Source: an uncultured Pseudomonadales bacterium (lineage in GTDB: Bacteria; Patescibacteriota; Microgenomatia; UBA1400; MFAQ01). Taken from it: a stretch of 64,000 nt of DNA. The notes beneath the pieces are model-generated. The model was given only the letters and a program-made list of their open reading frames with translations. It did not search any database and was not told the DNA's origin. The DNA is taken from assembly GCA_964439805.1 (NCBI GenBank), contig CAYTOI010000001.1:67573-131572 (forward strand), in the 5' to 3' direction. Shown here one piece after another: positions 1-64,000 of this stretch. The position numbers and the translations under genes are program-made. Position 1 is the stretch's first letter; each line of letters begins with the position of its first letter.

Positions 1-79
1 TAATACATCGTAAAAACTTTTTATATTAGTTTTGAAAAATACTAAGATTGGCCCATCAACCTGGTCAATTTTCGAACAT

Positions 80-523
80 TTATGAACCAGACACCAATGC
101 TTTTTGAATTGAATCTTTGATATCAGCCCAATCGTATGCTTCAGCTATTATTTTATGGCCGCTAGTAACTTTACAGTCAGACTTAGTAATATCAAAACTC
201 TTCCAAATATTATCAACAGGGTCTTCAACCTTGACCCAAGCATGATCGGGTGAATCAGGAATTGAACCATGAATTTTTTTTACTTCGTAACCAATGTGTC
301 TAAGCATATCTGTAGCGATATTTGTCTTGGATCCACAACTATTCATTCCAACATTAAAAGCAATTTCTGAAGGAGTAAATCTAGATTCTAGAATACTTTT
401 AGCTTGGTACGATTTTCCCAAGTTATCAAAATGAGAAACTAAATACTCTCTAATCGCCAGGATAAGATCTTCTAGGTTCAAATTTTGGTTTTTCAAATTT
501 TCAGCTTTTTTAAGATAATCCAT
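80..523 (-). CDS. Transglutaminase-like cysteine peptidase domain protein
   Basis: 147 aa ORF. Cys (NSCGSK), His (DHAWVKV) and Asp (DPVDN) are spaced as in the transglutaminase-like core, with an ML-R-xIGY...K motif after the Cys. Confidence 0.5.
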   Translation of the reverse strand: MDYLKKAENLKNQNLNLEDLILAIREYLVSHFDNLGKSYQAKSILESRFTPSEIAFNVGMNSCGSKTNIATDMLRHIGYEVKKIHGSIPDSPDHAWVKVEDPVDNIWKSFDITKSDCKVTSGHKIIAEAYDWADIKDSIQKALVSGS

Positions 524-695
524 TAAATGATTCTATCAAAATTTCGATTACCGTCTGGCTCTTTGTGACAAGAATAAAACCGCGCCTAAAAATGTTACTC
601 GCTGGGTGGGACGATTTTCGAAATTATTCAGCACAGAATCATCAATTTTGCCAATAAAAAATAGGATGTCTTGAAAGACATCCTATTTATAGATG

Positions 696-1220
696 TTATT
701 TACGCATTGCCTGAGCCGCCGCTTCAGTCAATATATTACCCTGACTATTGGGAACGTCACTTATAAACACTTTTGTATCAATACCCTCAACTATATAAGA
801 GATATAACCTACAAGCTGTTGAATGTTATAGATAGGAACATGTAAGTCCTGGGAGTGAAACTCTTCTGGAACACTAGAAAAAAGGTAGCCAGAATTCTGC
901 ATCAGAGCACTACCTAAATAAGCAGGGTGTGGGTACCTACCCAAAGAGGAAGTGCTAAGCGTACCCATAAAGTGTCCAGGTTTGACGGGGTTGATGGGAT
1001 TGTCATCCAATAAAGTAATTTCACTGGGAAAAGACACAATGGTGTCACTAACCTGAGAAGTAATGGTGCTACCAGCAAAATGAATCGTGTTGATCTTGCA
1101 CAGAACCCCGTTGATACCGGGATCCTCGGTAGCCACCACGGTGGCAATTAGAATACTATCTCCTTGACCAGATACATAAAAAAAAGATTGGTGTTTCCGT
1201 ACTTTAGACAGATCATTCAT
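696..1220 (-). CDS. Hypothetical protein
   Basis: 174 aa intact ORF with no motif I can assign. The overlapping 914..1147 ORF is probably spurious. Confidence 0.4.
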   Translation of the reverse strand: MNDLSKVRKHQSFFYVSGQGDSILIATVVATEDPGINGVLCKINTIHFAGSTITSQVSDTIVSFPSEITLLDDNPINPVKPGHFMGTLSTSSLGRYPHPAYLGSALMQNSGYLFSSVPEEFHSQDLHVPIYNIQQLVGYISYIVEGIDTKVFISDVPNSQGNILTEAAAQAMRK

Positions 1221-1310
1221 ATATTACTCTCCTTATGCGCAAAATAGAATTACAATGTTCAAATCGTAATTATACCAACAAAACAGTCATTGTCAATATT
1301 ATAGGTTTGC

Positions 1311-1384
1311 TCCCCCGGCAGGGCTCGAACCTGCGACATCCTCCTTAACAGGGAGGCGCTCATACCAACTGAGCTACAGGGGAA
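1311..1384 (-). tRNA. tRNA-Asn (anticodon GUU)
   Basis: Reverse complement folds as a cloverleaf: acceptor UCCCCUG/CGGGGGA, D arm GCUC..GAGC, anticodon stem CCUCC/GGAGG with loop CUGUUAA, T arm GCAGG-UUCGAGC-CCUGC, discriminator G. Confidence 0.85.
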
Positions 1385-1461
1385 TATAAACGAACTTGTC
1401 TATTTTACCAAATTTAATCCCCAGCCTCAAGGCTAAATTAAAATCTGCACATTAGCTTCAA

Positions 1462-1746
1462 TTATCTCTTTTTCTTCTTCACTACCCTCACAGTTTTCGT
1501 TACCACCTTAGATTTTTTGGTAGAATCCTCATCTTTTGCCCAAAATAACAAATAACAGATAGGCAAAATACCCATACTATTGATCAAAAGCAAGGCCACA
1601 AACCACCAATTTTCGTTCCTCTTGGCAGCCTTCCACAAAGCCATTCCTTTCCATCCCAAATCCCAAAGAGCCATCAGCCCTATTCCCCCATAAAAGAAAG
1701 GTGAGTAATTTCCATAACCTCCCATCATTGTTTCTCTCCAGTACAT
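1462..1746 (-). CDS. Small membrane protein, hypothetical
   Basis: 94 aa with two hydrophobic segments and a Lys-rich C-terminus. Confidence 0.4.
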   Translation of the reverse strand: MYWRETMMGGYGNYSPFFYGGIGLMALWDLGWKGMALWKAAKRNENWWFVALLLINSMGILPICYLLFWAKDEDSTKKSKVVTKTVRVVKKKKR

Positions 1747-1751
1747 ATATT

Positions 1752-2078
1752 TTATTTAAATTTTGATAATACTAGGTTCACAAGTGATAAAACAACAGCA
1801 GCCAAGAGAGCAACCCCAAAACTCTTTACGCTAAACCCCTTAACCAAGTTACTCATGAGCATTATCAAAAATGCATTGATTACAAAAGTAAAAAGACCAA
1901 GAGTCATAAAATTAACTGGCAAAGTCAAAATAATCAAAATTGGTTTTAAAACAAGAGTGAGCAATCCCCACACCACCGCCACCACAGCAAGGGCTGTAAA
2001 GTTTGCAATCACTATCCCCGGGACCAAATAAGCAGTTATATAAAAAGCTATTGCGTTCACTATCAAATTGGTTAACAT
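1752..2078 (-). CDS. Four-TM membrane protein, phage holin family IV (DUF360)-like
   Basis: 108 aa, four hydrophobic helices, opening LIVNAIAFYITAYLVPGI typical of the YvlD/holin-4 family. Confidence 0.5.
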   Translation of the reverse strand: MLTNLIVNAIAFYITAYLVPGIVIANFTALAVVAVVWGLLTLVLKPILIILTLPVNFMTLGLFTFVINAFLIMLMSNLVKGFSVKSFGVALLAAVVLSLVNLVLSKFK

Positions 2079-2145
2079 GCTTTAATGATATATTTTTTCT
2101 GCACCTTGTCAAATTCCCCACAATAGATTTAAGATAGTAAACAAA

Positions 2146-2763
2146 ATGACAGAAAAACTAAAGGGTATTTCAGGTTCCATGTTTGCCGGAAAAACCGAAG
2201 AACTAATTAGTGAAATAAACAGAGCTGAAATAGCCAAAAAAAATTGTCTAGTTTTTAAACCAAAACTAGATGACAGATGGGGAAAGGTAGATAAAATTTG
2301 TTCCCATTCAGGGGCTGAGCATGAAGCCTACCCTGTAAGTATTCCAGAAGAAATTCTTCAAATCGTCTATCAGTTTTTGGAAACCAATGACAAACTAGAC
2401 CTCGTTGCTATTGATGAAGTTCAGTTTATGGACGAGTCCATCGTAGAAGTAATAATTTTTTTACTAGAACAGGACATCAAAGTAATCTTTGCAGGTTTAG
2501 CCACCGACTTCCGAGGTGAACCCTTCGGTCAAATGCCCACTCTCCTTGCACTCGCAGATGAAATAGACAAACCAACAGCTATCTGCACGTATGAAGAAAA
2601 TGGAAAATGCTGTGGAGACGACGCCACCAAAACCCAAAGACTAATAAATGGAAAACCAGCTAACTACAACGACCCAATTGTTTTAATTGGAGCAGAACAA
2701 CAATACCAAGCCCGCTGCCCCAACCACCACCAAGTCCCAGGCAAACCAAAAATAAAAATTTAA
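2146..2763 (+). CDS. tdk: Thymidine kinase
   Basis: P-loop GSMFAGKTEEL, AIDEVQF Walker-B region and a C-terminal Cys cluster (CTYEENGKCCGDDA) for the zinc ribbon. Confidence 0.85.
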   Translation: MTEKLKGISGSMFAGKTEELISEINRAEIAKKNCLVFKPKLDDRWGKVDKICSHSGAEHEAYPVSIPEEILQIVYQFLETNDKLDLVAIDEVQFMDESIVEVIIFLLEQDIKVIFAGLATDFRGEPFGQMPTLLALADEIDKPTAICTYEENGKCCGDDATKTQRLINGKPANYNDPIVLIGAEQQYQARCPNHHQVPGKPKIKI

Positions 2764-3566
2764 GCCTTTTTACTCTTACTTTTGATAAAACCAATAGGGT
2801 CCTTCTTGGCTTCATCGATTTGAGAAAAATATTCTATACTGACTAGTTTTTCACCAAGCACCGATCTAATATGTGAATCCATATGTTCCAAATACTGTAC
2901 GAGTCTCTCATTTAAACCAACAGGTATATTATCTCCAGAATTAATTAAAAAGCATAGTTGAGCCATTGGACCTGCGTCAAAAAATTGCAAACTATTCTTA
3001 TTCTCTGTTTGATCCACAATAATATTAGAATCGCTCACATCCGCCAATATTCCAGTTTCCATAAAAAAAGCAATTGAAGCATTCATTATGTCTACTCTTT
3101 GCTCATTAATAGATTTAAAGTTGTTATTAACAAGTTCCAATGACCCCTGCAATTGATGTTCTTTACCTAATTTTTCCAAAGTTTTACCATCAATATATTT
3201 CTGAAAACGAACGTTCTTTCCACCTTTTTCATCTTCAACCCTTCGAACCTCCTCCCTCAAATAATAATCGCCAAAAATTCTAGAATATGTTTCATCTGCC
3301 AGTTTTGACCAATTGTAAAAATTTTCACTATCCAAAAAAGTCTTTGCTTCTAAATCGACTGGATGTTCTATATTGTTTTCCCAATTTGTTTCTTTATACA
3401 CAAACCTCTCATTTTCCTCACCAAAAGGACCATAGACAATATTTTCATAACCATCTTTACTCAACACACAATTTTTATAGTCTGCCGGAAGCTCCATGTT
3501 TTCAAAACTCATTTCTTTTTTTATATTAACTTCACCATTGTCTAATTCACCTTTATCTTCTCCCAT
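2760..3566 (-). CDS. Hypothetical acidic protein
   Basis: 268 aa Glu/Asp/Asn-rich ORF with no TM and no recognisable motif. Convergent with tdk, with a 4-nt overlap. Confidence 0.5.
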   Translation of the reverse strand: MGEDKGELDNGEVNIKKEMSFENMELPADYKNCVLSKDGYENIVYGPFGEENERFVYKETNWENNIEHPVDLEAKTFLDSENFYNWSKLADETYSRIFGDYYLREEVRRVEDEKGGKNVRFQKYIDGKTLEKLGKEHQLQGSLELVNNNFKSINEQRVDIMNASIAFFMETGILADVSDSNIIVDQTENKNSLQFFDAGPMAQLCFLINSGDNIPVGLNERLVQYLEHMDSHIRSVLGEKLVSIEYFSQIDEAKKDPIGFIKSKSKKA

Positions 3567-3717
3567 TCCACAATTCTACATTACAAACAAAATAAAAAAA
3601 TTATTAGCGGAGAGAGTGTCCTTTGTGGCGATATTTTGCAAGGTGCGCGTAGAGCATGATCTCCTGTACTCAGTACACATAAACACAACATCTTGAGTTC
3701 TTGATTCCTTGAGTTCT

Positions 3718-4821
3718 TCACTCAAGATAATCTTGCAACTTTCTTCTTCTAGAAGGATGTCTCAATTTACGTAGAGCCTTACTCTCTATCTGTCTTATAC
3801 GCTCTCTGGTGACACCAAATACTCTTCCAACCTCTTCCAAGGTCAAAGGTTTACTTCCGTCCAAACCAAATCTCATTCTAAGAACTTTACTCTCTCTTTC
3901 AGTAAGAGAAGTAAGCGCATCTTCCAAATTCTCATGCATTAATTGACGAGATGTTGACTCGTAAGGAGTAGCTTGTCTTTCGTCAGGAATAAAGTCTCCA
4001 AGCATAGAATCTTCATCATCTCCAATTGGGGTTTCAAGAGATGTAGTTTTCTGGGCAATTTTGAGAATTTCTCTGACTTTCTCTGGAGTGGTTTCCAACT
4101 CTGCTGCCACTTCGTCATCTGTCGGTTCTCTACCAAGGTCCTGCATCAACTTTCGCTGAGTTCTAATAAGTTTGTTTATTGTCTCCACCATGTGAACCGG
4201 AATACGAATAGTTCTGGCTTGATCAGCAATTGCACGAGTTATAGCTTGGCGAATCCACCATGTAGCATAAGTAGAAAATTTAAATCCTTTAGTCCAATCA
4301 TATTTCTCAACCGCACGAATCAAACCCTTGTTACCTTCTTGAATCAAGTCCAAAAAGCTCATTCCTCTGCCCATGTATTTCTTTGCAATCGAAACCACCA
4401 AACGAAGGTTCGACTTGGTAAGCATGTCTTTGGCGTGAACATTTCCTCTTTCTACCTTCTGAGCCAAAGCAATCTCTTCATCTCGTTTAAGAAGTGGAAT
4501 GCGTCCAATTTCCTTAAGATACATTCTCACTGGGTCGTTTACCTCAGTGTCCTCCATCTTGGAAAGAGACTCTAGTTCTTTTTCTAGCTCACTTGTAGCT
4601 TCCAATATTTCGGCGTCCTGACCTGCCAAAACACTCTCAAAAACGTCAACGTCTGACTTAAAAAGCACTTCATAAAGAAAATCCAAATCATTTATTTCTT
4701 TCTCTGGATTGGGAAATTGCTCCAAAATATCATCCTGGGTCACAAAACCCTGCTCCTTACCCTGTTCTAGGATTAGATTAATTTTCTGTTGGTTGGAAAG
4801 ATTCGCTTTTTTATCAGCCAT
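3718..4821 (-). CDS. rpoD: RNA polymerase sigma-70 factor RpoD
   Basis: Region 2 ([30 protein letters not shown]), region 3 and region 4 (LTEREARVLRLRFGL-like: [15 protein letters not shown]) are present. Sits directly downstream of dnaG. Confidence 0.95.
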
Positions 4822-4848
4822 AAATAGATTCCCTAGCTTACCACATTT

Positions 4849-6615
4849 TTAAGCGAAATCAAGGGAAAAAAGCTTGTTTTCCCTGGTATCCAAATCCCTT
4901 AGCTTCAACAAAATCTCCTTTTCCTTCTCTTCTTCTCCGTTTTTCTCCGCCAGCTCCCTATCTTTGGCCAAATCTGTCCTTCTCTCTCTAATCATTTCTC
5001 TAGCAATCTTTACGGTAAGATCCAAGACGTTAGACTCGTTAGTTTCTGCCTCTTCTGAGCTCATGTAGATGTCTTTGCAGACCTCTTGCATCTCTGTGGG
5101 CATAGTTAAGAGAAAATCTTTAATTTCCACCCCAGACTCAAGATTATCAAAAACAAAAACCAATAACTTCCACAATCCTCCCGACCCTTCAATGTCTCTT
5201 AGAACTTTTTTTGTCTTTCTTATTAAATCTTGGTTAGCCAGCAAACTTCCAATTAAATTTTTCAAAAGCTTATCAATTCGTGATTCACTTACCGTCTTTT
5301 CCTCTTTCTTAGCAATCACTCCGACCGATCTCCCTGACCGACTTTTGTCAATTTCTGCCAAAACACTATTAAGACTTACCCCAATTTTCTCCGCGAGTCT
5401 TTTGGACCAAACCTCTCGAATGACAACATTTTCAATTTTTGAAAGAAAAGGAATAACTTCCACCAAAACCTTACTTATTCCTTCTGGAGTTCCATCATTG
5501 TTTTTCTTTATCGCTTTTTCCATCACAAACTCATAAACATCAACTGCAGACTCTACCATTTTCTTCCAAAGACCCGCCGAGTTTCGGGCAATTTCATCCG
5601 GATCTTTGCCTCCATCTATCTGTACAACTTTAATATTCAAACCTCTTTTTTCTGCAAGCTCCACCGATCTTTTTATCGCCGCATAACCCGCGTCATCTGC
5701 ATCAAGTGAAACATATATTTTGTTTGCAAGCCGAGCCATCAACTCCATCTGGTCTTCTGTAATCCCTGTTCCTCCAACGGCTACTGTTTCTGTAATGCCA
5801 CTAGCAAAAGAACTGATCTGATCCATCTGACCTTCTACCAAAACCACTCTTTTATTTTCTCTTATTGCTTTTTTTGCTTGGTAAAATCCATAGAGCATTT
5901 TTCCTTTATGATAAATTTCTGTTTCTGGAGAATTTAGATATTTCGGTTCTCCTTCTTTGGCAAGTTCTGGCAACACTCTCCCAGTAAAACCCACCACTCT
6001 ACCTGCCGAATCCTGCAAAGGAAACATCAGCCTTCCTCTAAATTTGTCATAGTACCCTCCTCCAGCTTTCTTAACCACAAGCCCTACTTTCTCCAATAGT
6101 TCCAAGGAATAGTTTTTCTTCTTAGTAAGGTAATTTATCAACGAATCCCAACTACTTAAAGAAAAACCCAAATTATATGTCTCAATTATTTTGCTCGATA
6201 TTTTTCTTCCCTCCAAGTATTTTCTAGCTACTTCCCCTGATTTTCCTGACACCAAAATCCAGTTGTAATATCTAGATGTAAGTTCCATAACTTCCAACAT
6301 CTCATTTTTTATCTCACTATTATTCCCGGATCTTTTCTCTAGCTTTATCCCCACTCTATCTGCCAGTCTCTCCAAAGCATCCAAAAAACTAATTCCTTCA
6401 ACCTCCATTAAAAATTTAATTGAGTCACCTCCTGCACCACATCCAAAACACTTATAAAGATTTAACTCTTCGTTAACCAGAAAACTTGGAGTTTTTTCGG
6501 AGTGAAACGGACACAGCCCCTTCTGATGTCTTCCCATTTTCTTTAAAGCCACATATTGACCTACTACATCCGCAATATTATTTTTGCTCTTTATTTCCTC
6601 AACTTGATCATTCAT
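4849..6615 (-). CDS. dnaG: DNA primase DnaG
   Basis: CHC2 zinc finger (CPFHSEKTPSF...CFGCGAGG) and Toprim region (VVLVEGQMD...DAD). Classic dnaG-rpoD operon order. Confidence 0.95.
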   Translation of the reverse strand: MNDQVEEIKSKNNIADVVGQYVALKKMGRHQKGLCPFHSEKTPSFLVNEELNLYKCFGCGAGGDSIKFLMEVEGISFLDALERLADRVGIKLEKRSGNNSEIKNEMLEVMELTSRYYNWILVSGKSGEVARKYLEGRKISSKIIETYNLGFSLSSWDSLINYLTKKKNYSLELLEKVGLVVKKAGGGYYDKFRGRLMFPLQDSAGRVVGFTGRVLPELAKEGEPKYLNSPETEIYHKGKMLYGFYQAKKAIRENKRVVLVEGQMDQISSFASGITETVAVGGTGITEDQMELMARLANKIYVSLDADDAGYAAIKRSVELAEKRGLNIKVVQIDGGKDPDEIARNSAGLWKKMVESAVDVYEFVMEKAIKKNNDGTPEGISKVLVEVIPFLSKIENVVIREVWSKRLAEKIGVSLNSVLAEIDKSRSGRSVGVIAKKEEKTVSESRIDKLLKNLIGSLLANQDLIRKTKKVLRDIEGSGGLWKLLVFVFDNLESGVEIKDFLLTMPTEMQEVCKDIYMSSEEAETNESNVLDLTVKIAREMIRERRTDLAKDRELAEKNGEEEKEKEILLKLRDLDTRENKLFSLDFA

Positions 6616-6633
6616 CTACCTGATTATAACAAG

Positions 6634-6736
6634 CTCATAATGACTTCAGTGATTATGAGCGCAGTTATAAGAGGAAGCGCAGGATGATAGTTCAATAATT
6701 ATTTATTATTGAACAGAAGACGAGCAAGCTCTTATA
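6634..6736. repeat. ~100-nt structured dispersed repeat, copy 1 (second copy at 12045-12146)
   Basis: About 92% identical to 12045-12146. Contains two perfect hairpins (gctcataat..attatgagc, and gttcaataat-tattt-attattgaac) nested in an outer stem ataagag/ctcttat. Confidence 0.7.
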
Positions 6737-6746
6737 TAAACAGTCG

Positions 6747-7571
6747 GTGAATTCGACTTCAGTGATTTATATTCTTCCCCATTTGAAATATACTCAAACC
6801 ATGCAAATTTCAGAAAAAAGTATCGGTTTGGTTTTGGGTGGTGGCGGAGCTAGAGGCTTTTTCCATATCGGTGTCCTCAAAGCCATTCAAGAACTCAACA
6901 TAAAGATAGACAAGATCTCGGGTACATCCGTAGGTGCTGTTGTTGGTGCCATATACGCCGCCAACCCTCAAACGGATTTTGACAAACTAACTTCAGAAAT
7001 TGATTTTTTAAAAATAACCAAAGCAATGGCTCTCGGCAGAAAATCCGGCACCACTTCTGGTATTGAAACATTTATTAAAAACCACTTATCAGCCAACGAC
7101 TTCTCAGATCTAAAAATTCCCCTTTCTTTTAATGCCACAGACATCAACAACAAAGAAGAGGTGGTTTTTGACAAAGGACCCCTTTTCCCGGCCCTAATTT
7201 CTTCCATCTCTATTCCAGGGGTATTTCCACCAATAAAGATTGGGGGTCGTTTTCTAGTTGACGGAGGTGTAGCCAACAATGTTCCAGCTTCACTGATTAC
7301 CGACACTACCAACCTCATAATCTCCGACATTACCGGACCTGTGAGAAAAATTGAAAGTGACACTTCCCCCCTTAAGGTTCTCTATAGCTCCATAACTTTT
7401 ATGCAGTACCGAATCAAACAGGAAGAGCTAAACAAAATTAAAAATCAAAAAGTTACTCACCTAAAACTTTTAGAAAACAACATTTTCCTCTTGGACTTCC
7501 GAAAGAAAAATTTCAAAAAACTCATTAACCTCGGCTACAAAGCCATGATGGATAGTGACTTTGCAAAATAA
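6747..7571 (+). CDS. Patatin-like phospholipase
   Basis: GGGxRG oxyanion motif (GGGARGFFHIGV), GxSxG nucleophile (GTSVGA) and DGG catalytic Asp motif (DGGVANNVP). Confidence 0.85.
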   Translation: MNSTSVIYILPHLKYTQTMQISEKSIGLVLGGGGARGFFHIGVLKAIQELNIKIDKISGTSVGAVVGAIYAANPQTDFDKLTSEIDFLKITKAMALGRKSGTTSGIETFIKNHLSANDFSDLKIPLSFNATDINNKEEVVFDKGPLFPALISSISIPGVFPPIKIGGRFLVDGGVANNVPASLITDTTNLIISDITGPVRKIESDTSPLKVLYSSITFMQYRIKQEELNKIKNQKVTHLKLLENNIFLLDFRKKNFKKLINLGYKAMMDSDFAK

Positions 7572-7573
7572 CT

Positions 7574-7715
7574 GGCGGAGGAGGTGGGATTCGCCTTCGG
7601 TCACTTTCAGTGCCTCAGGACCTGTCTCAGCAGGTTTGTTACAAAACTGCTTCCGACTGTCCGAATTCCATATAGCAATAAAAAAATTCTCACATAAAGC
7701 GAGAATTTTTAATTG
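7574..7715 (-). mobile_element. tRNA-Ser(GGA)-associated ~120-nt element ending in a 19-nt copy of the tRNA 3' end
   Basis: gcggaggaggtgggattcg at 7575-7593 repeats the tRNA 3' end at 7716-7734. The intervening sequence contains a terminator hairpin (attctc..gagaat plus T-run) and a ~80-nt segment homologous to 9893-9962 and 11886-11968. Confidence 0.5.
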
Positions 7716-7800
7716 CGGAGGAGGTGGGATTCGGACCCACGAGTGCCGGAGCACACTCGCTTTCCAAGCGAGCGGAATAGACCACTATCCGACTCCTCCG
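7716..7800 (-). tRNA. tRNA-Ser (anticodon GGA)
   Basis: Class II tRNA: acceptor GGAGGAG/CUCCUCC, anticodon stem CUCGC/GCGAG with loop UUGGAAA, long variable arm GUGCUCCGGCAC, T arm GUGGG-UCCGAAU-CCCAC, discriminator G. Confidence 0.85.
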
Positions 7801-7929
7801 AGTGAGCAAGTTTGTAAATTTACTAATTTACAAGTTTGTGAAGCGAGGAGGAGAGGATATCGTAGATATCCGTACTCCTACACAATTCTCTACTCGATTC
7901 TCAAGTTTTAAAACTCAAGCTTCTATATT

Positions 7930-8757
7930 TTACCTCAACCTCCCCAAAGCTGATAGAAGCTCATTTACGTTGTCCAGGTGAACTGTCCCCTCCGGAACCT
8001 TTCCTGCCTTATAAACAGACCAACTTGAGCCGTTGTGTAACCACATTGTTTTTGCTCCAATTTCTGCTGCTGGGATAATATCTCCCGGAAGACTGTCACC
8101 TACCACCAAACACTCCTCTGGTAACACTTCCAAACCAACCATACACTTTACCCAATCAGCTGCACTCTTGTGCTTGTTTTCGTCAGCCACATAAATTAAA
8201 TCAAAATACTCACTCATCCCCGTAGAATTTAATTTCATATTTGTCCAATCCTCGTTAGCATGAGTTACCAACCCTATCTTAATTCCACATCTTTTTACTA
8301 TTTCCAAAACAGCTTCTGCACCCGGCCTAATCCTGGGCTCTTCTGAATATATCTTCATTAATATATCCAAGTTCTCTAGTACAGTCTGTTCATTACCCTC
8401 AAATTCCAAAGCCATTTTCTTTAACACTGCTTCCCATCGTGCCGGATTAACCCCCATTCTCTTGTATTCTTCATCATTAAGTCTCCTCAAACTCTCAATT
8501 ACCAAACCCTCCTCCACTCCCATTTCCTCGGCTACCTTACTAGCATACGCTTCCATGTATTTTGCAAACTTTTCTGTAGTAAAAATCAAAGTATCATCAA
8601 AATCAAACAAGACAGCTTTAATTCCCAATCTATTAAACTTTTCTTTTACTTCTTCTAAAAATCTGTCCTGAAATTTCTCCATTGTGGACAATATATCACA
8701 ATCAAAACTCTCTGCGGAGGGTACAGGAGTCTTGAGGTAATCCGAAATCCCGAGCAT
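7930..8757 (-). CDS. HAD-superfamily hydrolase
   Basis: Motif I FDFDDTL, motif III-IV GDSLPGDI. 275 aa. Confidence 0.8.
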   Translation of the reverse strand: MLGISDYLKTPVPSAESFDCDILSTMEKFQDRFLEEVKEKFNRLGIKAVLFDFDDTLIFTTEKFAKYMEAYASKVAEEMGVEEGLVIESLRRLNDEEYKRMGVNPARWEAVLKKMALEFEGNEQTVLENLDILMKIYSEEPRIRPGAEAVLEIVKRCGIKIGLVTHANEDWTNMKLNSTGMSEYFDLIYVADENKHKSAADWVKCMVGLEVLPEECLVVGDSLPGDIIPAAEIGAKTMWLHNGSSWSVYKAGKVPEGTVHLDNVNELLSALGRLR

Positions 8758-8780
8758 GTCTCGCGGGAGAACCTGTATCC

Positions 8781-8866
8781 TGGCGGTGGGGACAGGACTC
8801 GAACCTGCATGCCCTTGCGAGCGCCAATTTTCGAAATTGGTTCCTTACCATTCGGAGCACCCCACC
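8781..8866 (-). tRNA. tRNA-Ser (anticodon CGA)
   Basis: Class II tRNA with encoded CCA: acceptor GGUGGGG/CCCCACC, anticodon stem CCAAU/AUUGG with loop UUCGAAA, long variable arm, T arm GCAGG-UUCGAGU-CCUGU, discriminator G. Confidence 0.8.
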
Positions 8867-8875
8867 AAATATATG

Positions 8876-8950
8876 TGAGACCGGTGCGATTCGAACGCAC
8901 GACCTCCTCCTTCGCAGGGAGGCGCTCTAATCCAACTGAGCTACGGCCTC
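8876..8950 (-). tRNA. tRNA-Arg (anticodon GCG)
   Basis: Acceptor GAGGCCG/CGGUCUC, D arm GCUC..GAGC, anticodon stem CCUCC/GGAGG with loop CUGCGAA, T arm GUGCG-UUCGAAU-CGCAC, discriminator A. Confidence 0.8.
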
Positions 8951-8996
8951 ATATTAAAACTAAAAGTCTCAACAGCTATATTTTACCTTAACAGCG

Positions 8997-9506
8997 TTAC
9001 TCTAAGGGAAGTTTCTCCGAAAGCCACTTGACTAACCTGTCCATACCCGTGACCTCAGGCTCAACAAAGGGTACAAACTTAGACATCTCTTCTTTTATCT
9101 TTGCCTCGTTACTCTCGCTAATAACCACAACCACATGCCAAGGAGAGTCAACCAGATTTATTCTCAACAACCTCGTTCCCCACTTTGTTTCTATCCAAAA
9201 ATTAGTCATTCTTTGAAAATCATAAAGTCTCCCAACAGAACGAATTCCCCAAGAGGTTAACGTGTTTTTTGTAATCATCGGTTCTGTTCTACTCATGGCC
9301 CACATCATAAATACCAATGCCCAAACCACAAAAACCGGCATTACCCCTTCTATGAAAAACAAAATAACACTAACCAAAAAAGCTATAACGATAACTGAGC
9401 TGTAAAACTCCTTTGTCCACACTTTGTGTGGCCTCTCATAAGACTCCCATTCAAATATGTTTTTTTCCGTTAAGTCGTTAGTTTCAGGCACATTTAATCT
9501 TAGCAT
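8997..9506 (-). CDS. Membrane protein, hypothetical
   Basis: 169 aa with two adjacent TM helices near the middle. Embedded between tRNA genes on the same strand. Confidence 0.5.
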   Translation of the reverse strand: MLRLNVPETNDLTEKNIFEWESYERPHKVWTKEFYSSVIVIAFLVSVILFFIEGVMPVFVVWALVFMMWAMSRTEPMITKNTLTSWGIRSVGRLYDFQRMTNFWIETKWGTRLLRINLVDSPWHVVVVISESNEAKIKEEMSKFVPFVEPEVTGMDRLVKWLSEKLPLE

Positions 9507-9523
9507 ATCAACCTCAAAAACCT

Positions 9524-9613
9524 TGGCGGAGGGGCAGGGATTCGAACCCTGGGTGAGTATTACCTCACGGAGGTTTAGTAAACCTCTGCACTAGACCACT
9601 ATGCGACCCCTCC
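9524..9613 (-). tRNA. Class II (Ser-type, G73) tRNA with atypical anticodon loop UUACUAA (apparent anticodon ACU)
   Basis: Encoded CCA; acceptor GGAGGGG/CCCCUCC; D stem GCA/UGC; anticodon stem GAGGU/ACCUC; long variable arm GUGAG-GUAAUA-CUCAC; T arm CAGGG-UUCGAAU-CCCUG. A34 is unusual. Confidence 0.6.
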
Positions 9614-9614
9614 T

Positions 9615-9699
9615 TGGCGGAGAGTACAGGGGTCGAACCTGTTAGGGCTTACGCCCATTAGTTTTCAAGACTAACGCATTACCGTCCTGCCCACTCTCC
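9615..9699 (-). tRNA. tRNA-Ser (anticodon UGA)
   Basis: Class II tRNA with encoded CCA: acceptor GGAGAGU/ACUCUCC, anticodon stem UUAGU/ACUAA with loop CUUGAAA, long variable arm GGGCGUAAGCCC, T arm ACAGG-UUCGACC-CCUGU. Lies 1 nt from the neighbouring tRNA. Confidence 0.8.
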
Positions 9700-9763
9700 G
9701 TGCATTGTATTTTATCATTTTAAACTTAATTTTGTGCTTGAACCTGTTAAAATAATTAAGATT

Positions 9764-9846
9764 GGAGGCGTCCGATAGTGGTTATTCGAGCGGATTGCTA
9801 ATCCGCGGCCCAAAAGGCCCCGTGGGTTCGAATCCCACCGCCTCCG
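9764..9846 (+). tRNA. tRNA-Ser (anticodon GCU)
   Basis: Acceptor GGAGGCG/CGCCUCC, anticodon stem GCGGA/UCCGC with loop UUGCUAA, long variable arm GGCCCAAAAGGCCC, T arm GUGGG-UUCGAAU-CCCAC, discriminator G. Confidence 0.85.
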
Positions 9847-9982
9847 CAATAAAATCTGTCCGCCTTGTGTGGGCAGATTTTTATTGCCAAAGTGGGAATC
9901 GAACATGCCGGAACCAGTTTCGTAACGAACCTGGTGAGGCCGGTCCTGAACAAAAGTGAGGGCGAATCCCACCGCCTCCGCA
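9847..9982 (+). mobile_element. tRNA-Ser(GCU)-associated ~120-nt element ending in a 20-nt copy of the tRNA 3' end
   Basis: Terminator hairpin at 9851-9885 (aaaatctg..gcc/ggc..cagatttt plus T-run). A ~75-nt segment follows that is homologous to the 7595-7676 segment (ggaatcgaaca..cggaacc..agtttcgtaacgaacctg..tgag..ggtcctga..aaagtga). cgaatcccaccgcctccgca at 9963-9982 repeats 9827-9846. Confidence 0.5.
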
Positions 9983-10030
9983 AATTACGATATACTTTCC
10001 CCAAAGATCTTTACAAAAAAGGAGAAACTC

Positions 10031-10633
10031 ATGACTGATTGTGTATTCTGTGACTTTTCAAAAATAAAAGAGAGAACTATTGCCACCATTGAGGGATTTA
10101 ATATTGTTGCCACTTTTGGCCAAATCACCAACGGTGGATACTTACTCTTAATCCCCTCAAGACACATCCCCTGCCTCGGTGATCTTAAGGCTGAAGAAAT
10201 TACAATATTTGAAAACATATTAAGTCAAACAATAGTCTTTTTGGAAGAAGAGTATCAAAACGGTGTTACCTTATTCGAACACGGCATCGTAGGCCAGACC
10301 GTCAAACATGCCCATCTTCATCTAATACCTTCCAAAATAAAATTCCACAAAAATATTGTTTCTGATTTCCCCCACTCAGAAATGCAGTCAATCAGCAGCT
10401 TCACTCAACTTTCAAGTCTATTTAAAAAACGACAAGAACCCTATCTCCTCTGGTCAACCTCAAACAATTACTACCAAATTTGCTGGAACCCTCCAGCCGT
10501 CCCAGAATACCTTCGCACTCTTTCAGCTCAAACTCTTGGAGTTCCAGAACGAGGCAGTTGGCGAAACATGGATCCAAAACTAGACAAAGAGCTGATTGAC
10601 CAAACAATGACAAGAATGTTTCCTTTTTTTTAA
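10031..10633 (+). CDS. HIT-family (histidine triad) hydrolase
   Basis: HAHLHLIP histidine-triad motif. ATG at 10031 is preceded by AAAGGAG; the longer ORF-track start at 9956 would overlap the tRNA-derived repeat. Confidence 0.8.
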   Translation: MTDCVFCDFSKIKERTIATIEGFNIVATFGQITNGGYLLLIPSRHIPCLGDLKAEEITIFENILSQTIVFLEEEYQNGVTLFEHGIVGQTVKHAHLHLIPSKIKFHKNIVSDFPHSEMQSISSFTQLSSLFKKRQEPYLLWSTSNNYYQICWNPPAVPEYLRTLSAQTLGVPERGSWRNMDPKLDKELIDQTMTRMFPFF

Positions 10634-10645
10634 TTCCTAACCTTC

Positions 10646-10671
10646 AGACCTGAGCAATCAGGTCTTTTTTT
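10646..10671 (+). terminator. Rho-independent terminator after the HIT gene
   Basis: agacctga-gcaa-tcaggtct hairpin followed by TTTTTTT. Confidence 0.6.
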
Positions 10672-11368
10672 AATGCCCCAAGGCAAAACCCCAAACCACT
10701 GCCACTCCAGCTTGTTTTAAAACCTTACAGCACTCTTTCATGTTCGACCCAGTTGTAAAAACATCATCTACAAGCAACACCTTCTTTCCACTCAAACTTT
10801 TATTTTCTCTATCTTGAGTTCTTGATTCCTTGGGTTCTTGAGTTCTAATTGAAAAAGCATCCCTAATATTTTCAACTCTTTCCTCCCTGCTCTTCATCAA
10901 AGCTTGCTGCTTGGTATTTTTGATCCTTTTTAAAACATTTACACAAGGTACCCCAACCTTCTCACCCAGCACTCTCCCAATTTCCTCAGCCTGATTAAAA
11001 CCTCTCCAATTTTGACGATAAAAATGCAAAGGAACAGGGACTAAACAATCAAAATTAACACCGGTCTCAATGCTCATATTCTCAAAAAGCCTAGCCACTA
11101 AATCCTTATTAAAATCATATTTGATTGTATCTACAACCGACCTCACACTAGGATCTCCATACTCAAAAAGCACTATCAACCCGTCCATACCTAAGTCCCT
11201 CTTGCACTTCTCATGAGTCCAGCCCATTATTGATTCCTGCTCACACATGGGGCATATCTGGGCTGATATACCCAACTCTTTCTCACAACCCACACACAAG
11301 TCTTCTTCCAGCTTGCCACAAACAGCACATGTCTTGGGGAAGAAAAAGTCCTTCAAAACACTCAACAT
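10670..11368 (-). CDS. ComF-family phosphoribosyltransferase-domain protein
   Basis: N-terminal double Cys-x2-Cys zinc finger (CAVCGK..CVGCEK..CPMCEQ) and C-terminal PRTase motif VLLVDDVFTTGSN. Carries an in-frame octamer-repeat insertion at 10812-10846 (RTQEPKESRTQDRENKS). Confidence 0.8.
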   Translation of the reverse strand: MLSVLKDFFFPKTCAVCGKLEEDLCVGCEKELGISAQICPMCEQESIMGWTHEKCKRDLGMDGLIVLFEYGDPSVRSVVDTIKYDFNKDLVARLFENMSIETGVNFDCLVPVPLHFYRQNWRGFNQAEEIGRVLGEKVGVPCVNVLKRIKNTKQQALMKSREERVENIRDAFSIRTQEPKESRTQDRENKSLSGKKVLLVDDVFTTGSNMKECCKVLKQAGVAVVWGFALGH

Positions 11369-11445
11369 ATCTCATTTTACTTGATTTTTGAGCTCAAATG
11401 TGTTAATATTATAGGTAGTAATATATGCAGTATATTGCAGGTATT

Positions 11446-11842
11446 GGGGACGACAGGAATCGATGGGTAAGTTCATTTACAAGATGCAAGCCTCCTTTGG
11501 TAAAAGGAGTAAAAAAGACCAAAAAACAACTGTCAACAAAGAAGACAAGTTACTTGGATCCATCGATTTCGGTGGTTTCAATTCTTCCGCTCGTGCTTTC
11601 GCTTTTGCCTAAGCATAGCTTGAAGACGTCTTAGAGAATATCGGATCCCGGGGTACCTTTAAGGCGATAAAAAACCGGATTGAATGTTTTGAGTTTGATT
11701 AAGGCTCAAAAACTAACTTTTTCTTAATCGACCACACAGTGTTCTTGTTTGCCTGAAGCTTTGTGGAAAATCGGCAATCTAAGCTTGTAGTATCTTTAAA
11801 TCAATTTATTCAGACGAGAGTTCAATTCTCTCCGTCTCCACA
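11446..11842 (+). ncRNA. ssrA: tmRNA (ssrA)
   Basis: 5' GGGGACGACAGGAAUCGAUGGG resembles the E. coli 5' end. 3' GAGAG-UUCAAUU-CUCUC T arm plus CGUCUCC-A acceptor pair with the 5' end, including the G3-U70 Ala identity pair. Internal tag frame ...GGFNSSARAFAFA ends at TAA 11610-11612. smpB is adjacent. Confidence 0.8.
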
Positions 11843-12040
11843 CATAAAAGAGTCTCCCTTGCGGAGATTTTTTTATGTGTCAAGAAAAGAGATTTGAACT
11901 AAACGGAGCCAAACCTGTAACAGTTTTGGCGAGTTGGGGTCGACGAATTTGCGAAGCAAATATCGGTGACTTCAATTCTCTCCGTCTCCACACATAAAAG
12001 AGTCTCCCTTGTGGAGGCCTTTTTGTTTAAAAATTATATC
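11843..12040 (+). mobile_element. tmRNA-associated element ending in a ~50-nt copy of the tmRNA 3' end and terminator
   Basis: Terminator at 11846-11878. A ~90-nt segment then shares the ..gaac..cggagcca..aacctg-taac-agtttt..ggcgag..gggtc.. motifs with the two tRNA-Ser-associated elements. ttcaattctctccgtctccacacataaaagagtctcccttgtggag at 11971-12020 copies 11821-11870. Confidence 0.5.
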
Positions 12041-12044
12041 AAGA

Positions 12045-12146
12045 CCATAATGACTTCTGTAATTATGGGCGTAGACATAAGAGGAAGCACAGGATGATAG
12101 TTCAATAATTATTTATTATTGAACAGAAGACGAGCAAGCTCTTATT
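12045..12146. repeat. ~100-nt structured dispersed repeat, copy 2
   Basis: Near-identical to 6634-6736 and retains the same nested hairpins. Confidence 0.7.
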
Positions 12147-12401
12147 TTCTAAGAGATCTAAAAAATGCAATTTTTTCTGTAAGCAAAAGTCCCATCATTT
12201 GGTCTTTACTAGACTGCATAACAACAGCGGCCAAAAACAGGTCAAACTCATCTTCGTTCATTTTGGCAACTTTGACAGCAATATTCTCTTCCCATTTTTT
12301 AACACTCATTTTCGCGTTAAATTCATTTCCCCAAGGAAATTGCATTACGCAAGTTGGCATAATTTTTGTCCAAAAAACATCCATATTTTTTGCCTTTCAG
12401 G

Positions 12402-12839
12402 CTAAGTATTTTTTAATCTTCTCGCCAACCCAGCGTCCACGTCCCTCTTTTTGATAGCTTCCCTTTTTTCATATTTTTTCTTACCTTTAACCAAAGCTAT
12501 CTGGACCTTTATGAGACTGCCCTTATTATACAGCTTCACAGGCACCAAAGTCAAACCCGCTGATCTCATTTTGCTCTGAATTTCGATGATTTCCTTCTTG
12601 TGTAAAAGGATCTCTTTGGACCTAGAACTATCATAAGTTTCACTAGAATCATACTTATATTTCAATATATTAAGACCTATTATTTTTGCCTTACCTTCGT
12701 CAAATATTACTCTTGCTCCCGCAAAGTTCACCCCACCATCACGCACAGCCTTGACCTCAGCTCCAGTCAGCACAATACCTGCCTCATAAGACTCAATTAT
12801 CTGATAATCAAAGGTTGCTTTTTTGTTTACGAGAGACAC
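12402..12839 (-). CDS. smpB: SsrA-binding protein SmpB
   Basis: KKATFDY..IESYEAGIVLTGAEVKAVR signature and a basic C-terminal tail. Adjacent to the tmRNA. Confidence 0.9.
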   Translation of the reverse strand: MSLVNKKATFDYQIIESYEAGIVLTGAEVKAVRDGGVNFAGARVIFDEGKAKIIGLNILKYKYDSSETYDSSRSKEILLHKKEIIEIQSKMRSAGLTLVPVKLYNKGSLIKVQIALVKGKKKYEKREAIKKRDVDAGLARRLKNT

Positions 12840-12843
12840 GTAT

Positions 12844-14760
12844 CTAGTTTAACACCCCGACAGCACCTGGAAACAATACTATTAGCCTATTTTCCCCATC
12901 AAATTCTATGTCTTTTGCCTCTTTAAGCTTGTCCGACTTGATCTGTTGACTACAAACACCATCTTTTTTGCTACAAAACACTACCGAGCCTGATTTTGAA
13001 GACAACAAGGCAATTCTGTCCCCCTCTTTCTCAACTGACATTTTTTCAAACTCCATCTCAGGAGACAGCCCGCTCACGCTAAACACCTCTTTTGAGCCTC
13101 TTCTGAACCTCTCAATCTGCCCCTTTTCCTCTAACACCCATATATCTACATCAATATCCAAATCTATCGGAGAAGAAGCAATTACTTGACCCTCCTTCAG
13201 CCATCTGGCTCTTTCTCCAAATCCAGAATCAGTTAATGGGTATTTAAATATTTCCTTGTTATTTTTCTCCAAAACATAAAGGTTTGCCCCAAACTTAGCA
13301 AATGACAATGGAGATGTTACTGCCGTGTCAAACGTCATAGAACTAGACTCTTCGCCTACAGGAAACATTCCACTCTTGCTCATTACATAATATTTGGTTC
13401 CATCCGAAACCGCATCCATCCACCCCAAGCCAGCGCCTTTACCAGCCACCACTTTTACTTCTTTTGTTTTTGTATCTACCGACATTACAATTCCCAAACC
13501 AGAACTAGTAACCACAAACTTCCCATCAATCACAAAACTCATTTTGTTGGCGTTCACCCCAGCTCTTATTAACTCTAGGTTTACTAGTTCAGTAATATTA
13601 CCTCCCTTTTCCCCCGAAACACTTACCCAAGCATCTGCGATTTTTTTGTCCAATTCTTCTGCTTTTGATTTAAATTCACCACTAGAAAACTCCAGCTTTC
13701 TCAGATCAAAAGCAAGCCTCGCGTCTTCTACTAATTTCTTTGACCCAGCAGGGTTTAGTTTGGTAAGACCTATTGCTTCGTTTACGTTTTTTTCTATTGG
13801 TTGAGAAAACGAGATCCATTTGTTACTATTTTCCTGATTTTTCTTACGAACACTCCCCAGCATTAAACTGACAACAAGCAATCCAAGGAACAAAACTCCT
13901 AGAAATAATGACAATCTCTTCTGTTTTATGGTTTTCTGATCAGTAGAGATATTTACAGTTTTTCTCTCTCCGAAGCGATTTTTTATTTTTTGCCAAATAC
14001 CAATTTTTCCAACATACTTATCACTCGCCAGAATCTCCCTCTCAAAAACTTCCACTCCACTCTTGACTCCTTCTTCTACCTTTGCAGGTTCAATTTCCTC
14101 AGTCTTATTCTCCACAACTTCTTCCAAAACAACTGTCGGATTCTCCTCTTCAACCGCCAAACCCTCTGCAACCATTTTAAAACCAGCATAGCTTCCCAAG
14201 CTTAAGTCTTCTTTTGCACTTTCCCACGTCTCAAAATCTTCGCTTAAGTTCCCCACCCAAAATCTTACAACATCCTTGTCTTTCAGTTCTCCAGTAATAA
14301 CTTTCCCATTTTCTAAATTTTTCCCTATATCTATCTGTGTTCCTTCTCTTTCAATTATCAGTTTCCCTTTCGTGTTTCCCACCATTTTTATTTTTCTTAC
14401 TCCAGACACCATCACCACCCAAACCCAAAGACAATCAAATTCAGGGTATTTCTCCAAAAAACCAGCAAACAAGCCGGTCAAATTCCCTCCAGTTTCATCA
14501 GCATTAAAAAATTCCTCTACCCAATTTGTCATCTCTACTTCAACGTCTGCCCATCCTTCTTTTTTCTCCGACTTTACCACTCCAAACAACGCCCCTTTTT
14601 GTTTTAGCTCCACCTCATCAAAAGGCAATCTAGCAAAAACCTGAGACCACGAAGAAGTGTCTTCTTCACACACAAATCTAAGAAAGTTTAATCCAAAACC
14701 ATTATTCACACTAATATAACTATAACAGTTATAGCGATACAAAGGAAACAAAATCCCCAA
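12844..14760 (-). CDS. Hypothetical membrane-anchored protein
   Basis: 638 aa: soluble N-terminal ~260 aa, one TM (LSLFLGVLFLGLLVVSLMLG), then a ~350-aa beta-rich probable extracellular domain. The start codon is uncertain. Confidence 0.5.
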   Translation of the reverse strand: MGILFPLYRYNCYSYISVNNGFGLNFLRFVCEEDTSSWSQVFARLPFDEVELKQKGALFGVVKSEKKEGWADVEVEMTNWVEEFFNADETGGNLTGLFAGFLEKYPEFDCLWVWVVMVSGVRKIKMVGNTKGKLIIEREGTQIDIGKNLENGKVITGELKDKDVVRFWVGNLSEDFETWESAKEDLSLGSYAGFKMVAEGLAVEEENPTVVLEEVVENKTEEIEPAKVEEGVKSGVEVFEREILASDKYVGKIGIWQKIKNRFGERKTVNISTDQKTIKQKRLSLFLGVLFLGLLVVSLMLGSVRKKNQENSNKWISFSQPIEKNVNEAIGLTKLNPAGSKKLVEDARLAFDLRKLEFSSGEFKSKAEELDKKIADAWVSVSGEKGGNITELVNLELIRAGVNANKMSFVIDGKFVVTSSGLGIVMSVDTKTKEVKVVAGKGAGLGWMDAVSDGTKYYVMSKSGMFPVGEESSSMTFDTAVTSPLSFAKFGANLYVLEKNNKEIFKYPLTDSGFGERARWLKEGQVIASSPIDLDIDVDIWVLEEKGQIERFRRGSKEVFSVSGLSPEMEFEKMSVEKEGDRIALLSSKSGSVVFCSKKDGVCSQQIKSDKLKEAKDIEFDGENRLIVLFPGAVGVLN

Positions 14761-14921
14761 ACCAAAACCCTCAAACTTCCCCCAATTGGATAGTTCACCA
14801 CCTTATTCATAAGACCAGATTGCCTCACCATAATAAGAGACAGAATAGAAAGAAGTATGAACCCCACATTCACCATCACATTAACTATCAGGTTAACGAT
14901 GTTATTTATAGACAGTTCCAT
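14706..14921 (-). CDS. Small membrane protein, hypothetical
   Basis: 71 aa with two hydrophobic segments. Overlaps the end of the neighbouring gene, so support is weak. Confidence 0.3.
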   Translation of the reverse strand: MELSINNIVNLIVNVMVNVGFILLSILSLIMVRQSGLMNKVVNYPIGGSLRVLVWGFCFLCIAITVIVILV

Positions 14922-14923
14922 TT

Positions 14924-15565
14924 TTATCTTCTCCTTTCTTCATCTTCATTATCAATAAGTTGTGAAATAACCTGTACCACCTTGTCGGGACTAGAAATAT
15001 TTTCAAAGGTAAAGGCTGACAGCTCTCCAGATGCGTCAGGTGTTTTTTGTTCTGAAGCAGTCTGGACGATTACGTCCCCCATATTAAACAAGCTATCCAA
15101 TAACCCATTTTGCGAATAATTGACATCTTCTAGTTTGTGTAGTTCAGCGACGTTTACAGTTTTGTTAAGCAGTCCAGTAAAATCCACATCCACCAGCCTT
15201 TCATCTGTAACGATATAAACGTTATAAAACCACAAAAGAAAATTCATAATTACAAAATAAATTATGCTCAAGTACCAAAGAATGGTAATTTTTTCAAAAA
15301 CGACTTCCGACAGCACTTCAAAAAAAGGAAATGAATGCCAAAAAACGGGAACAATTAAAGCCAACACTACCAAAGAAAGCCACTTTGTGTTTGTAATAGG
15401 ATGTCTCCTTCCCAAAAGAATCACTTCTTCACTTTCGTGCTGAGCATCAAAACAAAGTTTATGAGGATTAATTACAAACGAATCCCAAAAATTACTAGAA
15501 TAGCCAGCACCCAACATCCTCTGTATTTGTTCTGACTCCTTCTCCTTTTTGTAGACTTCTACCAT
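14924..15565 (-). CDS. Bacterial PH-domain (YdbS/YdbT-like) membrane protein
   Basis: Two TM helices followed by a VYIVTDERLVDVDF..GDVIVQT region typical of bPH_2 (DUF304). Confidence 0.6.
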   Translation of the reverse strand: MVEVYKKEKESEQIQRMLGAGYSSNFWDSFVINPHKLCFDAQHESEEVILLGRRHPITNTKWLSLVVLALIVPVFWHSFPFFEVLSEVVFEKITILWYLSIIYFVIMNFLLWFYNVYIVTDERLVDVDFTGLLNKTVNVAELHKLEDVNYSQNGLLDSLFNMGDVIVQTASEQKTPDASGELSAFTFENISSPDKVVQVISQLIDNEDEERRR

Positions 15566-15583
15566 TACCTATATTGTACCAAA

Positions 15584-17353
15584 TCACTTCTTCTCAATAT
15601 TAAACAAGCCACTGAGCAAGGCAACCCTCCCTGAAACCCTAAGATTAAAAACTGTATAAAAATCTTTACCAGAAACATCAAAACCCCCTTTATCCGTATC
15701 AAAATGCACATTAGCTGTAACTCCATTCTCTCCGTAGCTAACCGACACTCCACTTACTGAAGATATTCCCCAACCCTTGTTTTTTGATTCTGACTTCATC
15801 TGCTCCCTAGAATAAGTTTCTTTACTCTGACCAAAACAGCTTTGGTAATCTAATGGCCATATTTTAGAAGCATCTCCGTTTTTGTAAACCACTATCGCAT
15901 TTAGGATGTCTGCCATTTCTTCCGAGGTTAGCCAAGGATGGGACCTCCCGCAACTATTACCAGCTCTATTTTTGTACCAGGCTTTATAAAACCAAGGGCT
16001 GCCACCGGTCTTCTCATACGCCATAGATGTCCAGCCACCTCTTCCAGACGGAGTATCCCAAAAAGCAGGTGTGTTGTAGTGACTTCCATCTTTACGATAA
16101 TCAAGTGCGTCGTAAGATTCTTGATATCCTCCAGAAGTAGATGCATACCAAGGCTTTATCATTTTTCCATCTTTCATCAGCACCCATCCTCTAGTGGCAT
16201 TGACCGCCTCTTCCCACTTTCCGCCTTTGTTTGAATTTTTATAAACCTGACAACTTTCGGTTGTGCAAATTGAACCAGCAGTTCCCTCTTTTGTCCATGC
16301 CAGAGCATAAGTTCTTGCTGCCACAGCTTGGGCCTTGAGTGCTTCAAAACCACCATTATCTCCCCAGCTATTTGGAACTTCATAAACTCTCTTGGTATAT
16401 GTTTCTATATCCATTCGTCCATAACCTTCTACCCCAATCTGTTTTCCACTATCATAATCTTTCTTTATTTCCACTCCTCCATAATATGCTTTGAGAATAT
16501 CCTCAGCGTTCTGTCCACTTTTTGCTCTTCCATAAGCTCCATATTGACTCATGCCTTTAAAATGAGGTGCTCCAAAAGAAAAGGCGGCAAAGGCCGGAGA
16601 AAAACCAGGGTTGTAATCCGGTCTACTAGCTGCATCATCTGCGAGAGGCACATCTCCAACTGTAGTAGAAAAGGTTCCTGTTTTTTCTGCAAGCAAGCTT
16701 TGTTGTTGTGCAGACAAAGCAGCTATCTTATTTCCCAATTCACTCTGATAGGCTTTCGCTTTTTTCACTTCTCCCAAGAAGAAATTATTTTGTTTATCTA
16801 GTTCTGTTTGCAGTTTTGCCAGCTGAACCTTTTGAACTTCCAGTTTTTGCTTGTCAATCTCCAAAGAAGATATCTCTGTAACAAGCGAAACTATTATTTG
16901 TCTATCTTTATCGTTTGTATCTTGCCTGTAGGCAATTTCCCTACGAATTTCTCCCAGTGGCTTTCCAGAAACCAAATTTGCCCACAAGGGCCGAGATCTT
17001 AATCTTTTGTACATTTCCCGAAGCTTAACTGATAAGACCAAATATTGTTCCGAAACTTTTTCTCCTCTTTTTTTTATTTCTATCTCTGTTTCTTTTTGTT
17101 TTTTGGCTGCACTGTCCATTTGAGACTGAATCGATTTTATTCTGGTACTAAGCTTGCTGATCTCCGACTCCAAGGGACGAGTAGCCGCCACACTCATTTC
17201 CATCGACTTGTTTAGCTCACTTATCTGATCCCCCAAACACTTATACAGATCATCACCATTTTTTCCAGAACAATTCACCTCAGCAAAAACAAATGTTTTC
17301 AACAGAACAAACATCAAGGCAATAATCAGAAGATATCTCTTATACATCCACAT
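15584..17353 (-). CDS. Secreted coiled-coil protein with C-terminal SpoIID/LytB-like domain
   Basis: Signal peptide, ~200-aa coiled coil, then GAPHFKGMSQYGAYG...AARTYALAW...TESCQVYK, which resembles SpoIID/LytB amidase-enhancer domains. Confidence 0.6.
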   Translation of the reverse strand: MWMYKRYLLIIALMFVLLKTFVFAEVNCSGKNGDDLYKCLGDQISELNKSMEMSVAATRPLESEISKLSTRIKSIQSQMDSAAKKQKETEIEIKKRGEKVSEQYLVLSVKLREMYKRLRSRPLWANLVSGKPLGEIRREIAYRQDTNDKDRQIIVSLVTEISSLEIDKQKLEVQKVQLAKLQTELDKQNNFFLGEVKKAKAYQSELGNKIAALSAQQQSLLAEKTGTFSTTVGDVPLADDAASRPDYNPGFSPAFAAFSFGAPHFKGMSQYGAYGRAKSGQNAEDILKAYYGGVEIKKDYDSGKQIGVEGYGRMDIETYTKRVYEVPNSWGDNGGFEALKAQAVAARTYALAWTKEGTAGSICTTESCQVYKNSNKGGKWEEAVNATRGWVLMKDGKMIKPWYASTSGGYQESYDALDYRKDGSHYNTPAFWDTPSGRGGWTSMAYEKTGGSPWFYKAWYKNRAGNSCGRSHPWLTSEEMADILNAIVVYKNGDASKIWPLDYQSCFGQSKETYSREQMKSESKNKGWGISSVSGVSVSYGENGVTANVHFDTDKGGFDVSGKDFYTVFNLRVSGRVALLSGLFNIEKK

Positions 17354-17426
17354 CTAGTTTATATTATTTCTGATATCTGACATCTGAGATCTGACATCTA
17401 TATATCAATCCCATGCTAAAATTACA

Positions 17427-17822
17427 GTGGCTATGAAACGTCTTTTTACCCTATTGTCCCTTATTTTGGTTGTTTTCTTGTCACCTACTAAAACCTTTGC
17501 AGCTGATCCGTATTGCACACAGGGAGATCCTAGCTCTGGCATTCAAACTGCCATTGGCTGTATTTCCACAAGCGCCGAAGGATCAGGTGGATTTTTTGAA
17601 GCCATACTCAGAGTATTTGTGGGTATCGGTGGTGGACTCGCCCTTTGCCTTATGCTTTATGGAGTTTTTATTGTCACTACCTCAGCCGGTATCCCCGACA
17701 AGCTCAAAGAAGGCAGTGAAATAATAACTTCCACCATAGCCGGCCTTATTTTTATCCTCCTTTCCGTCTTTTTACTCAATCTTATTGGCATTAATATTTT
17801 GGGTCTTCCGGGATTAAAATAA
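17427..17822 (+). CDS. TrbC/VirB2-like T4SS pilin family protein
   Basis: Signal peptide, two TM helices and an inter-helix SAGIPDKLKEGSEIITSTIAGL segment equivalent to the GGDK-N-K motif of the downstream paralogs. Confidence 0.55.
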   Translation: MAMKRLFTLLSLILVVFLSPTKTFAADPYCTQGDPSSGIQTAIGCISTSAEGSGGFFEAILRVFVGIGGGLALCLMLYGVFIVTTSAGIPDKLKEGSEIITSTIAGLIFILLSVFLLNLIGINILGLPGLK

Positions 17823-17826
17823 ACTT

Positions 17827-18177
17827 ATGAAATTAATTCCATTATCTTTTGCAGCAGACGAGGCAGATATTTCAAGCCTTTACAATCCCGCCAAAAATTT
17901 TTCAAATTTAGGCAAAAATGGCAAAGTTTCTGATCTATTCAAGTCTGGAAACGGACTAGACGTCATTAATCTTATTTTTATCATTATTGGCATTCTGTTC
18001 TTTGCTAACCTAGTTATGGCTGGCTGGGATTACATGCTCAGTTCTGGAGATCCAAAAAAGGCAGCTGTGGCCAGCACCCGTATAACTAATGGTCTTACCG
18101 GCCTAGTTATGGCCTTTACTGCATATTTAATAGTCAAAATCATCTCCTCTTTACTCGGTTTAGGTGTTAATATCTAA
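17827..18177 (+). CDS. TrbC/VirB2-like T4SS pilin family protein
   Basis: Two TM helices flanking SGDPKKAAVASTRITNGLTGL. Paralog of the 20358-22986 array. Confidence 0.6.
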   Translation: MKLIPLSFAADEADISSLYNPAKNFSNLGKNGKVSDLFKSGNGLDVINLIFIIIGILFFANLVMAGWDYMLSSGDPKKAAVASTRITNGLTGLVMAFTAYLIVKIISSLLGLGVNI

Positions 18178-18180
18178 AAA

Positions 18181-18885
18181 ATGCAAAATCTACCTCAACA
18201 TGTAGCAATAATAATGGATGGCAACCGTCGTTGGGCCAAAGAACACGGACTGGAGCCTGTCAAAGGTCATGAGCAAGCCGCCAAAAATGCCATAGAGCCT
18301 CTCATAGAAAAGTGTGCCGAGCTAAAAATTCCTTATGTCACTTTCTGGGCTTTTTCCACCGAAAACTGGAAAAGAGACGAAGAAGAACTAAGTGGATTGT
18401 TTAACGTTTTTAGGTTTGCTCTTGGATCTCTGGCTCTTAAGTTTGTTCAAAAAGGCGCCAAACTAAGAATCCTCGGAGACCTCAACAAATTTCCCAAAGA
18501 CATTGCCCAAAAATCTCTAGAAATGATTAGTAAGTCTGCTAGTAACCACAAAATTACCGTTACTTTTGCTCTTAACTATGGAGGACGAGATGAAATTCTC
18601 AGAGCCGTCAAAAAAATAATTGCCGAAAAAGTCGACCCTAGTACTCTTACTGAAGAAAAATTCTCATCATACCTAGACACCTCTGGCATTCCAGACCCTG
18701 ACCTGGTTATTCGCACGGGAGGAGACAAAAGAACTTCAGGATACCTACCTTGGCAGTCTGTTTATGCCGAGCTCTACTTCACTGACACCCTTTTCCCAGA
18801 CTTTACCCCAGACAAGTTAGAGGACGCGCTCCAAAACTTTGCTGGTAGGGATCGCCGCTTCGGTGGCAACAGTGTTCAAAAATAA
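18181..18885 (+). CDS. uppS: Undecaprenyl-diphosphate synthase (isoprenyl transferase)
   Basis: IIMDGNRRWAK..HGL, FSTENWKR and RDRRFGG motifs. Confidence 0.9.
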   Translation: MQNLPQHVAIIMDGNRRWAKEHGLEPVKGHEQAAKNAIEPLIEKCAELKIPYVTFWAFSTENWKRDEEELSGLFNVFRFALGSLALKFVQKGAKLRILGDLNKFPKDIAQKSLEMISKSASNHKITVTFALNYGGRDEILRAVKKIIAEKVDPSTLTEEKFSSYLDTSGIPDPDLVIRTGGDKRTSGYLPWQSVYAELYFTDTLFPDFTPDKLEDALQNFAGRDRRFGGNSVQK

Positions 18886-19167
18886 ATCCACTATCTCCAC
18901 AATCTCGCTATCTCCAAAACCTTTTCTCTCTAGTCTCATCATTAAGTCCGTTGCGTTTATTGCTGGCACTTCTCCACCAGGGTATTTAAAATAAGTAAAT
19001 TTTTTCCCTGTAGTTTTTTCTTCTATTTCTTTAAACCATCCTTCAAAATGAACTCTAGTAGATTGTTCTCTCCAGTTTCTTGGTATTTCCATAACTTCAC
19101 AATATAGCTGCCCCTCTCTCCCATTTACTATCAATAAGTAGTCGTCATTGCGAACGAAGTGTGGCAA
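18817..19167 (-). CDS. Hypothetical protein
   Basis: 116 aa with a TTG start and a 69-nt convergent overlap with uppS. No recognisable motif. Confidence 0.35.
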   Translation of the reverse strand: MPHFVRNDDYLLIVNGREGQLYCEVMEIPRNWREQSTRVHFEGWFKEIEEKTTGKKFTYFKYPGGEVPAINATDLMMRLERKGFGDSEIVEIVDLFLNTVATEAAIPTSKVLERVL

Positions 19168-19218
19168 TCCAGAAGATATTCAACATCTTGAGATCTTGAG
19201 TTCTTGATTTCTTGAGTT

Positions 19219-20328
19219 TTACATCTCCCTCTCAACCATGTATCTCGCTATCCCCTCCAAGTAATCTATCGCCTCACTATTCAATTTTAACTTTCTGAGT
19301 TTCTGGATTGTTTCTATAGATTTTTCATTTAAATCTCTTGCCACTTTTACAGAATAATCATACGAACCACTTTCCTTAATTGCTTTCTTTGCCAAATCAA
19401 CATCTTTTTCATTAGCTGCTTTTTTACCCCAAACTTTCATAACAGATTCCTTCTGCTCTTCCGTCCCCAATTCCAACACTTTTACAATCAGCAGTGTCAC
19501 TTTGCCTTGCAACAAATCCGAATTTGCTGATTTTCCTGTTTTTTCTTCATCACCAAACAATCCCAAGATGTCATCTTGGAGTTGAAAAGCTACTCCACCA
19601 AACTCAGAATATTCTCTCAAAACATCTTTTACCTCTTCCGACAAGTCGGCAAGTATTGCTCCAATAATTAGAGGGTTTTCGTAAGTATAAATTCCCGTTT
19701 TTGCTCTATGCAAACTCATTACTTTTTCTTCTGTCATTTCTCCTAAGTTTGGCAAACTCACATCATAAGCCTGGCCAAAAGCAGTGTTCGCTATTCCTCG
19801 GAGCATCTGTTTCATGGCTGCTATTAAGTTCTTTTCCTCAAATCCAGAGTCCAAAATTCTCTCGTATCCCAAACACAAAACCGAGTCTCCAATATTTACC
19901 GCCATCGACTCCCCAAAGTGTTTATCTTCTTTTCCAAAAAATACTTGTGTTGTCGGCTCTCCTCTTCTGACAAGATCTTCGTCCATAAAATCATCATGCA
20001 TAAGCAAAGCCGTATGAACCAATTCAACTCCTTCCGCCACCTTCCATATATCCCCACCTTTTGTCTTAAGTTCTTGATTCCTTGAGTTTTCGAGTTCTTG
20101 TAGTTTGTATCCCCAAACCACAAACCCTGCTCTCGCCCTCTTTGCCGATCTCAAATTGTGCTCCTTGGCGTGCAAAAGCATCTCTCTAACCATTTTTTTC
20201 TGAGTCTCGTTGTAACCAAAATTTTTACCCAACTCAATATCCCAATACTTTTCCAGCCTCAAATCCATATCCTTAGCCAAAGCAACTAATTTTGTTTTGG
20301 CAGATAATCCTAGTTCATTTTTTACCAT
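19219..20328 (-). CDS. Polyprenyl diphosphate synthase (IspA/IspB family)
   Basis: First Asp-rich motif LLMHDDFMDED and second motif FQLQDDILG. Carries an in-frame octamer-repeat insertion at 20066-20102 (ELENSRNQELKTK). Confidence 0.85.
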   Translation of the reverse strand: MVKNELGLSAKTKLVALAKDMDLRLEKYWDIELGKNFGYNETQKKMVREMLLHAKEHNLRSAKRARAGFVVWGYKLQELENSRNQELKTKGGDIWKVAEGVELVHTALLMHDDFMDEDLVRRGEPTTQVFFGKEDKHFGESMAVNIGDSVLCLGYERILDSGFEEKNLIAAMKQMLRGIANTAFGQAYDVSLPNLGEMTEEKVMSLHRAKTGIYTYENPLIIGAILADLSEEVKDVLREYSEFGGVAFQLQDDILGLFGDEEKTGKSANSDLLQGKVTLLIVKVLELGTEEQKESVMKVWGKKAANEKDVDLAKKAIKESGSYDYSVKVARDLNEKSIETIQKLRKLKLNSEAIDYLEGIARYMVEREM

Positions 20329-20357
20329 TGTCTGTATTTTACTGTAAAATAGATGAT

Positions 20358-20672
20358 ATGTTTATCAAGCAAGCTTTAGCTGATTCACTCACTAGCTACT
20401 ACCCTCCATCCACAGCTTTGGGTGCTAATAAAGTAAAGCTATCATCAATTTTAAATCCACTAATCGCCAACGCCCTTATCATCTCGGGGCTTGTAGCCTT
20501 TTTTGTCATCCTTTTTGCCGGTTTTAGCTATATTTCTGGAGCTGGAGACAAAAACAAAATGGCCCAATCCACCAACATGCTTACTTACGCTATACTAGGA
20601 TTAGTTGTCGTCGCCTCCGCCTTTTTGATTACTAGGATTCTTGGCACAGTCCTCGGCTTCAAGTTTTTTTAA
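20358..20672 (+). CDS. TrbC/VirB2-like T4SS pilin family protein (array member 1)
   Basis: Two TM helices around SGAGDKNKMAQSTNMLTYAILGL. ATG 20358 is preferred over 20292, which overlaps the upstream gene. Confidence 0.6.
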   Translation: MFIKQALADSLTSYYPPSTALGANKVKLSSILNPLIANALIISGLVAFFVILFAGFSYISGAGDKNKMAQSTNMLTYAILGLVVVASAFLITRILGTVLGFKFF

Positions 20673-20674
20673 AC

Positions 20675-21043
20675 ATGAATATCTTTAATCTCATCTCAAA
20701 ACCAGTTTATGCAGCCGCTGACGTAGTAGGAACAATCACCCTCCCTGCTGGTGTACCTTCCGAAGTGGTCAAAACCGGTTCATTTTTTAGTGCTATTGTT
20801 CGCTTGATGATGGTAGTTGGAGGTATTTTTACCCTTTGGCAATTTCTTTCTGGAGGTTTTGAATACATCTCTTCAGGTGGAGACAAAACAAAAATCGCCA
20901 ATGCCACCCAAAAACTTACCATGAGTGTCACAGGTTTAGTGGTCATGACGGGAAGTTTTCTGATTATTTCCATTATCAGCAAAGTTCTCTTTGGTAGTTT
21001 TACTGCTATTCTAAATCCATCATTAACACGAGTAACTCCATGA
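20675..21043 (+). CDS. TrbC/VirB2-like T4SS pilin family protein (array member 2)
   Basis: SSGGDKTKIANATQKLTMSVTGL between two TM helices. Confidence 0.65.
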   Translation: MNIFNLISKPVYAAADVVGTITLPAGVPSEVVKTGSFFSAIVRLMMVVGGIFTLWQFLSGGFEYISSGGDKTKIANATQKLTMSVTGLVVMTGSFLIISIISKVLFGSFTAILNPSLTRVTP

Positions 21044-21456
21044 TTAACTTCATTAGCGGTTTTATTGTCAAGTCTGCTTATGCAATTACTGAGCCAGATA
21101 GTCCGTATATGACATCAGATGGCTCTACAAGTCTTGGGGCCATTACAGGAACTGGTCAATTCCAAAATATTCTAGGAGGACCAGAAACATTACTTGGCAA
21201 ATTCCTTTCCACCCTAATAACCACAATGACCATCTTTGGATCTCTCGCTTTTGTAGTTTATTTCAGTCTAGGAGCTCTTACCTGGATCACCGCTGGCGGA
21301 GACAAAGCAAAAATTGGATCAGCTCAAAGCCAAATGACTCAAGGGGCTGTTGGTTTAATTGCCATAGTCGCCTCTTATTTCATCATTGGCATAGTTGGCA
21401 ATGTCTTAGGACTAAATATTCTCAATCCTATTAAAATGTTAAATTTAATTAACTAA
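21040..21456 (+). CDS. TrbC/VirB2-like T4SS pilin family protein (array member 3)
   Basis: TAGGDKAKIGSAQSQMTQGAVGL. 4-nt overlap with the upstream gene suggests an operon. Confidence 0.65.
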   Translation: MINFISGFIVKSAYAITEPDSPYMTSDGSTSLGAITGTGQFQNILGGPETLLGKFLSTLITTMTIFGSLAFVVYFSLGALTWITAGGDKAKIGSAQSQMTQGAVGLIAIVASYFIIGIVGNVLGLNILNPIKMLNLIN

Positions 21457-21457
21457 A

Positions 21458-21778
21458 ATGGACGAAATTGTAAACAACGCGATTCCTGCAACTGCCTTAT
21501 CCAAAGGTTATGGTGGAGGTCTTGCTTTTTATATCGCCACTCTCTGGAAAACCGTAGTCACAGTTGGAGGTCTCGCTTTTATCATCTACCTCGTCTGGGG
21601 TGGCATAGAGTATCTCACTTCAGGTGGTGACAAAAATAAAATCGCCGACGCCACAACAAAAATAACCAGCTCTGTTATAGGTGTAGCTATACTCGTAGCC
21701 TCTTATGCCATCACCCTCTTCATCCAAGGTGTCTTCAAAATTAATATCCTTAACCCCATCTTTCCTAATAATCTATGA
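21458..21778 (+). CDS. TrbC/VirB2-like T4SS pilin family protein (array member 4)
   Basis: TSGGDKNKIADATTKITSSVIGV. Confidence 0.65.
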   Translation: MDEIVNNAIPATALSKGYGGGLAFYIATLWKTVVTVGGLAFIIYLVWGGIEYLTSGGDKNKIADATTKITSSVIGVAILVASYAITLFIQGVFKINILNPIFPNNL

Positions 21779-22095
21779 ACAACACTAGTGTAAACATTGG
21801 CGCAGAAACAGCTGGTTTTTTTGGCTACACTTGTATTGGTCACCTAGTCAGCAATCTCGTCGCTGCAGCCTTTATCATTGCAGGAGTTGCCTTTTTTGTT
21901 TATTTGGTTTGGGGCGGAATTCAATATCTCACCTCCGGAGGAGACAAAACTGGTACTGGAGATGCTCAAAAAAAGATTGCCGCTGCTTTTATCGGCCTCA
22001 CCATTGTTGCTTCCAGTTGGGCTGTTTATCAGCTAGTTATCTACTTCTTTGGAATCAACTTGAACAGTTTGTGCACAGCTAACCCAGTCGGTTAA
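21775..22095 (+). CDS. TrbC/VirB2-like T4SS pilin family protein (array member 5)
   Basis: TSGGDKTGTGDAQKKIAAAFIGL. Confidence 0.65.
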   Translation: MNNTSVNIGAETAGFFGYTCIGHLVSNLVAAAFIIAGVAFFVYLVWGGIQYLTSGGDKTGTGDAQKKIAAAFIGLTIVASSWAVYQLVIYFFGINLNSLCTANPVG

Positions 22096-22145
22096 AATGT
22101 AATATAATATAGATATAGCAATTATTAATTTATAAACACAAAAAT

Positions 22146-22490
22146 ATGTCCCTAATCCCCCAAGTCTACGCTGCTGCAAGTGGAACCATAGGTATTCCTC
22201 AACCATCAGGTATGAAAATCACCGATATTGGTGTCCTTATTTCTAGAACCATTTCTGTCGTCTTTATTATCGCTGGTATTATGACCTTTGGATACTTAGT
22301 TATGGGTGGTATCACCTGGCTCACCGCCGGTGGAGACAAAGCCAATACCGAAAAAGCCAGAGCTATCATCACCAATGCTGTCATCGGTCTTGCCATTATC
22401 GCCGCTTCCTGGGCTCTAATGAAACTCATCTCCTACTTCCTTGGAGTTGACGTCTTCGAAGGCAATATCAATATCCCCAAGCCTTACTAG
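22146..22490 (+). CDS. TrbC/VirB2-like T4SS pilin family protein (array member 6)
   Basis: TAGGDKANTEKARAIITNAVIGL. Confidence 0.65.
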   Translation: MSLIPQVYAAASGTIGIPQPSGMKITDIGVLISRTISVVFIIAGIMTFGYLVMGGITWLTAGGDKANTEKARAIITNAVIGLAIIAASWALMKLISYFLGVDVFEGNINIPKPY

Positions 22491-22525
22491 TCATTGCAAA
22501 CCGCCCATGGCGGTGTGGCAATCCA

Positions 22526-22557
22526 GTAAAAAATCCTCCGAATGGAGGATTTTTTAT
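22526..22557 (+). terminator. Rho-independent terminator after pilin array member 6
   Basis: aaatcctcc-gaa-tggaggatt hairpin followed by TTTTT. Confidence 0.6.
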
Positions 22558-22629
22558 ACAAACAAACTCACCATCTTGAGTTTTTGAGTTCTTGAGTTTT
22601 TGAGTTCTATATTATTGTAAAATAAAACC

Positions 22630-22986
22630 ATGTCTTTCAATTTTATTCCTCAAGCACACGCAGCCGGTTTTACAGCAGGTGATCAATGGCAAGGTGCCGG
22701 ATGTGCTCAAGATGGAGTCGCCACCATAGGCGGAATTCAGTGTCTAATTGGTAATGTTTTAGTTATCATTCCTTCAATGTTAGTATTGGCCGCTGTGGGA
22801 ATGATTATCTTTGCTGGTATAAAAATAATTAATGCTGGGGCAGACACAAAAGCTTACGCAGCAGGCTGGAATACTTTTTACTACGCCGCCATCGGTTTGG
22901 TACTTCTTTCTGTCGTTTGGTTTGTAATAGTCTTAATCCAAAACTACACCGGAACAAACATTACCGAATTTGGAATTCCAAATTAA
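22630..22986 (+). CDS. TrbC/VirB2-like T4SS pilin family protein (array member 7, divergent)
   Basis: Two TM helices with NAGADTKAYAAGWNTFYYAAIGL, a degenerate form of the motif. Confidence 0.55.
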   Translation: MSFNFIPQAHAAGFTAGDQWQGAGCAQDGVATIGGIQCLIGNVLVIIPSMLVLAAVGMIIFAGIKIINAGADTKAYAAGWNTFYYAAIGLVLLSVVWFVIVLIQNYTGTNITEFGIPN

Positions 22987-22988
22987 CC

Positions 22989-25900
22989 GTGAAAAAGTCA
23001 CTAATAATTTTCTTCTTAATTATTTTTGATTGCCTAATAATCTTTCAGCACAACAAGCTCGTCTTCGCCGCTCAAGAAGTTACAAATCCAAACCCAACCC
23101 CAACATCTTCCACGTATCAACCAACTTCAATCAATGCCCCCCAAAACCCCGCTCCACCACTAATAGGTAATACTCCATGTGGCAACACTGTGTGTCTAGA
23201 AAATGAGGTTTGTGTTATGTACCCTGCAGACAAAGACGAACACTGTGTTCCTGTAGATATTGACCCTTCCGCAATTAGCGCTGATCCAATAAAAAACAAA
23301 CTTGAGGACTGTAATAAATTAATTGGCAACAATCAGTCAGTATTTCCTCCAAACTCAAAATGTTGGAATAATACCGTCATGGTTCAAAGCGACCTTAGTA
23401 AGTTTGACAAAACCTGCATCTACCAACCAGTAATTAAATATACAGACACAAGATACTTAAAAACAAAGGGAAGTGTTCCTGGCTTTGAAGAATGTGGAAA
23501 TGGCAACAACCCTTTTGGAGGTAGCCCTCCAGGCGACAGCAAACAAGACAAGTGTTATGTGGGAGTACTTGTCTACACTGATGTTAGAGATGCCACTCTC
23601 GGAAGCTACGGACCAGATGAAAAAACCATTCAAGAAAATTCAGGAGATTATTTAGCACAAAATTATTTATACAACTCACTTTTTGGACGTCCCAACACTA
23701 CAGTTGGAGCAAATAAGGAATCATATCGCACATATTGGCGCCTTATTCCTGCAGAAAATCAAGCCAATCTTCGTTCATTTACTCTAAATATGAGCAAGCA
23801 GGGATTGATGGAAAATACCAATTTTGAGTTTGATGGCAAATCAGAAAAAACAGATTTAGTAGATCTATATGACCAATTAAGCAAACAAATTACTGTTTTT
23901 TTACACCCTCCTTTTATTAGAATTGGTTGCTTAACAGATTATCCAGTATGTCCAGAATTTGCCAAGGCTATATCTGACTTTAACACCCCAGTTTCTGACA
24001 CAATTGCTTTTGTTAACAATTTCCCCTTTCCCATTGTCCTAGAGGAAGTATTAAATTATTTTGGTTCCATTACAGATGACACAAATCAAAAACTGGCTAC
24101 AAAATACTCCTCTTTCGTTCCATTGGATTTTAGTAGCGTTAGAAGTTATATTTTTCGCAAACCAACCGAAGAAACCGAGTCAAAAATCTACAACGGCGAA
24201 CTCGATGGGCTTTCTTCCTTTAATGGCAAACTTGTAGACGGTCTTAACCAGCCCAGGTATGGAACAAACAAACCTTTGTTAAACAGTATAACTTCAGAGT
24301 CAACTCCTTACGTAGGAGCCATTTATCAAGGACTTATGTCTCCAAAATTTGGACTAATCAACTCTCTTCACCCTCAATGGCTGATAGAAACATATACAAA
24401 CCCAGAAGAAAGTGTTTTGTACGATTACAGTGCAGGCAACACACCGTCCGATTATCCAGAAGTAAAAATTGCCAAAAAAAATCTTATAGAAAGAGCAATT
24501 AGTGAAGCTAAATTGTTACTAAAAAACCCTCTCAGCTGGGCTGCAGATATTTTGTTGGGTAACAAAAATTTTAACGAATTCAATGACACTGCTTTATTAC
24601 CAAAAGGATACAACGAACCTAGAGTTGAGAATAAAAAAACTGATGTAAAAAACTATTACCAAAATATGCTAGATTGCCCCCTTCCTGTTAGTTATCATAT
24701 ATCCGCTCCATTTACCGCAAACTTAAGCAAGGATCCTTTGAAAAGTGTTTCCAAAGACGATCATCATCAGGTTATATATATTAGGGGAAACAACGTAAAG
24801 TGGGATTTTGATCCAGAAAAATGGGAAATTGTGGAGGATAAAGTAGATCCAAAAACAGGTATTACCTATCAAGTAGTCAATCGATGTCCCAAAAACGATG
24901 AACATTTTCAAAAAGATGGAGAACCAAACACCTGTTATAAAAGAAGGTGGCAATTAACAGCCATAGAAAAAGGGAACGCCTTAACCGTTTTAAACAATCC
25001 AAAACAATCTGACATCAAAAAATCAGTTGTTTCTGAGGCCAAATTTTCTTTATACAATACACTTCTCCCTTCAACCCTATCTGTAAAAAAAATCACAGAG
25101 GCAAATATTGACGCTCCAATAGCCAGAAATTTTGTATCTCAAAATGGAGGTGGAGACGCAGTAGGACCAGCCGGTGAAGCTGAGATGCTAAATCCCGCTG
25201 AACCAATAAACAGAGTTAATAATTTTGCTCAAGATTCTGTTCACCTCCTCCAAAACTGTTGGTCTGTTCCAGATAATCTCCAAAATTCACCACGCTGCAA
25301 AATTGCCCTTACAGACGCTTCAGCCAGTGCTTGTACAGGTGAAAAATTCAAAGAATTAATTGGAGACAATAATTTAAATATTAGTGAAAAAGGAAAACAA
25401 CTCTATTCTCTAGTTGAGTCAAAACTAACAGACGATCTTATCACTGCCTATGCTGAAGCCGAAAAACAAACAGGTGTACCCTGTGAAGTTCTCGCTGGTA
25501 TTCACTACCGAGAGGCTGATAACAGCCCCACTCAAGACCTGCAAAGCGGTGCTCCTCTAGGAGGAAGATCACTCACGGAATCTGCCATACAAGCTGCCAA
25601 TGAACTTTTAGGTAAAGCTGGTGGAAAAATTGGTGATATAGATACTCTCATAAAAGCTTTATCTTGGTATAACGGTGGTGGAAACGCCAACTGTCAACCC
25701 ACAACTAGTTGCTCTGCTATCAAAAACAATCGATGTGGAAGCAAGGTTGCTTGCGACAATCTCCCTTCAACAGCTACTAGCGCAGAAGTAAAATCTGCTT
25801 GTAGTTGTGGTGTAGAAGCCGGATCTTGCCGAAGTCAATGCAATTCAGGCTACCCATTCCTAATCCCCACTTCACCAGGGCTTTGTCCTCCCCCTTCAAT

Positions 25901-26102
25901 AGGCTACGACGACCCCTACGTAGTAGAACTCTGGAAAAAACAACACGAAAAAATGTATGTTCTCTATCAATACGACTGTACCCAAACTCCTCCAATAAAC
26001 CAAAACAGACTAGGAACCTTTACCTTTGCAGTTAGTTTTTATCAATCAAACGCAGATCCTTCTAGTGGACCAAGTACTGCTGTTCCAGCACAAGCCCAAT
26101 GA
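22989..26102 (+). CDS. Large secreted cysteine-rich protein (probable surface or pilus-associated protein)
   Basis: ~1037 aa from GTG 22989, which immediately follows the upstream stop. N-terminal signal/anchor LIIFFLIIFDCLIIF, many Cys, no internal TM. Directly downstream of the pilin array. Confidence 0.55.
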   Translation: MKKSLIIFFLIIFDCLIIFQHNKLVFAAQEVTNPNPTPTSSTYQPTSINAPQNPAPPLIGNTPCGNTVCLENEVCVMYPADKDEHCVPVDIDPSAISADPIKNKLEDCNKLIGNNQSVFPPNSKCWNNTVMVQSDLSKFDKTCIYQPVIKYTDTRYLKTKGSVPGFEECGNGNNPFGGSPPGDSKQDKCYVGVLVYTDVRDATLGSYGPDEKTIQENSGDYLAQNYLYNSLFGRPNTTVGANKESYRTYWRLIPAENQANLRSFTLNMSKQGLMENTNFEFDGKSEKTDLVDLYDQLSKQITVFLHPPFIRIGCLTDYPVCPEFAKAISDFNTPVSDTIAFVNNFPFPIVLEEVLNYFGSITDDTNQKLATKYSSFVPLDFSSVRSYIFRKPTEETESKIYNGELDGLSSFNGKLVDGLNQPRYGTNKPLLNSITSESTPYVGAIYQGLMSPKFGLINSLHPQWLIETYTNPEESVLYDYSAGNTPSDYPEVKIAKKNLIERAISEAKLLLKNPLSWAADILLGNKNFNEFNDTALLPKGYNEPRVENKKTDVKNYYQNMLDCPLPVSYHISAPFTANLSKDPLKSVSKDDHHQVIYIRGNNVKWDFDPEKWEIVEDKVDPKTGITYQVVNRCPKNDEHFQKDGEPNTCYKRRWQLTAIEKGNALTVLNNPKQSDIKKSVVSEAKFSLYNTLLPSTLSVKKITEANIDAPIARNFVSQNGGGDAVGPAGEAEMLNPAEPINRVNNFAQDSVHLLQNCWSVPDNLQNSPRCKIALTDASASACTGEKFKELIGDNNLNISEKGKQLYSLVESKLTDDLITAYAEAEKQTGVPCEVLAGIHYREADNSPTQDLQSGAPLGGRSLTESAIQAANELLGKAGGKIGDIDTLIKALSWYNGGGNANCQPTTSCSAIKNNRCGSKVACDNLPSTATSAEVKSACSCGVEAGSCRSQCNSGYPFLIPTSPGLCPPPSIGYDDPYVVELWKKQHEKMYVLYQYDCTQTPPINQNRLGTFTFAVSFYQSNADPSSGPSTAVPAQAQ

Positions 26103-26668
26103 AAAAATACTACAAAATAATTATTTCAATATTTTTTGTATTTATTATTATCTTTATGACTTTTTGGTTAACAAAACCAAAAGACTCAAAAAACTTTTTT
26201 ATAAACTCGGTTCCTTTTTTAAGCAATGACAGCAACAAACTCCCTACTCCTACCCCCACAGAATCATTTAATGGTAGTGGAATACCAGCTCAAACAAACT
26301 ACAAAAAAGTAGCTGACCAAATAACTAGTGAAGTTTCATCAATTGAAAAAGAAAAAATAATTGATATCCTCCCAGTCAGAATTAACAATTTCGATTCTGG
26401 AACACAAATAAAAACAACCATCAATGTTTTTACCTTAGCGTCAGACCCTCCCCAATCAGTTAGAATAGAAATTTACGGACCAAACTTCAACAACTCTAGC
26501 TTGACCAGTCAAGACGCCTTTGCCTTCAAAAATTCTTTCAATGAAATTAAAAAGGTGTTTGCAAAAAACAATGTAAATCTTAATAATCTTCAAATTATCT
26601 ACGGCAATCGCCAATATATCCAAGATACGGCCACTTTCTGGGTAAAAGAATTCAAACTTCTAGACTAA
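26099..26668 (+). CDS. Membrane-anchored hypothetical protein
   Basis: 189 aa with an N-terminal TM. 4-nt overlap with the upstream gene. Confidence 0.5.
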   Translation: MKKYYKIIISIFFVFIIIFMTFWLTKPKDSKNFFINSVPFLSNDSNKLPTPTPTESFNGSGIPAQTNYKKVADQITSEVSSIEKEKIIDILPVRINNFDSGTQIKTTINVFTLASDPPQSVRIEIYGPNFNNSSLTSQDAFAFKNSFNEIKKVFAKNNVNLNNLQIIYGNRQYIQDTATFWVKEFKLLD

Positions 26669-26693
26669 AATCTAGTATAATTTTCTCTAGTAT

Positions 26694-28421
26694 ATGCAGT
26701 ATTTCCGCAAACACCTAGCCCTCATTTTTTCTTTGTCTTTTTTCCTGTTCTCCTTCCTCACCCTCCTCCCCACCCCCTCCCATGCAGAAATTGACGCAGC
26801 AAGTATCGCAACCTGGATGACAAACTTTCCAAAAGATAATCCTTGGGCTCTAGCAAAAGAATTTTGCGACAAACGCAATGGAGATCTTATGAACCTTGAA
26901 ACTTGGTATTCGGGAAAATGTGGAAAAGATATAAATTCAAAAAGCGGTGAAGGAGTTGGCTTTGTAGATATTGTTATATTACAAGGTTATGAGTGGTTGT
27001 TTAGACCTCAAACAAAATCATTACCAGAACAAATGATAGACAATTTAAAAGACCTAGAAACAATTAGGGAAAAAATTACATATCAGAATTATAAGGAAAA
27101 ACTTGCAGAATTAGCCTTGAAACAATCAAAAAACAAGGATATTATTTCAAGCTTAGAACAGGCTACAAAAAATGTAATTACCACCCAGCCAGTTAGCAGT
27201 GTGGACTACCTTGCATATGTTGGTAACAACTTAAAGAAAAACCATGTTGTTGATTCAGCTTATGCAGCAACTCCAGGTTATGGTTTTGGCGGATTAGCAC
27301 CAATTCTCCCCATTTGGAAAGCCTTCAGAAACATTGCTTATATGCTTTTCGCAATAGCTTTTGTAATGTACGGAGTAATGATTATGTTTCGAATTCGAGT
27401 GGATGGTAAAACAGCAGCCACAATAACATTGGCAATACCAAAGTTAATTACAACCCTTTTATTAATAACTTTCTCTTATGCCATTGTGGGCTTATTGGTA
27501 GATTTATCTACTGTTGCAAGTGCATTACTTATTGATGTCTTAAGGGTTGGAAAAATAATAAAAGACCCAATAGAAGGTGTTGTAAGGGGTTCAAGCGGAC
27601 TTGGGAGCTGGGGAATGATAGGATCTTTTTTAATAAATACGCTATCTTCCATAATAATTTCTCCCTTTATTGTTTTTAATCTATTACTTGGAGGTTTTTT
27701 TAGTGCTACTTGGGCTTGGGTTGGTATAGTTTTAAGTCTAGCTACGGGTATTGGAGAAGCAATAGCAATTATACTTGTGATTGCAGTTATCTGGTCTTAT
27801 ATAAAATTAATTCTTAAACTCTTTCAGTCATACTTATCAATAATTGTAAGTTTGGTCTTTAGTCCAATAATTCTTCTTGGAAATGTAATGCCAGGATCAA
27901 AGGCGTTCTCTGGCTGGATAATGGGAATATTAGGCAACCTTTCAACTTTTCCCGCAGCAGCCTTTTTGCTCACCCTATCATATGCTCTTATGATGCAACC
28001 GGTAGTCAATGCCTTCCCCAATGCTAATTTGGGTGTTGTATCATTGGCCCCATCAGGAGGAAATGGTTGGACAACAGCTGCTGGTACTGGTACAAACATG
28101 TGGGCACCCCAAATAGTAGTACCTCAAGGAGGTGGACTGGGTGATTTAATGCTAGCCACCATAGGTATTGGCCTTCTTCTCATGTCTAGTAAATATGTTG
28201 ATATGGTACTTAAAGCGTTCAACACCCCACCATTCCCCTATGGAGCTGCAATAGGCGACGCGCTTAAATATGGATACTCTCAAGCCAGTGATCCAAACAG
28301 TTCTTACAGAACATCTAAATTTGGAAATCGTGCAAATGCTGTAACTGAGGGACTTTACAATATAGGCCCAAAAAGGCTAACTGGAAACACAATTTGGCAG
28401 GACACAAAAGGCATGTTCTAA
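26694..28421 (+). CDS. VirB6/TrbL-like polytopic membrane protein (putative)
   Basis: 575 aa: signal peptide, ~200-aa extracytoplasmic domain, then at least six TM helices and a Gly-rich C-terminus. This architecture and its position in the T4SS-like locus fit the VirB6 family. No sequence motif is diagnostic. Confidence 0.45.
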   Translation: MQYFRKHLALIFSLSFFLFSFLTLLPTPSHAEIDAASIATWMTNFPKDNPWALAKEFCDKRNGDLMNLETWYSGKCGKDINSKSGEGVGFVDIVILQGYEWLFRPQTKSLPEQMIDNLKDLETIREKITYQNYKEKLAELALKQSKNKDIISSLEQATKNVITTQPVSSVDYLAYVGNNLKKNHVVDSAYAATPGYGFGGLAPILPIWKAFRNIAYMLFAIAFVMYGVMIMFRIRVDGKTAATITLAIPKLITTLLLITFSYAIVGLLVDLSTVASALLIDVLRVGKIIKDPIEGVVRGSSGLGSWGMIGSFLINTLSSIIISPFIVFNLLLGGFFSATWAWVGIVLSLATGIGEAIAIILVIAVIWSYIKLILKLFQSYLSIIVSLVFSPIILLGNVMPGSKAFSGWIMGILGNLSTFPAAAFLLTLSYALMMQPVVNAFPNANLGVVSLAPSGGNGWTTAAGTGTNMWAPQIVVPQGGGLGDLMLATIGIGLLLMSSKYVDMVLKAFNTPPFPYGAAIGDALKYGYSQASDPNSSYRTSKFGNRANAVTEGLYNIGPKRLTGNTIWQDTKGMF

Positions 28422-28535
28422 TTCTCAAAATAACACAATTTTAGAATTCTTTTTTTGGTAAATTAAATTTATACTAAGAAAGATATTTTTCAGTCTAAAA
28501 CAACAAAAATTAGCACACGATACATCAAATACCGA

Positions 28536-30800
28536 CTATGCCCAAGGAACCCATTTATTAATCCAATCTGTTATCTTTGTTGAGTCATTTATTCTATCCA
28601 TTTTGCTAAACTTATCAGCATCCACTTTTCTATTTGTATAAAAATTACCTCTTTTCTTAGTAAAGAATTTTTTCATTTCTTTATAATTATCAAAAATTCC
28701 CTTACCATCAAACTTTCCTTCTGGACTAAAAAATGTTTTAGATATAGATGCCACGAGAGCGTCTTCTCCTTCACCATCATTCAAAAAGTATTGAACACAG
28801 TTTTCCAATCTTTGCTGATAATACCCCTTACCCTTATCAGGAGTAAAATTTAAATAAGCATAACCAGGAATTACCTTAGTTACAAAATTGTCGAAGGTTG
28901 GATTAAGGAAAAATTCACTTTCAGCCTTTTTAGCTTCTGAATACCCTTTCAGTGTTCCAAACCATCCTAAGAAATTTTCACTACCATCAGTCATTTTTCC
29001 TAAAATTAGTCTTTCTATAATACTTTCTGTTAAAGGAATCGACTCGTTAATCTCTTTGGCTTTTCTACCTCCAATATTTTCATCGTCCCTTAATTTGTTC
29101 CAAAAAGGTACCACACCTAAATTAACTCCACCAACAAGTCTTTTATCCGTATCATAACTAACCAATGCTTTATTAAAATTTAGAATTCCTCTCAAAAATA
29201 AACCTTTTGTAGTAGCTGACAAGCCACTTCTATCTTTAGGGAAAACTTCCATTGGATATCCATATTGAGCGTCAACTCCAGTAATTCTACAAACATCTCT
29301 TCCCATTTTTATAAATAAGTTAGCTTCCTCGTCAGTTACAAACTCATGACGTACTCGTCGAAATACCTCATCGTGAAGATCTTTACTGTCTATATCAATT
29401 TCTTTTTTTGTATCTCGATAGGTCTCTCTCATTACCGTGTCATATAGTTCCATTACCTTAGGAACAATCAATGTTCTTCCTTTCCTTATACTCAACATTG
29501 ACACCAACGCCCCATCTATGCTTTGTAGTAGTTCGGCCCGAGCACTTTCTGGTTTGTAAGTAGGGTTATCCATCATAACTGTGATGTCGTGGACCTTTAT
29601 CATTTGTCTTATCAAATCAGCTTTAGGTTCTTTATCAATTTTGGAATTTATATTCAACCCAATATTATCTGTACTCAAATACGGCTCTTTTAATATTTTT
29701 ACAACAACCCCATAATCACTTTTATCTTCAACTATCTCAGTTTTATTAAATTTATTGATTAAGAATTTTTCTAAATTTTCTTTCATTATTTCCCCATCGG
29801 CTCCGTACTCAAACCATCTTCTCTTTTCATCATAAAATATTTTTGCCACAAATTCTGTCAATCTACCTTCAAACTTATTTCTTGAATCTTGATTAACAAC
29901 TTTACTTATTTTTTCTTGTCGTTTAATACTTTCAGAATTACCAGCAATTTTTACGTAGTTACCATCGTTAAGAATTTCCTTCAGATAAACATCTTGGGCT
30001 ACTGAAAACATGTCCTCATATACAGTTGTGTCTCCCGCTCGGAATCTTTCCATTAAACGATCCTTGTGCATACTTTTTGACAATTCTACCAATCTAGCTA
30101 GTTTTGGCTTGTCTGGGTGTAAGGAAAGAAGAGGATCCCATTCTTGTAGTAAATATTTATTCAAAGATACTTCATTTTCTTTAACATAATCACCTACAGT
30201 TTCTCTATTCCTTCCAGCTTCAGGACTTGGTTCTTCGGGTGGTCTTGGCTCAGCAGGGTCTCTTGGTTCGGGCGGAACTTCTCTACTTCTATCAGCCTCG
30301 GCTTTTTTCTTCTTGTTTTCTTCTTGAACCTTTAAAACGTCAATGTTCATTTCGTTTAACAGTTTTTCAGCATCCTGTTTTGTCATTCTGTTTCCAATTT
30401 TTTCCTCATCTACTTCATCAAAAACAAGCCTTACAGCATCAACAACTTTCTTTTTTGATTCTCTGTCTAAGATAAGATCTACAGCAATTTCATTATCTTT
30501 CAATTTTTTTTGCGCAGACAGAATAAGGAGTCTGTCATTATTAATATCTTCCTCTGATCTTTTAACTTTATTCTCTGCTTTAGGGTCCACATAAACCTTG
30601 AGAGATCTTGTAGCTTCTCTCAAGTCTTGTCTTAAATCTGGATACCATGATTCTCCCAACAATTCCACATCCAGTATTTCAACATCTACTGTGTTTTTTG
30701 TCCCGTCGTCCACAGGCCTTAAAGGAGGCTTCACCAAAACAACACCTTTTTCAGATGATACTGGTTTGTCATTAAATACCCAATCGTTTTCTCCCGACAT
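28536..30800 (-). CDS. Large acidic hypothetical protein (no TM, no recognisable domain)
   Basis: 754 aa intact ORF, Lys/Glu/Asp-rich, with an internal Pro/Glu low-complexity linker (PPEPRDPAEPRPPEEPSPE). Second gene of a two-gene minus-strand operon. Confidence 0.6.
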   Translation of the reverse strand: MSGENDWVFNDKPVSSEKGVVLVKPPLRPVDDGTKNTVDVEILDVELLGESWYPDLRQDLREATRSLKVYVDPKAENKVKRSEEDINNDRLLILSAQKKLKDNEIAVDLILDRESKKKVVDAVRLVFDEVDEEKIGNRMTKQDAEKLLNEMNIDVLKVQEENKKKKAEADRSREVPPEPRDPAEPRPPEEPSPEAGRNRETVGDYVKENEVSLNKYLLQEWDPLLSLHPDKPKLARLVELSKSMHKDRLMERFRAGDTTVYEDMFSVAQDVYLKEILNDGNYVKIAGNSESIKRQEKISKVVNQDSRNKFEGRLTEFVAKIFYDEKRRWFEYGADGEIMKENLEKFLINKFNKTEIVEDKSDYGVVVKILKEPYLSTDNIGLNINSKIDKEPKADLIRQMIKVHDITVMMDNPTYKPESARAELLQSIDGALVSMLSIRKGRTLIVPKVMELYDTVMRETYRDTKKEIDIDSKDLHDEVFRRVRHEFVTDEEANLFIKMGRDVCRITGVDAQYGYPMEVFPKDRSGLSATTKGLFLRGILNFNKALVSYDTDKRLVGGVNLGVVPFWNKLRDDENIGGRKAKEINESIPLTESIIERLILGKMTDGSENFLGWFGTLKGYSEAKKAESEFFLNPTFDNFVTKVIPGYAYLNFTPDKGKGYYQQRLENCVQYFLNDGEGEDALVASISKTFFSPEGKFDGKGIFDNYKEMKKFFTKKRGNFYTNRKVDADKFSKMDRINDSTKITDWINKWVPWA

Positions 30801-30810
30801 ATTATTTCAA

Positions 30811-33800
30811 TTATATCATTTTTAAGCCTAGAATCTGGAAAAACTTAATGGTATTCGCCCACTGATTAGGATAATTCTTCCTGAGCTCCACATCGTCAAC
30901 AAGTCTACCGGCTAGGCACAAATCTGACAACATCTTGTCGGCTTTATCTGGACTTTCTTCATTTATTACCCTTTCTAAATATGAATACCCCGCATCAACC
31001 ATATCTCTGACTAGTCTCATTTGATCCACTCTAGAAAAGGTGTCTTTTCCTCTTAGCTTTTCAAGCCTACCTAACTCCTGAAGCTGTCTAACAACAAAAT
31101 CCCTTTTATTGTTTTCTCTTTCATTTTTTTTATCTTTAACTTCAACAAACCCAAAATAACCCATTATTTTTTGCTTTGCTAAATCAACTGTAAAATTTTC
31201 ATCCGGTTTATTACTTTTTACAACCGTAATTGCACTCAATAAACTTTTCTGAATCCCATCACTTTCAGACTTGGCTATTTTGGACAAATCAATCCCCCTC
31301 TTAATTAATTTTTCTCTAGCTTCATAGTATTCCTTGTTTCTGTTTATACCTGAAGTACCAGCTTCCAATTCATCAAACAGCTTTTGATCCCAAACCTTCT
31401 CCTCCTCCACCTTTTCTTTAATTACTACTTTGACTTTATTTTCAACAGACTCTTTATTGATTTCAACAACCTCTGGTTGATTATCCAAATTTTCTCCATG
31501 CATTATTTTCCTGGCTTTCGCCAAGTACTCAACTTTTATATTAGATTTTTCTAAAGTCGGTAAAATTTTAGACCATTTTTCAATAAAATCTTTTTCATTC
31601 ACATCTTCGTTGTTTAGCAAAAAATAATTTTCAATCCTAAATATCAACATATCTAATTCGTTTGAAGTATCCCGACGATCTCCTTTTTTCCATAATATTT
31701 TCACCCCAAAAGACTCAAGTCTGTCCAGTGCTTCTTTGTATTCAGATTTTTCATTTTCACTGTAAACAACCCGTAGATCTTTCAGCAAACCATCCTTGTA
31801 ATAATTTACTACTTCAACATTATTTTTTTCAAATTCTTTTACAACTCTCCCCTCTTTTGTATTTTTCACCACACTTTCAACCACATCACGAATCTCAAGT
31901 ATTTTTTTTATAAAATTTTCTGCATTTTCTCTCTTTTTACCCCAAGCAACAAAATTATTTTCCTTGATTGCTTTTAGTGCCAATTTATAAGATTCATAAT
32001 CAACACCATCCTTGTCAAATTTTGGCAAGTTAATTCCATGACTACTAATTCTTTCTACAGCACTTTGAACATCTTCAATATTTCCATTTTCCACCAACCA
32101 CAAATCATTATACAAACCTTCGTAACTCTCAGGCTTATCTACCATCTCAACATTTTTAGGAATATTTTTTAATTCCAAAATACCACCATGTCTATATTTT
32201 CTAGCATTTTCTATTCTAGAAAAATCACTTATGCCATTTTTTGTTAACAAATATTCCAAATCATCTATTTTTTCAAAATTACCATCAGATTTCAAATACG
32301 AATCTAGTAAATCAACCAGCTCTTTACCTAACAAGTAATCTGTTATTTTGGATTTATCATCTACGGATCTATCCTTTTCAATCTTACCTACTTTAAATTT
32401 CCCCAATCTTTCAAACGAATCTTTTTTATTTTTTTTAAGTATTTCTAAGGATGTCTCATCACCACCTACTTCCGACGGTCTTGTGTATATTGTTTTTAAG
32501 TCAGATATTAGTCCATCAATCTTGGCAAAATAAGCATATTCTTGTTCCAGTTTTTTAGGCACAAATTCTCTTATCAGTACCTCCTGAGGAAGGGAGTCGC
32601 TTTTATCTTTCTGTGAAGAATTTGAATCCAAATTTTTAATTTCTTCACTTTCCAACACAATACCTTTACTAATAAGATAATCACTCAAAGAAAAACCAAA
32701 ATTCCCGTCAAAGGGCTTACTTTCTAATCTTGACACCAATCTATCAGATACAAACATCCTAACTGCTTTCCCCTTAATAACTGTTTTATCTTTAAAAGCT
32801 TCCTCTATAGGCATTCCTTGATTTTCTTTTTTCAAAAAATCATACAAAGAGGTTGGATTTTCAGCCACAACTTCCATAAAATCAAAGACAAAACTTTTAT
32901 CAATCACAAAAAACGAACCTATTTTACCAACCTTCTTAGAGTCCGTATTATCAACTACTAAGTTCGTAATGTTTACAACTACTTTGTTAGCAAAGTCCAA
33001 ATCTTTCTCTTTTAGATACTTCTCAACATCATTACTTAATATAGAAATTCTTTCACCTTCACGAATTGGAGGCTGAATGACAAATTTTTCAAAAGTATCT
33101 ATCCTCACACAAGAATAATTCTCTTCATCCAAAAAGGATTTTTCTTTGTTTATTTTTGCCTTACTTTCATGTCGCTGATTCAGTTCTCTGATTACTTCAA
33201 AAAAAGAATTATTTTTATCAAATTCATTATTCAAATCTACATTTAAAACGCTATCGTAAACAACAACTTCAATATTTCTTTTTTCTTTTTTTTCATCCTC
33301 TTCATCAACAATTTCGACCTCCAGCATTTTTTCAACTACCAAACTTTCTTGTTCCATTTTCTTCAGGTTATCCCCCAAGAATGTTTTTAACTCATCACTC
33401 ATTGTCGACACATCAAATTTATCGGCTTGAGAATCTAGTTCATCAATCAACATTCTTACTTTTTCCACGATTAATCCACTTAAATCTTTTGAATAAATTA
33501 AATTTCCTTTCTGATCTATATACATCTTTACCCCCAAAAGGTTCAAATTAAAACCATTATTAATTAACGGATCAAGATCAAAAGATGTCGGTTCTTTTAA
33601 AAATATTTCCAAAGAATCCTTCAAATCTTCAGCTTCAAATTCCATAGGTTCAACATCTTCTGACAAAACAACCTCAAACTCATTCTCTTGCTCATTAATT
33701 TTATTGTCTTTTAAAAATTTTTCAAAACCTTCTTCAGATTGCACTTGATTCAAAACTAAAAGTTCTTTCCAGTTCGGAACCTCGTCATCCTCACCATCAG

Positions 33801-33921
33801 CGCCATTTGCAAAAGCATCAGATTCATGTAAATCTTCATCCGACGTGCTTTTACCTCGAATTGTTTTTTTTTCAGTTTTCTTTTTTTTGTAATCCCAATC
33901 TTTTTCTACTTCAACAGCCAT
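30811..33921 (-). CDS. Giant acidic hypothetical protein (no TM, no recognisable domain)
   Basis: 1036 aa intact ORF. 10-nt spacing to the downstream gene suggests an operon. Highly charged and probably cytoplasmic. Confidence 0.6.
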   Translation of the reverse strand: MAVEVEKDWDYKKKKTEKKTIRGKSTSDEDLHESDAFANGADGEDDEVPNWKELLVLNQVQSEEGFEKFLKDNKINEQENEFEVVLSEDVEPMEFEAEDLKDSLEIFLKEPTSFDLDPLINNGFNLNLLGVKMYIDQKGNLIYSKDLSGLIVEKVRMLIDELDSQADKFDVSTMSDELKTFLGDNLKKMEQESLVVEKMLEVEIVDEEDEKKEKRNIEVVVYDSVLNVDLNNEFDKNNSFFEVIRELNQRHESKAKINKEKSFLDEENYSCVRIDTFEKFVIQPPIREGERISILSNDVEKYLKEKDLDFANKVVVNITNLVVDNTDSKKVGKIGSFFVIDKSFVFDFMEVVAENPTSLYDFLKKENQGMPIEEAFKDKTVIKGKAVRMFVSDRLVSRLESKPFDGNFGFSLSDYLISKGIVLESEEIKNLDSNSSQKDKSDSLPQEVLIREFVPKKLEQEYAYFAKIDGLISDLKTIYTRPSEVGGDETSLEILKKNKKDSFERLGKFKVGKIEKDRSVDDKSKITDYLLGKELVDLLDSYLKSDGNFEKIDDLEYLLTKNGISDFSRIENARKYRHGGILELKNIPKNVEMVDKPESYEGLYNDLWLVENGNIEDVQSAVERISSHGINLPKFDKDGVDYESYKLALKAIKENNFVAWGKKRENAENFIKKILEIRDVVESVVKNTKEGRVVKEFEKNNVEVVNYYKDGLLKDLRVVYSENEKSEYKEALDRLESFGVKILWKKGDRRDTSNELDMLIFRIENYFLLNNEDVNEKDFIEKWSKILPTLEKSNIKVEYLAKARKIMHGENLDNQPEVVEINKESVENKVKVVIKEKVEEEKVWDQKLFDELEAGTSGINRNKEYYEAREKLIKRGIDLSKIAKSESDGIQKSLLSAITVVKSNKPDENFTVDLAKQKIMGYFGFVEVKDKKNERENNKRDFVVRQLQELGRLEKLRGKDTFSRVDQMRLVRDMVDAGYSYLERVINEESPDKADKMLSDLCLAGRLVDDVELRKNYPNQWANTIKFFQILGLKMI

Positions 33922-33988
33922 ACCTCCATCTTATCTCAAAAAACCAAATCTTTCCTTAAACACGATATACTAATACATAGCTAATCTT

Positions 33989-34066
33989 CGTCATTGCGAA
34001 TCACGAAGTGCTTAAGCAACCCCCGACTCGGAGATTGCCACGTCGTTTCACTCCTCGCAATGACGC
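33989..34066. promoter_or_regulatory. 78-nt palindrome in the divergent intergenic region (two inverted copies of the GTCATTGCGA..GGCAATC repeat)
   Basis: gtcattgcga at 33990-33999 and tcgcaatgac at 34056-34065 flank two inverted repeat-family-3 copies. Lies between divergent genes 30811..33921 (-) and 34077.. (+). Confidence 0.5.
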
Positions 34067-34076
34067 AATCTAAAAT

Positions 34077-35033
34077 ATGGCCATCCAACAACACCCAGTA
34101 CCCCAAGACATCAGTAACTACCGATTCCGGCTAATCGGCGACATGACTATTAAACAATTCTCCTCTTTGGGAATTTGTATAGTTCTCACGGTCATTATTT
34201 ACAGCTCCCCTCTACCTTTTTTCTTCAAATATCCTCTCTCCTTTGCCTTTTTGGCTCTTGGAGTAGGCATGGCTTTTATTCCTGTGCAAGGTAGAACTTT
34301 AGATGTTTGGATCCTTGCTTTCTTTAAATCTATCTACGCCCCCACTCAATATATTTGGAAACACGGCCAAGATGTTAATAATAACCCGATTACAACTACT
34401 ACAACACCAGTAACAGAACCAGTAAACACTCCATCCACACCTGTAGTCCCAGTTTCCACTCCTACAGCCGAACCAATTCCTGAGCAAACTCCACAACCAG
34501 AAGAGATGGCGAAATCAGCACAACAACCAGTACCCACTGTGGAACCAGTTGCAGAAACAGTAGTAGTACCAGAATCTAAAAATATAGAGATACCCGCCAC
34601 CGAAGTCACTCCAGTAGAAACAAAAACTGAAACACCTATATACACCCCAACAGACAATAACTCGACTCAATCAAGTCCAATTCCAGCTTCTGAACCAACT
34701 ATAAACAACACTCCAGTCCCCAATAATCCTATTAACAACGAAGTATCCAGTCTTCCCATTCCTTTTACCCCATCCACGCCAAACACTTTAGTGGGACTAA
34801 CCCTTACTCCAGATGAAAAAATTCTAGATGGTGTACTTATTGAAATAAAAAGCCAAAACCTCACTCTCCGAGCCACCAAAAGTAACAAGCTTGGCCAGTT
34901 CCTTTTTGCTCGCCCACTAGAAAACGGCCTCTTCCAAATTCTTGCTGAAAAAGATGGCTATAGCTTTGAAGCTTACAGTATCAATCTCACCGGAGAAATT
35001 GTTAAACCTTTAAAAATCCAAGCAATCAAATAA
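34077..35033 (+). CDS. PrgI/VirB3-like membrane protein with Thr/Pro-rich C-terminal extension (putative)
   Basis: The N-terminal ~100 aa have two TM helices (FSSLGICIVLTVIIY..LSFAFLALGVGMAFI) like PrgI/TcpE/VirB3-type proteins. The rest is Thr/Pro/Glu-rich low-complexity sequence. Confidence 0.4.
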   Translation: MAIQQHPVPQDISNYRFRLIGDMTIKQFSSLGICIVLTVIIYSSPLPFFFKYPLSFAFLALGVGMAFIPVQGRTLDVWILAFFKSIYAPTQYIWKHGQDVNNNPITTTTTPVTEPVNTPSTPVVPVSTPTAEPIPEQTPQPEEMAKSAQQPVPTVEPVAETVVVPESKNIEIPATEVTPVETKTETPIYTPTDNNSTQSSPIPASEPTINNTPVPNNPINNEVSSLPIPFTPSTPNTLVGLTLTPDEKILDGVLIEIKSQNLTLRATKSNKLGQFLFARPLENGLFQILAEKDGYSFEAYSINLTGEIVKPLKIQAIK

Positions 35034-35034
35034 T

Positions 35035-35694
35035 ATGCCAGCCGAAGTAATAAAAGCCTCCACCCAAGAACATCTCGATATTTACACTATCAAAAATCAT
35101 CTAGTCTTTCTCAAAGATGGTTCCTGCTCCCTCGTTCTCAAAACCACAGCTCTAAACTTCAACCTTCTCTCCGAAGAAGAACAAGACGCCACTATCTACA
35201 CTTATGCCGGACTTCTTAACTCTCTCTCCTTTTCTATTCAAATTCTCATTCGTTCTCAGCGTAAAAATATTTCCGACTACATCACGCTTCTCGACAACAG
35301 TATTCAAGGAACCTCTTCACAAAAAGTAAAGGAGTCTCTCCTTTCTTATCGTCAGTTTGTTAAGTCTCTCGTCAAGGAAAACAGAGTCTTAGAAAAAAAA
35401 TTCTTCGTAATTATTACTTTTTCAGCTATTGAGCTTGGTATTACCAAGTCCACTTTCAACCCCTTCAGTAAAGATCCTCAAAAACCTCCATATGACCTGG
35501 ACTACATAGAAGAAAAAGCTTCCATGGTACTCTACCCACGAAGAGATCACATTATTCGTCAATTTGCTCGTATCGGACTAAAAACCAGTCAACTTACCAC
35601 CACCGAACTTGTAACTCTTTTCTACTCTATCTACAACCAAAGCAGTTCTAGTCCTCTAATTTCCGATCAAATAACTTTCAACGAGCACCAATAA
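35035..35694 (+). CDS. Hypothetical protein, T4SS-locus associated
   Basis: 219 aa soluble ORF immediately upstream of the VirB4-like ATPase. Confidence 0.5.
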   Translation: MPAEVIKASTQEHLDIYTIKNHLVFLKDGSCSLVLKTTALNFNLLSEEEQDATIYTYAGLLNSLSFSIQILIRSQRKNISDYITLLDNSIQGTSSQKVKESLLSYRQFVKSLVKENRVLEKKFFVIITFSAIELGITKSTFNPFSKDPQKPPYDLDYIEEKASMVLYPRRDHIIRQFARIGLKTSQLTTTELVTLFYSIYNQSSSSPLISDQITFNEHQ

Positions 35695-35720
35695 AAGTTC
35701 TCTTCGGTTATACTTAATAC

Positions 35721-37631
35721 ATGGCTTTTAATTTATTTAATCTTGGCCAAAAACGCAGCACAGCAGTGCTAAGTCCCGACTCACAGTCGGGAGCCACAAC
35801 TTCTATTCCAGAGGTTTCATCTTCCATATCTGATACCTCCACTCCTCCAATCAAAACCATAGACAAAAACATTGCTCCTCAAGACAACAACATCCAAGAC
35901 ACCATTGCCCCATCTGCCATAGAAGTCGATTTTTCTTTTATAAAAATCGATGATACATATGTCCGCACTCTCTTTGTCACTGGCTATCCTCGCTACGTCA
36001 CTGCTAACTGGCTGTCTCCACTGATTAACTTCAACCACTCTCTAGATGTCTCCATGTTTATTTATCCTAGTGACTCCAAAGATACACTCGAAAGTCTCAG
36101 AAGAAGAATTGCCGAAATGGAAGCAGAAATAAATACAGATATCCAAAGAGGTCGTGTCCCCAGAGCCGCAACTGAGGCCGGTCTAGAAGATGCCAAAGCA
36201 CTTCAGTCTCAACTAGTAAAAGGTGCTGAAAGATTTTTTCAATTCTCTTTGTACCTTAGTATCTCTGCTGAAACAGAAAAAGACCTGAACACCACCACTT
36301 CACAAGTTCAATCCATGCTTGCTTCTCTCCTAATCATCAGCAAAACCGCTTCTCTCACCATGGAAGACGCATTCAAAAGTACCCTTCCCTACGCCAAAGA
36401 CAGATTAATGATTACGAGAAATATGGACACCACTTCATTGTCCACCACTTTTCCATTTACAAGTTCCGAACTCTCTGACAACAAAGGAATTCTCTATGGA
36501 CTTAACGCCCACAACGACTCTCTCGTAATTTTTGACCGCTTTTCTTTAGAAAACGCCAACATGCTTATCCTTGCTACTTCTGGTGCTGGAAAAAGTTACA
36601 CTGTAAAACTCGAAATTCTCAGATCTCTTATGTTTGACACTCGTGTCATTATTCTAGACCCAGAAAATGAGTATGAAATGGTTACCAAGTCAGTTGGCGG
36701 TAACTATATTTCCTTCTCCATCAACTCCCCTCACAAAATAAATCCTTTTCAAATAGCCAAACCCCAAGAAAGTAGTGAAGACGAAATGGGATACAAATAT
36801 CTATTTCTCATGTCTCTTCTCAAAATTATGATTGGTGAAATGAATCCAATAGAAGAAGCCACCATGAACCGTGCCCTTGTTCTCACCTATCGCCAAAAAG
36901 GAATTACCGAAGACCCTGCCACCCACGTTCTCGAAGCCCCAAGAATGGAAGACCTTTACCGTTCCCTTATAGGTATGGAAGAAGCGGTAAGCAAAACTCT
37001 ATCCGCCCGTCTTGAACGTTTCGTCATGGGTTCTATTAAAGGAATCTTTGACCAGCAAAGTAATATAGATATCGACGCTCCTATTACTGTTTTCTCGATG
37101 CGAGATATAGCCGACGAAATTCGTCCCATTGTCATGTTTAACATTTTAGATTTTGTCTGGACTCAGGTAAGAAAAGATCTTCGCAAAAGGATGTTGGTAG
37201 TTGACGAGGCTTGGTATTTGATGCGCTACGAAGATTCCGCAAAGATTCTCCAAGGTTTTGTAAAAAGAGCCCGCAAGTATTATCTTGGTGTCTCCATTAT
37301 TTCTCAAAATGTTGACGACTTCTTGGGTTCTCCGTATGGAAAGGCAATTATCACAAACTCCGCTCTCAAAATGCTACTCAAGCAGTCTCCTGCGGCTATC
37401 AATCAAATTGCCGAAGTCTTTTATCTTTCTCAAGGAGAAAAGCAACTACTTCTTTCCGCTGGTGTCGGTGAAGGAATCTTTTTTGCCGGTATGAACCACG
37501 TAGCTATACGCATAATCGCTTCTCCAGACGAACATGCCCTCGCTAGTACCAAACCAGCCGAAGTCCTCGCCCGTCAAAAAGCTGCTGCCGACCAAAAGCT
37601 CGCCGAAGAAAAAACTCAACCTAGTATCTAG
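35721..37631 (+). CDS. VirB4/TrbE/PrgJ-family conjugative type IV secretion ATPase
   Basis: Walker A LILATSGAGKSYTVK, Walker B RMLVVDEAWYLM, and an N-terminal region with the TGYPR-type motif (FVTGYPRYV) typical of VirB4-family proteins. Confidence 0.85.
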   Translation: MAFNLFNLGQKRSTAVLSPDSQSGATTSIPEVSSSISDTSTPPIKTIDKNIAPQDNNIQDTIAPSAIEVDFSFIKIDDTYVRTLFVTGYPRYVTANWLSPLINFNHSLDVSMFIYPSDSKDTLESLRRRIAEMEAEINTDIQRGRVPRAATEAGLEDAKALQSQLVKGAERFFQFSLYLSISAETEKDLNTTTSQVQSMLASLLIISKTASLTMEDAFKSTLPYAKDRLMITRNMDTTSLSTTFPFTSSELSDNKGILYGLNAHNDSLVIFDRFSLENANMLILATSGAGKSYTVKLEILRSLMFDTRVIILDPENEYEMVTKSVGGNYISFSINSPHKINPFQIAKPQESSEDEMGYKYLFLMSLLKIMIGEMNPIEEATMNRALVLTYRQKGITEDPATHVLEAPRMEDLYRSLIGMEEAVSKTLSARLERFVMGSIKGIFDQQSNIDIDAPITVFSMRDIADEIRPIVMFNILDFVWTQVRKDLRKRMLVVDEAWYLMRYEDSAKILQGFVKRARKYYLGVSIISQNVDDFLGSPYGKAIITNSALKMLLKQSPAAINQIAEVFYLSQGEKQLLLSAGVGEGIFFAGMNHVAIRIIASPDEHALASTKPAEVLARQKAAADQKLAEEKTQPSI

Positions 37632-37633
37632 AC

Positions 37634-40240
37634 ATGTCCGACCAAAGCCTAAATATATTTTCCCTGGAAACAGCAAAGAGTTTGCTGGCAGGCAAAGTAG
37701 ATCTTCAAGTTCTCAAACCAGCAGAAATATCGTTTATTTCCAAAGCCCACAACCTTTTCTTAAATTATTTTTCAGCTATCCATCCTAGTGCCACAATCGA
37801 TCCTCTTTATGAAGACTTTAATTATTTTGTAGAACATAGAGATCTCGGAGAAATACAGGCAATAATTAATTTTTTATCCAGACCTCAAGAAGGAGAAAAA
37901 CAAGAACAAACAAGAGAAGTAAAAAAAGAAGATATTTCTATTCCTGTAGAACTAGAGGCAATGGTTGCCATGTACAAGCAGCACCAAGCTGACCTTGTAG
38001 ACAACGAAAGACCAAACTCCCTAGCTGAAAATATCAAAAGGGCTCAAAAAACCATCAACGAAAGAAGAAAATACGATCTTATTTATGAAAACGCGAGCAA
38101 AGAAAGGCAAAAGGAATTAGATAGACAGAAGGAAATATCTGATCGACTCTACTCTCAAATAGTAAATCCCAAAAAATCAAGATCAGAATTAACTCAAAAT
38201 ACTCGCAACCTTGCATCCTTTCTCGTTCTTTCTCAAAGTGAAAATAAATTAAACCAATCACAATACGACGAAGCTGTTAAACAAATAGTCAATATTGCTG
38301 AGACTGGTGGTCTGGATGTAACAGATGAAAAATCACTTTATGACATTAGTTATTCCATAGTAAATAGCTTCACCAATGAAAATAAAGAATTAGAGGAATT
38401 AAATGTATTAGTCCAAAAACAACTAAAGGCAGAAGCATTAGGGTTAGACACTGATGAGTACAACAAAAAAATAGACTCTTTAGCTGAGTTTGTAGAAGAT
38501 AAAGAGAACAAAAAAGACAAAAAAGATGATAAATCAAATAGAGACATATTTTCAGAAAAATTATCAGTCAAAAAGACAAACCAAGACAAATCTATACCCG
38601 ACCCAGATGTACTCATAGGAGAATCGCAAAAAGAGATTAATAATATCACTCAAAAACTAAGTAAAAGATTCCCAAGTGCCAAAAACCCATACCAAGAAAC
38701 TGACTTTTTAGCTCAAAATGCCAAAGCAATCGAAAAGGCCATATTAGCCACTGACAGAACTGCCCTTAGCCCTATTCCTGTAGGCTTAGGTGCCAGAACA
38801 TCAGCCACGCTCAAAGAAACTGGAAGTAATGCTCTCAACCCTGTAGTTGTTGACTTGTACAGTAGAGGGTTAACTCCAGAAAAATACAAAAAACTAACAG
38901 AAGACAAAAACTCACCTTTTAATCAATTACTTAACAAACAACCTGAATTAAGAAAAAGAATCGAAAATGGGATAAGGGTTGTCAGTAATTCGCCAGACGG
39001 AAAAACTATTGCAGAACAATTAAAACCAGTTTCTAGGTTAGAGTCTTACCTCCCTACTAGTATCCAAAAGGCTCTTCACCCAGTAAAAACTATAGAGGCA
39101 GCAGTAAACAAACGTATTGGTGAATATGGAGGAAAGGTGTTGAACAAAACGTTCGGAAAAGCTCTTGGAGGAAAACTAGAGAAATACATCCTCAAAGACG
39201 GAATTCAAGTAGGTGCCAAAAAATTAATAGATAAGGCTGCTGTAAAAGTAATCACTGCTGGAGCTGAAAAAATTGGTTTAAAAGTAGTCGGAACCGCAGC
39301 CACCAAAACTGCTCTTGCCGCCGCTGCAACGGCATTGGGTATATCCACTGCAGGTTTGAGTTTAATTCTGACAGCTGCTTGGTTTGTTGTTTCAGAAGGG
39401 TTTAAAAAAATTAAATCTGTCTTTCAAGATACTTTTGGTGTCACCGATAAAGACATCAAAGATTTTGCAGTTGGCGCAGGTATAGGTTTGGTCGGAATGT
39501 ATTATGGAGCCAGAACTGGTGTAAAAGTATTTGCCGTCGCCACCAAAGCAGCTGTCATTTCCGCCGCCGGCATTATCTGGCTTTCCATAGCCACTGTTGC
39601 AGTTTTCTTAACTCTCACTTTCCTCGTTGCTCCCATTCTCTCTACCTTAGTACAGTTCGATTCTGTCGAGAAAGTCCAGTACGGAACAGTTGCAGAAGAT
39701 CAAACAGCCAGCTGCAAAGGTAAGGAATTAAAAAACGATAAGAAAAAATGTAATGGAAAGTATTGTTTTCCTGTTGGAGATACCGGTACCGTTTCATACC
39801 TCACTTACCATCATGACTACCCAGCTAATGACATTATGCGCATCGGAGACAAGCCAGGAAACAGTGATGACGTTCCACTCCCCTTACTAGCATACACAAG
39901 CGGTTACGTTTTGAATGCAACCGAAGACCCTGTGGGAGGATTAAGTATTTTAATTGCAGGTGATGATGGTAGATTTTACTATTACGCTCACAACATGTGT
40001 AACACAATAAAATCTGGAAACAGAGTAGAGGCGGGAACTATCATTGGGGGTATGGATACTTCAGGTAATGCAAATGGATACTTGGAACATCTACACTTTC
40101 ATATAAGTACAAAACCCGACATGAGAACTATCCCAGAAAACTACCCAAACTTTATTTGGCCATACGAAGATTTTTGTAACAAAGTTAATATTTGTGGATC
40201 TCTTAACCCAGAGGTTTACCCTGAACTACCATACCTATGA
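37634..40240 (+). CDS. T4SS-associated cell-wall hydrolase: coiled-coil / TM / C-terminal M23 (LytM) peptidase domain
   Basis: 868 aa. The C-terminus (YYYAHNMC..GNANGYLEHLHFHIS) matches M23 peptidase Zn-binding motifs. A central hydrophobic block has 3-4 TMs and the N-terminal half is predicted coiled coil. Confidence 0.7.
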   Translation: MSDQSLNIFSLETAKSLLAGKVDLQVLKPAEISFISKAHNLFLNYFSAIHPSATIDPLYEDFNYFVEHRDLGEIQAIINFLSRPQEGEKQEQTREVKKEDISIPVELEAMVAMYKQHQADLVDNERPNSLAENIKRAQKTINERRKYDLIYENASKERQKELDRQKEISDRLYSQIVNPKKSRSELTQNTRNLASFLVLSQSENKLNQSQYDEAVKQIVNIAETGGLDVTDEKSLYDISYSIVNSFTNENKELEELNVLVQKQLKAEALGLDTDEYNKKIDSLAEFVEDKENKKDKKDDKSNRDIFSEKLSVKKTNQDKSIPDPDVLIGESQKEINNITQKLSKRFPSAKNPYQETDFLAQNAKAIEKAILATDRTALSPIPVGLGARTSATLKETGSNALNPVVVDLYSRGLTPEKYKKLTEDKNSPFNQLLNKQPELRKRIENGIRVVSNSPDGKTIAEQLKPVSRLESYLPTSIQKALHPVKTIEAAVNKRIGEYGGKVLNKTFGKALGGKLEKYILKDGIQVGAKKLIDKAAVKVITAGAEKIGLKVVGTAATKTALAAAATALGISTAGLSLILTAAWFVVSEGFKKIKSVFQDTFGVTDKDIKDFAVGAGIGLVGMYYGARTGVKVFAVATKAAVISAAGIIWLSIATVAVFLTLTFLVAPILSTLVQFDSVEKVQYGTVAEDQTASCKGKELKNDKKKCNGKYCFPVGDTGTVSYLTYHHDYPANDIMRIGDKPGNSDDVPLPLLAYTSGYVLNATEDPVGGLSILIAGDDGRFYYYAHNMCNTIKSGNRVEAGTIIGGMDTSGNANGYLEHLHFHISTKPDMRTIPENYPNFIWPYEDFCNKVNICGSLNPEVYPELPYL

Positions 40241-41292
40241 TATTCAAAAAAATAAATAGTAAATATTTCTACATTGGTTCAACGATTCTAATGTTAATTA
40301 TCATTTTTATTTTTAGTACAAAAAATAAAATAATCACAACAAAAAACAACAATACTGAGCCTATCATCCCCACCCAATCAATAAAGAGCTCAAAAGACAT
40401 TGCTTTGTCTGATGTAATACCTGCAGCAAACACCACTCCATTTAACCTAGGAAATTACTCTATAAAAAACAAAAAGCTTATTTTTACCCTACCAGAGGGA
40501 AATGGCTACGAAGTTGATACAAACAGTGAACCTGTATCTGATTTTAAAATCAATGGCAATTCTCTAATCATTACCACTGGTGAAGTTTATTCCACACCAA
40601 GCGCATACTATATTCACGACATCACCACTGCAAATACTTACAAAATGGAAATTAATAAAGTAAAACCAATTGTTGATATAACTGCATTTTCAGATATCAA
40701 AAATGTATATCTGCTGGGAAGCTATAAAAACAAAAACTACACTATGAGTTTGTATTCCAACGACCTGACTACTGGCAAAAACAGTTTAATACTCTCGAAC
40801 ATATCAAGAAATTATTTAAAATCTTTGGATAATGACAACCTAATTCTTGGAAAAGAAATCGACAAATCAGAACCTAATTTTTATTTTGATGTTTATGATG
40901 CCAAAAACACAAAATATCTCAAAAATAATGTTTTGACAGCAAAAAAAACTATATGTTCAAATAATGACTCAGTTTTCTATTTAAATTACAAAGACAATAA
41001 AATAATCCGTTTTAACTACAAAAAGATAGAAGAAAACATCCTAGATATTAATATCGATTCAGGAACACCTCTTACACTTTGCGACGACAATAGACTTACC
41101 ATATTGCAAACAAAAGAAAACAAAATAAAAATTCAAAACGTCTTCCTAAACAAACCTGATCAATCGAATAATAATGAATTCTCCCTAAAAGATAATCAAT
41201 TGTTTATTGAAGCTTTTTTAAACAACGGAACTCTGATATTTAAGTTCTACGACAAAACAGACAGATCTTATACTCTAGTAAAAGAAAACTAA
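40237..41292 (+). CDS. Hypothetical membrane-anchored protein, very AT-rich
   Basis: 351 aa, N-terminal TM, Asn/Lys-rich beta-type repeats. Markedly lower GC than its neighbours. Confidence 0.5.
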   Translation: MIFKKINSKYFYIGSTILMLIIIFIFSTKNKIITTKNNNTEPIIPTQSIKSSKDIALSDVIPAANTTPFNLGNYSIKNKKLIFTLPEGNGYEVDTNSEPVSDFKINGNSLIITTGEVYSTPSAYYIHDITTANTYKMEINKVKPIVDITAFSDIKNVYLLGSYKNKNYTMSLYSNDLTTGKNSLILSNISRNYLKSLDNDNLILGKEIDKSEPNFYFDVYDAKNTKYLKNNVLTAKKTICSNNDSVFYLNYKDNKIIRFNYKKIEENILDINIDSGTPLTLCDDNRLTILQTKENKIKIQNVFLNKPDQSNNNEFSLKDNQLFIEAFLNNGTLIFKFYDKTDRSYTLVKEN

Positions 41293-42411
41293 TTAACTCT
41301 GAACCCGAATAGGCATAATCACCTGCAACCAGCTCATATTTTTATTATCCTTCAGTACACTGGGCTTAAGCTCTCCTTCCGTCTCCCATTCCACAAAGTC
41401 ACCCTCCACTACTGACAAGTAATCAATTAAATACTTAGCGTTAAACGCCATTAGAATTTTCTCTCCTTCCACTTCACTCTCAACTTTTGTCACATTACTC
41501 CCAATCTGACTATTCTCTGCTGAGACAGACACTGTTCCTTCTTCAATTTGAATTTTTATGACATTCGCGTTATCCCTAGCAAAAAGACTAGCTCTTTTAA
41601 CCGCCGATAACAATTCATCTTTGGGCACATTTACTTTTGTATTGTAGGTGTTCGGAATAATTTGCTGATAAGGAGGAAACTCACCTTCAAGCAATCGACT
41701 ACTAATCTCCAAACTTCCCAAAGAAAAAATAACTTGTCTTCCTTTGTCATCAAATTCAATACCAAAATCTATTGCTCCAAAATCCGAAACTGCCTTAGAA
41801 ACTTCTAACAAAGCCTTTGAAGGAATAATGTATTTTTTGTTCAACAAATTCTCCGAATTCTTCGTCTCTGGTACAACTCTCTCCATACTCAAGCGGAAGC
41901 CATCAGTGGCCACTAAGAGAGTCTCAGTCTCTTTGAATTCCCACAAAACCCCAGTAAGAATTGGTCTGGTATCTTCCTTCGCTGTCGAGACATTTACCTT
42001 TTCCATTTTCTTCTTAAAGTCAGAAGACTCAATTCTGATTACCGCCGCCTTCAATCTGGGAATTACTGGAAAGTCCTCCACACTCTGACAAACAAGTTCC
42101 GAGGTTACCCCTTTGGTCTTTACCACTAGTTTATTATCAATTGACTCCAGCTCAACCTTCTCTCCCACAAAACTTCCTACCAAATCCACAAAAAGTTTAG
42201 CTGGTACAACCAAGCTACCTTCACTCTCTACACTAGCTGGAATACTTACCCAAAAACTCATCTCCAGATCTGTCGACTCCACACTCACTTGAGAGTCTTT
42301 TACTCGAAGCAAAATTCCAGACAAAATAGGTAAGTGAGGTTTACTACTTATTCCTCTAAAAACTAAATTTAAACTACGCTTAAGATCGACCGACAACACA
42401 CTTATTTTCAT
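41293..42411 (-). CDS. dnaN: DNA polymerase III beta subunit (sliding clamp)
   Basis: 372 aa. Opening MKISVLSVDLKRSLNLVFRGISSKPHLPILSGILL matches the three-domain clamp layout. Adjacent to dnaA. Confidence 0.9.
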   Translation of the reverse strand: MKISVLSVDLKRSLNLVFRGISSKPHLPILSGILLRVKDSQVSVESTDLEMSFWVSIPASVESEGSLVVPAKLFVDLVGSFVGEKVELESIDNKLVVKTKGVTSELVCQSVEDFPVIPRLKAAVIRIESSDFKKKMEKVNVSTAKEDTRPILTGVLWEFKETETLLVATDGFRLSMERVVPETKNSENLLNKKYIIPSKALLEVSKAVSDFGAIDFGIEFDDKGRQVIFSLGSLEISSRLLEGEFPPYQQIIPNTYNTKVNVPKDELLSAVKRASLFARDNANVIKIQIEEGTVSVSAENSQIGSNVTKVESEVEGEKILMAFNAKYLIDYLSVVEGDFVEWETEGELKPSVLKDNKNMSWLQVIMPIRVQS

Positions 42412-42737
42412 TTCTCAATTCTAGCATTCTCTCTGGCTAATATATTAATAATTTATTTAAAAAAATAGTATTAGTCATTAGTAAGCGGTGTGGATATGTT
42501 AATAGCTATGCTCAGCGTGTGCCCAAAAACGTTATGGATAACTTACTTTTTAGCCGCAGATCAATACTTTTAAGTATTTTGTCTAAAAACTACGCACAAA
42601 AAGTTGTTGAAAACCTAAACAAAAAGTGACTGCTAGTGTGAAGAACTTTGTGTACTTATCAACCGAGATAATTAAAATGCGAATACTTCTCCCCCGACTC
42701 ACAAGTTATCCACCTACGGTGAACAACTTTCTGATAA
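42412..42737. promoter_or_regulatory. Candidate oriC (dnaA-dnaN intergenic region with DnaA-box-like 9-mers)
   Basis: AT-rich 326-nt intergenic region with tgtggatat (42489-42497), ttatggataa (42532-42541) and ttatccacc (42706-42714), all 8/9 matches to TTATCCACA. A perfect TTATCCACA at 44140-44148 lies upstream of dnaA. Confidence 0.45.
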
Positions 42738-44123
42738 CTATGTTAATAACGCTTGTTTTATTGCCATTACTTTGCGCCTTAGATCAACATTATTCTCATT
42801 TAATTCCATCTCAATTTTTTCCACTGCATGGATAACAGTTGTATGGTCTCTGCCTCCCATTATCTCCCCAATCTTTGCTTGTTGAAGTCCTAGTGTGTCT
42901 CTAAGAATGTACATGGCAATATGTCTTGCTGCTACTAGGTCAGCTTTTCTACTAGACCCAAGCAACTCCTTATTTTTAAAGTCAAAGTATTTTGCTACAG
43001 TAGAAATTACTTTTATTGGTCTTACTTTAATGGACTTAATAAGTTCGGCCGGTAATCCCATCTCTCTCTGAACAATTTCTTTGGACAGAGGCTTGTGGTC
43101 AGCTCCAGCCGCATTCATTAGTCGCATAAAGGTTCCCTCTAGTTCTCTTCCATTTGTTTCAAAACTATTTGCCATTAATTCAAAAGCAGTGTCTTCTACA
43201 GCCGCCCCCGTCTCCATCGCTTTTTGTTTTAAAATCGCCATTCTCATTTCGTAGTCAGGCAAACCAACGTCCACCATCATTCCTCCAAGAAATCTACTTC
43301 GAAGTCTATCCTCTAGCCCCACAATATCTTGAGGTTTTCTATCACTAGTCATCACTATCTGCGCTGACTTCCCTACTAGCTCATTAAAGGTGTGGAAAAA
43401 TTCTTCTTGAGTCGAATCTTTTCCTCCAAAGAACTGCACATCGTCAATAAGTAGTGCTCCCACGTGTCGATACTTCTTTTTGAAAGCTTCCGTCATCTTA
43501 GATCTAAAAGACGAGACCAAGTCGTTTGTGAACTGTTCACTGGTTATAAAAATTACCTTACCAACACCTTTCTTTACCAGTTCATGTCCCACACCATGCA
43601 TTAAGTGAGTTTTTCCAACCCCTACTCCCCCATATATAAATAGTGGGTTGTGTCTACTCCCAGGGAAATCTACTACTGACTTTGCGGCCGCAAAAGCCAG
43701 TCTGTTTGAACTTCCCACCATGTAAGAATCAAAGGTGTACTTGGGGTTTAAATTTGTCCCAAAGTCTCTCTCGGGGTTTGGGGTTCCAAAAAGTTCTAGT
43801 TTTGGCTCACTACTCTCATCTGTAAATTTGGGTTTTTTGTTCTCTACCACTGGAGCTTTATCGCTAACCACGAAAGCAATATCACACTTCTTGTGAGTAA
43901 TCTTCTCCGAAGCCTCTTTTATATTTAGGTAAAACCTCTCCTCTATTGTCCTCACATGATAAGCGGATGGGGTCGAAACCTCTATAAGTATTCGAGAATC
44001 ATCAATTAGGTTTACAGATTTAATGGAACAAGGTCGGATCCACGCGCTAAAATTAGGCCCATTCAGGGTCACTCCTAACTCGCCACAGATAGATTGCCAA
44101 AGTGATTCGCTGTCCATAATCAA
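42738..44123 (-). CDS. dnaA: Chromosomal replication initiator DnaA
   Basis: AAA+ Walker A GGVGVGKTHLMH, Walker B LLIDDVQF, sensor motifs and a C-terminal DNA-binding domain (HTTVIHA..). Confidence 0.95.
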   Translation of the reverse strand: MIMDSESLWQSICGELGVTLNGPNFSAWIRPCSIKSVNLIDDSRILIEVSTPSAYHVRTIEERFYLNIKEASEKITHKKCDIAFVVSDKAPVVENKKPKFTDESSEPKLELFGTPNPERDFGTNLNPKYTFDSYMVGSSNRLAFAAAKSVVDFPGSRHNPLFIYGGVGVGKTHLMHGVGHELVKKGVGKVIFITSEQFTNDLVSSFRSKMTEAFKKKYRHVGALLIDDVQFFGGKDSTQEEFFHTFNELVGKSAQIVMTSDRKPQDIVGLEDRLRSRFLGGMMVDVGLPDYEMRMAILKQKAMETGAAVEDTAFELMANSFETNGRELEGTFMRLMNAAGADHKPLSKEIVQREMGLPAELIKSIKVRPIKVISTVAKYFDFKNKELLGSSRKADLVAARHIAMYILRDTLGLQQAKIGEIMGGRDHTTVIHAVEKIEMELNENNVDLRRKVMAIKQALLT

Positions 44124-44229
44124 GTTCCATTCTCAATACTTATCCACATTATTACAACCCCCAAAATACCCAAAACCCCCATTTCTGAGATCTGATATCT
44201 GAGATCTGGGATCTAATGTATAATTACGC

Positions 44230-44371
44230 CATGCCAAAACGCGTATACCAACCAAAGAAAGTCAAAAGAATCAGAAAACATGGATTCCGTGCCAAAATGG
44301 CAACACATGCTGGTCAAAACGTTATCAAACGTCGCAGAGCCAAAGGTAGATCCAAATTAGCGGTTCAATAA
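44230..44371 (+). CDS. rpmH: Ribosomal protein L34
   Basis: 46-aa [46 protein letters not shown]. Absent from the ORF track because it is shorter than 60 aa. Canonical position upstream of rnpA. Confidence 0.85.
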
Positions 44372-44372
44372 A

Positions 44373-44702
44373 GTGGCCCTTTCCCCCCAAAATAAGATCT
44401 CTCTAAAGCAATTCAGGGAGAAATTTTTTGAATCTGGAATATCTATTTATTCCCCACTCTTACAGGTGGTAATAATCAAAGAGTCTAGTGAATTTCCCCA
44501 ATTTGCCGTCAGTATCGGTAAAAAGGTAGCCAGTAAAGCACACGACCGAAACAAACTCAGAAGACAAATTCAACAGCTGGTACAAGAGAATCTCCCCTCC
44601 TTCCCTCCTTATAAATATCTATTTCTCCCAAAAAAAACTGCCGTTGATTCCTACTCCGAACTCTTAAACTCCTTCACACTACTCCTCTCAAAGTTAAAAT
44701 AA
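44373..44702 (+). CDS. rnpA: RNase P protein component
   Basis: [26 protein letters not shown] corresponds to the RNR motif region of RnpA. Confidence 0.8.
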
Positions 44703-44704
44703 TT

Positions 44705-44935
44705 GTGTTCAACTTCTACCAAAAACACATCTCCCCTTTCTATCACTTGCTTGGAAAAGCTATCTTCGGAAATTCCTTTGGCTGTCGCTTTACTCCAACT
44801 TGCTCGGAGTTTTTCAAAGAAGCCTTGCAAAAACATGGTATTATTCTAGGTACCATTTTGGGAGTATTACGTTTCTTAAGATGTAACCCTCTGTTTAAAG
44901 GTGGTCACGACCCAGTACCTGATAAAATCATTTAA
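44705..44935 (+). CDS. yidD: Membrane protein insertion efficiency factor YidD
   Basis: [18 protein letters not shown] motif. Confidence 0.8.
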
Positions 44936-45668
44936 TATGTTGCAACCACTCATCAATGCTCTCTTTGTTGTTCTCTCCTTTTTTTATAAACTTTTTGGTG
45001 GAAATCTGGGTCTCTCAATCATCTCCGTCACCTTGCTAATAAAGCTTATTGTTCTTCCCCTCATGATCCCTTCCATGAAGTCAGCTAAGCTTATGCAACA
45101 GCTTAAGCCAGACTTGGATAAACTAAAAGACAAGCATACCGACAAAAAAGCTCTTCAAGAAGCTCAAATGGCCCTTTACAAAGAAAAAGGTGTCAACCCT
45201 ATGGCTGGTTGTCTCCCCCAGATCATCCAAATACTTATTCTTATTTCACTTTACAATGTCTTCATTAACTTCCTCAAGCAACCTTCTATTGGTGGCCTAG
45301 CCATGAATCCCTACTTCTTGTATCTCGATCTGACTAAGCCAGACAAGACCTACATTATGCCTATTCTGGCCGGTGTTACTCAGTTCATTTTCTCTCTCAT
45401 GCTCCAGGCTGGTACCGAAAGCCACGTGGAAAATCCAAAGAAAGCAGTGGAGAAGAAAAAAGAAGAGGATAACTTAGAAATGGCCCAAACAATGCAACAA
45501 CAAATGCTTTACATGATGCCTCTGATGTCTGTCGTTGTATCTTTGAACTTCCAATCTGGTCTAGTCCTCTACTGGGTAGTTTCCACTGTTTTTTCTATCG
45601 CTCAACAGTATTATTTCTCTGGTTGGGGTGGTATTACCACTTTTTATAATAAGTTAATTAAAAAATAA
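44901..45668 (+). CDS. yidC: YidC/Oxa1-family membrane protein insertase
   Basis: Five TM helices with [18 protein letters not shown] and a C-terminal GLVLYWVVS motif. Position is conserved in the rnpA cluster. Confidence 0.85.
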
Positions 45669-45675
45669 AAAACAT

Positions 45676-46134
45676 ATGGATCAATCCAAAGTAGTAGAAA
45701 TACTCACCAATATTCTCACCCAGCTATCCCTCACCGAAGACCAAATTAAGATTGTTTGTGAAGAAGGAGACAATATTAACGTTTCACTTACCCTTCCTAC
45801 TGACTCCGCTGGCATTTTTGTAGGACATCACGGTGAAGGTCTTACAGCTATTCGCATGATTTTTTCCCTTATCCTCTTCCAAAGGTTTAATCTTTGGCCA
45901 AAAATCCACCTAAACGTCAACGACTACCAAGAACGCCGCGAAGACGCTCTCCGAGAACTGGCCACTGGTGCTGCAGAAAGAGCGGTTTCTTTAGGCAAGG
46001 AAATCATTCTCCCCAATCTCAGTTCTTACGAAAGAAGAATTGTCCACATGCTACTTTCAGAAAACAACCAAGTAAAGACCGAATCACGTGGAATAGCTCC
46101 TTTCCGCCAAATGGTCATCATCCCCCTTTCGTAA
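45676..46134 (+). CDS. jag: Jag/KhpB-like KH and R3H domain RNA-binding protein
   Basis: KH-like GIFVGHHGEGLTAIRMI and R3H-like SYERRIVHMLLSENNQVKTESRG. Confidence 0.7.
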   Translation: MDQSKVVEILTNILTQLSLTEDQIKIVCEEGDNINVSLTLPTDSAGIFVGHHGEGLTAIRMIFSLILFQRFNLWPKIHLNVNDYQERREDALRELATGAAERAVSLGKEIILPNLSSYERRIVHMLLSENNQVKTESRGIAPFRQMVIIPLS

Positions 46135-46149
46135 CTGTACAATAGTCTT

Positions 46150-47280
46150 GTGATTCAGGATCTGATTCTCAAGGCTATTGTTTTTTTTATTCCTACCCAA
46201 CTAGGACTGCATTTTTGGCCAGACTTCTCTCGTGTCATGGGGATTCGCCTGGACTATTTGTCCCCCACTTTGTATTTTGTGGATTGCTTAATTATTCCTT
46301 ATATATTCCTAAACCTACCTACTCTGGTTACTAAGATCAAAAAACTTAACAAGAAAAGATCTCTAATAGTCTCAATTCTCATTTTTATCAATATATACTT
46401 CTCACTCAATCCTCTAAATAGCTTATTTCAGTACCTAAGGTTAGCTGAGTATTTTCTTTTTTATCTAGTAATTTCAAGTATTCCCAAACTCTGGTCAAAA
46501 ATTAGAATCACGTTTGTTTCATCTCTGTATTTAGTTATATTTGTCCAATTTGCTCAACTACTCACTCAGCACTCCCTCGGTGGTCTATTCTACTATGCTG
46601 GAGAAAGAAGCTTTAGCTCTAGTACTCCAAACCTTCCTCTATTAACGGCTGGCAATCTGACAGTAATTAGAGTCATGTCTTTGTTTTCTCACCCAAACTC
46701 TTTAGCTGGGTTTTTACTGCTATCTTTTGTAATCTTGAATAAGTTCAAAGAAAATAATAGATCCAAAATCCTCACTTCCCTATCTGTCATTGCCACATTT
46801 TCAAAAGCAGCCTATCTGGCTCTCCTTGGACTAATTCTAAAAAAGAATCTAGGTTCCAAACTAATGATGGTCTTTGTCATGCTCTCGCTGGCTCAGCTAT
46901 CCATCCCCACCCTGAATCTGGGGTTTTATAGTCTTGACTCCAGAATCACTATGATTAATAACTTTCGAGCACTTGTCCAACAGTATTTAGTGATAGGTGC
47001 AGGGCTTGGTAATTACGTAGTAGCTTTGTCAAAAATCCTCCCCGGTTCACAGCTTACAGTAGCCACTATACAGCCAGTCCATAATCTGTTGCTCTTGTCA
47101 TTAGTGGAGCTTGGTTTGCCACTCACCTCCTTAACGGCTTGGGTAATATATAAAAAATTCTCCAAAAAATACTACCCTATCTTGTTAGTGGTACTTATCA
47201 CCGGTCTCTTTGATCATTACTGGTTTACCTTGCCCCAAAACAAACTCATCCTTGTCCTTGCTCTCGCCCTCCTCAATTAA
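46150..47280 (+). CDS. O-antigen ligase (Wzy_C)-family polytopic membrane protein
   Basis: At least ten TM helices with a HPNSLAGFLLLS loop and a HNLLLLSLVELGLPL signature. Confidence 0.6.
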   Translation: MIQDLILKAIVFFIPTQLGLHFWPDFSRVMGIRLDYLSPTLYFVDCLIIPYIFLNLPTLVTKIKKLNKKRSLIVSILIFINIYFSLNPLNSLFQYLRLAEYFLFYLVISSIPKLWSKIRITFVSSLYLVIFVQFAQLLTQHSLGGLFYYAGERSFSSSTPNLPLLTAGNLTVIRVMSLFSHPNSLAGFLLLSFVILNKFKENNRSKILTSLSVIATFSKAAYLALLGLILKKNLGSKLMMVFVMLSLAQLSIPTLNLGFYSLDSRITMINNFRALVQQYLVIGAGLGNYVVALSKILPGSQLTVATIQPVHNLLLLSLVELGLPLTSLTAWVIYKKFSKKYYPILLVVLITGLFDHYWFTLPQNKLILVLALALLN

Positions 47281-47359
47281 TTGCAAATATACAAAAGAAT
47301 CATTATCTTGAGTTCTTGAGTTTTTGAGTTCTTGAGTTTTTATAATGTAAAATACTCTC

Positions 47360-47800
47360 ATGCAAACTTATGATTCTCTTCAGATAAATACAGACGGTGG
47401 TTCTCGCAACAATCCTGGCCCAGCAGCTATTGGTGTTTACGCTAGTTCAGAAGGAAAAGAAATCTTTACCATCTCCCATTACTTAGGGATAGCTACCAAT
47501 AACGAAGCCGAGTACCAAGGAGTTATTTACGCTTTAGAGTATCTCAAAAAAAATGAAGTATCATCCCCTTCACTAACTTTTGTCTTAGATTCAGAACTAA
47601 TAGTTAAGCAGATTACCGGAGTTTATAAAGTAAAACAAGAACATCTTCAGAAACTAAAAAACCAAGTCTTAAGTTTAATCGCCGAACTAACCCTAAGTAA
47701 ACAAATCAAAGATCTCAAGTTTGTGAATGTTCTTCGTGAAAAAAACAAAGAAGCAGACAAGCTCGTAAACCTCGCTCTCGACTCCCAATCCTCCAAATAA
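47360..47800 (+). CDS. rnhA: Ribonuclease H
   Basis: DGGSRNNPGPAAIGV and NNEAEYQGVIYAL catalytic-core motifs. Confidence 0.8.
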   Translation: MQTYDSLQINTDGGSRNNPGPAAIGVYASSEGKEIFTISHYLGIATNNEAEYQGVIYALEYLKKNEVSSPSLTFVLDSELIVKQITGVYKVKQEHLQKLKNQVLSLIAELTLSKQIKDLKFVNVLREKNKEADKLVNLALDSQSSK

Positions 47801-48095
47801 ATTTTGTCATGCCGGACTAGATCCGACATCCAGTTCCTCAAACAAGACTGTATTGTTGCATCAACGGTAGAAGATATAAAAAGAAACTCAATATCTTGAG
47901 TTCTAGAGTTCTTGATTCCTTGATTCCTAAAACAGAAAAAACAATTGTGGATATCATATATCGAGGCCATGCCTGAATTTTCATGTGTAGAAGGTTATAA
48001 CGAAAATAAAAAATATTAAGCGTGAAATAAAAAATAAATTATGGCTAAATTGTAAAAAAGAAATTGTAATAACAAAAATAAAGAAAATAAAATTA

Positions 48096-50828
48096 ATGAA
48101 AATAAATCACATGCAATATACTAAAAGCATGACTCCCGCAAAGGCCAAAGTATCAACATGGTCAAATAACGATAGAATCTCAGAGTACTTAAAGTCTTTA
48201 GAGCTTGATGAAATTACATTTTGTGATTTTAAAATTAACCACACCGCTGACTATGATTCCGTCTTTATTGATCTTTCAAAAGACTTAGTAGATACAACTC
48301 AAAAAATACTTACCACTTATCTTCACGCTCGTGAAAACAAAAGGAAAATAGTGGTAATTCTTCTATGTGATATTTTTGGCTCTGATGAAAAAATAATTCA
48401 AATTAAAAAGCTTCTCGGAGACATATCAAAAGATGAATCCATCCACAGACTTATCGTTTGCCAAGACATCTTCTTCTTAGATATCGAGACTCTTATTTCC
48501 CCCTTGGATGAAACAATTAACAAGGTCATTTCCAAGAATGAAATATTTGTTACCCAAAAAGGAAATTTTTACTACTACCCTATTCACATTTCTGACTTGC
48601 TTAATATAGTTAAAAAAACCTTATTCCTGTCCAACACCAATGGTCAAGAATTCTACCTTCAGGGTGAGAAAATTTCAGACCTAGATATTGCCTATCTCCT
48701 AAAAGAGCTAATTTTGGAAAACTATAAAAAGGAACTGGATATAAACAATAACGGTTTAAGTAATAGCCTCAAAAAAGACTATTCAAGTGAGTCAGTAAAA
48801 ACTCTTGCCTTGTTAAATATCGACATAAAAACAAATTTGTATGAATTTCTAAAACAATTTATACACACCACAAAGAGTGAAACTTCAATTGTAGATGAAC
48901 CCAAAAAGCAGGGGAAGCTGACAAAAATTATTCACAACTCCTTTGCTTACAGGCTTTTTCACAGGCTAAACAATTTTAAAAAGCCTGAATCAGTAGAGGA
49001 TATTAAAAAATATTTTTCCAAAAAAACAGCCCAAATAATTGAAAGGGGGTTGGCGATAGTTTGTTTAATATACTTGGCGGTGTCAATAATTTTTATGATT
49101 TCCTCGTATTATTCATTAAAAAATATTGAGGCTTCATTGTTTAATTTAAAGAAGGGGAATGTGGAAAAATCCGTCTCAGCCTTAAATTTATCTATCATCA
49201 ACAAAAATATTTCTGAGAGTAATTACCTTATTTTGTCACCCGTTATTCAGTTTTTCTCGGAAAACTTTGATAAAACCAATCAAAATTTCCTTAACTTTCT
49301 AGGATTCACTCAGAACTCAATTTTGGGTTTTCAACAAACCTACATGCTAGCTGATAAGGTTTATAGTACTATTGGGAACGTAGAAAGTGTTGAAAATTAC
49401 GACCAAATTGTCCTAGGCTTAAAATCTAATCTCCAGCAAAGCTTTGAATCTATAAACCAGATTGAAATATTGTTAGAAAAAGGGGATCTTCCAAAACCTT
49501 TAATCCAAAAGGTGAAACAAGCAGTTGAATATAATGATTTGCACAATTCTCAGGAGCAGATAGGTGAAATAGTAAAAATAGTCGATTTGCTACCAGAAAT
49601 ATTGGGTTTCAAATCAATTTCTAACATTTTTATTCTTGTGCAAAATGATCACGAACAGAGAGCTACAGGGGGAGCTATAGACCAAGTTGTTCAACTCAGT
49701 ATTGATAAGGGTAAAAAAATCCATTCACAGGTTTTGAGTCCTGGCGAAATTGACTCCCTTGATACTTTTACCTTACTACCTCCACCTCAGCTAGAAAAAA
49801 TTTCAGGTGAATCTATTTGGAGGCTTCGGGATATGAATTACAATCCTGATTTTCCTCAAACAGCCACAAATATCTCCTGGTACTTAGAAAAAAAACTCAA
49901 AACCAAAGCCAGTGTCATTATTAGTGTCAACACACAAAGTATTGAGAATCTATTGGCTTCAAAAACCGAATTTGCAAAATCTTTGTCAAGCTTAACCTCA
50001 GAAGAATACAAGCAAAAACTAGATCAAGGTGGGGGTCAGTCTTACAACAAAGAAATACTTGAAAAGATAATCGACGGTCTTTTTTCTCATAAAATTCCCA
50101 CTCCGGAATTAAGTAAAAATCTTTCAGACCTCTTTGTGTCTGGAAATATCTTTCTTTGGACAAGTAATATTGATATAGAAAAAAATATCCAAGGCTTACC
50201 TTTTTCTGGTGGTATACAGCTAAACAACTGTCATTCATCTATGGGATCAGCTAGGGTTTGTCTCTCCGAAACTTCTCACTTAAATTTCTCTAATTTTTCC
50301 CTTATACCTCTCAACAATTTCCTCCAAAAAGATATTGCTCACACTGTTACACCAATGGTTTTGAGTGTAGATCATGATATTAAGGTGAACTATAAGTATC
50401 TCAAAAGTGCTCCTCTGGTAAATAGGGAGCTTGTTGAGGTAGTCCAGTTGTATCTGCCAAAATCATCAGTAATCAGTGAAATACTTTTAAATGATCAAAT
50501 GATTCCTTTGACCAATGTCTCAATGATTAGCGAAGTGACACTTAACAGATTTCAATTTGTAATTTCTACACCCCTAAACAAAAACAATGTTTTAAACATT
50601 AAATACACAACACCTCTTAAGGAGAGGGTGGTATTGCCCATCGCCTATTCTTTTACAGATATTCGTCAATCTGGTCTCATAAAATCAGAAAATACCTTAG
50701 AAATCAACATTCCAGACATGGCCAGAGCCTCAGCTATAACCAGTGAGGTTCAAAGCAGTCCCAATAAAATTATCTACAAATCCGAGAAGGGGAACTTAAA
50801 TTTTGGGGTCAATTTTGTTCCCAGGTAG
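48096..50828 (+). CDS. Large membrane protein, DUF4012-like (putative cell-envelope biogenesis protein)
   Basis: 910 aa: ~310-aa cytoplasmic N-terminus, one TM (LAIVCLIYLAVSIIFMI), large external domain containing FILVQNDHEQRATGGAIDQVV, which resembles the N-x-E-x-R-x-T-G-G motif of DUF4012 proteins. Confidence 0.5.
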   Translation: MKINHMQYTKSMTPAKAKVSTWSNNDRISEYLKSLELDEITFCDFKINHTADYDSVFIDLSKDLVDTTQKILTTYLHARENKRKIVVILLCDIFGSDEKIIQIKKLLGDISKDESIHRLIVCQDIFFLDIETLISPLDETINKVISKNEIFVTQKGNFYYYPIHISDLLNIVKKTLFLSNTNGQEFYLQGEKISDLDIAYLLKELILENYKKELDINNNGLSNSLKKDYSSESVKTLALLNIDIKTNLYEFLKQFIHTTKSETSIVDEPKKQGKLTKIIHNSFAYRLFHRLNNFKKPESVEDIKKYFSKKTAQIIERGLAIVCLIYLAVSIIFMISSYYSLKNIEASLFNLKKGNVEKSVSALNLSIINKNISESNYLILSPVIQFFSENFDKTNQNFLNFLGFTQNSILGFQQTYMLADKVYSTIGNVESVENYDQIVLGLKSNLQQSFESINQIEILLEKGDLPKPLIQKVKQAVEYNDLHNSQEQIGEIVKIVDLLPEILGFKSISNIFILVQNDHEQRATGGAIDQVVQLSIDKGKKIHSQVLSPGEIDSLDTFTLLPPPQLEKISGESIWRLRDMNYNPDFPQTATNISWYLEKKLKTKASVIISVNTQSIENLLASKTEFAKSLSSLTSEEYKQKLDQGGGQSYNKEILEKIIDGLFSHKIPTPELSKNLSDLFVSGNIFLWTSNIDIEKNIQGLPFSGGIQLNNCHSSMGSARVCLSETSHLNFSNFSLIPLNNFLQKDIAHTVTPMVLSVDHDIKVNYKYLKSAPLVNRELVEVVQLYLPKSSVISEILLNDQMIPLTNVSMISEVTLNRFQFVISTPLNKNNVLNIKYTTPLKERVVLPIAYSFTDIRQSGLIKSENTLEINIPDMARASAITSEVQSSPNKIIYKSEKGNLNFGVNFVPR

Positions 50829-50860
50829 AATTTTGAGCTCTTTTAGGCTACAATACCACC

Positions 50861-51520
50861 ATGAATAAATACGTTTTAAAGGCTGAAAAAAGAGAAATTA
50901 TAGGTAGTAAGGTGCGTAAAATGCGCAAGGTTGGCTTAATTCCAGCCACGGTCTTTGGAAAAACTGTAGATAGTGCTTCAATCCAAATCTCTAGCGTTGA
51001 GTTCAATAGAGTTTACAAGCAAGCCGGAGAAACCAGTCTTATTTGGATCTCCGTTGATGGTGAGGCAAAAGAAAGACCAACCTTGGTAAAAGACCTCTCT
51101 AATAACCCCATGACCGGTAAAATTGTCCATATTGATTTTCATCAAGTTAACCTCAAGGAAAAAGTTACTGCAAACGTTCCAGTAGAAATTATTGGTGAAT
51201 CTGATCTAATTAAATCTGGGGCTGCCGTACTTGATATTCACATGGACGAGGTAGAAGTAGAAGCTTTGCCAACCGATATCCCAGAAAAACTGGTTTTTGA
51301 TATTTCTTCACTAAAAGAAGTCGGTGAACACTTGTTACTTTCTTCCGCAGTTCTACCTTCTGGAGTCACCTTAATAACTGACTCTGAAAGTATTGTAGTG
51401 GCTCTAGGCGAGCCTCAAAAGGAAGAAGAGCCTCTGGATACAGCAGTTGCTGAAACAGAAGTCGTAGGCGAAGCTGACAAAGACAAAAAAGAAGAGTCTG
51501 CATCCGAAACAAAAGAATAA
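50861..51520 (+). CDS. rplY: Ribosomal protein bL25 (general stress protein Ctc form)
   Basis: REIIGSKVRKMRKVGLIPATVFGK N-terminus plus an acidic C-terminal extension. Confidence 0.8.
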   Translation: MNKYVLKAEKREIIGSKVRKMRKVGLIPATVFGKTVDSASIQISSVEFNRVYKQAGETSLIWISVDGEAKERPTLVKDLSNNPMTGKIVHIDFHQVNLKEKVTANVPVEIIGESDLIKSGAAVLDIHMDEVEVEALPTDIPEKLVFDISSLKEVGEHLLLSSAVLPSGVTLITDSESIVVALGEPQKEEEPLDTAVAETEVVGEADKDKKEESASETKE

Positions 51521-51535
51521 TTATTGTTCAATAAC

Positions 51536-51563
51536 AAAAACTCCCCATCGGGGGAGTTTTTTT
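51536..51563. terminator. Bidirectional rho-independent terminator between convergent rplY and valS
   Basis: aaaaactcccc-atcg-ggggagttttttt: perfect 7-bp GC-rich stem flanked by A-run and T-run. Confidence 0.75.
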
Positions 51564-51625
51564 GCATCTTGTCATTCCGGACTAGCTTGTCCCGATTGTT
51601 CAGTCGGGGATCCGGAATCCAGGAC

Positions 51626-53728
51626 TCACCATCTCTCATTGATCAGCAAACCTTCCTCAGGATAAATCTCTTTCCAAACAGCTTCTGTTACAAACGGCAC
51701 GAATGGGTGTAAGAGTTTAATAAAAGTCTTATATCCGTTATTCAAAACTTCAGCTGATATCTCACCTTTTTTACAAGCTTCAATTTGTTCATCACAAAAC
51801 CAGTGCCAGAACTCGTTATAAACAGTCTCCGAAGCCAGACCAACTCTGTTCTCATTCAACAATCTCGTCATTTCAGCCACAACTTCATTTAACTTCTTCT
51901 CAAACTCCCCGTCTTTTACTTTGGTTGTCTCGAGTTCTTGATTCTTCGAGTTCTTGAGTTCTTGAGTAAATCTCCCTGCATTCCAAATCTTATTTGCAAA
52001 ATTTCTCATGCCTCTCACTTTATTCTCACCTGTATTAGAATCTATTCCTGGAGCCGTACTCATAACTAGAGCCATTCTGAGAGCATCAGTTCCATACTTT
52101 TCTGAAAGCTCCAGTGGGTTAATTACATTCCCTTTACTCTTACTCATTTTTTGACCTTTTTCGTCTCGAACTAATCCATGAAGATATACAGTTTTAAAGG
52201 GGACTTTTCCTGTCATCTCAATTCCTAGCATCAACATTCTCATTACCCAAAAAGGCAAAATATCATAAGCGGTCTCCATTACTTGGGTGGGGTAGTACTT
52301 CTCAAAATCCATCTCTTTATTAGTTTTTAGGGTTGCAAAAGGCCACTGACCGGAGCTAAACCACGTGTCAAAAGTATCCGTCTCCTGTATCCATCCCTCG
52401 CCTGGATTCTCTTTTTGTACCAAATACTCCTCATTTTCTAGAGTTCTTGATTCCTTGAGTTCTTGAATTCTTTCTCTATACCACACCGGCATCCTAATAC
52501 CCCAAACAATCTGCCTACTTACATTCCAGTCTCTAAGATTCTCAAGCCAGTGTCTCAAAATTTTATCGTGACCAGATCCCATTACTTCAAATTCATTGTT
52601 GTCCAAAGCTGATAAAACCTTTTGGGCCATAGATTTTACAGATATAAAGAACTGAGACCTTGGTAAGGGCTCTATGGTTCTTCCACACCTGTAACACACA
52701 CCCACATTGTGACCGTAGTCTTTTGTTTCAATTAGTTTTTCACCCAAATCAATAACTATTTTTTCTCTAGCTGCAGATACACTCAAACCCGCATACTCAC
52801 CTGCATTCTCGGTCATTTTGCCGTTTTCTCCTACAACTTTAAATTCTTTACAGATTTCCTGAAGATTCATTTTTGCTCTCTCAGCCATGGCCCAGTCATT
52901 TGGGTCATGCGCAGGAGTAACTTTTACAGCTCCAGTTCCAAAACTAATATCAACTAGCTCGTCAGCAATAACAGGAATTTTTCTGTTTACTAGGGGAATA
53001 GTTACCATCTTTCCAATAATTCCTTTGTATCTCTCGTCGTTTGGATTTACGGCTACAGCAACGTCGCCCAAAAGGGTTTCTGGTCTAGTAGTGGCGACTA
53101 CAACACCTTCACCATAGTCTATTGTATAAAGTTTGTCATTCTTTTCTTCGTGATTTACTTCCAGCTCAGAGTAAGCAGTGCCACACTTTGTACAAAAATT
53201 AACTAGTTTCTCAGCTTTGTAAACCAGTCCACGTTTGTTTAGTTCTACAAAAGTCTCCTGAACCAAAGAAACAATTTCTGGGTTGAGTGTAAATTTGTAT
53301 CTACTCCAGTCAGCACTAGCTCCCAACTTTTTCATTTGGTCTATTGCTACATCTGAGTTCTCTGAGACATAATCCCAAATCATCTTAAAAAGAGTCTCTC
53401 TGTCGTAGTCGAATCTGCTCTTGTCTACTTTGGCAAGTTTCTTTTCGAAAACAAACTGTGTTTCAATCCCCGCGTGATCAGTACCGGGTAGCCACAAGGT
53501 AGCGTCTCCAAGCATTCTGTGAAAGCGAACCAGAATATCTTCTACTGTTACAAACATTGCGTGCCCCACGTGCAAAGGATCGTTTGCGTTGGGTGGCGGC
53601 ATAATCACGGTAAATGTTTTCTGTTCTCCTGTCAGATCCTTGCCTGCCGGGGGAGTAAAAGCACCAGAATCCTCCCACAATTTATAAAGTGAGTCTTCGT
53701 ATTTTTTGTGATCGTAATTTTTGTCCAT
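51626..53728 (-). CDS. valS: Valyl-tRNA synthetase (compact form)
   Basis: Class I HIGH region PPPNANDPLHVGHA and KMSKS (KMSKSKGNVI). Two in-frame octamer-repeat insertions at 51931-51967 (QELKNSKNQELETTK) and 52438-52468 (ESRTLENEE). Confidence 0.8.
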   Translation of the reverse strand: MDKNYDHKKYEDSLYKLWEDSGAFTPPAGKDLTGEQKTFTVIMPPPNANDPLHVGHAMFVTVEDILVRFHRMLGDATLWLPGTDHAGIETQFVFEKKLAKVDKSRFDYDRETLFKMIWDYVSENSDVAIDQMKKLGASADWSRYKFTLNPEIVSLVQETFVELNKRGLVYKAEKLVNFCTKCGTAYSELEVNHEEKNDKLYTIDYGEGVVVATTRPETLLGDVAVAVNPNDERYKGIIGKMVTIPLVNRKIPVIADELVDISFGTGAVKVTPAHDPNDWAMAERAKMNLQEICKEFKVVGENGKMTENAGEYAGLSVSAAREKIVIDLGEKLIETKDYGHNVGVCYRCGRTIEPLPRSQFFISVKSMAQKVLSALDNNEFEVMGSGHDKILRHWLENLRDWNVSRQIVWGIRMPVWYRERIQELKESRTLENEEYLVQKENPGEGWIQETDTFDTWFSSGQWPFATLKTNKEMDFEKYYPTQVMETAYDILPFWVMRMLMLGIEMTGKVPFKTVYLHGLVRDEKGQKMSKSKGNVINPLELSEKYGTDALRMALVMSTAPGIDSNTGENKVRGMRNFANKIWNAGRFTQELKNSKNQELETTKVKDGEFEKKLNEVVAEMTRLLNENRVGLASETVYNEFWHWFCDEQIEACKKGEISAEVLNNGYKTFIKLLHPFVPFVTEAVWKEIYPEEGLLINERW

Positions 53729-54055
53729 CCACCCAATTTTACCCCAAACTTGACTCTTGTGGCTACAAAACCTATAATCCCGTCAACTGGAGGATCCGTG
53801 AACATTCAAAATCCTGAAGCGTTGACCAATTTGGCTTTTATCTTCTACCTAATAGCCTGTTTTATCTCGCTGTTTTTTAAAAAATTTAACATCAACAGCA
53901 TCATTTTGATTATTTTCTTGGATGTAATTTCAGGTTTATGTTTAGTTTTTGCAAATTCAGATTATGCCTTTTTACCCTTGCTCACAGCTGCACTGCACTC
54001 AATAATGCTAATTAGCCTAAAGAAAAACAAATTAGACCCGTCCTAGCGACGGGTT

Positions 54056-55117
54056 TTATATTATCCCCATCCCTGGGTCGGGAGATATTTCGGTACTTGC
54101 TGTGATAGGTTTGAGTAAGGCACAGGCTCCAATCATGGCTGCATTGTCCCCACAATACTTTAATTCTGGAACAAAGAACTTTAAACCTCTACTTTCGACA
54201 GTCTTTCTCATCTCTTCTCTAATTTTGGAATTTGCCGCCACTCCGCCGGCGAGAAGAACACTCTTCACAGAATACTTATCCATTGCCAAATTTAATTTCT
54301 TTATCAGAATCTCGGTCACCGCCTCAGAAAAATCCCTAACATACAAATCTCTCTCTTTCTGAGATCTGATATCTGAGAACTGAGAACTAACCCTAGTCAC
54401 CGCAGCCTTTAAACCTGAAAAACTCATCTCTAAGCTATCATCATTAATTAGTGGTCTAGGAAGTTTATCTTTCTTATTTAGTTTCGAATACTCTTCATTT
54501 GTAACACTCTTGGTTCTTTTATCGATTTCTGGCCCACCAGGATAGGGAAGTCCAAAAGCTCTTGCTGCCTTGTCAAAGGCTTCTCCTACAGCGTCATCTC
54601 TGGTGCCACCAATCCACTCCCAATCGTCTACAGACTTCATATAGACAAAATCAGTGTGACCTCCACTAGCAATCAATCCAATTGCCGGCATCTCCGGCAC
54701 CTCATCATCTTGAGTTCTTGATTCCTTGATTCCTTGATTTCTTGGATTTATTATCCAATTTCCCATCAAATGTGCGCCCACGTGATTTACCGAAAGAAGC
54801 GGCTTGTTAAAAACCCAAGCGAGAGTTTTGGCCGTTTCCACACCTATCAGTAAACTTCCCATTAATCCTGGCCCAAAACTCGCTGCAATAGCATCAATTT
54901 CCTCCATTTTAATTTCACCCAAAGCTTCTTTAATTACAGGAATAATGCTTTTTACTTGCTCACGTGCAGCCAGCTCGGGGATTATTCCTCCGTATTTCTC
55001 TTGAATCGCAATTGAACTTGCCACAACAGAGATTAATACTCTCACGCCCAAACCAATATTCTCCACTACCGCAGCCGCAGTCTCATCACACGTACTCTCA
55101 ATTGCCAATATCTTCAT
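54056..55117 (-). CDS. tsaD: tRNA N6-adenosine threonylcarbamoyltransferase TsaD (Kae1/YgjD family)
   Basis: MKILAIESTCDETAAAV N-terminus, HxxxH metal site region (NHVGAHLM) and C-terminal GGVAANSKIRE. Carries in-frame repeat insertions at 54356-54390 and 54708-54747. Confidence 0.9.
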   Translation of the reverse strand: MKILAIESTCDETAAAVVENIGLGVRVLISVVASSIAIQEKYGGIIPELAAREQVKSIIPVIKEALGEIKMEEIDAIAASFGPGLMGSLLIGVETAKTLAWVFNKPLLSVNHVGAHLMGNWIINPRNQGIKESRTQDDEVPEMPAIGLIASGGHTDFVYMKSVDDWEWIGGTRDDAVGEAFDKAARAFGLPYPGGPEIDKRTKSVTNEEYSKLNKKDKLPRPLINDDSLEMSFSGLKAAVTRVSSQFSDIRSQKERDLYVRDFSEAVTEILIKKLNLAMDKYSVKSVLLAGGVAANSKIREEMRKTVESRGLKFFVPELKYCGDNAAMIGACALLKPITASTEISPDPGMGII

Positions 55118-55158
55118 CCATATATTTTAACCTAAACAAAGAGGATGGATTTTTAGTT

Positions 55159-55797
55159 CTATAAAGCAAAGTATTTTCTTGCTTCCTCAATAGAAGTTGG
55201 AATGATTTTGTCTCTTTTTTCAACAAATTCGTTATATTCCTTACTATTGCCCAAACGGTTATTTTTATTAAATATGACTAATAGTTCAGAGGATAAATAC
55301 TTTTGCCATATTTCATTTCCACAATCGACCTTACCAATTTCATCAAGTACTATTTTTCTGTATAAATCAATTTTTTTTGAACCTATTTGCATTAAAAAAA
55401 GGTCTGGTAAAAAGGTGTTAGGTAAATTGAGAGGATCTCTGACAGATATTTCTGCAGAAAAGTATTCAATTAGAGATTTGACATCTCTTTTTATAATATC
55501 AGGGGATATTGTTTTAAAATGTATGCCAGGTGTTTCAGTGGAGTCTAAATTTTTTGAAATTTCCAGTTTTAGTTCATCAATGTCATTTGAATTAGAACCA
55601 TCATTAATAAATACCGTTGAATCCATATCACTGTTAGACTTATTAAATCCGTAAGTATGACTTCCTTGTACAACGGCGCCAGCAACACAGTCGTAGGTGT
55701 TTAATATTTTCCTAAAACAATCTAATTTATTATAAGAAACCTCACTCACTTTAAATCTATGTTTTTCTAGATAATTTGAGATTTCAATTGAATCCAT
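55159..55797 (-). CDS. Nucleotidyltransferase-fold (Pol-beta-like) domain protein
   Basis: GAVVQGSHTYGFNKSNSDMDSTVFI matches the G[SG]-x(9-13)-D-x-D minimal NTase motif. Confidence 0.5.
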   Translation of the reverse strand: MDSIEISNYLEKHRFKVSEVSYNKLDCFRKILNTYDCVAGAVVQGSHTYGFNKSNSDMDSTVFINDGSNSNDIDELKLEISKNLDSTETPGIHFKTISPDIIKRDVKSLIEYFSAEISVRDPLNLPNTFLPDLFLMQIGSKKIDLYRKIVLDEIGKVDCGNEIWQKYLSSELLVIFNKNNRLGNSKEYNEFVEKRDKIIPTSIEEARKYFAL

Positions 55798-55803
55798 ATC
55801 ATT

Positions 55804-57522
55804 TCATTCTCCCGTACCCACCAAATAAACCGCTCTCCATGGCTGGTAATTACTCACAAATCTTTTTTCAAACAAACTTTCTCCACCTCGCTCAACTTTA
55901 TAGTCAAAGGTAACTTTTGCTCCAGCAGCTGACCAGTCTATCTGTTTTGTAGTTCCTTTGGGTAAGTTGGGGTCATCAATATAAGAAGTGGCGGGAGCAG
56001 AGGACTGGTTTGTGATAACTGGTTTGGAGATCGTAGATTTTCTTCCATCACTTGTTCCGTATATTTCTACTCGCATCGTCAAATTTTTGGTGTCTACTTT
56101 AGTCTGAACTAATATATGATGCCCTGTATCATTCAAAAATTTAAAGTCAGTAGATGGGGAGTATATAGTTGCATCAAGGCCGGGAGGACTATCTTGTTCA
56201 TAATATCCCACTCTATATGCATGAGCTTTTCTCTCGGTAATAGGGAATCCAAAGTCCATAGCAGCTCTAAATACTGTTGTAGAAACTTGGCAAACTCCGC
56301 CTCCATCACCTAGCACAGTCTTTCCCTCACTAATAACATAAGCCGTCTGATATCCACTTTGTCTATTTATTTCACCCACAGCTGCGTTAAACGAAAATTC
56401 TTCTCCAGGAGCCACTACCACTCCATTTATTCTAGAAGCAGCCAAGTTCACATTAAACACTCTATTGGCAATCGAGTGACCAAAGCTAGATTTTCCAACA
56501 CCAATCAATTCTTTTATCCCCATATTGTTGATCTCACCAGCTCGAATTTTGGGATAACTTAAAATCACCGGAATATTTAAACTCTTTTCTTTACTACTAA
56601 GTAGGGAATCACCAATCAATTTTTCAAACTTAGGTTTGTCAATAACAGCTCCAACTATCTCTGGTTTAAACTCTTTTACTCTTCCATCTTCAAAAACAAA
56701 TACGGCGTCTTTTGGTTCCGTCTCTACATTCTCAATTATTTCATTCAGTAGTTTATTAAAATTACCACCATTCAAATTATTGTTATCTACACCAAACAGG
56801 GAAGCTAGATCTTCAGAGCTAATTTTCTTAACATACTCTCCATATTTTAGCTCCATCTTCTCTTCTCCAAAAGAGTTTAAATTTGCTATTACCTTGTTGG
56901 CAACTTCTTCGCTGGCGTCTGTCTTAACTTCTTCCGTTTTAACTTTAATGGTTTGTACTCCAGGGTAGCTAAGACGATCCCTTACTTCTGATTTTAGTTT
57001 GTCAGAGTTTATCTTTAGCCCACTCTTACCCTTTACTAGTTCAAAACCATTCTTATTTTTTACTATTCTTGGCCAAACAGGCTCCATTGAAGCTGTGGCA
57101 GATACCTCATCAACCAGGTCATCCAAGTCTGATTCGTTAAATTCCAATGGAACAACTAACTCTTTAGTATTAAAAAATAAATCAACTCTCTGCCTTGAGT
57201 CGCCAAAAATATCTCCTGACCTACCGATCTTAAGTGCTTGCTCTGAAGCCCAGAGAGCATTTCTCTTAATGTTTAAAGTACTTAAAAGTTTTATCTCAGT
57301 TCCATCTTCCTTACTTATTACAATCTTATTGGGATTTTCTTTAAAGGTTTTTACAATTTTTGCTTCGGCCACTTCTTTACTAAGTCCTCCTACATCAATT
57401 TTAGACACAAACACATTTGGGAGAATGATGTTTCTATAGGCGAGCGCGTACCCAGCAAAGGCCGAAAGGGCTAGAAAAAATATGAAGACCGCAAACCAAA
57501 TAGGATTTTTTATTTTATTCAT
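55804..57522 (-). CDS. VanW-family protein
   Basis: N-terminal TM and a C-terminal VanW core (GGGVCQVSTTVFRAAMDFG). Confidence 0.8.
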   Translation of the reverse strand: MNKIKNPIWFAVFIFFLALSAFAGYALAYRNIILPNVFVSKIDVGGLSKEVAEAKIVKTFKENPNKIVISKEDGTEIKLLSTLNIKRNALWASEQALKIGRSGDIFGDSRQRVDLFFNTKELVVPLEFNESDLDDLVDEVSATASMEPVWPRIVKNKNGFELVKGKSGLKINSDKLKSEVRDRLSYPGVQTIKVKTEEVKTDASEEVANKVIANLNSFGEEKMELKYGEYVKKISSEDLASLFGVDNNNLNGGNFNKLLNEIIENVETEPKDAVFVFEDGRVKEFKPEIVGAVIDKPKFEKLIGDSLLSSKEKSLNIPVILSYPKIRAGEINNMGIKELIGVGKSSFGHSIANRVFNVNLAASRINGVVVAPGEEFSFNAAVGEINRQSGYQTAYVISEGKTVLGDGGGVCQVSTTVFRAAMDFGFPITERKAHAYRVGYYEQDSPPGLDATIYSPSTDFKFLNDTGHHILVQTKVDTKNLTMRVEIYGTSDGRKSTISKPVITNQSSAPATSYIDDPNLPKGTTKQIDWSAAGAKVTFDYKVERGGESLFEKRFVSNYQPWRAVYLVGTGE

Positions 57523-57560
57523 TCTTGTTATACTTACTAATAGTACAACGATAATTTTTT

Positions 57561-59084
57561 ATGGACAACCAATTTCCACTACCAGGGCCAGTTCCACCAC
57601 CAGTTTCACAGGGAAATATCTTGACACCTCAAACTCCACCGCCATCAACTTCTTTCAGTATTCCACCACCTCCTTTGTCATCGGGGCCAACCATCATCCC
57701 CGCAGGAAAGTCTCCCGTAATTAAACCAAGTATTCCCAAAATGGCTATTTTTGGAGCAGTTGGATTGTTAATTGTAATTCTTTTGGTTTTTGTAGTTTCA
57801 AAAATAGTTGGTTCAAAAAACACAGATACAACTTCTGGTTCCACAAAAACAGCCGCGGTCAGTTCCAAAACAGTCACCTTAAACTATTTTGGACTATGGG
57901 AATCGAGCCAGGTAATGAAACCTGTAATTGAAGCGTTTGAAAAACAAAATCCTACAATAAAAATTAATTATCAGCCACAATCTTCTCAGGACTACCAAGA
58001 TAGACTTAAGACAAACTTGGAAGGGGACTCTCCTCCTGACATCATAAGGTTGCATAGTACTTGGTTGCCAATTTTTGCCAAATATATTCTCCCTGCGCCA
58101 GCCAATACCATTTCTTCTACAGAAATGAGTACAAACTTCTACCCAATTGTTTCTAAGCTTTTAGTTTCCAACAATCAAGTGTATGGAGTGCCTATGACAG
58201 TTGAAGGGCTTGGTCTTTTTGTAAACACCGCCATGCTTCAACAAAAACAAATTAAAACTCCAAAGACCTGGGAAGATCTGGTGACAGCCGCCAAAGCTCT
58301 TAAGGAAGAAGATCCACTAACTGGGAAACTAACTAGAGCCGGTGTAGCACTGGGTAACTCATCAAACGTAGAACACTGGCCTGACATAGTCTCTTTGATG
58401 CTACTTCAGGCAGGTGCAAAGCTTACAAACATGAAGAGCCCAGAAGTCCAAAGTACTCTCGATTACTACACCAAGTTTGCAACCAAACTTCATGTTTGGG
58501 ATGATACCCTGCCTCCTTCAACTGTAGCTTTTGCTAACGAAAAGGTTGCTATGATCTTTGCCCCAAGCTGGAGAGCTAGAGAAATAAAAGCCATGAATCC
58601 TGCCTTATCTTGGGAAGTTGTACCCGTTCCTCAGTTGCCAGACGTAGAACCTCTAAACTGGGCCTCTATCTGGTTTGAAACTGTAAGTAAGTCAAGTAAA
58701 CATCCTCAAGAAGCATGGAAGTTCGTCAGTTTCTTAGCTTCAGCCAATGCTCAACAGATTCTTTTTGACTCTGCTACAGCTGATCGATCATTCCCTCAGG
58801 CGCCAGCCAACAAAGCAGCCGGAAACACAGCTCTAAAAAATCCGGTTATTGCACCATTTGTAACTAGCATGGAAACTGCAAGCTCTTTTTACACTGCTTC
58901 CATGACTAGAGACTCGAAAACAGCTCTAAATTCTCGTCTCATAAAATATCTAGAGGACGCAATTAATTCATTTGTTCTCGGTCAAGATGGCAACAAAACT
59001 GTTGAAACTTTAGATTCTGGCTTTACTCAAGTACTCTCTGAATATGGTTTGGTCGCCAAACCCACCGCTGTCCCAGCTCAGTAA
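57561..59084 (+). CDS. ABC-transporter extracellular solute-binding protein (family 1, sugar-type) with Pro-rich N-terminus and TM anchor
   Basis: Anchor MAIFGAVGLLIVILLVFVV, then VTLNYFGLWESSQVMKPVIEAFEKQNPTIKINYQ typical of SBP_bac_1 proteins. Confidence 0.75.
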   Translation: MDNQFPLPGPVPPPVSQGNILTPQTPPPSTSFSIPPPPLSSGPTIIPAGKSPVIKPSIPKMAIFGAVGLLIVILLVFVVSKIVGSKNTDTTSGSTKTAAVSSKTVTLNYFGLWESSQVMKPVIEAFEKQNPTIKINYQPQSSQDYQDRLKTNLEGDSPPDIIRLHSTWLPIFAKYILPAPANTISSTEMSTNFYPIVSKLLVSNNQVYGVPMTVEGLGLFVNTAMLQQKQIKTPKTWEDLVTAAKALKEEDPLTGKLTRAGVALGNSSNVEHWPDIVSLMLLQAGAKLTNMKSPEVQSTLDYYTKFATKLHVWDDTLPPSTVAFANEKVAMIFAPSWRAREIKAMNPALSWEVVPVPQLPDVEPLNWASIWFETVSKSSKHPQEAWKFVSFLASANAQQILFDSATADRSFPQAPANKAAGNTALKNPVIAPFVTSMETASSFYTASMTRDSKTALNSRLIKYLEDAINSFVLGQDGNKTVETLDSGFTQVLSEYGLVAKPTAVPAQ

Positions 59085-59085
59085 G

Positions 59086-59931
59086 ATGACCATCAAAGAC
59101 TCGGTTTTGAGAACATATAAATATAGTTCTTTTTTTGATTTCCCTTTGTATCCTAAAGAACTCCTTTTATGGCTAGTATCATCAAAAAGAACCAATTTCT
59201 CAAAAATTCCACCACAACTGATAAAAAAACTAAGTAAGGAAGAAATCCAAAAAAGAAAGTTGCTTCTAAAAATTTCACAAAACAAAAAACTTTACGCCAA
59301 ATCAAAGCTAGAATTTCTAAAGTTTTTCCCGTTTATCCAATTCGTAGGTATTTCTGGCTCAGTATCTGTAGATAACGCAACAGAGAAAGACGATGTTGAT
59401 CTTTTTGTTGTTACTGCCCCTAACACTCTCTGGTTAGTAAGACCATTTGTTCTAGTTGCTTTAGAAATACTAGGTATTAGAAGGAGAAAGGGTACTAAGC
59501 CTGCCTTGGCTCAAAATCTCATCTGTCCAAATTTATGGCTTGACACAAACAATTTATTACTTGATAGAGAAAGAAGAAATCTGTTCACAGCTCACGAAGT
59601 TCTTCAAGTTTTTCCCCTTATTAACAAAAATGATACTTACGAAAAATTTATTGCCAAAAACAGCTGGGTAAAAAAATATCTTGCCAATGCCTACAGCTCG
59701 TCAATTCATAGGCCCACCTCTGGCTCGTCATTGCGAGTCTCGTACTCGAGCCGTGGCAATCTCATAATCAACAACTCAATCTATTTCCTCTTTGTTCCCA
59801 TCAACCTCATTTTTTTCATTCTTCAATATTTATTCATGCTGCCTCAACGAAGAGGAGAAGAGCTGGGTTTGGGAAGGGCCTTCTTCCACAATCCAAGCTT
59901 TCAAAAGAAAGTCTTATTAAGTATTAAGTAA
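59086..59931 (+). CDS. Nucleotidyltransferase-fold domain membrane-associated protein
   Basis: GISGSVSVDNATEKDDVDLFVV NTase motif and a C-terminal hydrophobic helix. Carries an in-frame repeat-family-3 insertion at 59726-59764 (SSLRVSYSSRGNL). Start taken at ATG 59086, after the upstream stop. Confidence 0.45.
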   Translation: MTIKDSVLRTYKYSSFFDFPLYPKELLLWLVSSKRTNFSKIPPQLIKKLSKEEIQKRKLLLKISQNKKLYAKSKLEFLKFFPFIQFVGISGSVSVDNATEKDDVDLFVVTAPNTLWLVRPFVLVALEILGIRRRKGTKPALAQNLICPNLWLDTNNLLLDRERRNLFTAHEVLQVFPLINKNDTYEKFIAKNSWVKKYLANAYSSSIHRPTSGSSLRVSYSSRGNLIINNSIYFLFVPINLIFFILQYLFMLPQRRGEELGLGRAFFHNPSFQKKVLLSIK

Positions 59932-59949
59932 CTGTCTATAATAGAGTCA

Positions 59950-60705
59950 ATGGATTTCTTTACCTTATACATATATCAACCATTTTTTAATATCTTAGTT
60001 GGCTTGTATTACATCACTGGGCAAATAATGTCAGAACCAGACATGGGGATAGCTGTTATTTTTTTTGCTGTCGCTGTTCGGTTGATTCTATTGCCTATAG
60101 ACTTAGTTTCAGAAAGGTCTGACGAAGACAAGTTCAAAATATCAGAAAAAATTAAACTTCTCAAAAAAGAACATTCGGACAATCCAATGAGATTGAAAGA
60201 GGAGATAAGAAAAACCATGCGCCAAAGTCCTGGTGCAATTATTTCCGAAGTTTTTAGTGTCATTGTTCAACTCACAATTATAGTTGTTCTCTATAGAATC
60301 TTTACTACTGGTCTAGAAGGGGCGGACATGCACCTTCTTTATTCTTTTATGCCCTACATCAAAGAACCAATCAATTTAATGTTCCTTGGCCAGTATGACC
60401 TTTCGCACACAAACTCAACTCTTAATATTATTCAGTCTCTTATGATAGCTTTAAGTGAGTATGTTCACTTAAGCCTATCGCCAGTAAAGTCCAGTCGCAA
60501 AGAGTTCTACTCTTTAGTCGTTATCTTTCCTGTGGTTTGTTTCTTGGTCTTTATGTTTCTTCCGGCAGGAAAAAAGGTCTTCATCATATCTTCCTTGGCT
60601 TTTACAATCCTAATCCGCCTATATAAACACCTTTCTTATCTTTATTTTGCTTCAAGGCAAGTAGAGGAGGTAGTCAATACCCCAGTGGAGGAAAAGAAGG
60701 TATAA
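59950..60705 (+). CDS. YidC/Oxa1-like membrane protein (second paralog)
   Basis: Five TM helices. GIAVIFFAVAVRLILLPIDLVSERSDEDKFKI parallels the first TM and amphipathic helix of the 44901..45668 YidC. Confidence 0.5.
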   Translation: MDFFTLYIYQPFFNILVGLYYITGQIMSEPDMGIAVIFFAVAVRLILLPIDLVSERSDEDKFKISEKIKLLKKEHSDNPMRLKEEIRKTMRQSPGAIISEVFSVIVQLTIIVVLYRIFTTGLEGADMHLLYSFMPYIKEPINLMFLGQYDLSHTNSTLNIIQSLMIALSEYVHLSLSPVKSSRKEFYSLVVIFPVVCFLVFMFLPAGKKVFIISSLAFTILIRLYKHLSYLYFASRQVEEVVNTPVEEKKV

Positions 60706-60712
60706 TAAATTC

Positions 60713-61294
60713 ATGGCCGATTTCGACAAATTAGTAGTATCTTTCCTCGTAGATGAGGTTGTAGGAGGTTTTTTTATCTCAGTTCCTCCAGGGCACGTAG
60801 CCTGCGTTTACGATCGTGGCATGGGTGTTCTTAAACGCGTTTGGGGACCAGGGCTCCACCTAAAGCTTCCTTTTTGGCAAATAGCCAAACTCTTTAATGC
60901 CCAGGTTCTAGAATATACCATCAGGCATGGATTTGACATAAACCTCAAAGAATCTCTAGGTGACGAGCCAATTTCAGCTGTAACCAAAGACGGCCACAGG
61001 ATTATCGTCGAAGGATCCATTCTTTTTAAGTTAGACAAAGCCAATGCTCCAGAACTGTGGGAAAGTATAGGCGACAATTTTGTTTCCAAGGTTATTAGAC
61101 CATACTCTAGAAGCCGCATTGCTTCAGCTTTTGGGCAATACAACTTGGACGAGATAGGGGCTCAAAGATCAGAAATGGAGCAAACTCTTAAAAAAGAGCT
61201 AAATGATCTTTTCCACGACAAAGCTCTCATTATTGAGAACGTTCTTTTTTCGAATGTTTCCACAACTCCAGTCCCCAGCGCTCCTCAGTCTTGA
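60713..61294 (+). CDS. SPFH/band-7 domain protein
   Basis: Prohibitin-like core (VACVYDRGMGVLKRVWGPGLHLKLPFWQ..). Confidence 0.7.
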   Translation: MADFDKLVVSFLVDEVVGGFFISVPPGHVACVYDRGMGVLKRVWGPGLHLKLPFWQIAKLFNAQVLEYTIRHGFDINLKESLGDEPISAVTKDGHRIIVEGSILFKLDKANAPELWESIGDNFVSKVIRPYSRSRIASAFGQYNLDEIGAQRSEMEQTLKKELNDLFHDKALIIENVLFSNVSTTPVPSAPQS

Positions 61295-61306
61295 TATACT
61301 GAATCT

Positions 61307-64000
61307 ATGGCTCTGCCCAAGTACTCCGTTCTGCAAATTCGACCTGCAAAAGACTCCCTCGCCGGGCAAACTGTTTTTATTGAATTTTTAGCTTCTCTCA
61401 GATCCTCATTAAGGGACGGTTTTTGGGAAAGATTCCTAGGCACTTTTGAGACAATCTCTTTGGAAATCGTCAATCTCAATCAAACAACATTTTTTATCAT
61501 CTCATGCCCCGAAAGAATGGAACCTCTAATAAAGGCTCAGGTGGCTGCCCAATATCCAACCGCCTTAATAACTCCCATGAAAGATTACTTGCCAGACTGG
61601 CTTAATCACGGGAAAGTCGCAGTTGCCCAGCTTGCTCTTTCTGGACCTGCACACTTGTCTTTAAATAGTACTTTGGATGATAAGGTTGACCAAATGGCCT
61701 CTATCCTTGGTAGTCTTGCTAGAATTCCAGAGGGTCAGGCTGTCATTATTCAAATTTGTCTCTTTGCTCCACCGGCTAATTGGCAGAAAAATATACGCGG
61801 CGTTTTGGAAAAGGGAATACCTAGCAAAGATCCACTAAAGCCGTCTTCTCCTCATCCTCAAAAAGCAATTATTGAGAAAAAATTAGCTTATCAGGCGTAT
61901 TCTTGTGATATTCGATTGGCTGCGATAACTGCTGATAGTAAATTGTCGAGTCAATTACTTTCGCAAATAGCTGCTGCTTTTGGAACCTATTCTCTTTCGG
62001 AAGGAAACAGCTTATCCCTAAGGTCGCCAAAAAACCCAAGCTCTGTAGAAAAACTTAAGCAAATGATCTTGGACAGGTCAGCCAAGTACTCAAATCAATT
62101 TCAGTTTTTAAATTATGGTGAAATAACTTCTCTCTACCATCTTCCAGGAGCCCTTCTGGCACCCATCAAAGGTATAGCTTGGGGAAAAACTCTCAAAGGC
62201 GAAGCTCCTATAAATCTCGTTGTTGATGAAGGTATTCCGGATTCAGAAAAAAATAAATACAATTTTTTTGCCAAAACAGAATTTAAAAGTCACATGGCTG
62301 TATTTGGTATGAAGAAGGGTATTGATCGCCTACGCCACACTTACATACTTGGAAAATCTGGTACAGGAAAATCAACTCTCATTGGCAGAATGGCCATTAA
62401 TGATATTCAACATGGAGAGGGTGTTGCCTTTGTCGATCCTCACGGAGACGCTGCCGAAACCTTGCTGGATTTTGTCCCAGAAAGTCGAATTAATGATGTT
62501 GCTTATCTGGATCCTTCAGTCAAGGGTAAGTCTTTTTGGATGAACCCTTTGTATGTCAAAAATCCAGAGCAAGGGGAGATGGTTGCTTCTAGTATTGTTT
62601 CTATCTTTAGTAAGCTTTACGGCAATTCATGGGGACCAAGGTTGGAATACATTTTAAGAAACACTCTGCTTACACTAGTTTACAAACCAGAAACTACACT
62701 TGCTGACGTTCCTAGAATCCTGACCAACAAAGACTTCCGCGAAAAAGAGTGTCTAGTTCACGTAACCGACCCTGTTCTTGTTAATTTTTGGAGAGATGAA
62801 TATGACAAATACTCCGAAAAATTCCAAACCGAAGCCATTGCTCCTATTCTCAATAAAATTGGTCAATTTGTAACTTCACCAACAATTCGTGACATCATTA
62901 ATCACCCTAAGAGTACTGTCGACTTCGAAGATATGATGAATACGGGGAAAATTATTATTCTCAATTTGCCTCAAGGAAAAATAGGAGAGGACAACGCTGC
63001 TCTTCTAGGAGCCATGTTTATCTCTCAGATTCAAATCGCGGCCATGAACAGGGCTAATATGGCCGAAGAAAAACGCAAGGACTTTTTTCTCTACGTTGAC
63101 GAGTTCCAAAATTTTGCCACTTCTTCATTTGTAAAAATTCTCTCAGAAGCTCGTAAATATAGACTTGGATTGATTTTGGCGAATCAATACATTGCTCAGC
63201 TTCCTGAAGAAATTCAAAATGCCATTTTTGGTAACGTTGGTACTGTCATGAGTTATGTTGTCGGTGCCTCTGATGCAGACAGAATTATGAAGGAACTAAA
63301 TAATCTGTATACTGCGGATGACTTGGTGGGTCTGGGAAAATATCAGTTAGCAATGAAGATGTCAGTTGAGTCTCAAATGACACAGCCTTTTTCATCGTAT
63401 GCTTTACCTCTACCAGACACCTTTACTCATCAAAAAGAAAAGGTCCTAGCCGCTACTTATGAGAGGTACTATAGAAAGATAGAGCCCATGGACATGTCTC
63501 AGGTAACATCTGCAATGACTCCTGCTGCTAAAAGGTTTACCGAAGCCCCATATGTACCCAAGGTCGCCGGCAAAATAGACTTCCGACCTCAAAATAATAA
63601 TTCTCCTCGCGCCGACAGCTATACTCCGAAACCTCAATATGTTCCCCAGCTAGGCCCGCAGTACCAAGGTAAGCCACCTCTCACTAGCCCTGGCCCTGTC
63701 GCTCCGGCACTTGTGGGCAACTCAGCCTCAGTATCTGAAAAAATAGACAAACCATATTTTGTCCCAATTCCGGTACAGCAACCCAACAATTCCAACACCC
63801 CCGTCATTGCGAGTCTCGTACCCGAGCCGAAGCAATCTCCGTCTCCAAGAGCTGAAATAACTCCACCCAAAGACCCCACCAAAGAAGACCTTGATACTCT
63901 ACGCAAACAAGGTATGCGCCCAAGTGTAGTAGGTTGTTTTCTAAACGATAAAAAAATTCTTCTGGTGTATCAAAAAACTTTTAATCTTTGGCAACTTCCA
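61307..64000 (+). CDS. VirD4/TraD/TrwB-like type IV coupling ATPase (partial; 3' end beyond window)
   Basis: Open frame from ATG 61307 to the window edge, over 897 aa; absent from the ORF track because no stop lies within the window. Walker A ILGKSGTGKST, FVDPHGD (as in TrwB-type VVLDPKGD) and Walker B FFLYVDEFQNF. Contains an in-frame repeat-family-3 insertion at 63802-63840. Confidence 0.7.
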   Translation, partial: MALPKYSVLQIRPAKDSLAGQTVFIEFLASLRSSLRDGFWERFLGTFETISLEIVNLNQTTFFIISCPERMEPLIKAQVAAQYPTALITPMKDYLPDWLNHGKVAVAQLALSGPAHLSLNSTLDDKVDQMASILGSLARIPEGQAVIIQICLFAPPANWQKNIRGVLEKGIPSKDPLKPSSPHPQKAIIEKKLAYQAYSCDIRLAAITADSKLSSQLLSQIAAAFGTYSLSEGNSLSLRSPKNPSSVEKLKQMILDRSAKYSNQFQFLNYGEITSLYHLPGALLAPIKGIAWGKTLKGEAPINLVVDEGIPDSEKNKYNFFAKTEFKSHMAVFGMKKGIDRLRHTYILGKSGTGKSTLIGRMAINDIQHGEGVAFVDPHGDAAETLLDFVPESRINDVAYLDPSVKGKSFWMNPLYVKNPEQGEMVASSIVSIFSKLYGNSWGPRLEYILRNTLLTLVYKPETTLADVPRILTNKDFREKECLVHVTDPVLVNFWRDEYDKYSEKFQTEAIAPILNKIGQFVTSPTIRDIINHPKSTVDFEDMMNTGKIIILNLPQGKIGEDNAALLGAMFISQIQIAAMNRANMAEEKRKDFFLYVDEFQNFATSSFVKILSEARKYRLGLILANQYIAQLPEEIQNAIFGNVGTVMSYVVGASDADRIMKELNNLYTADDLVGLGKYQLAMKMSVESQMTQPFSSYALPLPDTFTHQKEKVLAATYERYYRKIEPMDMSQVTSAMTPAAKRFTEAPYVPKVAGKIDFRPQNNNSPRADSYTPKPQYVPQLGPQYQGKPPLTSPGPVAPALVGNSASVSEKIDKPYFVPIPVQQPNNSNTPVIASLVPEPKQSPSPRAEITPPKDPTKEDLDTLRKQGMRPSVVGCFLNDKKILLVYQKTFNLWQLP

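Follow-up and report, generated by a model that had tools for sequence, protein, structure and literature searches.

The 64-kb stretch of DNA analysed here (the window) carries short blocks of a tandem octamer both in spacers and inside conserved genes, and the question that it raises is whether these blocks belong to the DNA, as a repeat that spreads and persists on its own account, or to the proteins that contain them. Regarding the host, the homologues of its TsaD and ValS proteins come from Candidatus Collierbacteria, pointing to a Collierbacteria-like CPR bacterium, and the octamer family is found across this lineage.

Anatomy of the arrays and sites in the spacers

All ten arrays proposed by the initial annotation were recovered in place; each consists of three to five units of YYTTGAKT, and all lie on the + strand. 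A search with two consecutive TCTTGAKT units, allowing up to two mismatches, gave 28 matches in the window against 0.60 expected from shuffled sequences, none of which reached 28; 27 of these matches fell inside the ten blocks, all on the + strand. Tandem Repeats Finder, used independently, detected 10/10 blocks with a period of 8 and 3.5-5.1 copies, and the most over-represented 10-mers of the window belong to the same family. An eleventh match, at 6885-6900 on the opposite strand, had two units with two mismatches and was discarded as within chance.

On the C-rich strand, the array reads (YYTTGAKT)n followed by TCTT, and on the G-rich strand AAGA(AMTCAARR)n, with n usually 3-5. Its ends are fixed: in the flank profile of 66 copies, the left side is TCAYTA with no partial unit, and the right side is TCTT in 46-65 copies, depending on the position. 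The units are imperfect, and they vary at three positions only, between alternatives that do not change from genome to genome; a 24-nt higher-order unit, TCTTGAGT-TCTTGATT-CCTTGAGT, recurs together with the same consensus in many independent Collierbacteria-type assemblies. Folding of the array as DNA gave 0 kcal/mol for both strands, with no hairpin; the structure is a direct tandem repeat and not a palindrome. Rfam searches of the window returned no matches beyond tRNA and tmRNA.

As for the spacers, the first array (3691..3718, + strand) is composed of TCTTGAGT TCTTGATT CCTTGAGT TCTT and begins immediately after the stop codon of rpoD; the stop TGA itself is part of an inverted unit (3720-3727), with which an RNA hairpin of 8 bp is formed (-16 kcal/mol, z -2.6). 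The array at 19186..19218 (+) ends at the base preceding the stop codon of the polyprenyl synthase gene, and that at 22574..22607 (+) lies between two + strand genes for T4SS-pilin-like proteins; it is followed immediately by TATATT, with an ATG 22 nt from the array. A further array (47306..47340, +) separates a gene of 376 aa from an rnhA-like gene; it is directly upstream of TATAAT, and it is kept at the orthologous site of the relative L106. The last one (47894..47928, +) is located between the RNase H-like gene and a DUF4012 gene, and the 107-aa ORF overlapping it had no family match.

The window also holds a second repeat family, absent from the initial annotation and built on four copies of the heptamer TCTGAGA. 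It occurs on the + strand at 17369..17399, in a divergent intergenic spacer, at 44184..44214, between dnaA and rpmH and directly upstream of TATAAT, and at 54358..54385, in tsaD, where it is in frame and is translated as SQFSDIRSQK (residues 245-254).

Arrays inside genes

The genes hosting the arrays are intact, as the initial annotation held, and not disrupted: the RpoD-adjacent, ComF, polyprenyl synthase, ValS and TsaD models match on either side of the arrays. The comF-like gene (10670-11368, minus strand) contains the array 10812..10846 (+), translated as RTQEPKESRTQD (residues 175-186), a stretch that aligns without gaps to its counterpart in a phosphoribosyltransferase of known structure. 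In the polyprenyl synthase gene (19219-20328, minus strand), the array 20064..20102 (+) encodes LQELENSRNQELKT (residues 76-89), ahead of the part of the protein that can be aligned with homologues of known structure. Two arrays are in valS (51626-53728, minus strand): site A (52436..52472, +) encodes ERIQELKESRTLE (residues 419-431) and accounts for 10-13 extra residues with respect to array-free relatives, while site B (51928..51967, +) encodes TQELKNSKNQELET (residues 588-601), a segment equal in length to the linker of Thermus ValRS; L106 carries orthologous arrays at both sites. Finally, tsaD (54056-55117, minus strand) hosts the array 54708..54749 (+), translated as INPRNQGIKESRTQD (residues 123-137); about 14 of these residues are absent from Thermotoga TsaD, and they are also missing in an array-free relative and sister clade. 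The location of this insert in a loop, suggested earlier, agrees with the AlphaFold2 model, in which it is a disordered coil predicted at low confidence, with pLDDT below 50 at 126-135.

Two other statements of the initial annotation had to be narrowed. The in-gene arrays do leave the net ORF in frame, but the lengths of the blocks (28-42 nt) are not multiples of 3; similarly, a peptide is added in TsaD and at valS site A, whereas in comF and at valS site B the array replaces a segment of similar length. The peptides are hydrophilic and made of K, E, N, S, R, T and Q. All genic arrays have ACTCAAGA on the sense strand, a sequence without stop codons in any frame; the opposite TCTTGAGT strand meets a TGA whichever frame is read, so that arrays can persist only in genes with the former as sense strand. 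Size is also restricted: 34/41 genic arrays have four full units, with a commonest total length of 36 nt (12 codons), while the intergenic ones have three units in 9 cases and four in 12. These data support the octamer family being a dispersed DNA repeat translated in frame within otherwise conserved enzymes.

Polarity, persistence and proposed origin of the arrays

Related loci totalling 425 kb contain 107 arrays, intergenic copies included, of which 104 are on the C-rich strand: 49 are on the + strand of loci with negative skew, and 55 on the - strand of loci with positive skew. Orientation follows the sign of the local skew in all loci of both signs; it goes by the chromosome strand and not by the adjacent gene. 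Single units outside the arrays have chance frequency and no skew (about 10 on + and 13 on -). The dnaA-dnaN region, with its DnaA boxes, lies within the window and displays neither a switch in skew nor a flip in array orientation, and for this reason the asymmetry may not mark the direction of replication.

Some of the copies are also old. Genomes that have diverged by about 25% at the protein level share orthologous array sites, mostly ungapped; elsewhere, arrays are lacking, or heptamer or palindromic repeats have taken their place, the palindromic ones at the very same site in relatives. One palindrome of 21 nt, CCTGCCTGCCGGCAGGCAGGG, is nested within octamer arrays of relatives. Clean pairs of filled and empty sites exist, with differences of 35 nt and about 48 nt, none of them between near-identical genomes. 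The ValS tree displays a patchy distribution of arrays, with one large clade devoid of any, and the syntenic region of an array-free relative, with equally strong skew, contained no arrays. The loops hosting octamers accept heptamers and small palindromic elements as well, and behave as turnover hot spots. The insertion peptides are not confined to this genome: relatives with 60-82% identity in TsaD and 65-81% in ValS share octamer-type peptides at the same positions, which in part speaks for the ancestral loop named by the initial annotation as the reading that would refute it. However, the DNA unit is also present in spacers and in unrelated genes, and other relatives have different repeats or none at those loops, so that an ancestral protein loop does not explain the peptides.

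Conservation within orthologous arrays is uneven: unit positions 3, 4, 5, 6 and 8 reach 91-99% identity, compared with 74% for the flanks. The 64 genic and the 41 intergenic arrays compared have one and the same positional profile, despite the change of reading frame from unit to unit, which places the constraint on the DNA and not on the protein.

The reading that we prefer, with a probability of roughly 0.55, is that the blocks are a non-coding DNA repeat element spread over the whole Collierbacteria lineage, copied with strand selectivity and then filtered by selection. The property that defines the array would reside in the DNA and not in the host proteins. New or renewed copies would be made from existing arrays by a step able to tell the two strands apart, leading to the near-absolute polarity; template switching at the replication fork or gene conversion between arrays are the favoured routes, the strand asymmetry would correspond to the direction of replication, and the element is probably neutral or selfish rather than useful. 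Selection then decides which copies survive. Within genes, the sense strand has to read ACTCAAGA, the length has to be a multiple of three (8n+4, which gives 36 nt at n=4), and the array has to land in a part of the protein that tolerates it, be it a surface loop, a linker or a terminus, where it is translated as a hydrophilic, disordered peptide. As for polarity arising from orientation-dependent deletion, such a model would draw only on G-T wobble pairing under RNA parameters; with DNA parameters, no hairpin is predicted.

The TTGA core, kept in old orthologous copies, is also what is expected of a functional motif; a purely selfish element should decay where it resides if gene conversion is not frequent, a process for which 24-36 nt is a short length. 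A second explanation, rather unlikely, is that the arrays are a strand-polar signal useful to the host, recognized by a chromosome-handling protein and kept by strong selection even in essential genes; candidates would be a counterpart of KOPS or Chi, both polar octamers, or a site for reloading the helicase or primosome. The polarity would suit such a role, as would the density (about one array per 4-6 kb), the TTGA..T core conserved above the flanking coding DNA equally in genes and spacers, and the restriction of variation to the same alternatives at three positions across genomes. However, lone units show no enrichment or skew, the arrays are spaced very irregularly (with a gap of 25 kb from 22.6 to 47.3 kb of the window), a related clade that shares the gene order and has equally strong skew is devoid of arrays, and unrelated repeats are swapped in at the same sites. 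Known polar motifs are, in addition, G-rich, while that of the arrays is A/T-rich.

More doubtful is that the arrays form a non-autonomous mobile element, relying on a dedicated enzyme from another part of the genome, such as an HUH/Y1 single-strand transposase (as for IS200/IS605 and REPINs), or on the RNA route proposed for cyanobacterial SDRs. The defined ends and discrete size, the clean filled and empty sites and the nesting with other mini-elements are all consistent with it, and single-strand transposition coupled to replication is reported to have comparable strand polarity. Conversely, neither the flank profile nor the filled/empty pairs revealed terminal inverted repeats or target-site duplications, and terminal hairpins are lacking; Pfam searches of the 64-kb window found no transposase, integrase, reverse transcriptase or RAYT-like Y1 transposase, and the core of old copies has not decayed.

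The hypothesis that the arrays are ordinary microsatellites, born by independent local slippage at each site, is strongly disfavoured. It can appeal to sporadic (TCTTGAGT)n arrays in many unrelated phyla, and to a viral collection in which composition-matched shuffled octamer triplets had 10, 1 and 2 matches against 2 for the real unit. Yet the same unit, with its three variable positions and 24-nt higher-order unit, recurs at >100 sites in many genomes, phase is fixed at both ends, polarity is that of 104 arrays in 107, and the modal copy number is stable and not variable.

A regulatory role is just as improbable. The TCTTGAGT strand would act as a -35-like box (cf. the extended -35 consensus TCTTGACA), and the other sense as an unstructured intercistronic spacer or terminator arm; arrays adjoin TATAAT-like boxes at 22574, 47306 and 44184 of the window and at L004, L086 and L092, and the inverted unit makes the hairpin at the rpoD stop codon. 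Against this, promoter-like matches were not clearly above shuffles (2 versus 3.3 expected, and 2 versus 0.5 expected), about 60% of the sampled arrays of related loci, and half of those in the window, are antisense within genes, and orientation ignores the neighbouring gene.

Lastly, ancestral or adaptive hydrophilic loops selected at the protein level, with the DNA repeat as an incidental outcome, would explain why relatives at 60-82% identity have related peptides at matching positions of the loops, but this reading is disfavoured and scarcely credible because half of the copies are intergenic, the unit also appears in unrelated genes, conservation goes by the position in the unit rather than in the codon and does not differ in spacers, the loop is disordered, and the loops of other relatives hold unrelated repeat-derived peptides or nothing.

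Comparison with known systems

Like contingency loci, the arrays have short tandem units in coding regions, with a unit length that is not a multiple of three; unlike them, the units are imperfect, orthologous sites keep a stable number of copies, and the hosts are housekeeping genes (valS, tsaD) instead of surface or restriction genes. With KOPS/SRS and Chi they share an 8-nt unit and an orientation tied to the asymmetry of the chromosome strands; those motifs are single, G-rich, skewed octamers, whereas single units of this A/T-rich family are neither enriched nor skewed, and the octamer works, if at all, only as arrays. MITEs differ in having inverted termini and target-site duplications, both absent here.

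REP/REPIN sequences with RAYT are likewise short, abundant, lineage-specific non-coding repeats that spread within a genome (PMC3116915); REPINs are extragenic palindromic doublets tied to a RAYT gene (PMC3116915). The octamer arrays, instead, enter genes and are not palindromic, and Pfam searches of the window yielded no RAYT-like gene.

The parallel with Rickettsia palindromic elements (RPEs), drawn by the initial annotation, holds for the behaviour: in both cases, a repeat sits in frame in conserved protein genes and is tolerated as an extra surface segment. It fails for the structure, since RPEs are palindromic elements of roughly 100-150 bp, while the arrays are tandem octamers of 24-40 nt, not palindromic and without a DNA hairpin, and probably unrelated in sequence, with RPEs compared by description; as tandem repeats, they are nearer to STRRs.

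Indeed, the closest relatives of the octamer arrays are the STRR/SDR repeats of cyanobacteria. STRRs are dispersed tandem arrays found in spacers and inside one functional gene, and their function is unknown (PMC2670836). Common to both are few-copy, dispersed tandem arrays of a unit of 7-8 nt, the window having a heptamer family too; the differences are the main unit of 8 nt, the unit sequence and the phylum, as STRRs are not known outside heterocystous cyanobacteria and the TsaD and ValS homologues here are from Candidatus Collierbacteria. Published STRR unit sequences differ from both the octamer and the heptamer. To our knowledge, in-frame translation in essential genes, near-absolute strand polarity and a genic mode of 36 nt have not been described for STRRs. 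The SDRs of Nostoc, reportedly described by Elhai et al. in 2008, are said to measure 21-27 nt and to lie often within tandem heptamers, nested in one another; this nesting recalls that of CCTGCCTGCCGGCAGGCAGGG inside the octamer arrays of relatives. They are also said to be single hairpin-like units and not tandem arrays, and we know of no report of polarity or in-frame behaviour for them. Overall, the octamer arrays resemble known small repeat families, with strand polarity, fixed ends, the 36-nt genic mode and conservation at the DNA level as traits beyond those of the initial annotation.

Octamer arrays and their neighbours in the window

The initial annotation had reported ten dispersed octamer blocks, and the probe counts and repeat calls agree that these are real: probing with two consecutive TCTTGAKT units and allowing at most 2 mismatches gave 28 matches in the window, compared with an expectation of 0.60 from dinucleotide-preserving shuffles, none of which reached 28, and Tandem Repeats Finder called all ten blocks with a period of 8 and 3.5-5.1 copies. 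Twenty-seven of the matches fell inside the blocks, all on the + strand; the sole minus-strand match, at 6885-6900, consists of 2 units with 2 mismatches and is within chance. Among all 10-mers in the window, those most in excess come from the octamer family; from 22.6 to 47.3 kb, no array of this family occurs. All five host ORFs are, as first described, intact, with matches to models of ComF, polyprenyl synthase, ValS and TsaD.

Tandem Repeats Finder also revealed a second dispersed family that had been overlooked, made, at each site, of four units of the heptamer TCTGAGA/TCTGATA/TCTGACA. It occurs on the + strand at 17369-17399, at 44184-44214 (upstream of rpmH) and at 54358-54385, the last copy lying within tsaD and in frame as SQFSDIRSQK; L106, a syntenic relative, carries a drifted heptamer (ACAGATG, 4.9 copies) at the orthologous position of tsaD. 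C-rich short repeats of the AACCCCCAA type are found at 14749-14776 and 44156-44181, both on the + strand, the latter directly adjoining the heptamer array upstream of rpmH.

As for the remaining content of the window, a T4SS-like cluster (17827-41292) holds seven small genes of the T4SS-pilin family, a PrgI-like protein, a VirB4/TraG-type ATPase, an 868-aa M23 peptidase protein and several large proteins without a family match, and five tRNA-Ser genes and one tRNA-Arg gene are clustered within 2.2 kb (7715-9847); for one of these tRNAs, ARAGORN gave the anticodon ACT, which is unusual for bacteria.

Judged by its TsaD and ValS homologues, the window belongs to Candidatus Collierbacteria (CPR/Microgenomates), with closest relatives only 82% (TsaD) and 81% (ValS) identical. 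A scan for the three-unit pattern, with one genome per species, returned at least 105 loci, and about half of those listed are from Collierbacteria-type assemblies (LCKO01, PFUC01, DQFC01, MFAQ01, MFAS01, LCIE01). This group also takes in MAGs labelled Woesebacteria (JAGVOE01) or Pseudomonadales (CAZPFY01, CAYHNG01, CAZUFH01, CAYSAM01). The array flanks in these MAGs are orthologous to loci of Collierbacteria, and one MAG is syntenic with the window; both labels are likely taxonomic errors, the candidates being the array-bearing loci L013, L021, L027, L047, L055, L059, L063, L081 and L106, together with those of JAGVOE01. The other listed matches of (TCTTGAGT)n in the genome scan are spread over many unrelated phyla. 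Such sporadic matches were treated as background octamer microsatellites, and not as a pan-bacterial element, because shuffled octamers are similarly frequent in a viral collection, where composition-matched triplets gave 10, 1 and 2 matches vs 2 for the real unit.

The multi-copy cases of Acidobacteriota and Chthoniobacterales were kept apart from the Collierbacteria family. These soil bacteria of two phyla (loci L011, L038, L085, L095, L049 and L012 in Chthoniobacterales, L066 in Acidobacteriota) share a composite element, in which inverted arrays, (ACTCAAGA)n and (TCTTGAGT)n, surround a conserved core of ~35 nt (gcgatgcggacctcggcgcgagact); it often lies immediately upstream of a start codon and has no match in Rfam. 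In the window and in 15 array-bearing loci from other phyla, Rfam detected only tRNA and tmRNA, and in the full-text collection searched no paper mentions the 16-mer (either strand) or combines Collierbacteria and tandem repeats.

Unit structure, reading frame and host proteins

Across genomes the unit is YYTTGAKT, and it varies only at position 1 (T/C), 2 (C/T) and 7 (G/T), so that TTGA and the last T are nearly invariant. A higher-order unit of 24 nt, TCTTGAGT-TCTTGATT-CCTTGAGT, recurs verbatim across different genomes and sites. The arrays have defined ends: in 66 non-redundant copies, the left end lacks a partial unit and is preceded by a G-poor TCAYTA, and in most of them the right end is closed by the partial unit TCTT.

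Regarding translation, the TCTTGAGT strand contains TGA in all three frames within three units, and the complementary ACTCAAGA strand, which has no stop in any frame, reads directly as the cyclic peptide TQELKNSR. Arrays were counted as genic when they lay within a stop-free frame of at least 150 codons; four full units occur in 34/41 of them, and the predominant sizes fall on a multiple of three or adjacent to one, with 36 nt as the modal total length. Intergenic arrays have three units (n = 9) or four (n = 12). The genic distribution is that predicted from a frame filter, because an element of length 8n+4 has its first in-frame size above 12 nt at n = 4.

The proposal that each array adds a peptide to its enzyme holds for TsaD and for site A of ValS, and fails for site B of ValS and for comF. 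The TsaD array encodes INPRNQGIKESRTQD, where the Thermotoga protein lacks ~14 residues and where an array-free relative, compared at the DNA level, reads WIVENNEQEVP; in an AlphaFold2 model that is confident elsewhere (mean pLDDT 84.7), residues 123-144 are coil, with pLDDT <50 at 126-135. At ValS site A the array accounts for 10-13 additional residues relative to array-free relatives. The segment at site B is as long as its counterpart in Thermus ValRS, and the comF segment is as long as that of a solved phosphoribosyltransferase; both arrays are therefore replacements, not additions. In the polyprenyl synthase the array lies on the N-terminal side of the part that can be aligned with solved enzymes. 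ValS (51626-53728) has only 700 residues and stops at position ~695 of models that span 860; like all listed Collierbacteria homologues (680-750 aa), it lacks the C-terminal coiled-coil domain.

Strand polarity, persistence and turnover

In the window the GC skew is negative in 16/16 intervals of 4 kb, with the genes evenly split between strands. Over 425 kb of Collierbacteria-type loci, 104 of the 107 arrays are on the C-rich strand (49 on + at negative skew, 55 on - at positive skew); of the three that are not, two are marginal matches; with a stricter definition, polarity is obeyed by 67/67 octamer arrays and by 5/5 heptamer arrays. Coding constraints alone cannot yield this polarity, because intergenic copies obey it too. 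The genes dnaA (42738-44123) and dnaN (41293-42411) are next to a divergent rpmH-rnpA-yidC-jag cluster; three near-consensus DnaA boxes are in the dnaA-dnaN spacer and a perfect one is at 44140, upstream of dnaA. Taken as a presumptive origin and thus as an internal test of polarity, this region (42412-44231) shows no change in the sign of the GC skew or in the orientation of the arrays; either the origin is elsewhere, or the strand asymmetry is not the usual signal of bidirectional replication.

Some sites are old. L106, with ~73-76% protein identity, has arrays, mostly of TTTTGAGT units, at the orthologous tsaD site, at both valS sites and at one intergenic site, and ACTCAAAA units are still present in the tsaD loop of a more distant genome of 1.08 Mb. 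In the alignments of ValS and TsaD, the octamer-type peptides have a patchy distribution. In their place, close relatives carry heptamer-type peptides (DLRSQISD), the SSIVD type or peptides characteristic of small palindromic elements (LPRHSAPRNDG, GMT, LAMT), or nothing. Inserts are missing altogether from one large clade, whose syntenic region is array-free despite an equally strong skew. DNA comparison between loci gave clean filled/empty pairs of 35 nt and ~48 nt, and sites at which palindromic elements replace the arrays. A perfect 21-nt palindrome (CCTGCCTGCCGGCAGGCAGGG, 7 codons) is inserted within or beside the octamer arrays of some genomes, and other genomes lack it at the orthologous site (L062, L097 and L052 vs L025/L037, L039 and L075); the window yielded no copy of it.

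In 26 ungapped orthologous pairs, unit positions 3, 4, 5, 6 and 8 are 91-99% identical and positions 1, 2 and 7 are 64-79% identical, with flanks at 74%; 64 genic arrays share their positional profile with 41 intergenic ones. Because successive units are read in different frames, this pattern reflects a DNA-level constraint or continual renewal, and not selection on the peptide.

Possible origin and relation to known systems

Taken together, the arrays are discrete, strand-polar DNA elements that pass a selection filter on orientation, length and loop location, turn over at hot-spot loops, and maintain their core in a non-neutral manner. The reading that we prefer, at a probability of roughly 0.55, is that arrays would be copied or renewed from existing arrays, likely by template switching or gene conversion, in a step that would tell the two strands apart at the replication fork, and that the elements would be neutral or selfish passengers. 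Two observations lend this reading weak support. The window encodes no transposase, integrase or reverse transcriptase, and no mobilising enzyme was found in it. In addition, the U-rich strand folds under RNA parameters and the sense strand does not (see below), so that stability could depend on orientation.

The main rival, which we consider improbable, is a hitherto undescribed strand-polar chromosomal signal of Collierbacteria: a sequence-specific protein at the replication fork or nucleoid would read tandem YYTTGAKT, and selection would keep the arrays although they burden essential enzymes such as ValRS and TsaD with 12 extra disordered residues. Polarity and core conservation favour such a signal, but outside arrays single units show neither enrichment nor skew, the spacing is uneven, the syntenic sister clade does without arrays, and unrelated repeats can take their place.

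As for structure-based readings, DNA parameters predict no hairpin on either strand; under RNA parameters the U-rich strand folds weakly, its four units forming a complete hairpin via G-U pairs (-7 kcal/mol), and the sense strand is wholly unstructured. By itself, this fold is too weak to sustain a model of orientation-dependent deletion.

Several arrays adjoin TATAAT-like boxes, and a promoter role was dismissed since the matches beside some arrays are not clearly above shuffles. One array adjoins the rpoD stop codon, a TGA within a single inverted octamer unit; by pairing with the initial unit of the array downstream, this unit forms an 8-bp hairpin at 3707-3727 (RNA -16 kcal/mol, z -2.6); this hairpin and the TATAAT-adjacent arrays look like occasional co-option.

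CPR bacteria have tiny, streamlined genomes, yet in this lineage a repeat block is tolerated about every 4-6 kb, even in aminoacyl-tRNA synthetase and tRNA-modification genes. The arrays exemplify a DNA-level repeat shaped jointly by strand asymmetry and reading frame, with one strand open and the other closed in all frames. In practice, they inflate and confound protein alignments and break assemblies, and they can be used as lineage markers, having exposed the Pseudomonadales- and Woesebacteria-labelled MAGs as Collierbacteria-like.

Finally, the initial annotation had likened the family to Rickettsia palindromic elements; the resemblance in behaviour stands, but those elements are palindromic by definition and the octamer arrays lack this structure. 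The nested 21-nt palindrome of the relatives is, in turn, reminiscent of cyanobacterial SDRs. We know of no described small-repeat family that accounts for both the near-absolute polarity and the conservation of the core at old sites, and this combination could point the way to a strand-specific copying mechanism, or to a polar chromosome signal, that is new. Compared with known systems, the octamer arrays differ in phylum, in their octamer unit, in their routine translation within housekeeping enzymes with a 36-nt in-frame mode, in their near-absolute strand polarity and in the conserved core at old sites.

Follow-up and report, generated by a model that had tools for sequence, protein, structure and literature searches.

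A low-copy palindromic repeat at variable insertion sites in Candidatus Collierbacteria, probably a nonautonomous mobile element

REP sequences occur hundreds of times per genome and have a conserved palindrome sequence and a 5′ GTAG, and elements of the Correia and ERIC types are bordered by long terminal inverted repeats, accompanied in Correia by a TA duplication. The genomes of the CPR/Patescibacteria are small. Enterobacterial RU elements are small mobile sequences (PMC2759123), and a resemblance of REPs to the subterminal hairpins of IS200/IS605 has been noted (PMC3333891). Elements of the IS200/IS605 family insert on the 3′ side of a set tetra- or pentanucleotide without duplicating it and have a defined tetranucleotide at which the right end is cleaved; in IS608, 19 and 10 nt separate the tetranucleotides from the hairpin feet, and guide sequences pair with the cleavage sites (PMC3201880). 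The preferred substrate of the family is the lagging-strand template (PMC5027513).

The element described here is ∼108 nt long, is bounded on either side by TTAT, and has no coding capacity. It is present in two copies in the window, i.e., the whole 64-kb stretch of DNA that was analyzed. We consider it probable (probability of roughly 0.6) that it is a low-copy, nonautonomous mobile DNA element in an uncultivated Candidatus Collierbacteria (CPR/Microgenomates) population, moved in trans, possibly as single-stranded DNA. As bacterial “junk” repeats go, it is of an ordinary (MITE/REP-like) kind but had not been described in this lineage, and a full-text literature search found no described repeat of such a kind in CPR/Patescibacteria genomes.

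With the Correia/NEMIS elements of Neisseria, ERIC, RUP, BOX, and the enterobacterial RU-1/2/3 MITEs, the element shares a size in the range of ∼100 to 150 nt, an intergenic location, strong folding, variability among strains, and the capacity to act as a source of promoters, terminators, or stop codons. However, unlike the Correia and ERIC types, it has no terminal inverted repeats, and its flanks are TTAT. Like the REP/BIME sequences mobilized by RAYTs (REP-associated tyrosine transposases), it is located at gene ends and is assembled from short palindromic modules that are flanked by short conserved motifs; modules occur singly (contig L098) or combined, and extra palindromes are inserted between them (contig L090). 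Nevertheless, with two copies in 64 kb and one solo module in ∼260 kb (few per 100 kb), a palindrome that varies in one module (module A), TTATAWCAAG as the conserved motif, and no RAYT gene seen among the window open reading frames (ORFs) or in related gene tables, membership in REP/BIME was rejected.

Composite structure of the element

The two copies align without gaps and differ by 10 substitutions (102 of 112 positions identical), in agreement with the sequence-only reading, which had reported two ∼92% identical copies; repeat detection in the window returned the pair as 113 nt at 91% identity. A 43-nt core pattern with ≤3 mismatches had two matches in the 64 kb, copies 1 and 2 (expected number, 0), and a covariance model run across the window with filters off gave no copy beyond these two. 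The leading 43 nt, around hairpin 1, account for nine of the 10 differences, and the remaining 69 nt contain a single difference (6679 G/12089 A). The element is a composite of two palindromic modules, A (variable) and B (invariant), the coordinates of which are given in Table 1.

Table 1. Positions in the window of the element, its modules and helices, and associated features
Feature	Positions	Strand	Description
Copy 1	6624..6735	+	Includes TTAT at each end (6624-6627, 6732-6735); between dnaG and patatin starts
Module A, copy 1	6624..6670	+	Left motif TTATAACAAG (conserved), hairpin 1, CGCAG linker, enclosing 7-bp helix
Hairpin 1, copy 1	6633-6660		9 bp; arms 6633-6641/6652-6660, loop 6642-6651
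Helix enclosing hairpin 1, copy 1	6624-6630 with 6664-6670		7 bp; TTATAAC with GTTATAA
Module B, copy 1	6667..6735	+	ATAAGAG, purine-rich linker, hairpin 2, second linker, CTCTTAT
Hairpin 2, copy 1	6690-6714		Perfect 10 bp; arms 6690-6699/6705-6714, loop TATTT
Outer stem, copy 1	6667-6673 with 6729-6735		ATAAGAG complementary to CTCTTAT
Copy 2	12034..12145	+	Includes TTAT at each end (last, 12142-12145)
Module A, copy 2	12034..12080	+	Hairpin 1 at 12043-12070, loop variant GACTTCTGTA
Module B, copy 2	12077..12145	+	Hairpin 2 at 12100-12124
Empty allele of third insertion site	3692..3721	+	rpoD stop TGA (3718-3720, − strand) and CTTGAGTT 8-mer array
Hypervariable right flank of copy 1	6736..6774	+	13-nt direct repeat of hairpin 1 loop region (6754-6766 = 6643-6655)
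Duplicated tmRNA 3′ end	11968..12024	+	With terminator; beside copy 2

Both copies fold far better than shuffled sequences, as the earlier description of an unusually structured sequence had implied; RNA-fold z-scores were −5.7 and −3.7 on the + strand and −5.5 and −4.4 on the − strand, and 0 shuffles were as good. The perfect 10-bp hairpin that had been described (hairpin 2) was found as such. The 9-bp hairpin ascribed to both copies is present in copy 1, but in copy 2 it is reduced to 7 bp plus one mismatch. The complementarity behind the proposed 7-bp outer stem exists, but this stem competes with the 7-bp helix enclosing hairpin 1, and when copies 1 and 3 (the third copy is described below) are folded as DNA, the minimum-energy structure contains the latter.

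Three sequence variants of module A were found among the copies, with three compensatory pairs in hairpin 1 and the enclosing helix; the sequence of hairpin 1 varies while its pairing is kept, and the end motif TTATAWCAAG is conserved. One pair is G·T on the − strand and A·C on the + strand. In module B, the three aligned copies differ only at position 6679 (G/A). Covariation thus supports only part of the fold: hairpin 2 and the outer stem have no such support, because neither varies among the aligned copies.

Presence and absence among related strains

The comparison set consisted of related contigs (L numbers, Logan contigs among them), covering ∼260 kb of related loci, and among strains of the same Candidatus Collierbacteria species cluster the presence of the element varies from site to site. 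A third copy lies directly after the rpoD stop in L007 and L008, contigs that are ∼91% identical to the window. There the element's TTAT supplies the rpoD TAA stop, and the window has the 8-mer array only; the gain is compact (∼108 nt), with conserved sequence on either side. Copy 2 is missing in L002, L003, L004, L006, and L089, which carry a terminator and a membrane-protein gene at that place instead. Compared with L089 and L004, a stretch of ∼590 nt is also deleted at site 2, so the insertion there is not clean. The element is lacking at site 1 in L092, L093, and L094, and L089, L090, and L091 have orthologues there that match copy 1 exactly. The third insertion site and the empty alleles rule out a recent segmental duplication that left only two copies, the scenario that the sequence-only reading had set against its own proposal.

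Identity between the window and L089 is 100% over 6596-6735, compared with 72 to 92% in the flanking genes, and it falls from 100% precisely at 6735/6736, directly after CTCTTAT. L090 and L091 have 3 mismatches in 2757 nt (99.9% identical), and an additional 52-nt palindromic insert within the element separates L090 from L091. The ∼260 kb of related loci contained nothing new beyond one solo module A (L098, 17907-17953). The three composite copies have one common orientation; orientation is not uniform overall, because the L098 solo module and the L090 insert read on the opposite strand. These comparisons show that the element occupies different sites in strains that are closely related and that it is far more conserved than its surroundings. 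It has probably moved around the genome recently, as an element that is currently or was recently active in the Collierbacteria population.

Conservation and folding of this kind might also be expected of a structured small RNA gene or a cis-acting RNA module (stabilizer, processing site, or protein-binding RNA) that is under purifying selection and was spread by duplication. The z-scores on both strands (−3.7 to −5.7), the compensatory changes in module A, and the near constancy of module B are consistent with such an RNA; the 100% identity of the site 1 copy to that of L089, amid neighbors at 72 to 92%, could likewise come from purifying selection; and on the − strand the element occupies a 3′ untranslated region position at rpoD (L007) and the 80-aa ORF beside copy 2 and a leader/promoter position at dnaG. 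However, Rfam 15 gave nothing at the gathering thresholds (best subthreshold scores, 11 to 17 bits versus thresholds of 36 to 86) and only noise even at E ≤ 10, no promoter-like or terminator-like signal common to copies 1 and 2 was found, position relative to + strand genes is inconsistent, and the invariance of hairpin 2 and the outer stem provides no covariation evidence there. Furthermore, the module A paralogues differ at 9 of the first 43 nt and the window and L089 orthologues are identical, which argues for recent origin rather than constraint, and presence or absence between near-identical strains requires mobility anyway. It seems unlikely that the element is an RNA module.

Insertion borders

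TTAT is present on both sides of all three insertions (ATAA on the − strand), which is compatible with a target plus the element's own end and equally with a 4-bp duplication. Two of the insertion sites are located exactly at TAA stop codons; removal of the element and one TTAT restores GAA-TAA for rpoD in L007 and AAA-TAA for the 80-aa ORF, as in L089. Inspection by eye of the three aligned copies revealed no conserved terminal inverted repeats. The ends are not mutually inverted (left, TTATAWCAAG; right, as reverse complement, ATAAGAGCTTGC), and the best inverted-end candidate, a gapped 8/10 match, occurs in copy 1 only and is not kept in copies 2 and 3.

Of the three options raised earlier (small RNA, protein-binding site, and MITE-like element), the last agrees best with the data, as far as a small noncoding sequence with site-by-site presence and absence is concerned, with TTAT on both sides and filled and empty alleles at three sites, but a classical (DDE) MITE was rejected for lack of terminal inverted repeats. 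A DDE-transposase MITE with TTAT as a 4-bp target-site duplication, or a mini-element of a tyrosine or serine recombinase with TTAT as the crossover core, would account for the identical TTAT in 3/3 insertions, the size of ∼110 nt, and the intergenic location, and recombinase scars are plentiful in the region, where the 3′ ends of both tmRNA and tRNA-Ser are duplicated. However, in addition to the ends, the same “duplication” at each site would imply a strict target specificity that is unusual for DDE MITEs, the window has no detected transposase or integrase, and the tmRNA 3′-end duplicate is older than the element, because L089 carries the duplicate without the element. Such an origin is improbable. 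That the copies never moved and are leftovers of homologous recombination or segmental duplication between promoter- or terminator-like AT-rich palindromes, with strain differences representing deletions, would fit the ∼590-nt deletion at site 2, native sequence loosely like the element's left motif beside sites 1 and 2, and the low copy number, but is distinctly unlikely in view of the compact gain with a restorable stop at site 3, three sites with no common flanking homology beyond TTAT, a nested insertion that distinguishes 99.9% identical strains, and an identity tract that stops exactly at the element border.

Possible single-strand mechanism and effects on neighboring genes

The preferred reading, a nonautonomous element moved in trans, draws on likenesses to palindrome-associated transposable elements (PATEs) and other nonautonomous IS200/IS605 derivatives, which are also small and noncoding, lack terminal inverted repeats, and have a subterminal hairpin with related arms near each end, here GYTCA(A)TAAT in hairpins 1 and 2. 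Apparent insertion beside a fixed tetranucleotide is a further likeness, and so is the presence within the element of a complement to the cleavage-site tetranucleotide. Read on the − strand, 17 nt separate the left flanking ATAA from the foot of hairpin 2, and on the right 9 nt lie between the foot of hairpin 1 and the end of the terminal ATAA; these asymmetric distances are close to those of IS608 (PMC3201880).

There are also differences. The candidate guide is one central 10-nt segment for both ends, whereas IS608 has 4 nt 5′ of each hairpin foot, and the two ends of the element carry one and the same tetranucleotide, in contrast to the TTAC and TCAA of IS608. The exact IS608 guide rule does not apply, because the tetranucleotides directly 5′ of the hairpin feet, TTCT (3/4) and CTGC/CTAC (≤2/4), are not clean complements of ATAA. 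Unlike in PATE/IS200/IS605 elements, the module A hairpin varies freely between copies, and searches of the window and the related contigs revealed neither TnpA nor TnpB. No Y1/HUH transposase, RAYT, TnpB, or other transposase was detected among the 56 window ORFs or in the gene tables of related contigs, no integrase was found in the window, and scans of the collection for the element's ends were negative.

The enzyme that moves the element would be an HUH/Y1 protein, of either the IS200/IS605-TnpA or the RAYT type, whose gene lies elsewhere in the genome, and the moving form would most likely be folded single-stranded DNA. Insertion may occur 3′ of ATAA in the G-rich − strand reading. The central segment CTCTTATRWC (− strand) can pair with both termini (7 bp each, with one compensatory change) and might thereby present the cleavage sites. 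Because the GC skew of the + strand is negative over the whole window, the − strand would be the lagging-strand template, the substrate that IS200/IS605 elements prefer (PMC5027513). In an IS608-like reading, this G-rich strand is the active one, and the L098 solo module and the L090 insert are opposite to it. If a single-strand HUH-type mechanism operates, an unrecognized transposase should exist in these genomes, and the element would be a convenient strain-tracking marker; otherwise, it is an ordinary small repeat.

Over 10 nt, the central segment could pair with the ends as they would be joined, and over 7 nt with each integrated border. It is conceivable, but very unlikely, that the element is a self-contained mobile unit guided by nucleic acid, in which this invariant segment is the internal guide that presents ATAA target and cleavage sites to a putative CPR enzyme and the module A hairpin is a swappable recognition cassette; if so, it would represent a new single-strand transposition architecture or a new RNA/DNA-guided recombination system in reduced CPR genomes.

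Any effects of the element on neighboring genes would be incidental. Copy 1 starts 8 nt upstream of the dnaG ATG (6613-6615, − strand) and abuts a −10-like TATAAT box, 7 nt upstream of dnaG, in front of the dnaG-rpoD operon. It had been placed 10 nt before the patatin ATG, but the patatin protein on record (256 aa) starts at ATG 6801 (+ strand), 65 nt past the copy; an in-frame GTG is located at 6747, 11 nt beyond it. Copy 2 adjoins the duplicated tmRNA 3′ end, as had been described, but starts 9 nt later rather than immediately. Its last TTAT contains the TAA stop (− strand) of the 80-aa ORF (12142-12384), and with rpoD this is the second gene end remodeled through a stop codon. In L089, the right flank of the copy 1 site has a 20-nt repeat from a different part of hairpin 1 than the 13-nt repeat in the window, and this flank (6736-6774) probably derives from an older copy that has decayed. 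Metagenome assemblies break at copies of the element, as in the Logan contigs L001, L005, and L091, which end within the repeat.

The repeat, its fold and its modules

The sequence-only reading had described a repeat that is real and non-random, and this was borne out. Copies 1 and 2 aligned without gaps (113 nt at 91% in the repeat search), with 10 substitutions over 112 nt when counted on the alignment of the copies, and both folded far better than shuffled controls on either strand, with z scores of -3.7 to -5.7 for RNA folding and -3.9 to -5.9 for DNA folding. Nine of the differences lie within the first 43 nt, and the remaining 69 nt hold a single one (G at 6679, A at 12089). A pattern for the 43-nt core with up to 3 mismatches had two matches in the window, copies 1 and 2, compared to an expectation of 0, and a scan of the 64 kb with a covariance model built on the element, with filters off, detected no copy beyond these two.

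Both hairpins are located where that reading had placed them (hairpin 1, 6633-6660; hairpin 2, 6690-6714). However, the identical fold claimed for hairpin 1 in both copies applies to copy 1, whereas copy 2 has a mismatch in this hairpin. The outer stem proposed around hairpin 2 was also only partly sustained: ATAAGAG at 6667-6673 is complementary to CTCTTAT at 6729-6735, but a second 7-bp helix (6624-6630 with 6664-6670), which encloses hairpin 1, competes with it for the ATAA at 6667-6670, and the DNA minimum-energy folds of copy 1 and of copy 3, found in related contigs, contained the enclosing helix and not the outer stem.

Between the three copies, the hairpin of module A, the left part of the element, differs considerably in sequence. 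Compensatory pairs were counted in hairpin 1 (two) and in the enclosing helix (one); a pair in that helix reads G.T on the - strand and A.C on the + strand. The covariation score of the three sequences was reached by 17 of 500 shuffles and is suggestive only. Module B, the right part, gives no covariation test, because only one site varies among the three aligned copies. In the related contig L098, a solo type-A module is present between rpmH and dnaA on the opposite strand, in the order TTATATCAAGAC, 7-bp hairpin, GTATAGAT. Since this module can stand alone, the 113-nt repeat is evidently a composite of A and B, resembling BIMEs in their mosaic build.

An RNA function for the element, one of the earlier proposals, is still conceivable. 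Searches of Rfam at gathering thresholds and at E<=10 returned noise only and no family match, and simple promoter and terminator scans gave no promoter-like or terminator-like site common to the two copies.

Positions of the repeat copies, their modules and other features of the window
Feature	Position	Setting or remark
Copy 1	6624-6735	between the divergent dnaG-rpoD operon and the patatin gene
Copy 2	12034-12145	between the duplicated tmRNA 3' end and an 80-aa ORF, with smpB next after the ORF
Module A	6624-6670	conserved left motif, hairpin and G-Y-R-Y-AG linker
Module B	6667-6735	contains hairpin 2
tmRNA	11446-11843	
tmRNA 3' end and terminator	11818-11874	
Duplicate of tmRNA 3' end and terminator	11968-12024	150 nt downstream
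8-mer tandem arrays	3692-3715, 10813-10828, 19187-19218, 20065-20096, 22575-22606, 47307-47338, 47887-47926, 51929-51960, 52446-52461, 54709-54740	+ strand
7-mer tandem arrays CTGAGAT / CTGATAT	17367-17401, 44182-44216, 54356-54390	all + strand, three copies
dnaN	41293-42411	
dnaA	42738-44123	
rpmH	44216-44371	
rnpA	44373-44702	

Occupied and empty sites in related contigs

The names in the RpoD cluster assign the window to Candidatus Collierbacteria, a part of CPR/Microgenomates. For comparison, contigs with identical or near-identical encoded proteins were taken from other assemblies; an RpoD-based search of genome contigs for related loci was dominated by Firmicutes and yielded no close relative. 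L007 (ENA ERZ965348) and L008 (ERZ27258492), which are ~91% identical to the window, carry copy 3 directly after the rpoD stop codon (site 3), where a short CTTGAGTT array (3692-3721) is all that the window has, with the sequence on both sides conserved. Copy 2 is missing from site 2 in L002, L003, L004, L006 and L089; these five contigs have the 80-aa ORF, a canonical terminator, a gene for a membrane protein of 186-223 aa and then the tmRNA region. The location of copy 1 (site 1) is occupied in L089, L090 and L091 and empty in L092, L093 and L094, all of which are more distant. The third site and the empty alleles rule out a segmental duplication limited to two copies, an origin that the sequence-only reading had left open. 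Three short-read contigs (L001, L005 and L091) terminate inside the repeat, as expected of a multicopy sequence.

Because L089 has the duplicated tmRNA 3' end and not copy 2, the duplication came before the element and has nothing to do with it. The element was rejected on the same ground as a remnant of an island that had duplicated the tmRNA 3' end.

On the + strand, all three insertions have the form TTAT/AWCAAG ... GCAAGCTC TTAT/, with slashes at the borders. Removal of the element with one TTAT leaves a plausible ancestral sequence at sites 3 and 2: rpoD of L007 would end in CTT GAA TAA, compared to CTT GAG TGA in the window, and the 80-aa ORF in AGA AAA TAA, as actually found in L089. 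The terminal TTAT of the element thus supplies the stop codon of rpoD (in L007) and of the 80-aa ORF. Inspected by eye, the copies had no conserved terminal inverted repeat in common. TTATAWCAAG is missing from the empty allele of site 3 and has no other occurrence in the window, and it was therefore taken as a probable part of the element and not as native target; the alignment of site 1 showed no clear preference on this point. The patatin ATG, previously put 10 nt after copy 1, is further away, since the recorded protein starts at the ATG at 6801, 65 nt downstream.

Site 1 of the window and of L089 are 100% identical over 6596-6735, whereas in 50-nt bins of the flanking dnaG and patatin sequences the identity is 72-92%, with an abrupt fall exactly behind CTCTTAT at 6735. 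The paralogous copies 1 and 2 have 9 differences in module A. That this module tolerates change between paralogues yet is identical between orthologues argues for a recent common origin of the latter, by spread, re-insertion or conversion, and not for constraint alone. Copies 2 and 3 have in common the A at the position of 6679 and the variant GCGTAGA, which copy 1 lacks, and so would descend from other master copies that are not among the sequences here.

L090 and L091 match over 2757 nt apart from 3 mismatches, yet in L090 an additional insert of 52 nt (764-815), made of two small palindromes, sits exactly between modules A and B. It opens with ATATCAAGAC, a motif shared with module A, is missing from the otherwise 99.9% identical L091, and has no second copy in the fetched sequences.

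TATAAT boxes lie just 6 to 7 nt upstream of the ATG at dnaG (TATAAT CAGGTAG ATG, 6606-6623) and rpmH (TATAAT TACGCC ATG, 44240-44262), a spacing which suggests that the transcripts may be leaderless or nearly so. Element-free relatives have TAGAAT at the dnaG position. Adjoining site 3 is another strain-specific indel, an ORF of 268 aa without Pfam match (2760-3566, - strand) between rpoD and the thymidine kinase gene; in L007 and L092 it is absent and the thymidine kinase gene follows rpoD directly.

A candidate route of mobilisation

The presence or absence of the element site by site supports the mobile part of the MITE-like reading, but the element is not a classical MITE and appears closer to PATE or REP/BIME-like elements. 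On the - strand, it has the layout ATAA/GAG-N14-(hairpin 2)-N16-CTCTTATRWC-N3-(hairpin 1)-(C)TT-GWTATAA/. The left hairpin foot has the flanking ATAA 17 nt on its 5' side, and the terminal ATAA ends 9 nt 3' of the right one. The cleavage tetranucleotides of IS608, 19 nt 5' of one subterminal hairpin and 10 nt 3' of the other, are recognised by internal guide sequences that pair with them (PMC3201880). The central CTCTTATRWC has 7-bp complementarity to the left junction ATAA/GAG and also to the right terminus GWTATAA/, so that it would pair over 10 nt with the joined ends, ...CTTGWTATAA/GAGCTTGC... The two hairpins have related arms, GYTCA(A)TAAT. Because each of the sixteen 4-kb bins has a negative GC skew on the + strand (-0.07 to -0.39), whatever the gene orientation, we infer that the template of the lagging strand is the - strand; IS200/IS605 elements favour that template as substrate (PMC5027513).

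Given the IS608-like spacing, the complementarity to the termini, the related arms and the inferred lagging-strand template, single-strand mobilisation of the HUH/Y1 type would be the most economical model. It is unproven, because no HUH/Y1 enzyme is encoded in the window or any fetched contig, the IS608 guide rule is not followed in exact form, the L098 solo module and the L090 nested insert are oriented opposite to the composite copies, and TTAT on both sides would suit a recombinase core or a 4-bp duplication just as well. The 56 ORFs of the window gave no transposase or integrase domain.

Several other readings were rejected. A 13-nt match between the hairpin-1 loop and the downstream flank of copy 1 is real; however, a guide-like targeting code was rejected, because L089 and L090 show this flank to be a partial copy of hairpin 1, variable and decayed, the 8-nt match of copy 2 lies in coding sequence also present in element-free strains, and copy 3 has none. 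Integron attC, dif/Xer sites and IS110 bridge RNA were discarded because core motifs misfit and flanks past TTAT are unconserved between sites, and a DGR-type template/variable repeat because the substitutions are not adenine-specific.

Distribution and other features of the window

Sequence collections were scanned with exact patterns, the hairpin-2 core or the left linker, and phage and plasmid records by BLAST of the whole element. GTDB representative genomes and IMG/VR gave no real match, and phage and plasmid records no match. Two pattern scans of JGI metagenomes gave no real match either, a weak negative since one of them left unreported the exact match to its own pattern in the JGI contig L089; the only two hits, L095 and L096, were rejected as chance matches in coding sequence for ...ELARLL.... 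Among the fetched sequences, the element occurs in a single Collierbacteria species cluster, with samples that include a wastewater metagenome (record name of ERZ965348). The element belongs to a known kind of small bacterial repeat, and its modest interest lies mainly in the CPR genome and in the signs of very recent activity.

Eleven tandem arrays of an 8-mer (CTTGAGTT / CTTGATTC) are on the + strand and no real one on the - strand, an extreme bias that agrees with the uniform GC skew. Several are directly 5' of a start codon when read on the - strand (...AACTCAAG ATG), and others are within long ORFs (LeuRS, TsaD, ComF-like, polyprenyl synthetase). One of the 7-mer arrays is in the dnaA-rpmH intergenic region, where L098 has its solo hairpin module instead. 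The sign of the GC skew does not change at the dnaA/rpmH locus. The replication origin of this genome apparently lies away from dnaA.

Two duplicates of the tRNA-Ser(GCT) 3' end, one direct and one inverted, are present (9822-9849, 9956-9983 and 7569-7598); these and the tmRNA 3' duplicate resemble scars left by integrase-mediated insertion. Relative to L089, the region of the tRNA cluster at 7.6-10 kb is rearranged. The cluster comprises five tRNA-Ser genes and one tRNA-Arg gene, and ARAGORN called one tRNA-Ser (9524-9613) with the unusual anticodon ACT. Five large ORFs without Pfam match (189-1061 aa; 22917-33921) adjoin genes for PrgI-like, VirB4/TraG-like ATPase and M23 peptidase proteins and several small T4SS-pilin-like genes, and the neighbourhood of the VirB4-like gene is conserved in related Collierbacteria contigs.

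Follow-up and report, generated by a model that had tools for sequence, protein, structure and literature searches.

Gene-less inserts of about 140 bases follow three tRNA and tmRNA genes of a Collierbacteria genome

Host genes and architecture of the inserts

In a genome of the Collierbacteria (candidate phyla radiation), each of three tRNA or tmRNA genes is followed by a gene-less insert of about 140 bases. The window, by which we mean the whole 64-kb stretch of DNA analysed, contains homologous units, here named E1, E2 and E3, behind tRNA-Ser(GGA) (7715–7799, minus strand), tRNA-Ser(GCU) (9764–9847, plus strand) and the tmRNA (11446–11841, plus strand; tag VNKEDKLLGSIDFGGFNSSARAFAFA). Direct repeats of the gene 3' ends are spaced 140, 134 and 150 nt apart, respectively. 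All three host genes were identified with ARAGORN and Rfam (tRNA model, 51.3 bits, for tRNA-Ser(GGA), also read from the sequence; RF00023, 113 bits, for the tmRNA). A first-pass annotation had claimed homologous elements at these three genes, and every feature it described was recovered in place.

The tRNA-Ser(GGA) gene has a T loop TCCGAAT, with a C at position 55, and no CCA is encoded where it ends (..CCGC|AATT). It is directly followed by a terminator-like hairpin flanked by runs of A and T (7680–7714, minus strand; terminator scan 7710–7682, minus strand, 12 pairs). The folded module of E1 (7580–7672, minus strand), which is recognized by covariance models R1 and R2, comprises the 5' strand of helix P1, a P2-P3 arm with a GUAAC loop, a P5-P4 arm and the 3' strand of P1. 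It contains an inverted T-arm copy, TGGAATTCGGAC, at 7659–7670. This inverted arm mirrors the unusual C55 of the host T loop, a position missing from the distal copy. The unit ends in the displaced tRNA 3' end CGAATCCCACCTCCTCCGCCA (7573–7593, minus strand; repeat families D1 and D4, and sequence), which encodes CCA and directly adjoins the stop codon of a patatin-like gene. A 19-nt exact repeat, CGAATCCCACCTCCTCCGC, is present at the gene 3' end and at 7575–7593 (minus strand).

The tRNA-Ser(GCU) gene does not encode CCA in the window either. The terminator-like hairpin of E2 (GCAATAAAATCTG..CAGATTTTTATTGC; 9848–9888, plus strand) was identified in the sequence, and the terminator scan placed its call on the opposite strand (9877–9859). 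The folded module (9891–9976, plus strand), found by both models, contains the inverted T-arm copy GTGGGAATCGAAC at 9892–9904 and has a reduced P4 hairpin. Its distal copy of the tRNA 3' end (9963–9981, plus strand; repeat family D2) is the second occurrence of a 19-nt exact repeat, CGAATCCCACCGCCTCCGC, and is followed by the leader of a HIT-family gene (ATG at 10031; Pfam HIT/DcpS_C).

In E3, a terminator-like hairpin and linker (11842–11885, plus strand; sequence, inverted repeat I9, terminator scan on the opposite strand at 11867–11853) precede the folded module (11886–11986, plus strand; model R2 with filters off, E = 1.2e-6), which contains the inverted T-arm copy AGAGATTTGAAC at 11888–11899. 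This module has the best single-sequence fold z-score (−4.0) and is 98% identical to the copy in L286. The tmRNA 3' end is repeated exactly over 21 nt (11821–11841 and 11971–11991); including the terminator, the repeat spans 57 nt at 91% identity (11818–11874 versus 11968–12024, repeat family D3), so that the distal copy at 11968–12024 (plus strand) carries a second terminator (terminator scan 12002–12018). The P3 arms of E3 are permuted relative to E1 and E2, and its P5 is of the GUC..GAC type. The swap of hairpin arms noticed earlier is real: E1 reads CAGTTTTG-TAA-CAAACCTG, and E3 reads CAAACCTG-TAA-CAGTTTTG.

Read outward from the host gene, a cassette consists of a replacement 3' end without CCA, a terminator-like hairpin, an inverted T-arm copy and a conserved core, after which comes the displaced original 3' end. 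The cassettes have no coding capacity. The first-pass annotation had mentioned neither the inverted T-arm copy at the 5' end of each unit, nor the CCA in the distal copy of tRNA-Ser(GGA), nor the wide family outside this genome.

A conserved fold closed by the displaced 3' end

The interior segments of E1, E2 and E3 are homologous in a MAFFT alignment. The inverted T-arm copy that opens each unit pairs with the T-loop/T-stem of the displaced copy to form the closing helix P1, so that one strand folds into a three-way junction with helices P2-P3 and P5-P4 inside P1. The closing helix bridges the junction between cassette and host, and each of the two core arms is composed of a 3-bp helix, a purine-rich internal loop and a hairpin.

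Base pairing is supported by covariation. When 13 sequences are aligned with the covariance model, the paired fraction of cells is 95.1% and both sides have changed in 23 of 28 pairs, values reached by none of 500 shuffles (slid controls: 32–48% paired, 4–10 pairs). A 23-sequence alignment has 94.1% of cells paired and compensatory changes in 26 of 28 pairs; such alignments are biased towards the model's own structure, and since the aligned sequences are partly akin to one another, independent events are fewer than the counts suggest. RNAalifold, applied to an unfitted MAFFT alignment, predicts P2, P3, P5 and P4, with 17 of 19 pairs compensated. The excess of G-U and U-G (12 together) over A-C (4) points to the strand shown as the one that folds. 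Between E1 and the L286 copy of the same site (95% identical) there are eight substitutions, four of which form two compensatory pairs, a pattern indicating selection on the copy in place; the E1 terminator stem differs from that of L286 by a compensatory A-T to G-C change. Together, these comparisons show that the cassettes carry a conserved fold, which bears out the earlier suggestion of a structured element.

Distribution of the family

An nhmmer search of the window returned the three copies at E = 1e-16 to 1e-18 and the next best match at E = 7, a circular result, since the profile was made from these same copies. Model R1, which was built from cassettes of other genomes only, detected E1 (E = 6e-10) and E2 (E = 1.5e-7). 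Model R2 with filters off found exactly three copies in the 64 kb (8e-12 for E1, 5e-10 for E2, and 1e-6), with the next match at E = 2.

Further copies, for which the first-pass annotation had proposed a search, were found with the covariance model in records of Collierbacteria, Nomurabacteria, Paceibacterota and Saccharibacteria; the family extends over several Patescibacteria lineages. Their host genes are tmRNA, tRNA-Ser, tRNA-Ile(UAU) and tRNA-Arg(CCG), with tandem arrays in places. A second, distal copy of the 3' end lies no more than 400 nt away from 14 of the tmRNA genes called in the examined loci, and every Collierbacteria-like locus examined has its tmRNA site filled. Nearly all model matches (22/23) lie behind an RNA gene in sense orientation. 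The boundaries are tight: in one CPR lineage after another the compact unit keeps terminator and module no more than a few bases apart. The palindrome of the terminator begins right at the gene 3' end in E1 to E3 and, in Paceibacterota-type copies, runs on into the complement of the acceptor strand. Cassettes have no match in Rfam or the literature, nor, by blastn, in GenBank phages and PLSDB plasmids; five viral-contig scans gave no cassette match, a result that for one of them covers the 120 matches listed of at least that many.

Occupancy and turnover between relatives

Empty orthologous sites, which the first-pass annotation had proposed to look for, are present in relatives. The tRNA-Ser(GGA) site is empty in L005 and L006 (gene ends ..CCGCCA / ..CCGCCC), and the tRNA-Ser(GCU) site in L005 and L286, the latter gene encoding CCA and having no cassette. 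Conversely, tRNA-Ser(ACU) is empty in the window and L004 and carries a cassette in L005. One relative lacks the cassette at tRNA-Ser(GCU) despite an SmpB that is 99% identical. CCA is present in empty genes and in displaced copies and is missing from the rebuilt genes, a pattern that requires insertion events. These comparisons show gain or loss of cassettes between close relatives. Cassettes also form tandem arrays, namely in L006, L108 and L144, and the far 3'-end copy in L006 has decayed.

Module cores follow neither host gene nor host phylogeny. The L003 tmRNA agrees with that of the window at 94.6% over its 3' 168 nt and is followed by a different core type; over about 62 nt this core differs from the tRNA-Ser(ACU) core of L005 by one compensated pair, with host-specific arms. 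The P2-P3 core of E2 is identical at 35/37 positions to an insert in the tRNA-Arg(CCG) gene of L085, which is antisense to its host and lies between classical att-like 46-nt repeats. Copies of one genome resemble one another: all three in the window have the GUAAC loop, and both in L005 have GACUG and CAGCAG loops.

Of the situations that might have undone the earlier claim, none was encountered: copies and covariation are not lacking, the duplications do not reflect orthologous drift alone, and the similarity is not confined to the tRNA-derived part.

Search for a mover

A Pfam scan of 30 window ORFs revealed no recombinase, and we found neither a free or circular cassette form nor an autonomous relative carrying the module. 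The loci L105/L022, L013 and L100 have large serine recombinase genes that adjoin the 3' ends of tRNA or tmRNA genes. In L105/L022, a 5.3-kb island with such a gene occupies the tmRNA gene beside an older module; in L105 this module lies beyond the displaced tmRNA 3' end and therefore predates the island. No locus was found in which a module forms an island's own attR arm at the far end. The modules have no promoter-like site and are immediately preceded by a terminator-like hairpin.

Interpretation

Our best explanation, which we give a probability of about one half, is that E1–E3 are recombinase-less T-loop insertion cassettes with a functional folded module. Site-specific recombination within the block that cassette and target have in common would bring the cassettes in and yield attL/attR-like repeats, and a recombinase encoded elsewhere would move them. 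Related genomes have islands at the same tRNA/tmRNA 3' ends, and the large serine recombinases that integrate these islands are candidate movers. The fold may be needed as a recombination substrate, a folded single strand then re-creating the target duplex in the manner of integron attC sites or CTX phage attP, or as an RNA produced by read-through from the host gene. The first-pass annotation had listed a miniature, non-autonomous tRNA/tmRNA-targeting family, a structured element and convergent deletion remnants without choosing among them. The first two are supported and the third is not, the miniature family being supported indirectly by empty sites, tandem arrays with decayed far copies, CCA-keeping displaced ends and the independence of cores from host gene and phylogeny, with neither a mobilising enzyme nor a free form found. 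Besides the negative searches for a recombinase, a free form, an autonomous relative and phage, plasmid or viral-contig matches, other points speak against the cassette reading: a double-stranded circle of 134–150 bp would be unusually small; the inverted arm matches each new host, which the reading leaves unaccounted for; and the same-site compensatory change in two relatives suits an RNA with a function for the host no less than it suits a selfish element.

Such a function is the premise of a second reading, which we consider rather unlikely: the module is a host-beneficial non-coding RNA gene, expressed by read-through of the tmRNA/tRNA terminator or from an unrecognised promoter, whose tRNA-derived arms only close the fold or contact the 3' half of the host RNA, and which spread by duplication and gene conversion with no dedicated mobility. 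Strong, strand-specific covariation, compensatory differences between the 95% identical same-site copies of the window and L286, the 22/23 sense matches behind RNA genes and the filled tmRNA site of every Collierbacteria-like locus examined all favour it, and the likeness of copies within the window (GUAAC) and within L005 (GACUG, CAGCAG) could reflect co-evolution with one partner. It fits poorly with the lack of promoter-like sites behind an upstream terminator-like hairpin, with variable tRNA-Ser occupancy, with decaying tandem copies, with the antisense L085 copy inside its 46-nt att-like repeats and with the insertion events that the displaced CCA demands.

That the units are decayed remnants of ordinary islands or prophages, of which only the two att-proximal ends are left after deletion of the interior, seems improbable to us. 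Such elements classically leave direct repeats of tRNA/tmRNA 3' ends behind, and a serine recombinase island does lie near an older module in L105/L022, but that module predates the island and none was seen as an island's own attR arm. Moreover, four named CPR groups and four kinds of host gene share a compact unit with tight boundaries, the closing helix unites the two supposedly separate ends, and the covariation and the compensatory changes in 95% identical same-site copies place the structure under selection.

Finally, the direct–inverted–direct order could be a functionless by-product of replication or repair, through template switching at the palindromic terminator as in duplication/inverted triplication/duplication events; the position of the palindrome at the gene 3' end (E1 to E3) or its extension into the acceptor-strand complement (Paceibacterota-type) and the mirrored C55 that the distal copy lacks agree with this and could mean that the inverted arm originated in this way, but the 60–90-nt conserved core between inverted and direct copies, its covariation and its near-identity across different host genes and genomes are left unaccounted for, which weighs heavily against it as a full explanation and makes it highly improbable.

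Comparison with known systems

The insertion cassettes share features with several known mobile elements. Like the tRNA/tmRNA islands and prophages of the class catalogued in the Islander database (PMC4383910), they split a target gene and restore it with element-borne sequence, their far end is marked by a displaced 3' fragment, integration is known to use the T loop as a sublocation, and tmRNA, tRNA-Ser and tRNA-Arg are common targets. Those islands comprise kilobases and an integrase, whereas the cassettes span 130–300 bp, have no ORF and consist almost wholly of a terminator and a folded module that draws on the displaced fragment for its closing helix (PMC4383910 for the island class).

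Recombinase-bearing islands of tmRNA genes likewise insert at the 3' end of a single-copy tmRNA gene, and in Patescibacteria loci, too, large serine recombinase genes adjoin tRNA/tmRNA 3' ends; unlike the cassettes, these islands have the recombinase and cargo genes aboard. They reportedly use a serine recombinase and integrate in tandem, and we know of no structured non-coding module or inverted target copy described for them.

Integron cassettes, too, are small, lack promoters and accumulate in arrays at a single site, and their folded attC is a single-stranded recombination site conserved in structure rather than sequence; in our cassettes, the folded species may be DNA or RNA. In both, the recipient site supplies the outer part of the closing helix (R''/R' in integrons), which for this reason bridges the junction, and bases left unpaired or bulged are conserved. 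An integron cassette normally has an ORF; the present ones lack the GTTRRRY core and target the tRNA/tmRNA T loop, and neither IntI nor attI was found near them. CTX phage attP(+) and other XerCD-dependent IMEX integrate as single-stranded DNA in folded form. In them, as in the cassettes, two inverted target-like segments pair and re-create a duplex copy of the chromosomal target; these are replicating phages that target dif, whereas the cassettes have no Xer-type site and no phage genes.

CIMEs are cis-mobilizable, non-autonomous derivatives of integrative elements and are treated together with IMEs. Like these and MITEs, the cassettes have att sites or repeats on their flanks, no recombinase of their own and presumed mobilisation in trans. 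CIMEs differ in their kilobase size and in being left over from a known parent element, for which the cassettes have no known counterpart; MITEs have fixed terminal inverted repeats, target duplications of fixed length and many dispersed copies, whereas cassettes have target-specific arms and are confined to RNA-gene 3' ends. On the best reading, E1–E3 would belong to an undescribed Patescibacteria family of very small gene-less cassettes of about 130–300 bp.

Three RNA genes carry gene-less inserts of a common layout

Eight RNA genes were called in the window with ARAGORN and Rfam. Three of these, all intact, host a cassette: tRNA-Ser(GGA) (7715-7799, minus strand; cassette E1), tRNA-Ser(GCU) (9764-9847, plus strand; E2), and tmRNA (11446-11841, plus strand; E3). 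Each cassette comprises a new 3' end for its host, a terminator-like hairpin, a folded module, and the displaced old 3' end. The first-pass annotation had described the succession of terminator hairpin, internal segment, and direct copy of the RNA 3' end behind each gene; the direct repeats are exact over 19 (E1), 19 (E2), and 21 nt (E3). The tmRNA repeat stretches to 57 nt at 91% identity when the terminator is included. Measured start to start, the repeats are 140 (E1), 134 (E2), and 150 nt (E3) apart, and the ORFs listed for the three units are all short ones that run into the RNA genes.

In every unit of the window, the first segment copies the host T arm in inverted orientation. This inverted arm reads TGGAATTCGGAC in E1 (the host's T arm has the true complement TGGGATTCGGAC), GTGGGAATCGAAC in E2 (true complement, GTGGGATTCGAAC), and AGAGATTTGAAC in E3 (true complement, AGAGAATTGAAC). 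The inverted reading accounts for 12/13 positions; reading the arm as a direct repeat of the T-arm 5' half gives a poor fit and was rejected. Pairing of the inverted arm with the T-loop/T-stem portion of the distal copy forms the closing helix of the module, P1, and the acceptor strand of the distal copy is left as a trailing 3' tail. Inside P1 lie two arms. In the P2-P3 arm, the 3-bp P2 gives way to GG-A facing GA on the opposite strand, and then to the hairpin P3; the P5-P4 arm consists of a 3-bp P5, a GA/GA internal loop, two to three more pairs, a bulged A, and the hairpin P4. For the hairpin directly 3' of each host gene, a terminator was called on at least one strand. By eye, an A run and a T run flank this hairpin on opposite sides, which would allow termination of transcription in both directions. 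No promoter-like sites were found at the modules, which have the terminator-like hairpin upstream.

The surrounding region is ordinary chromosome, with dnaG, rpoD, a patatin-like gene, and genes for a HAD hydrolase, a HIT protein, a ComF-like protein, and SmpB, and with dnaA and dnaN farther along. The window belongs to a genome of Candidatus Collierbacteria (Patescibacteria, the candidate phyla radiation); its SmpB is identical to one database entry, and the named relatives are Collierbacteria. Immediately upstream of smpB is a 638-aa ORF without a Pfam match (12844-14760, minus strand), whose position is kept in the loci of three close relatives (L282, L283, and L286). GC content is low (0.31-0.35) over 28000-41300, where ORFs are very large and a PrgI-family protein is encoded (34077-35033); this stretch may represent a gene cluster for type IV secretion or a competence-like function. 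T4SS-pilin-like genes also occur near smpB in L282 and L286.

The modules share a conserved fold

The three interiors had been proposed to be homologous, and they can indeed be aligned with one another. A first-round covariance model built from five cassettes, all from genomes other than that of the window, finds E1 (E = 6e-10) and E2 (E = 1.5e-7). The second-round model, run with filters off, adds E3 (E = 1.2e-6), the best other score in the window being E = 2. Neither nhmmer nor the covariance model with filters off detected further copies of the family in the 64 kb.

The covariation suggested on first inspection held up on a larger sample. In a 13-sequence model alignment, 95.1% of cells are paired and 23 of 28 pairs have changed on both sides, figures reached by none of 500 shuffles; slid-partner controls were 32-48% paired. 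With 23 sequences, 94.1% of cells are paired and 26/28 pairs show changes on both sides. Since both alignments were fitted to the covariance model, RNAalifold was also run on a plain MAFFT alignment, where it predicted P2, P3, P5, and P4 de novo, with 17 of 19 pairs compensated. G-U pairs outnumber A-C mismatches in the fold (12 versus 4), which indicates that the folded strand is the strand shown. The bulged A and the GA/GA internal loops are conserved. The swapped hairpin arms that had been reported are real in E3, where the same P3 duplex is closed at its other end and the GUAAC loop is retained. A flip/flop inversion of the hairpin predicts the loop GTTAC and was rejected, as the observed loop is GTAAC.

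The fold does not correspond to an RNA family in Rfam 15. At the gathering threshold, only tRNA and tmRNA score in the window, none of them over the modules, and nothing credible appears there at E values up to 10. The module motifs were compared by eye with the hammerhead, k-turn, and box C/D consensus sequences and are not assigned to any of them, because the GA motifs lie within the arms rather than at the junction and the spacing misfits. Relatives fetched by their SmpB sequence have analogous units behind tmRNA with interiors too diverged for a sequence profile: nhmmer with a window profile missed every cassette in the first 80 relative loci. The cassettes of relatives were first spotted by eye and by the 3'-end repeat, then by the structure-based model.

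Occupied and empty sites differ between related genomes

Comparison with relatives, which the first-pass annotation had proposed as a check, uncovered empty tRNA-Ser sites in the window and in four loci from other genomes (L004, L005, L006, and L286). The tRNA-Ser(GGA) site is empty in L005 and L006; the tRNA-Ser(GCU) site, occupied by E2 in the window, is empty in L005 and L286; and the tRNA-Ser(ACU) site is occupied in L005 and empty in the window and L004. L286 is a very close relative, with a 99% identical SmpB and the same tmRNA tag, and carries E1-like (95% identity) and E3-like (98% identity) copies. Such presence/absence polymorphism at an att site between related genomes is characteristic of trans-mobilised CIME-like elements. 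An encoded CCA is present in empty genes and in displaced distal copies and absent in rebuilt genes (window E1, the tRNA-Ser(ACU) cassette of L005, and the locus L023; tRNA-Ser(GCU) of L286 versus the window), as expected if the cassette supplies a new 3' end and shifts the old one downstream. We read these units, with a probability of roughly one half, as insertion cassettes that bear a functional folded module but no recombinase and that occupy the T loop of their tRNA or tmRNA host genes.

The main rival, which we consider rather unlikely, is a host RNA gene whose product is made by read-through transcription. It is well served by the near-constant sense orientation of the modules and by compensatory changes in place: the window E1 and its L286 copy differ by eight substitutions, four of which form two compensatory pairs (in the terminator stem and in P4a). 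Judged by sequence comparison, these changes represent selection on the copy in place. The two readings are compatible with each other.

The host of E1 has an unusual T loop. The U55 of the tRNA T loop is normally invariant; tRNA-Ser(GGA) of the window and of L286 (12187-12271) has the T loop TCCGAAT, with C in place of U55, whereas the cassette-free orthologues in L005 and L006 have TTCGAAT. The inverted arm of E1 mirrors this C55, a position that the distal copy lacks, which suggests that the arm was templated from, or has been kept complementary to, the functional gene itself.

The neighbouring tRNA-Ser genes show further rearrangements. Just downstream of tRNA-Ser(CGA) (8781-8866), a fragment (8706-8778, minus strand) resembles the 3' part of the L005-type tRNA-Ser(CGA); it reads ACAGGTTC ... 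GACTCCTGTACCCTCCGC, and its T loop is interrupted by 37 inserted nt that include a hairpin. The tRNA-Ser(CGA) gene appears to have been replaced, because the functional upstream gene has a different acceptor stem from the fragment. The fragment has no match to the covariance model and does not belong to the cassette family. The block of tRNA-Ser(ACU), (UGA), and (GCU) is inverted between the window (9524-9847) and L286 (8618-9596; L005 counterpart, 8495-8811). The breakpoints fall exactly at tRNA 3' ends, as the flank AGGTTTTTGAGG follows ..CCGCCA of tRNA-Ser(ACU) in the window and of tRNA-Ser(GCU) in L286. The HIT gene follows tRNA-Ser(ACU) in L004 and L005 and tRNA-Ser(GCU) plus E2 in the window, and the equivalent region of L286 has no called HIT gene. 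An ACU anticodon is unusual in bacteria; this tRNA-Ser gene (A34; 9524-9613, minus strand) is conserved beside tRNA-Ser(GCU) in L004, L005, L085, and L286. Between tRNA-Ser(UGA) and tRNA-Ser(ACU), the window has a spacer of just 1 nt; L286 has an ORF of about 190 aa there (MRDILTVNKAQELF...; 8704-9361, minus strand), which may be a small inserted gene.

Three assemblies with 99% identical SmpB (L282, L283, and L284) run out within about 0.3-1.1 kb past smpB, in or close to the region of tmRNA and its cassette. These are three of the four contigs examined with such an SmpB and come from three independent assemblies, which suggests that the repeats break assemblies in this region.

Related cassettes occupy several hosts across Patescibacteria

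The search of relatives for more copies was productive, with cassettes found behind tmRNA, tRNA-Ser, tRNA-Ile, and tRNA-Arg. Model matches occur in records named Collierbacteria, Nomurabacteria, Paceibacterota, and Saccharibacteria, and in further Patescibacteria MAGs, some of them evidently mislabelled. The commonest host is tmRNA, and a distal 3'-end copy lies within 400 nt of 14 tmRNA genes called in the loci. The tRNA-Ser hosts have the anticodons GGA, GCU, and ACU, and tRNA-Ile(UAU) is also used, with two tandem modules in the locus L108. In L085, the host is tRNA-Arg(CCG), where a window-type module lies in opposite orientation within a 170-nt insert flanked by 46-nt repeats, which run from the anticodon loop through the 3' end; the closing helix of this module is not tRNA-derived. 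Copies from Nomurabacteria, Paceibacterota, Saccharibacteria, and several other Patescibacteria loci add an acceptor-strand complement and an extra hairpin to the 5' part. Tandem arrays are found in L006, L108, and L144, and in the L006 array the most decayed 3'-end copy is the farthest one.

Comparison of the sequences shows that module cores do not track their hosts. The L003 tmRNA matches the window tmRNA at 94.6% identity over its 3' 168 nt and is followed by a core of another type. This L003 core differs from the L005 tRNA-Ser(ACU) core by one compensated pair over about 62 nt, and the arms and terminators of the two cassettes are host-specific despite these near-identical cores. Similarly, P2-P3 of E2 and that of the tRNA-Arg insert in L085 are identical at 35 of 37 positions, closer than E2 is to E1.

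Other cassette-like units, with an inverted arm and a distal copy, were seen in L016 from Saccharibacteria (about 5400-5774, minus strand; tandemly repeated), in L029 (11419-11540), and after tmRNA in L030/L126. Their hosts are tRNA-Ile(UAU), tRNA-Ser(GGA), and tmRNA. The interiors do not match the covariance model, and the units may represent further families.

Candidate recombinases and comparison with known systems

None of the 30 window ORFs scanned with Pfam, from 64 kb of the genome, contains a recombinase domain. In the loci of other genomes, large serine recombinases at tRNA or tmRNA 3' ends are candidates for moving the cassettes. L105/L022 contains a 5.3-kb island (10751-16260) at the tmRNA 3' end, between tmRNA and an older cassette. 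It encodes a 522-aa large serine recombinase (Resolvase, Recombinase, and Zn_ribbon_recom domains), the last 22 codons of which overlap the tmRNA 3' end; past the island come the displaced tmRNA end in degenerate form, a terminator, and the older cassette. A large serine recombinase gene is also located about 0.5 kb downstream of tRNA-Ser in L013 and adjoins tRNA-Asn in L100 and L102. No recombinase island at a tRNA or tmRNA 3' end in the related loci has the module in its own end. Most long-range repeat matches in the loci came from further tRNA-Ser genes whose ends are alike, and the search for a larger element bounded by the same repeats yielded one 3.6-kb island at tRNA-Asp, which is ordinary and has no module. 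Pattern scans of viral contigs gave nothing or chance matches inside coding sequence (one scan matched at least 120 loci, and all of the 120 listed were checked and rejected), and GenBank phages and PLSDB plasmids gave no blastn match to the module.

Full-text literature searching found no description of such cassettes, which also go unmentioned in a paper on tRNA introns of Patescibacteria. Like islands and prophages integrated in tRNA genes, the cassettes have direct repeats of the 3' part of the target at both ends and restore the gene, but they have no integrase between repeats that are only 134-150 nt apart. With integron attC sites they share an imperfect palindrome conserved in structure rather than sequence, bulged bases, and arrangement in arrays. 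Integron cassettes are defined by the core sites RYYYAAC and GTTRRRY and by an adjacent intI and attI, whereas here the closing helix is T-arm sequence and the GTTRRRY core is absent; the window ORFs scanned include no tyrosine recombinase domain and no intI. The cassettes have neither a dif site nor phage genes and so fall outside the class of CTX phage attP. MITEs have constant terminal inverted repeats, a target duplication of fixed length, and many dispersed copies. In contrast, the cassette arms vary with the host gene, the repeats measure 19-57 nt, and only three cassettes are present in 64 kb, all of them behind RNA genes.

As an insertion cassette, the unit would enter by site-specific recombination within the block it shares with its target. 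By analogy with integron attC and CTX phage attP, P1 in the folded single strand would re-create the target duplex. A bolder proposal, which we regard as improbable, casts the inverted T-arm and sense 3'-end segments as a target reader that directs a recombinase of its minimal-genome host by complementarity, giving a natural retargetable system of about 140 nt. The segments would pair with both strands of the tRNA or tmRNA gene or, when folded, re-create the gene duplex, and complementarity of nucleic acids, instead of recognition of DNA by a protein, would determine the choice of new T loops. Deletion from larger islands is a still less probable origin and template switching the least probable of all, as remnants or by-products of either kind leave the conserved core common to several sites unexplained.

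Implications for Patescibacteria

Under either the insertion-cassette or the host-RNA reading, annotation pipelines need to account for the distal fragments and for altered maturation of 3' ends; the rebuilt genes have no encoded CCA. If mobile, the cassettes would rank with the smallest known units of site-specific insertion, rebuilding an essential RNA gene while carrying a folded module only, and they could explain the frequent breaks of Patescibacteria assemblies at tmRNA and tRNA loci. Their host-specific arms and shared cores raise the question of how one family retargets among tmRNA, tRNA-Ser, tRNA-Ile, and tRNA-Arg. To our knowledge, very few regulatory RNAs are known in Patescibacteria; if the module is an RNA with a host function, it would represent a new, widespread class of structured RNA tied to the trans-translation locus.
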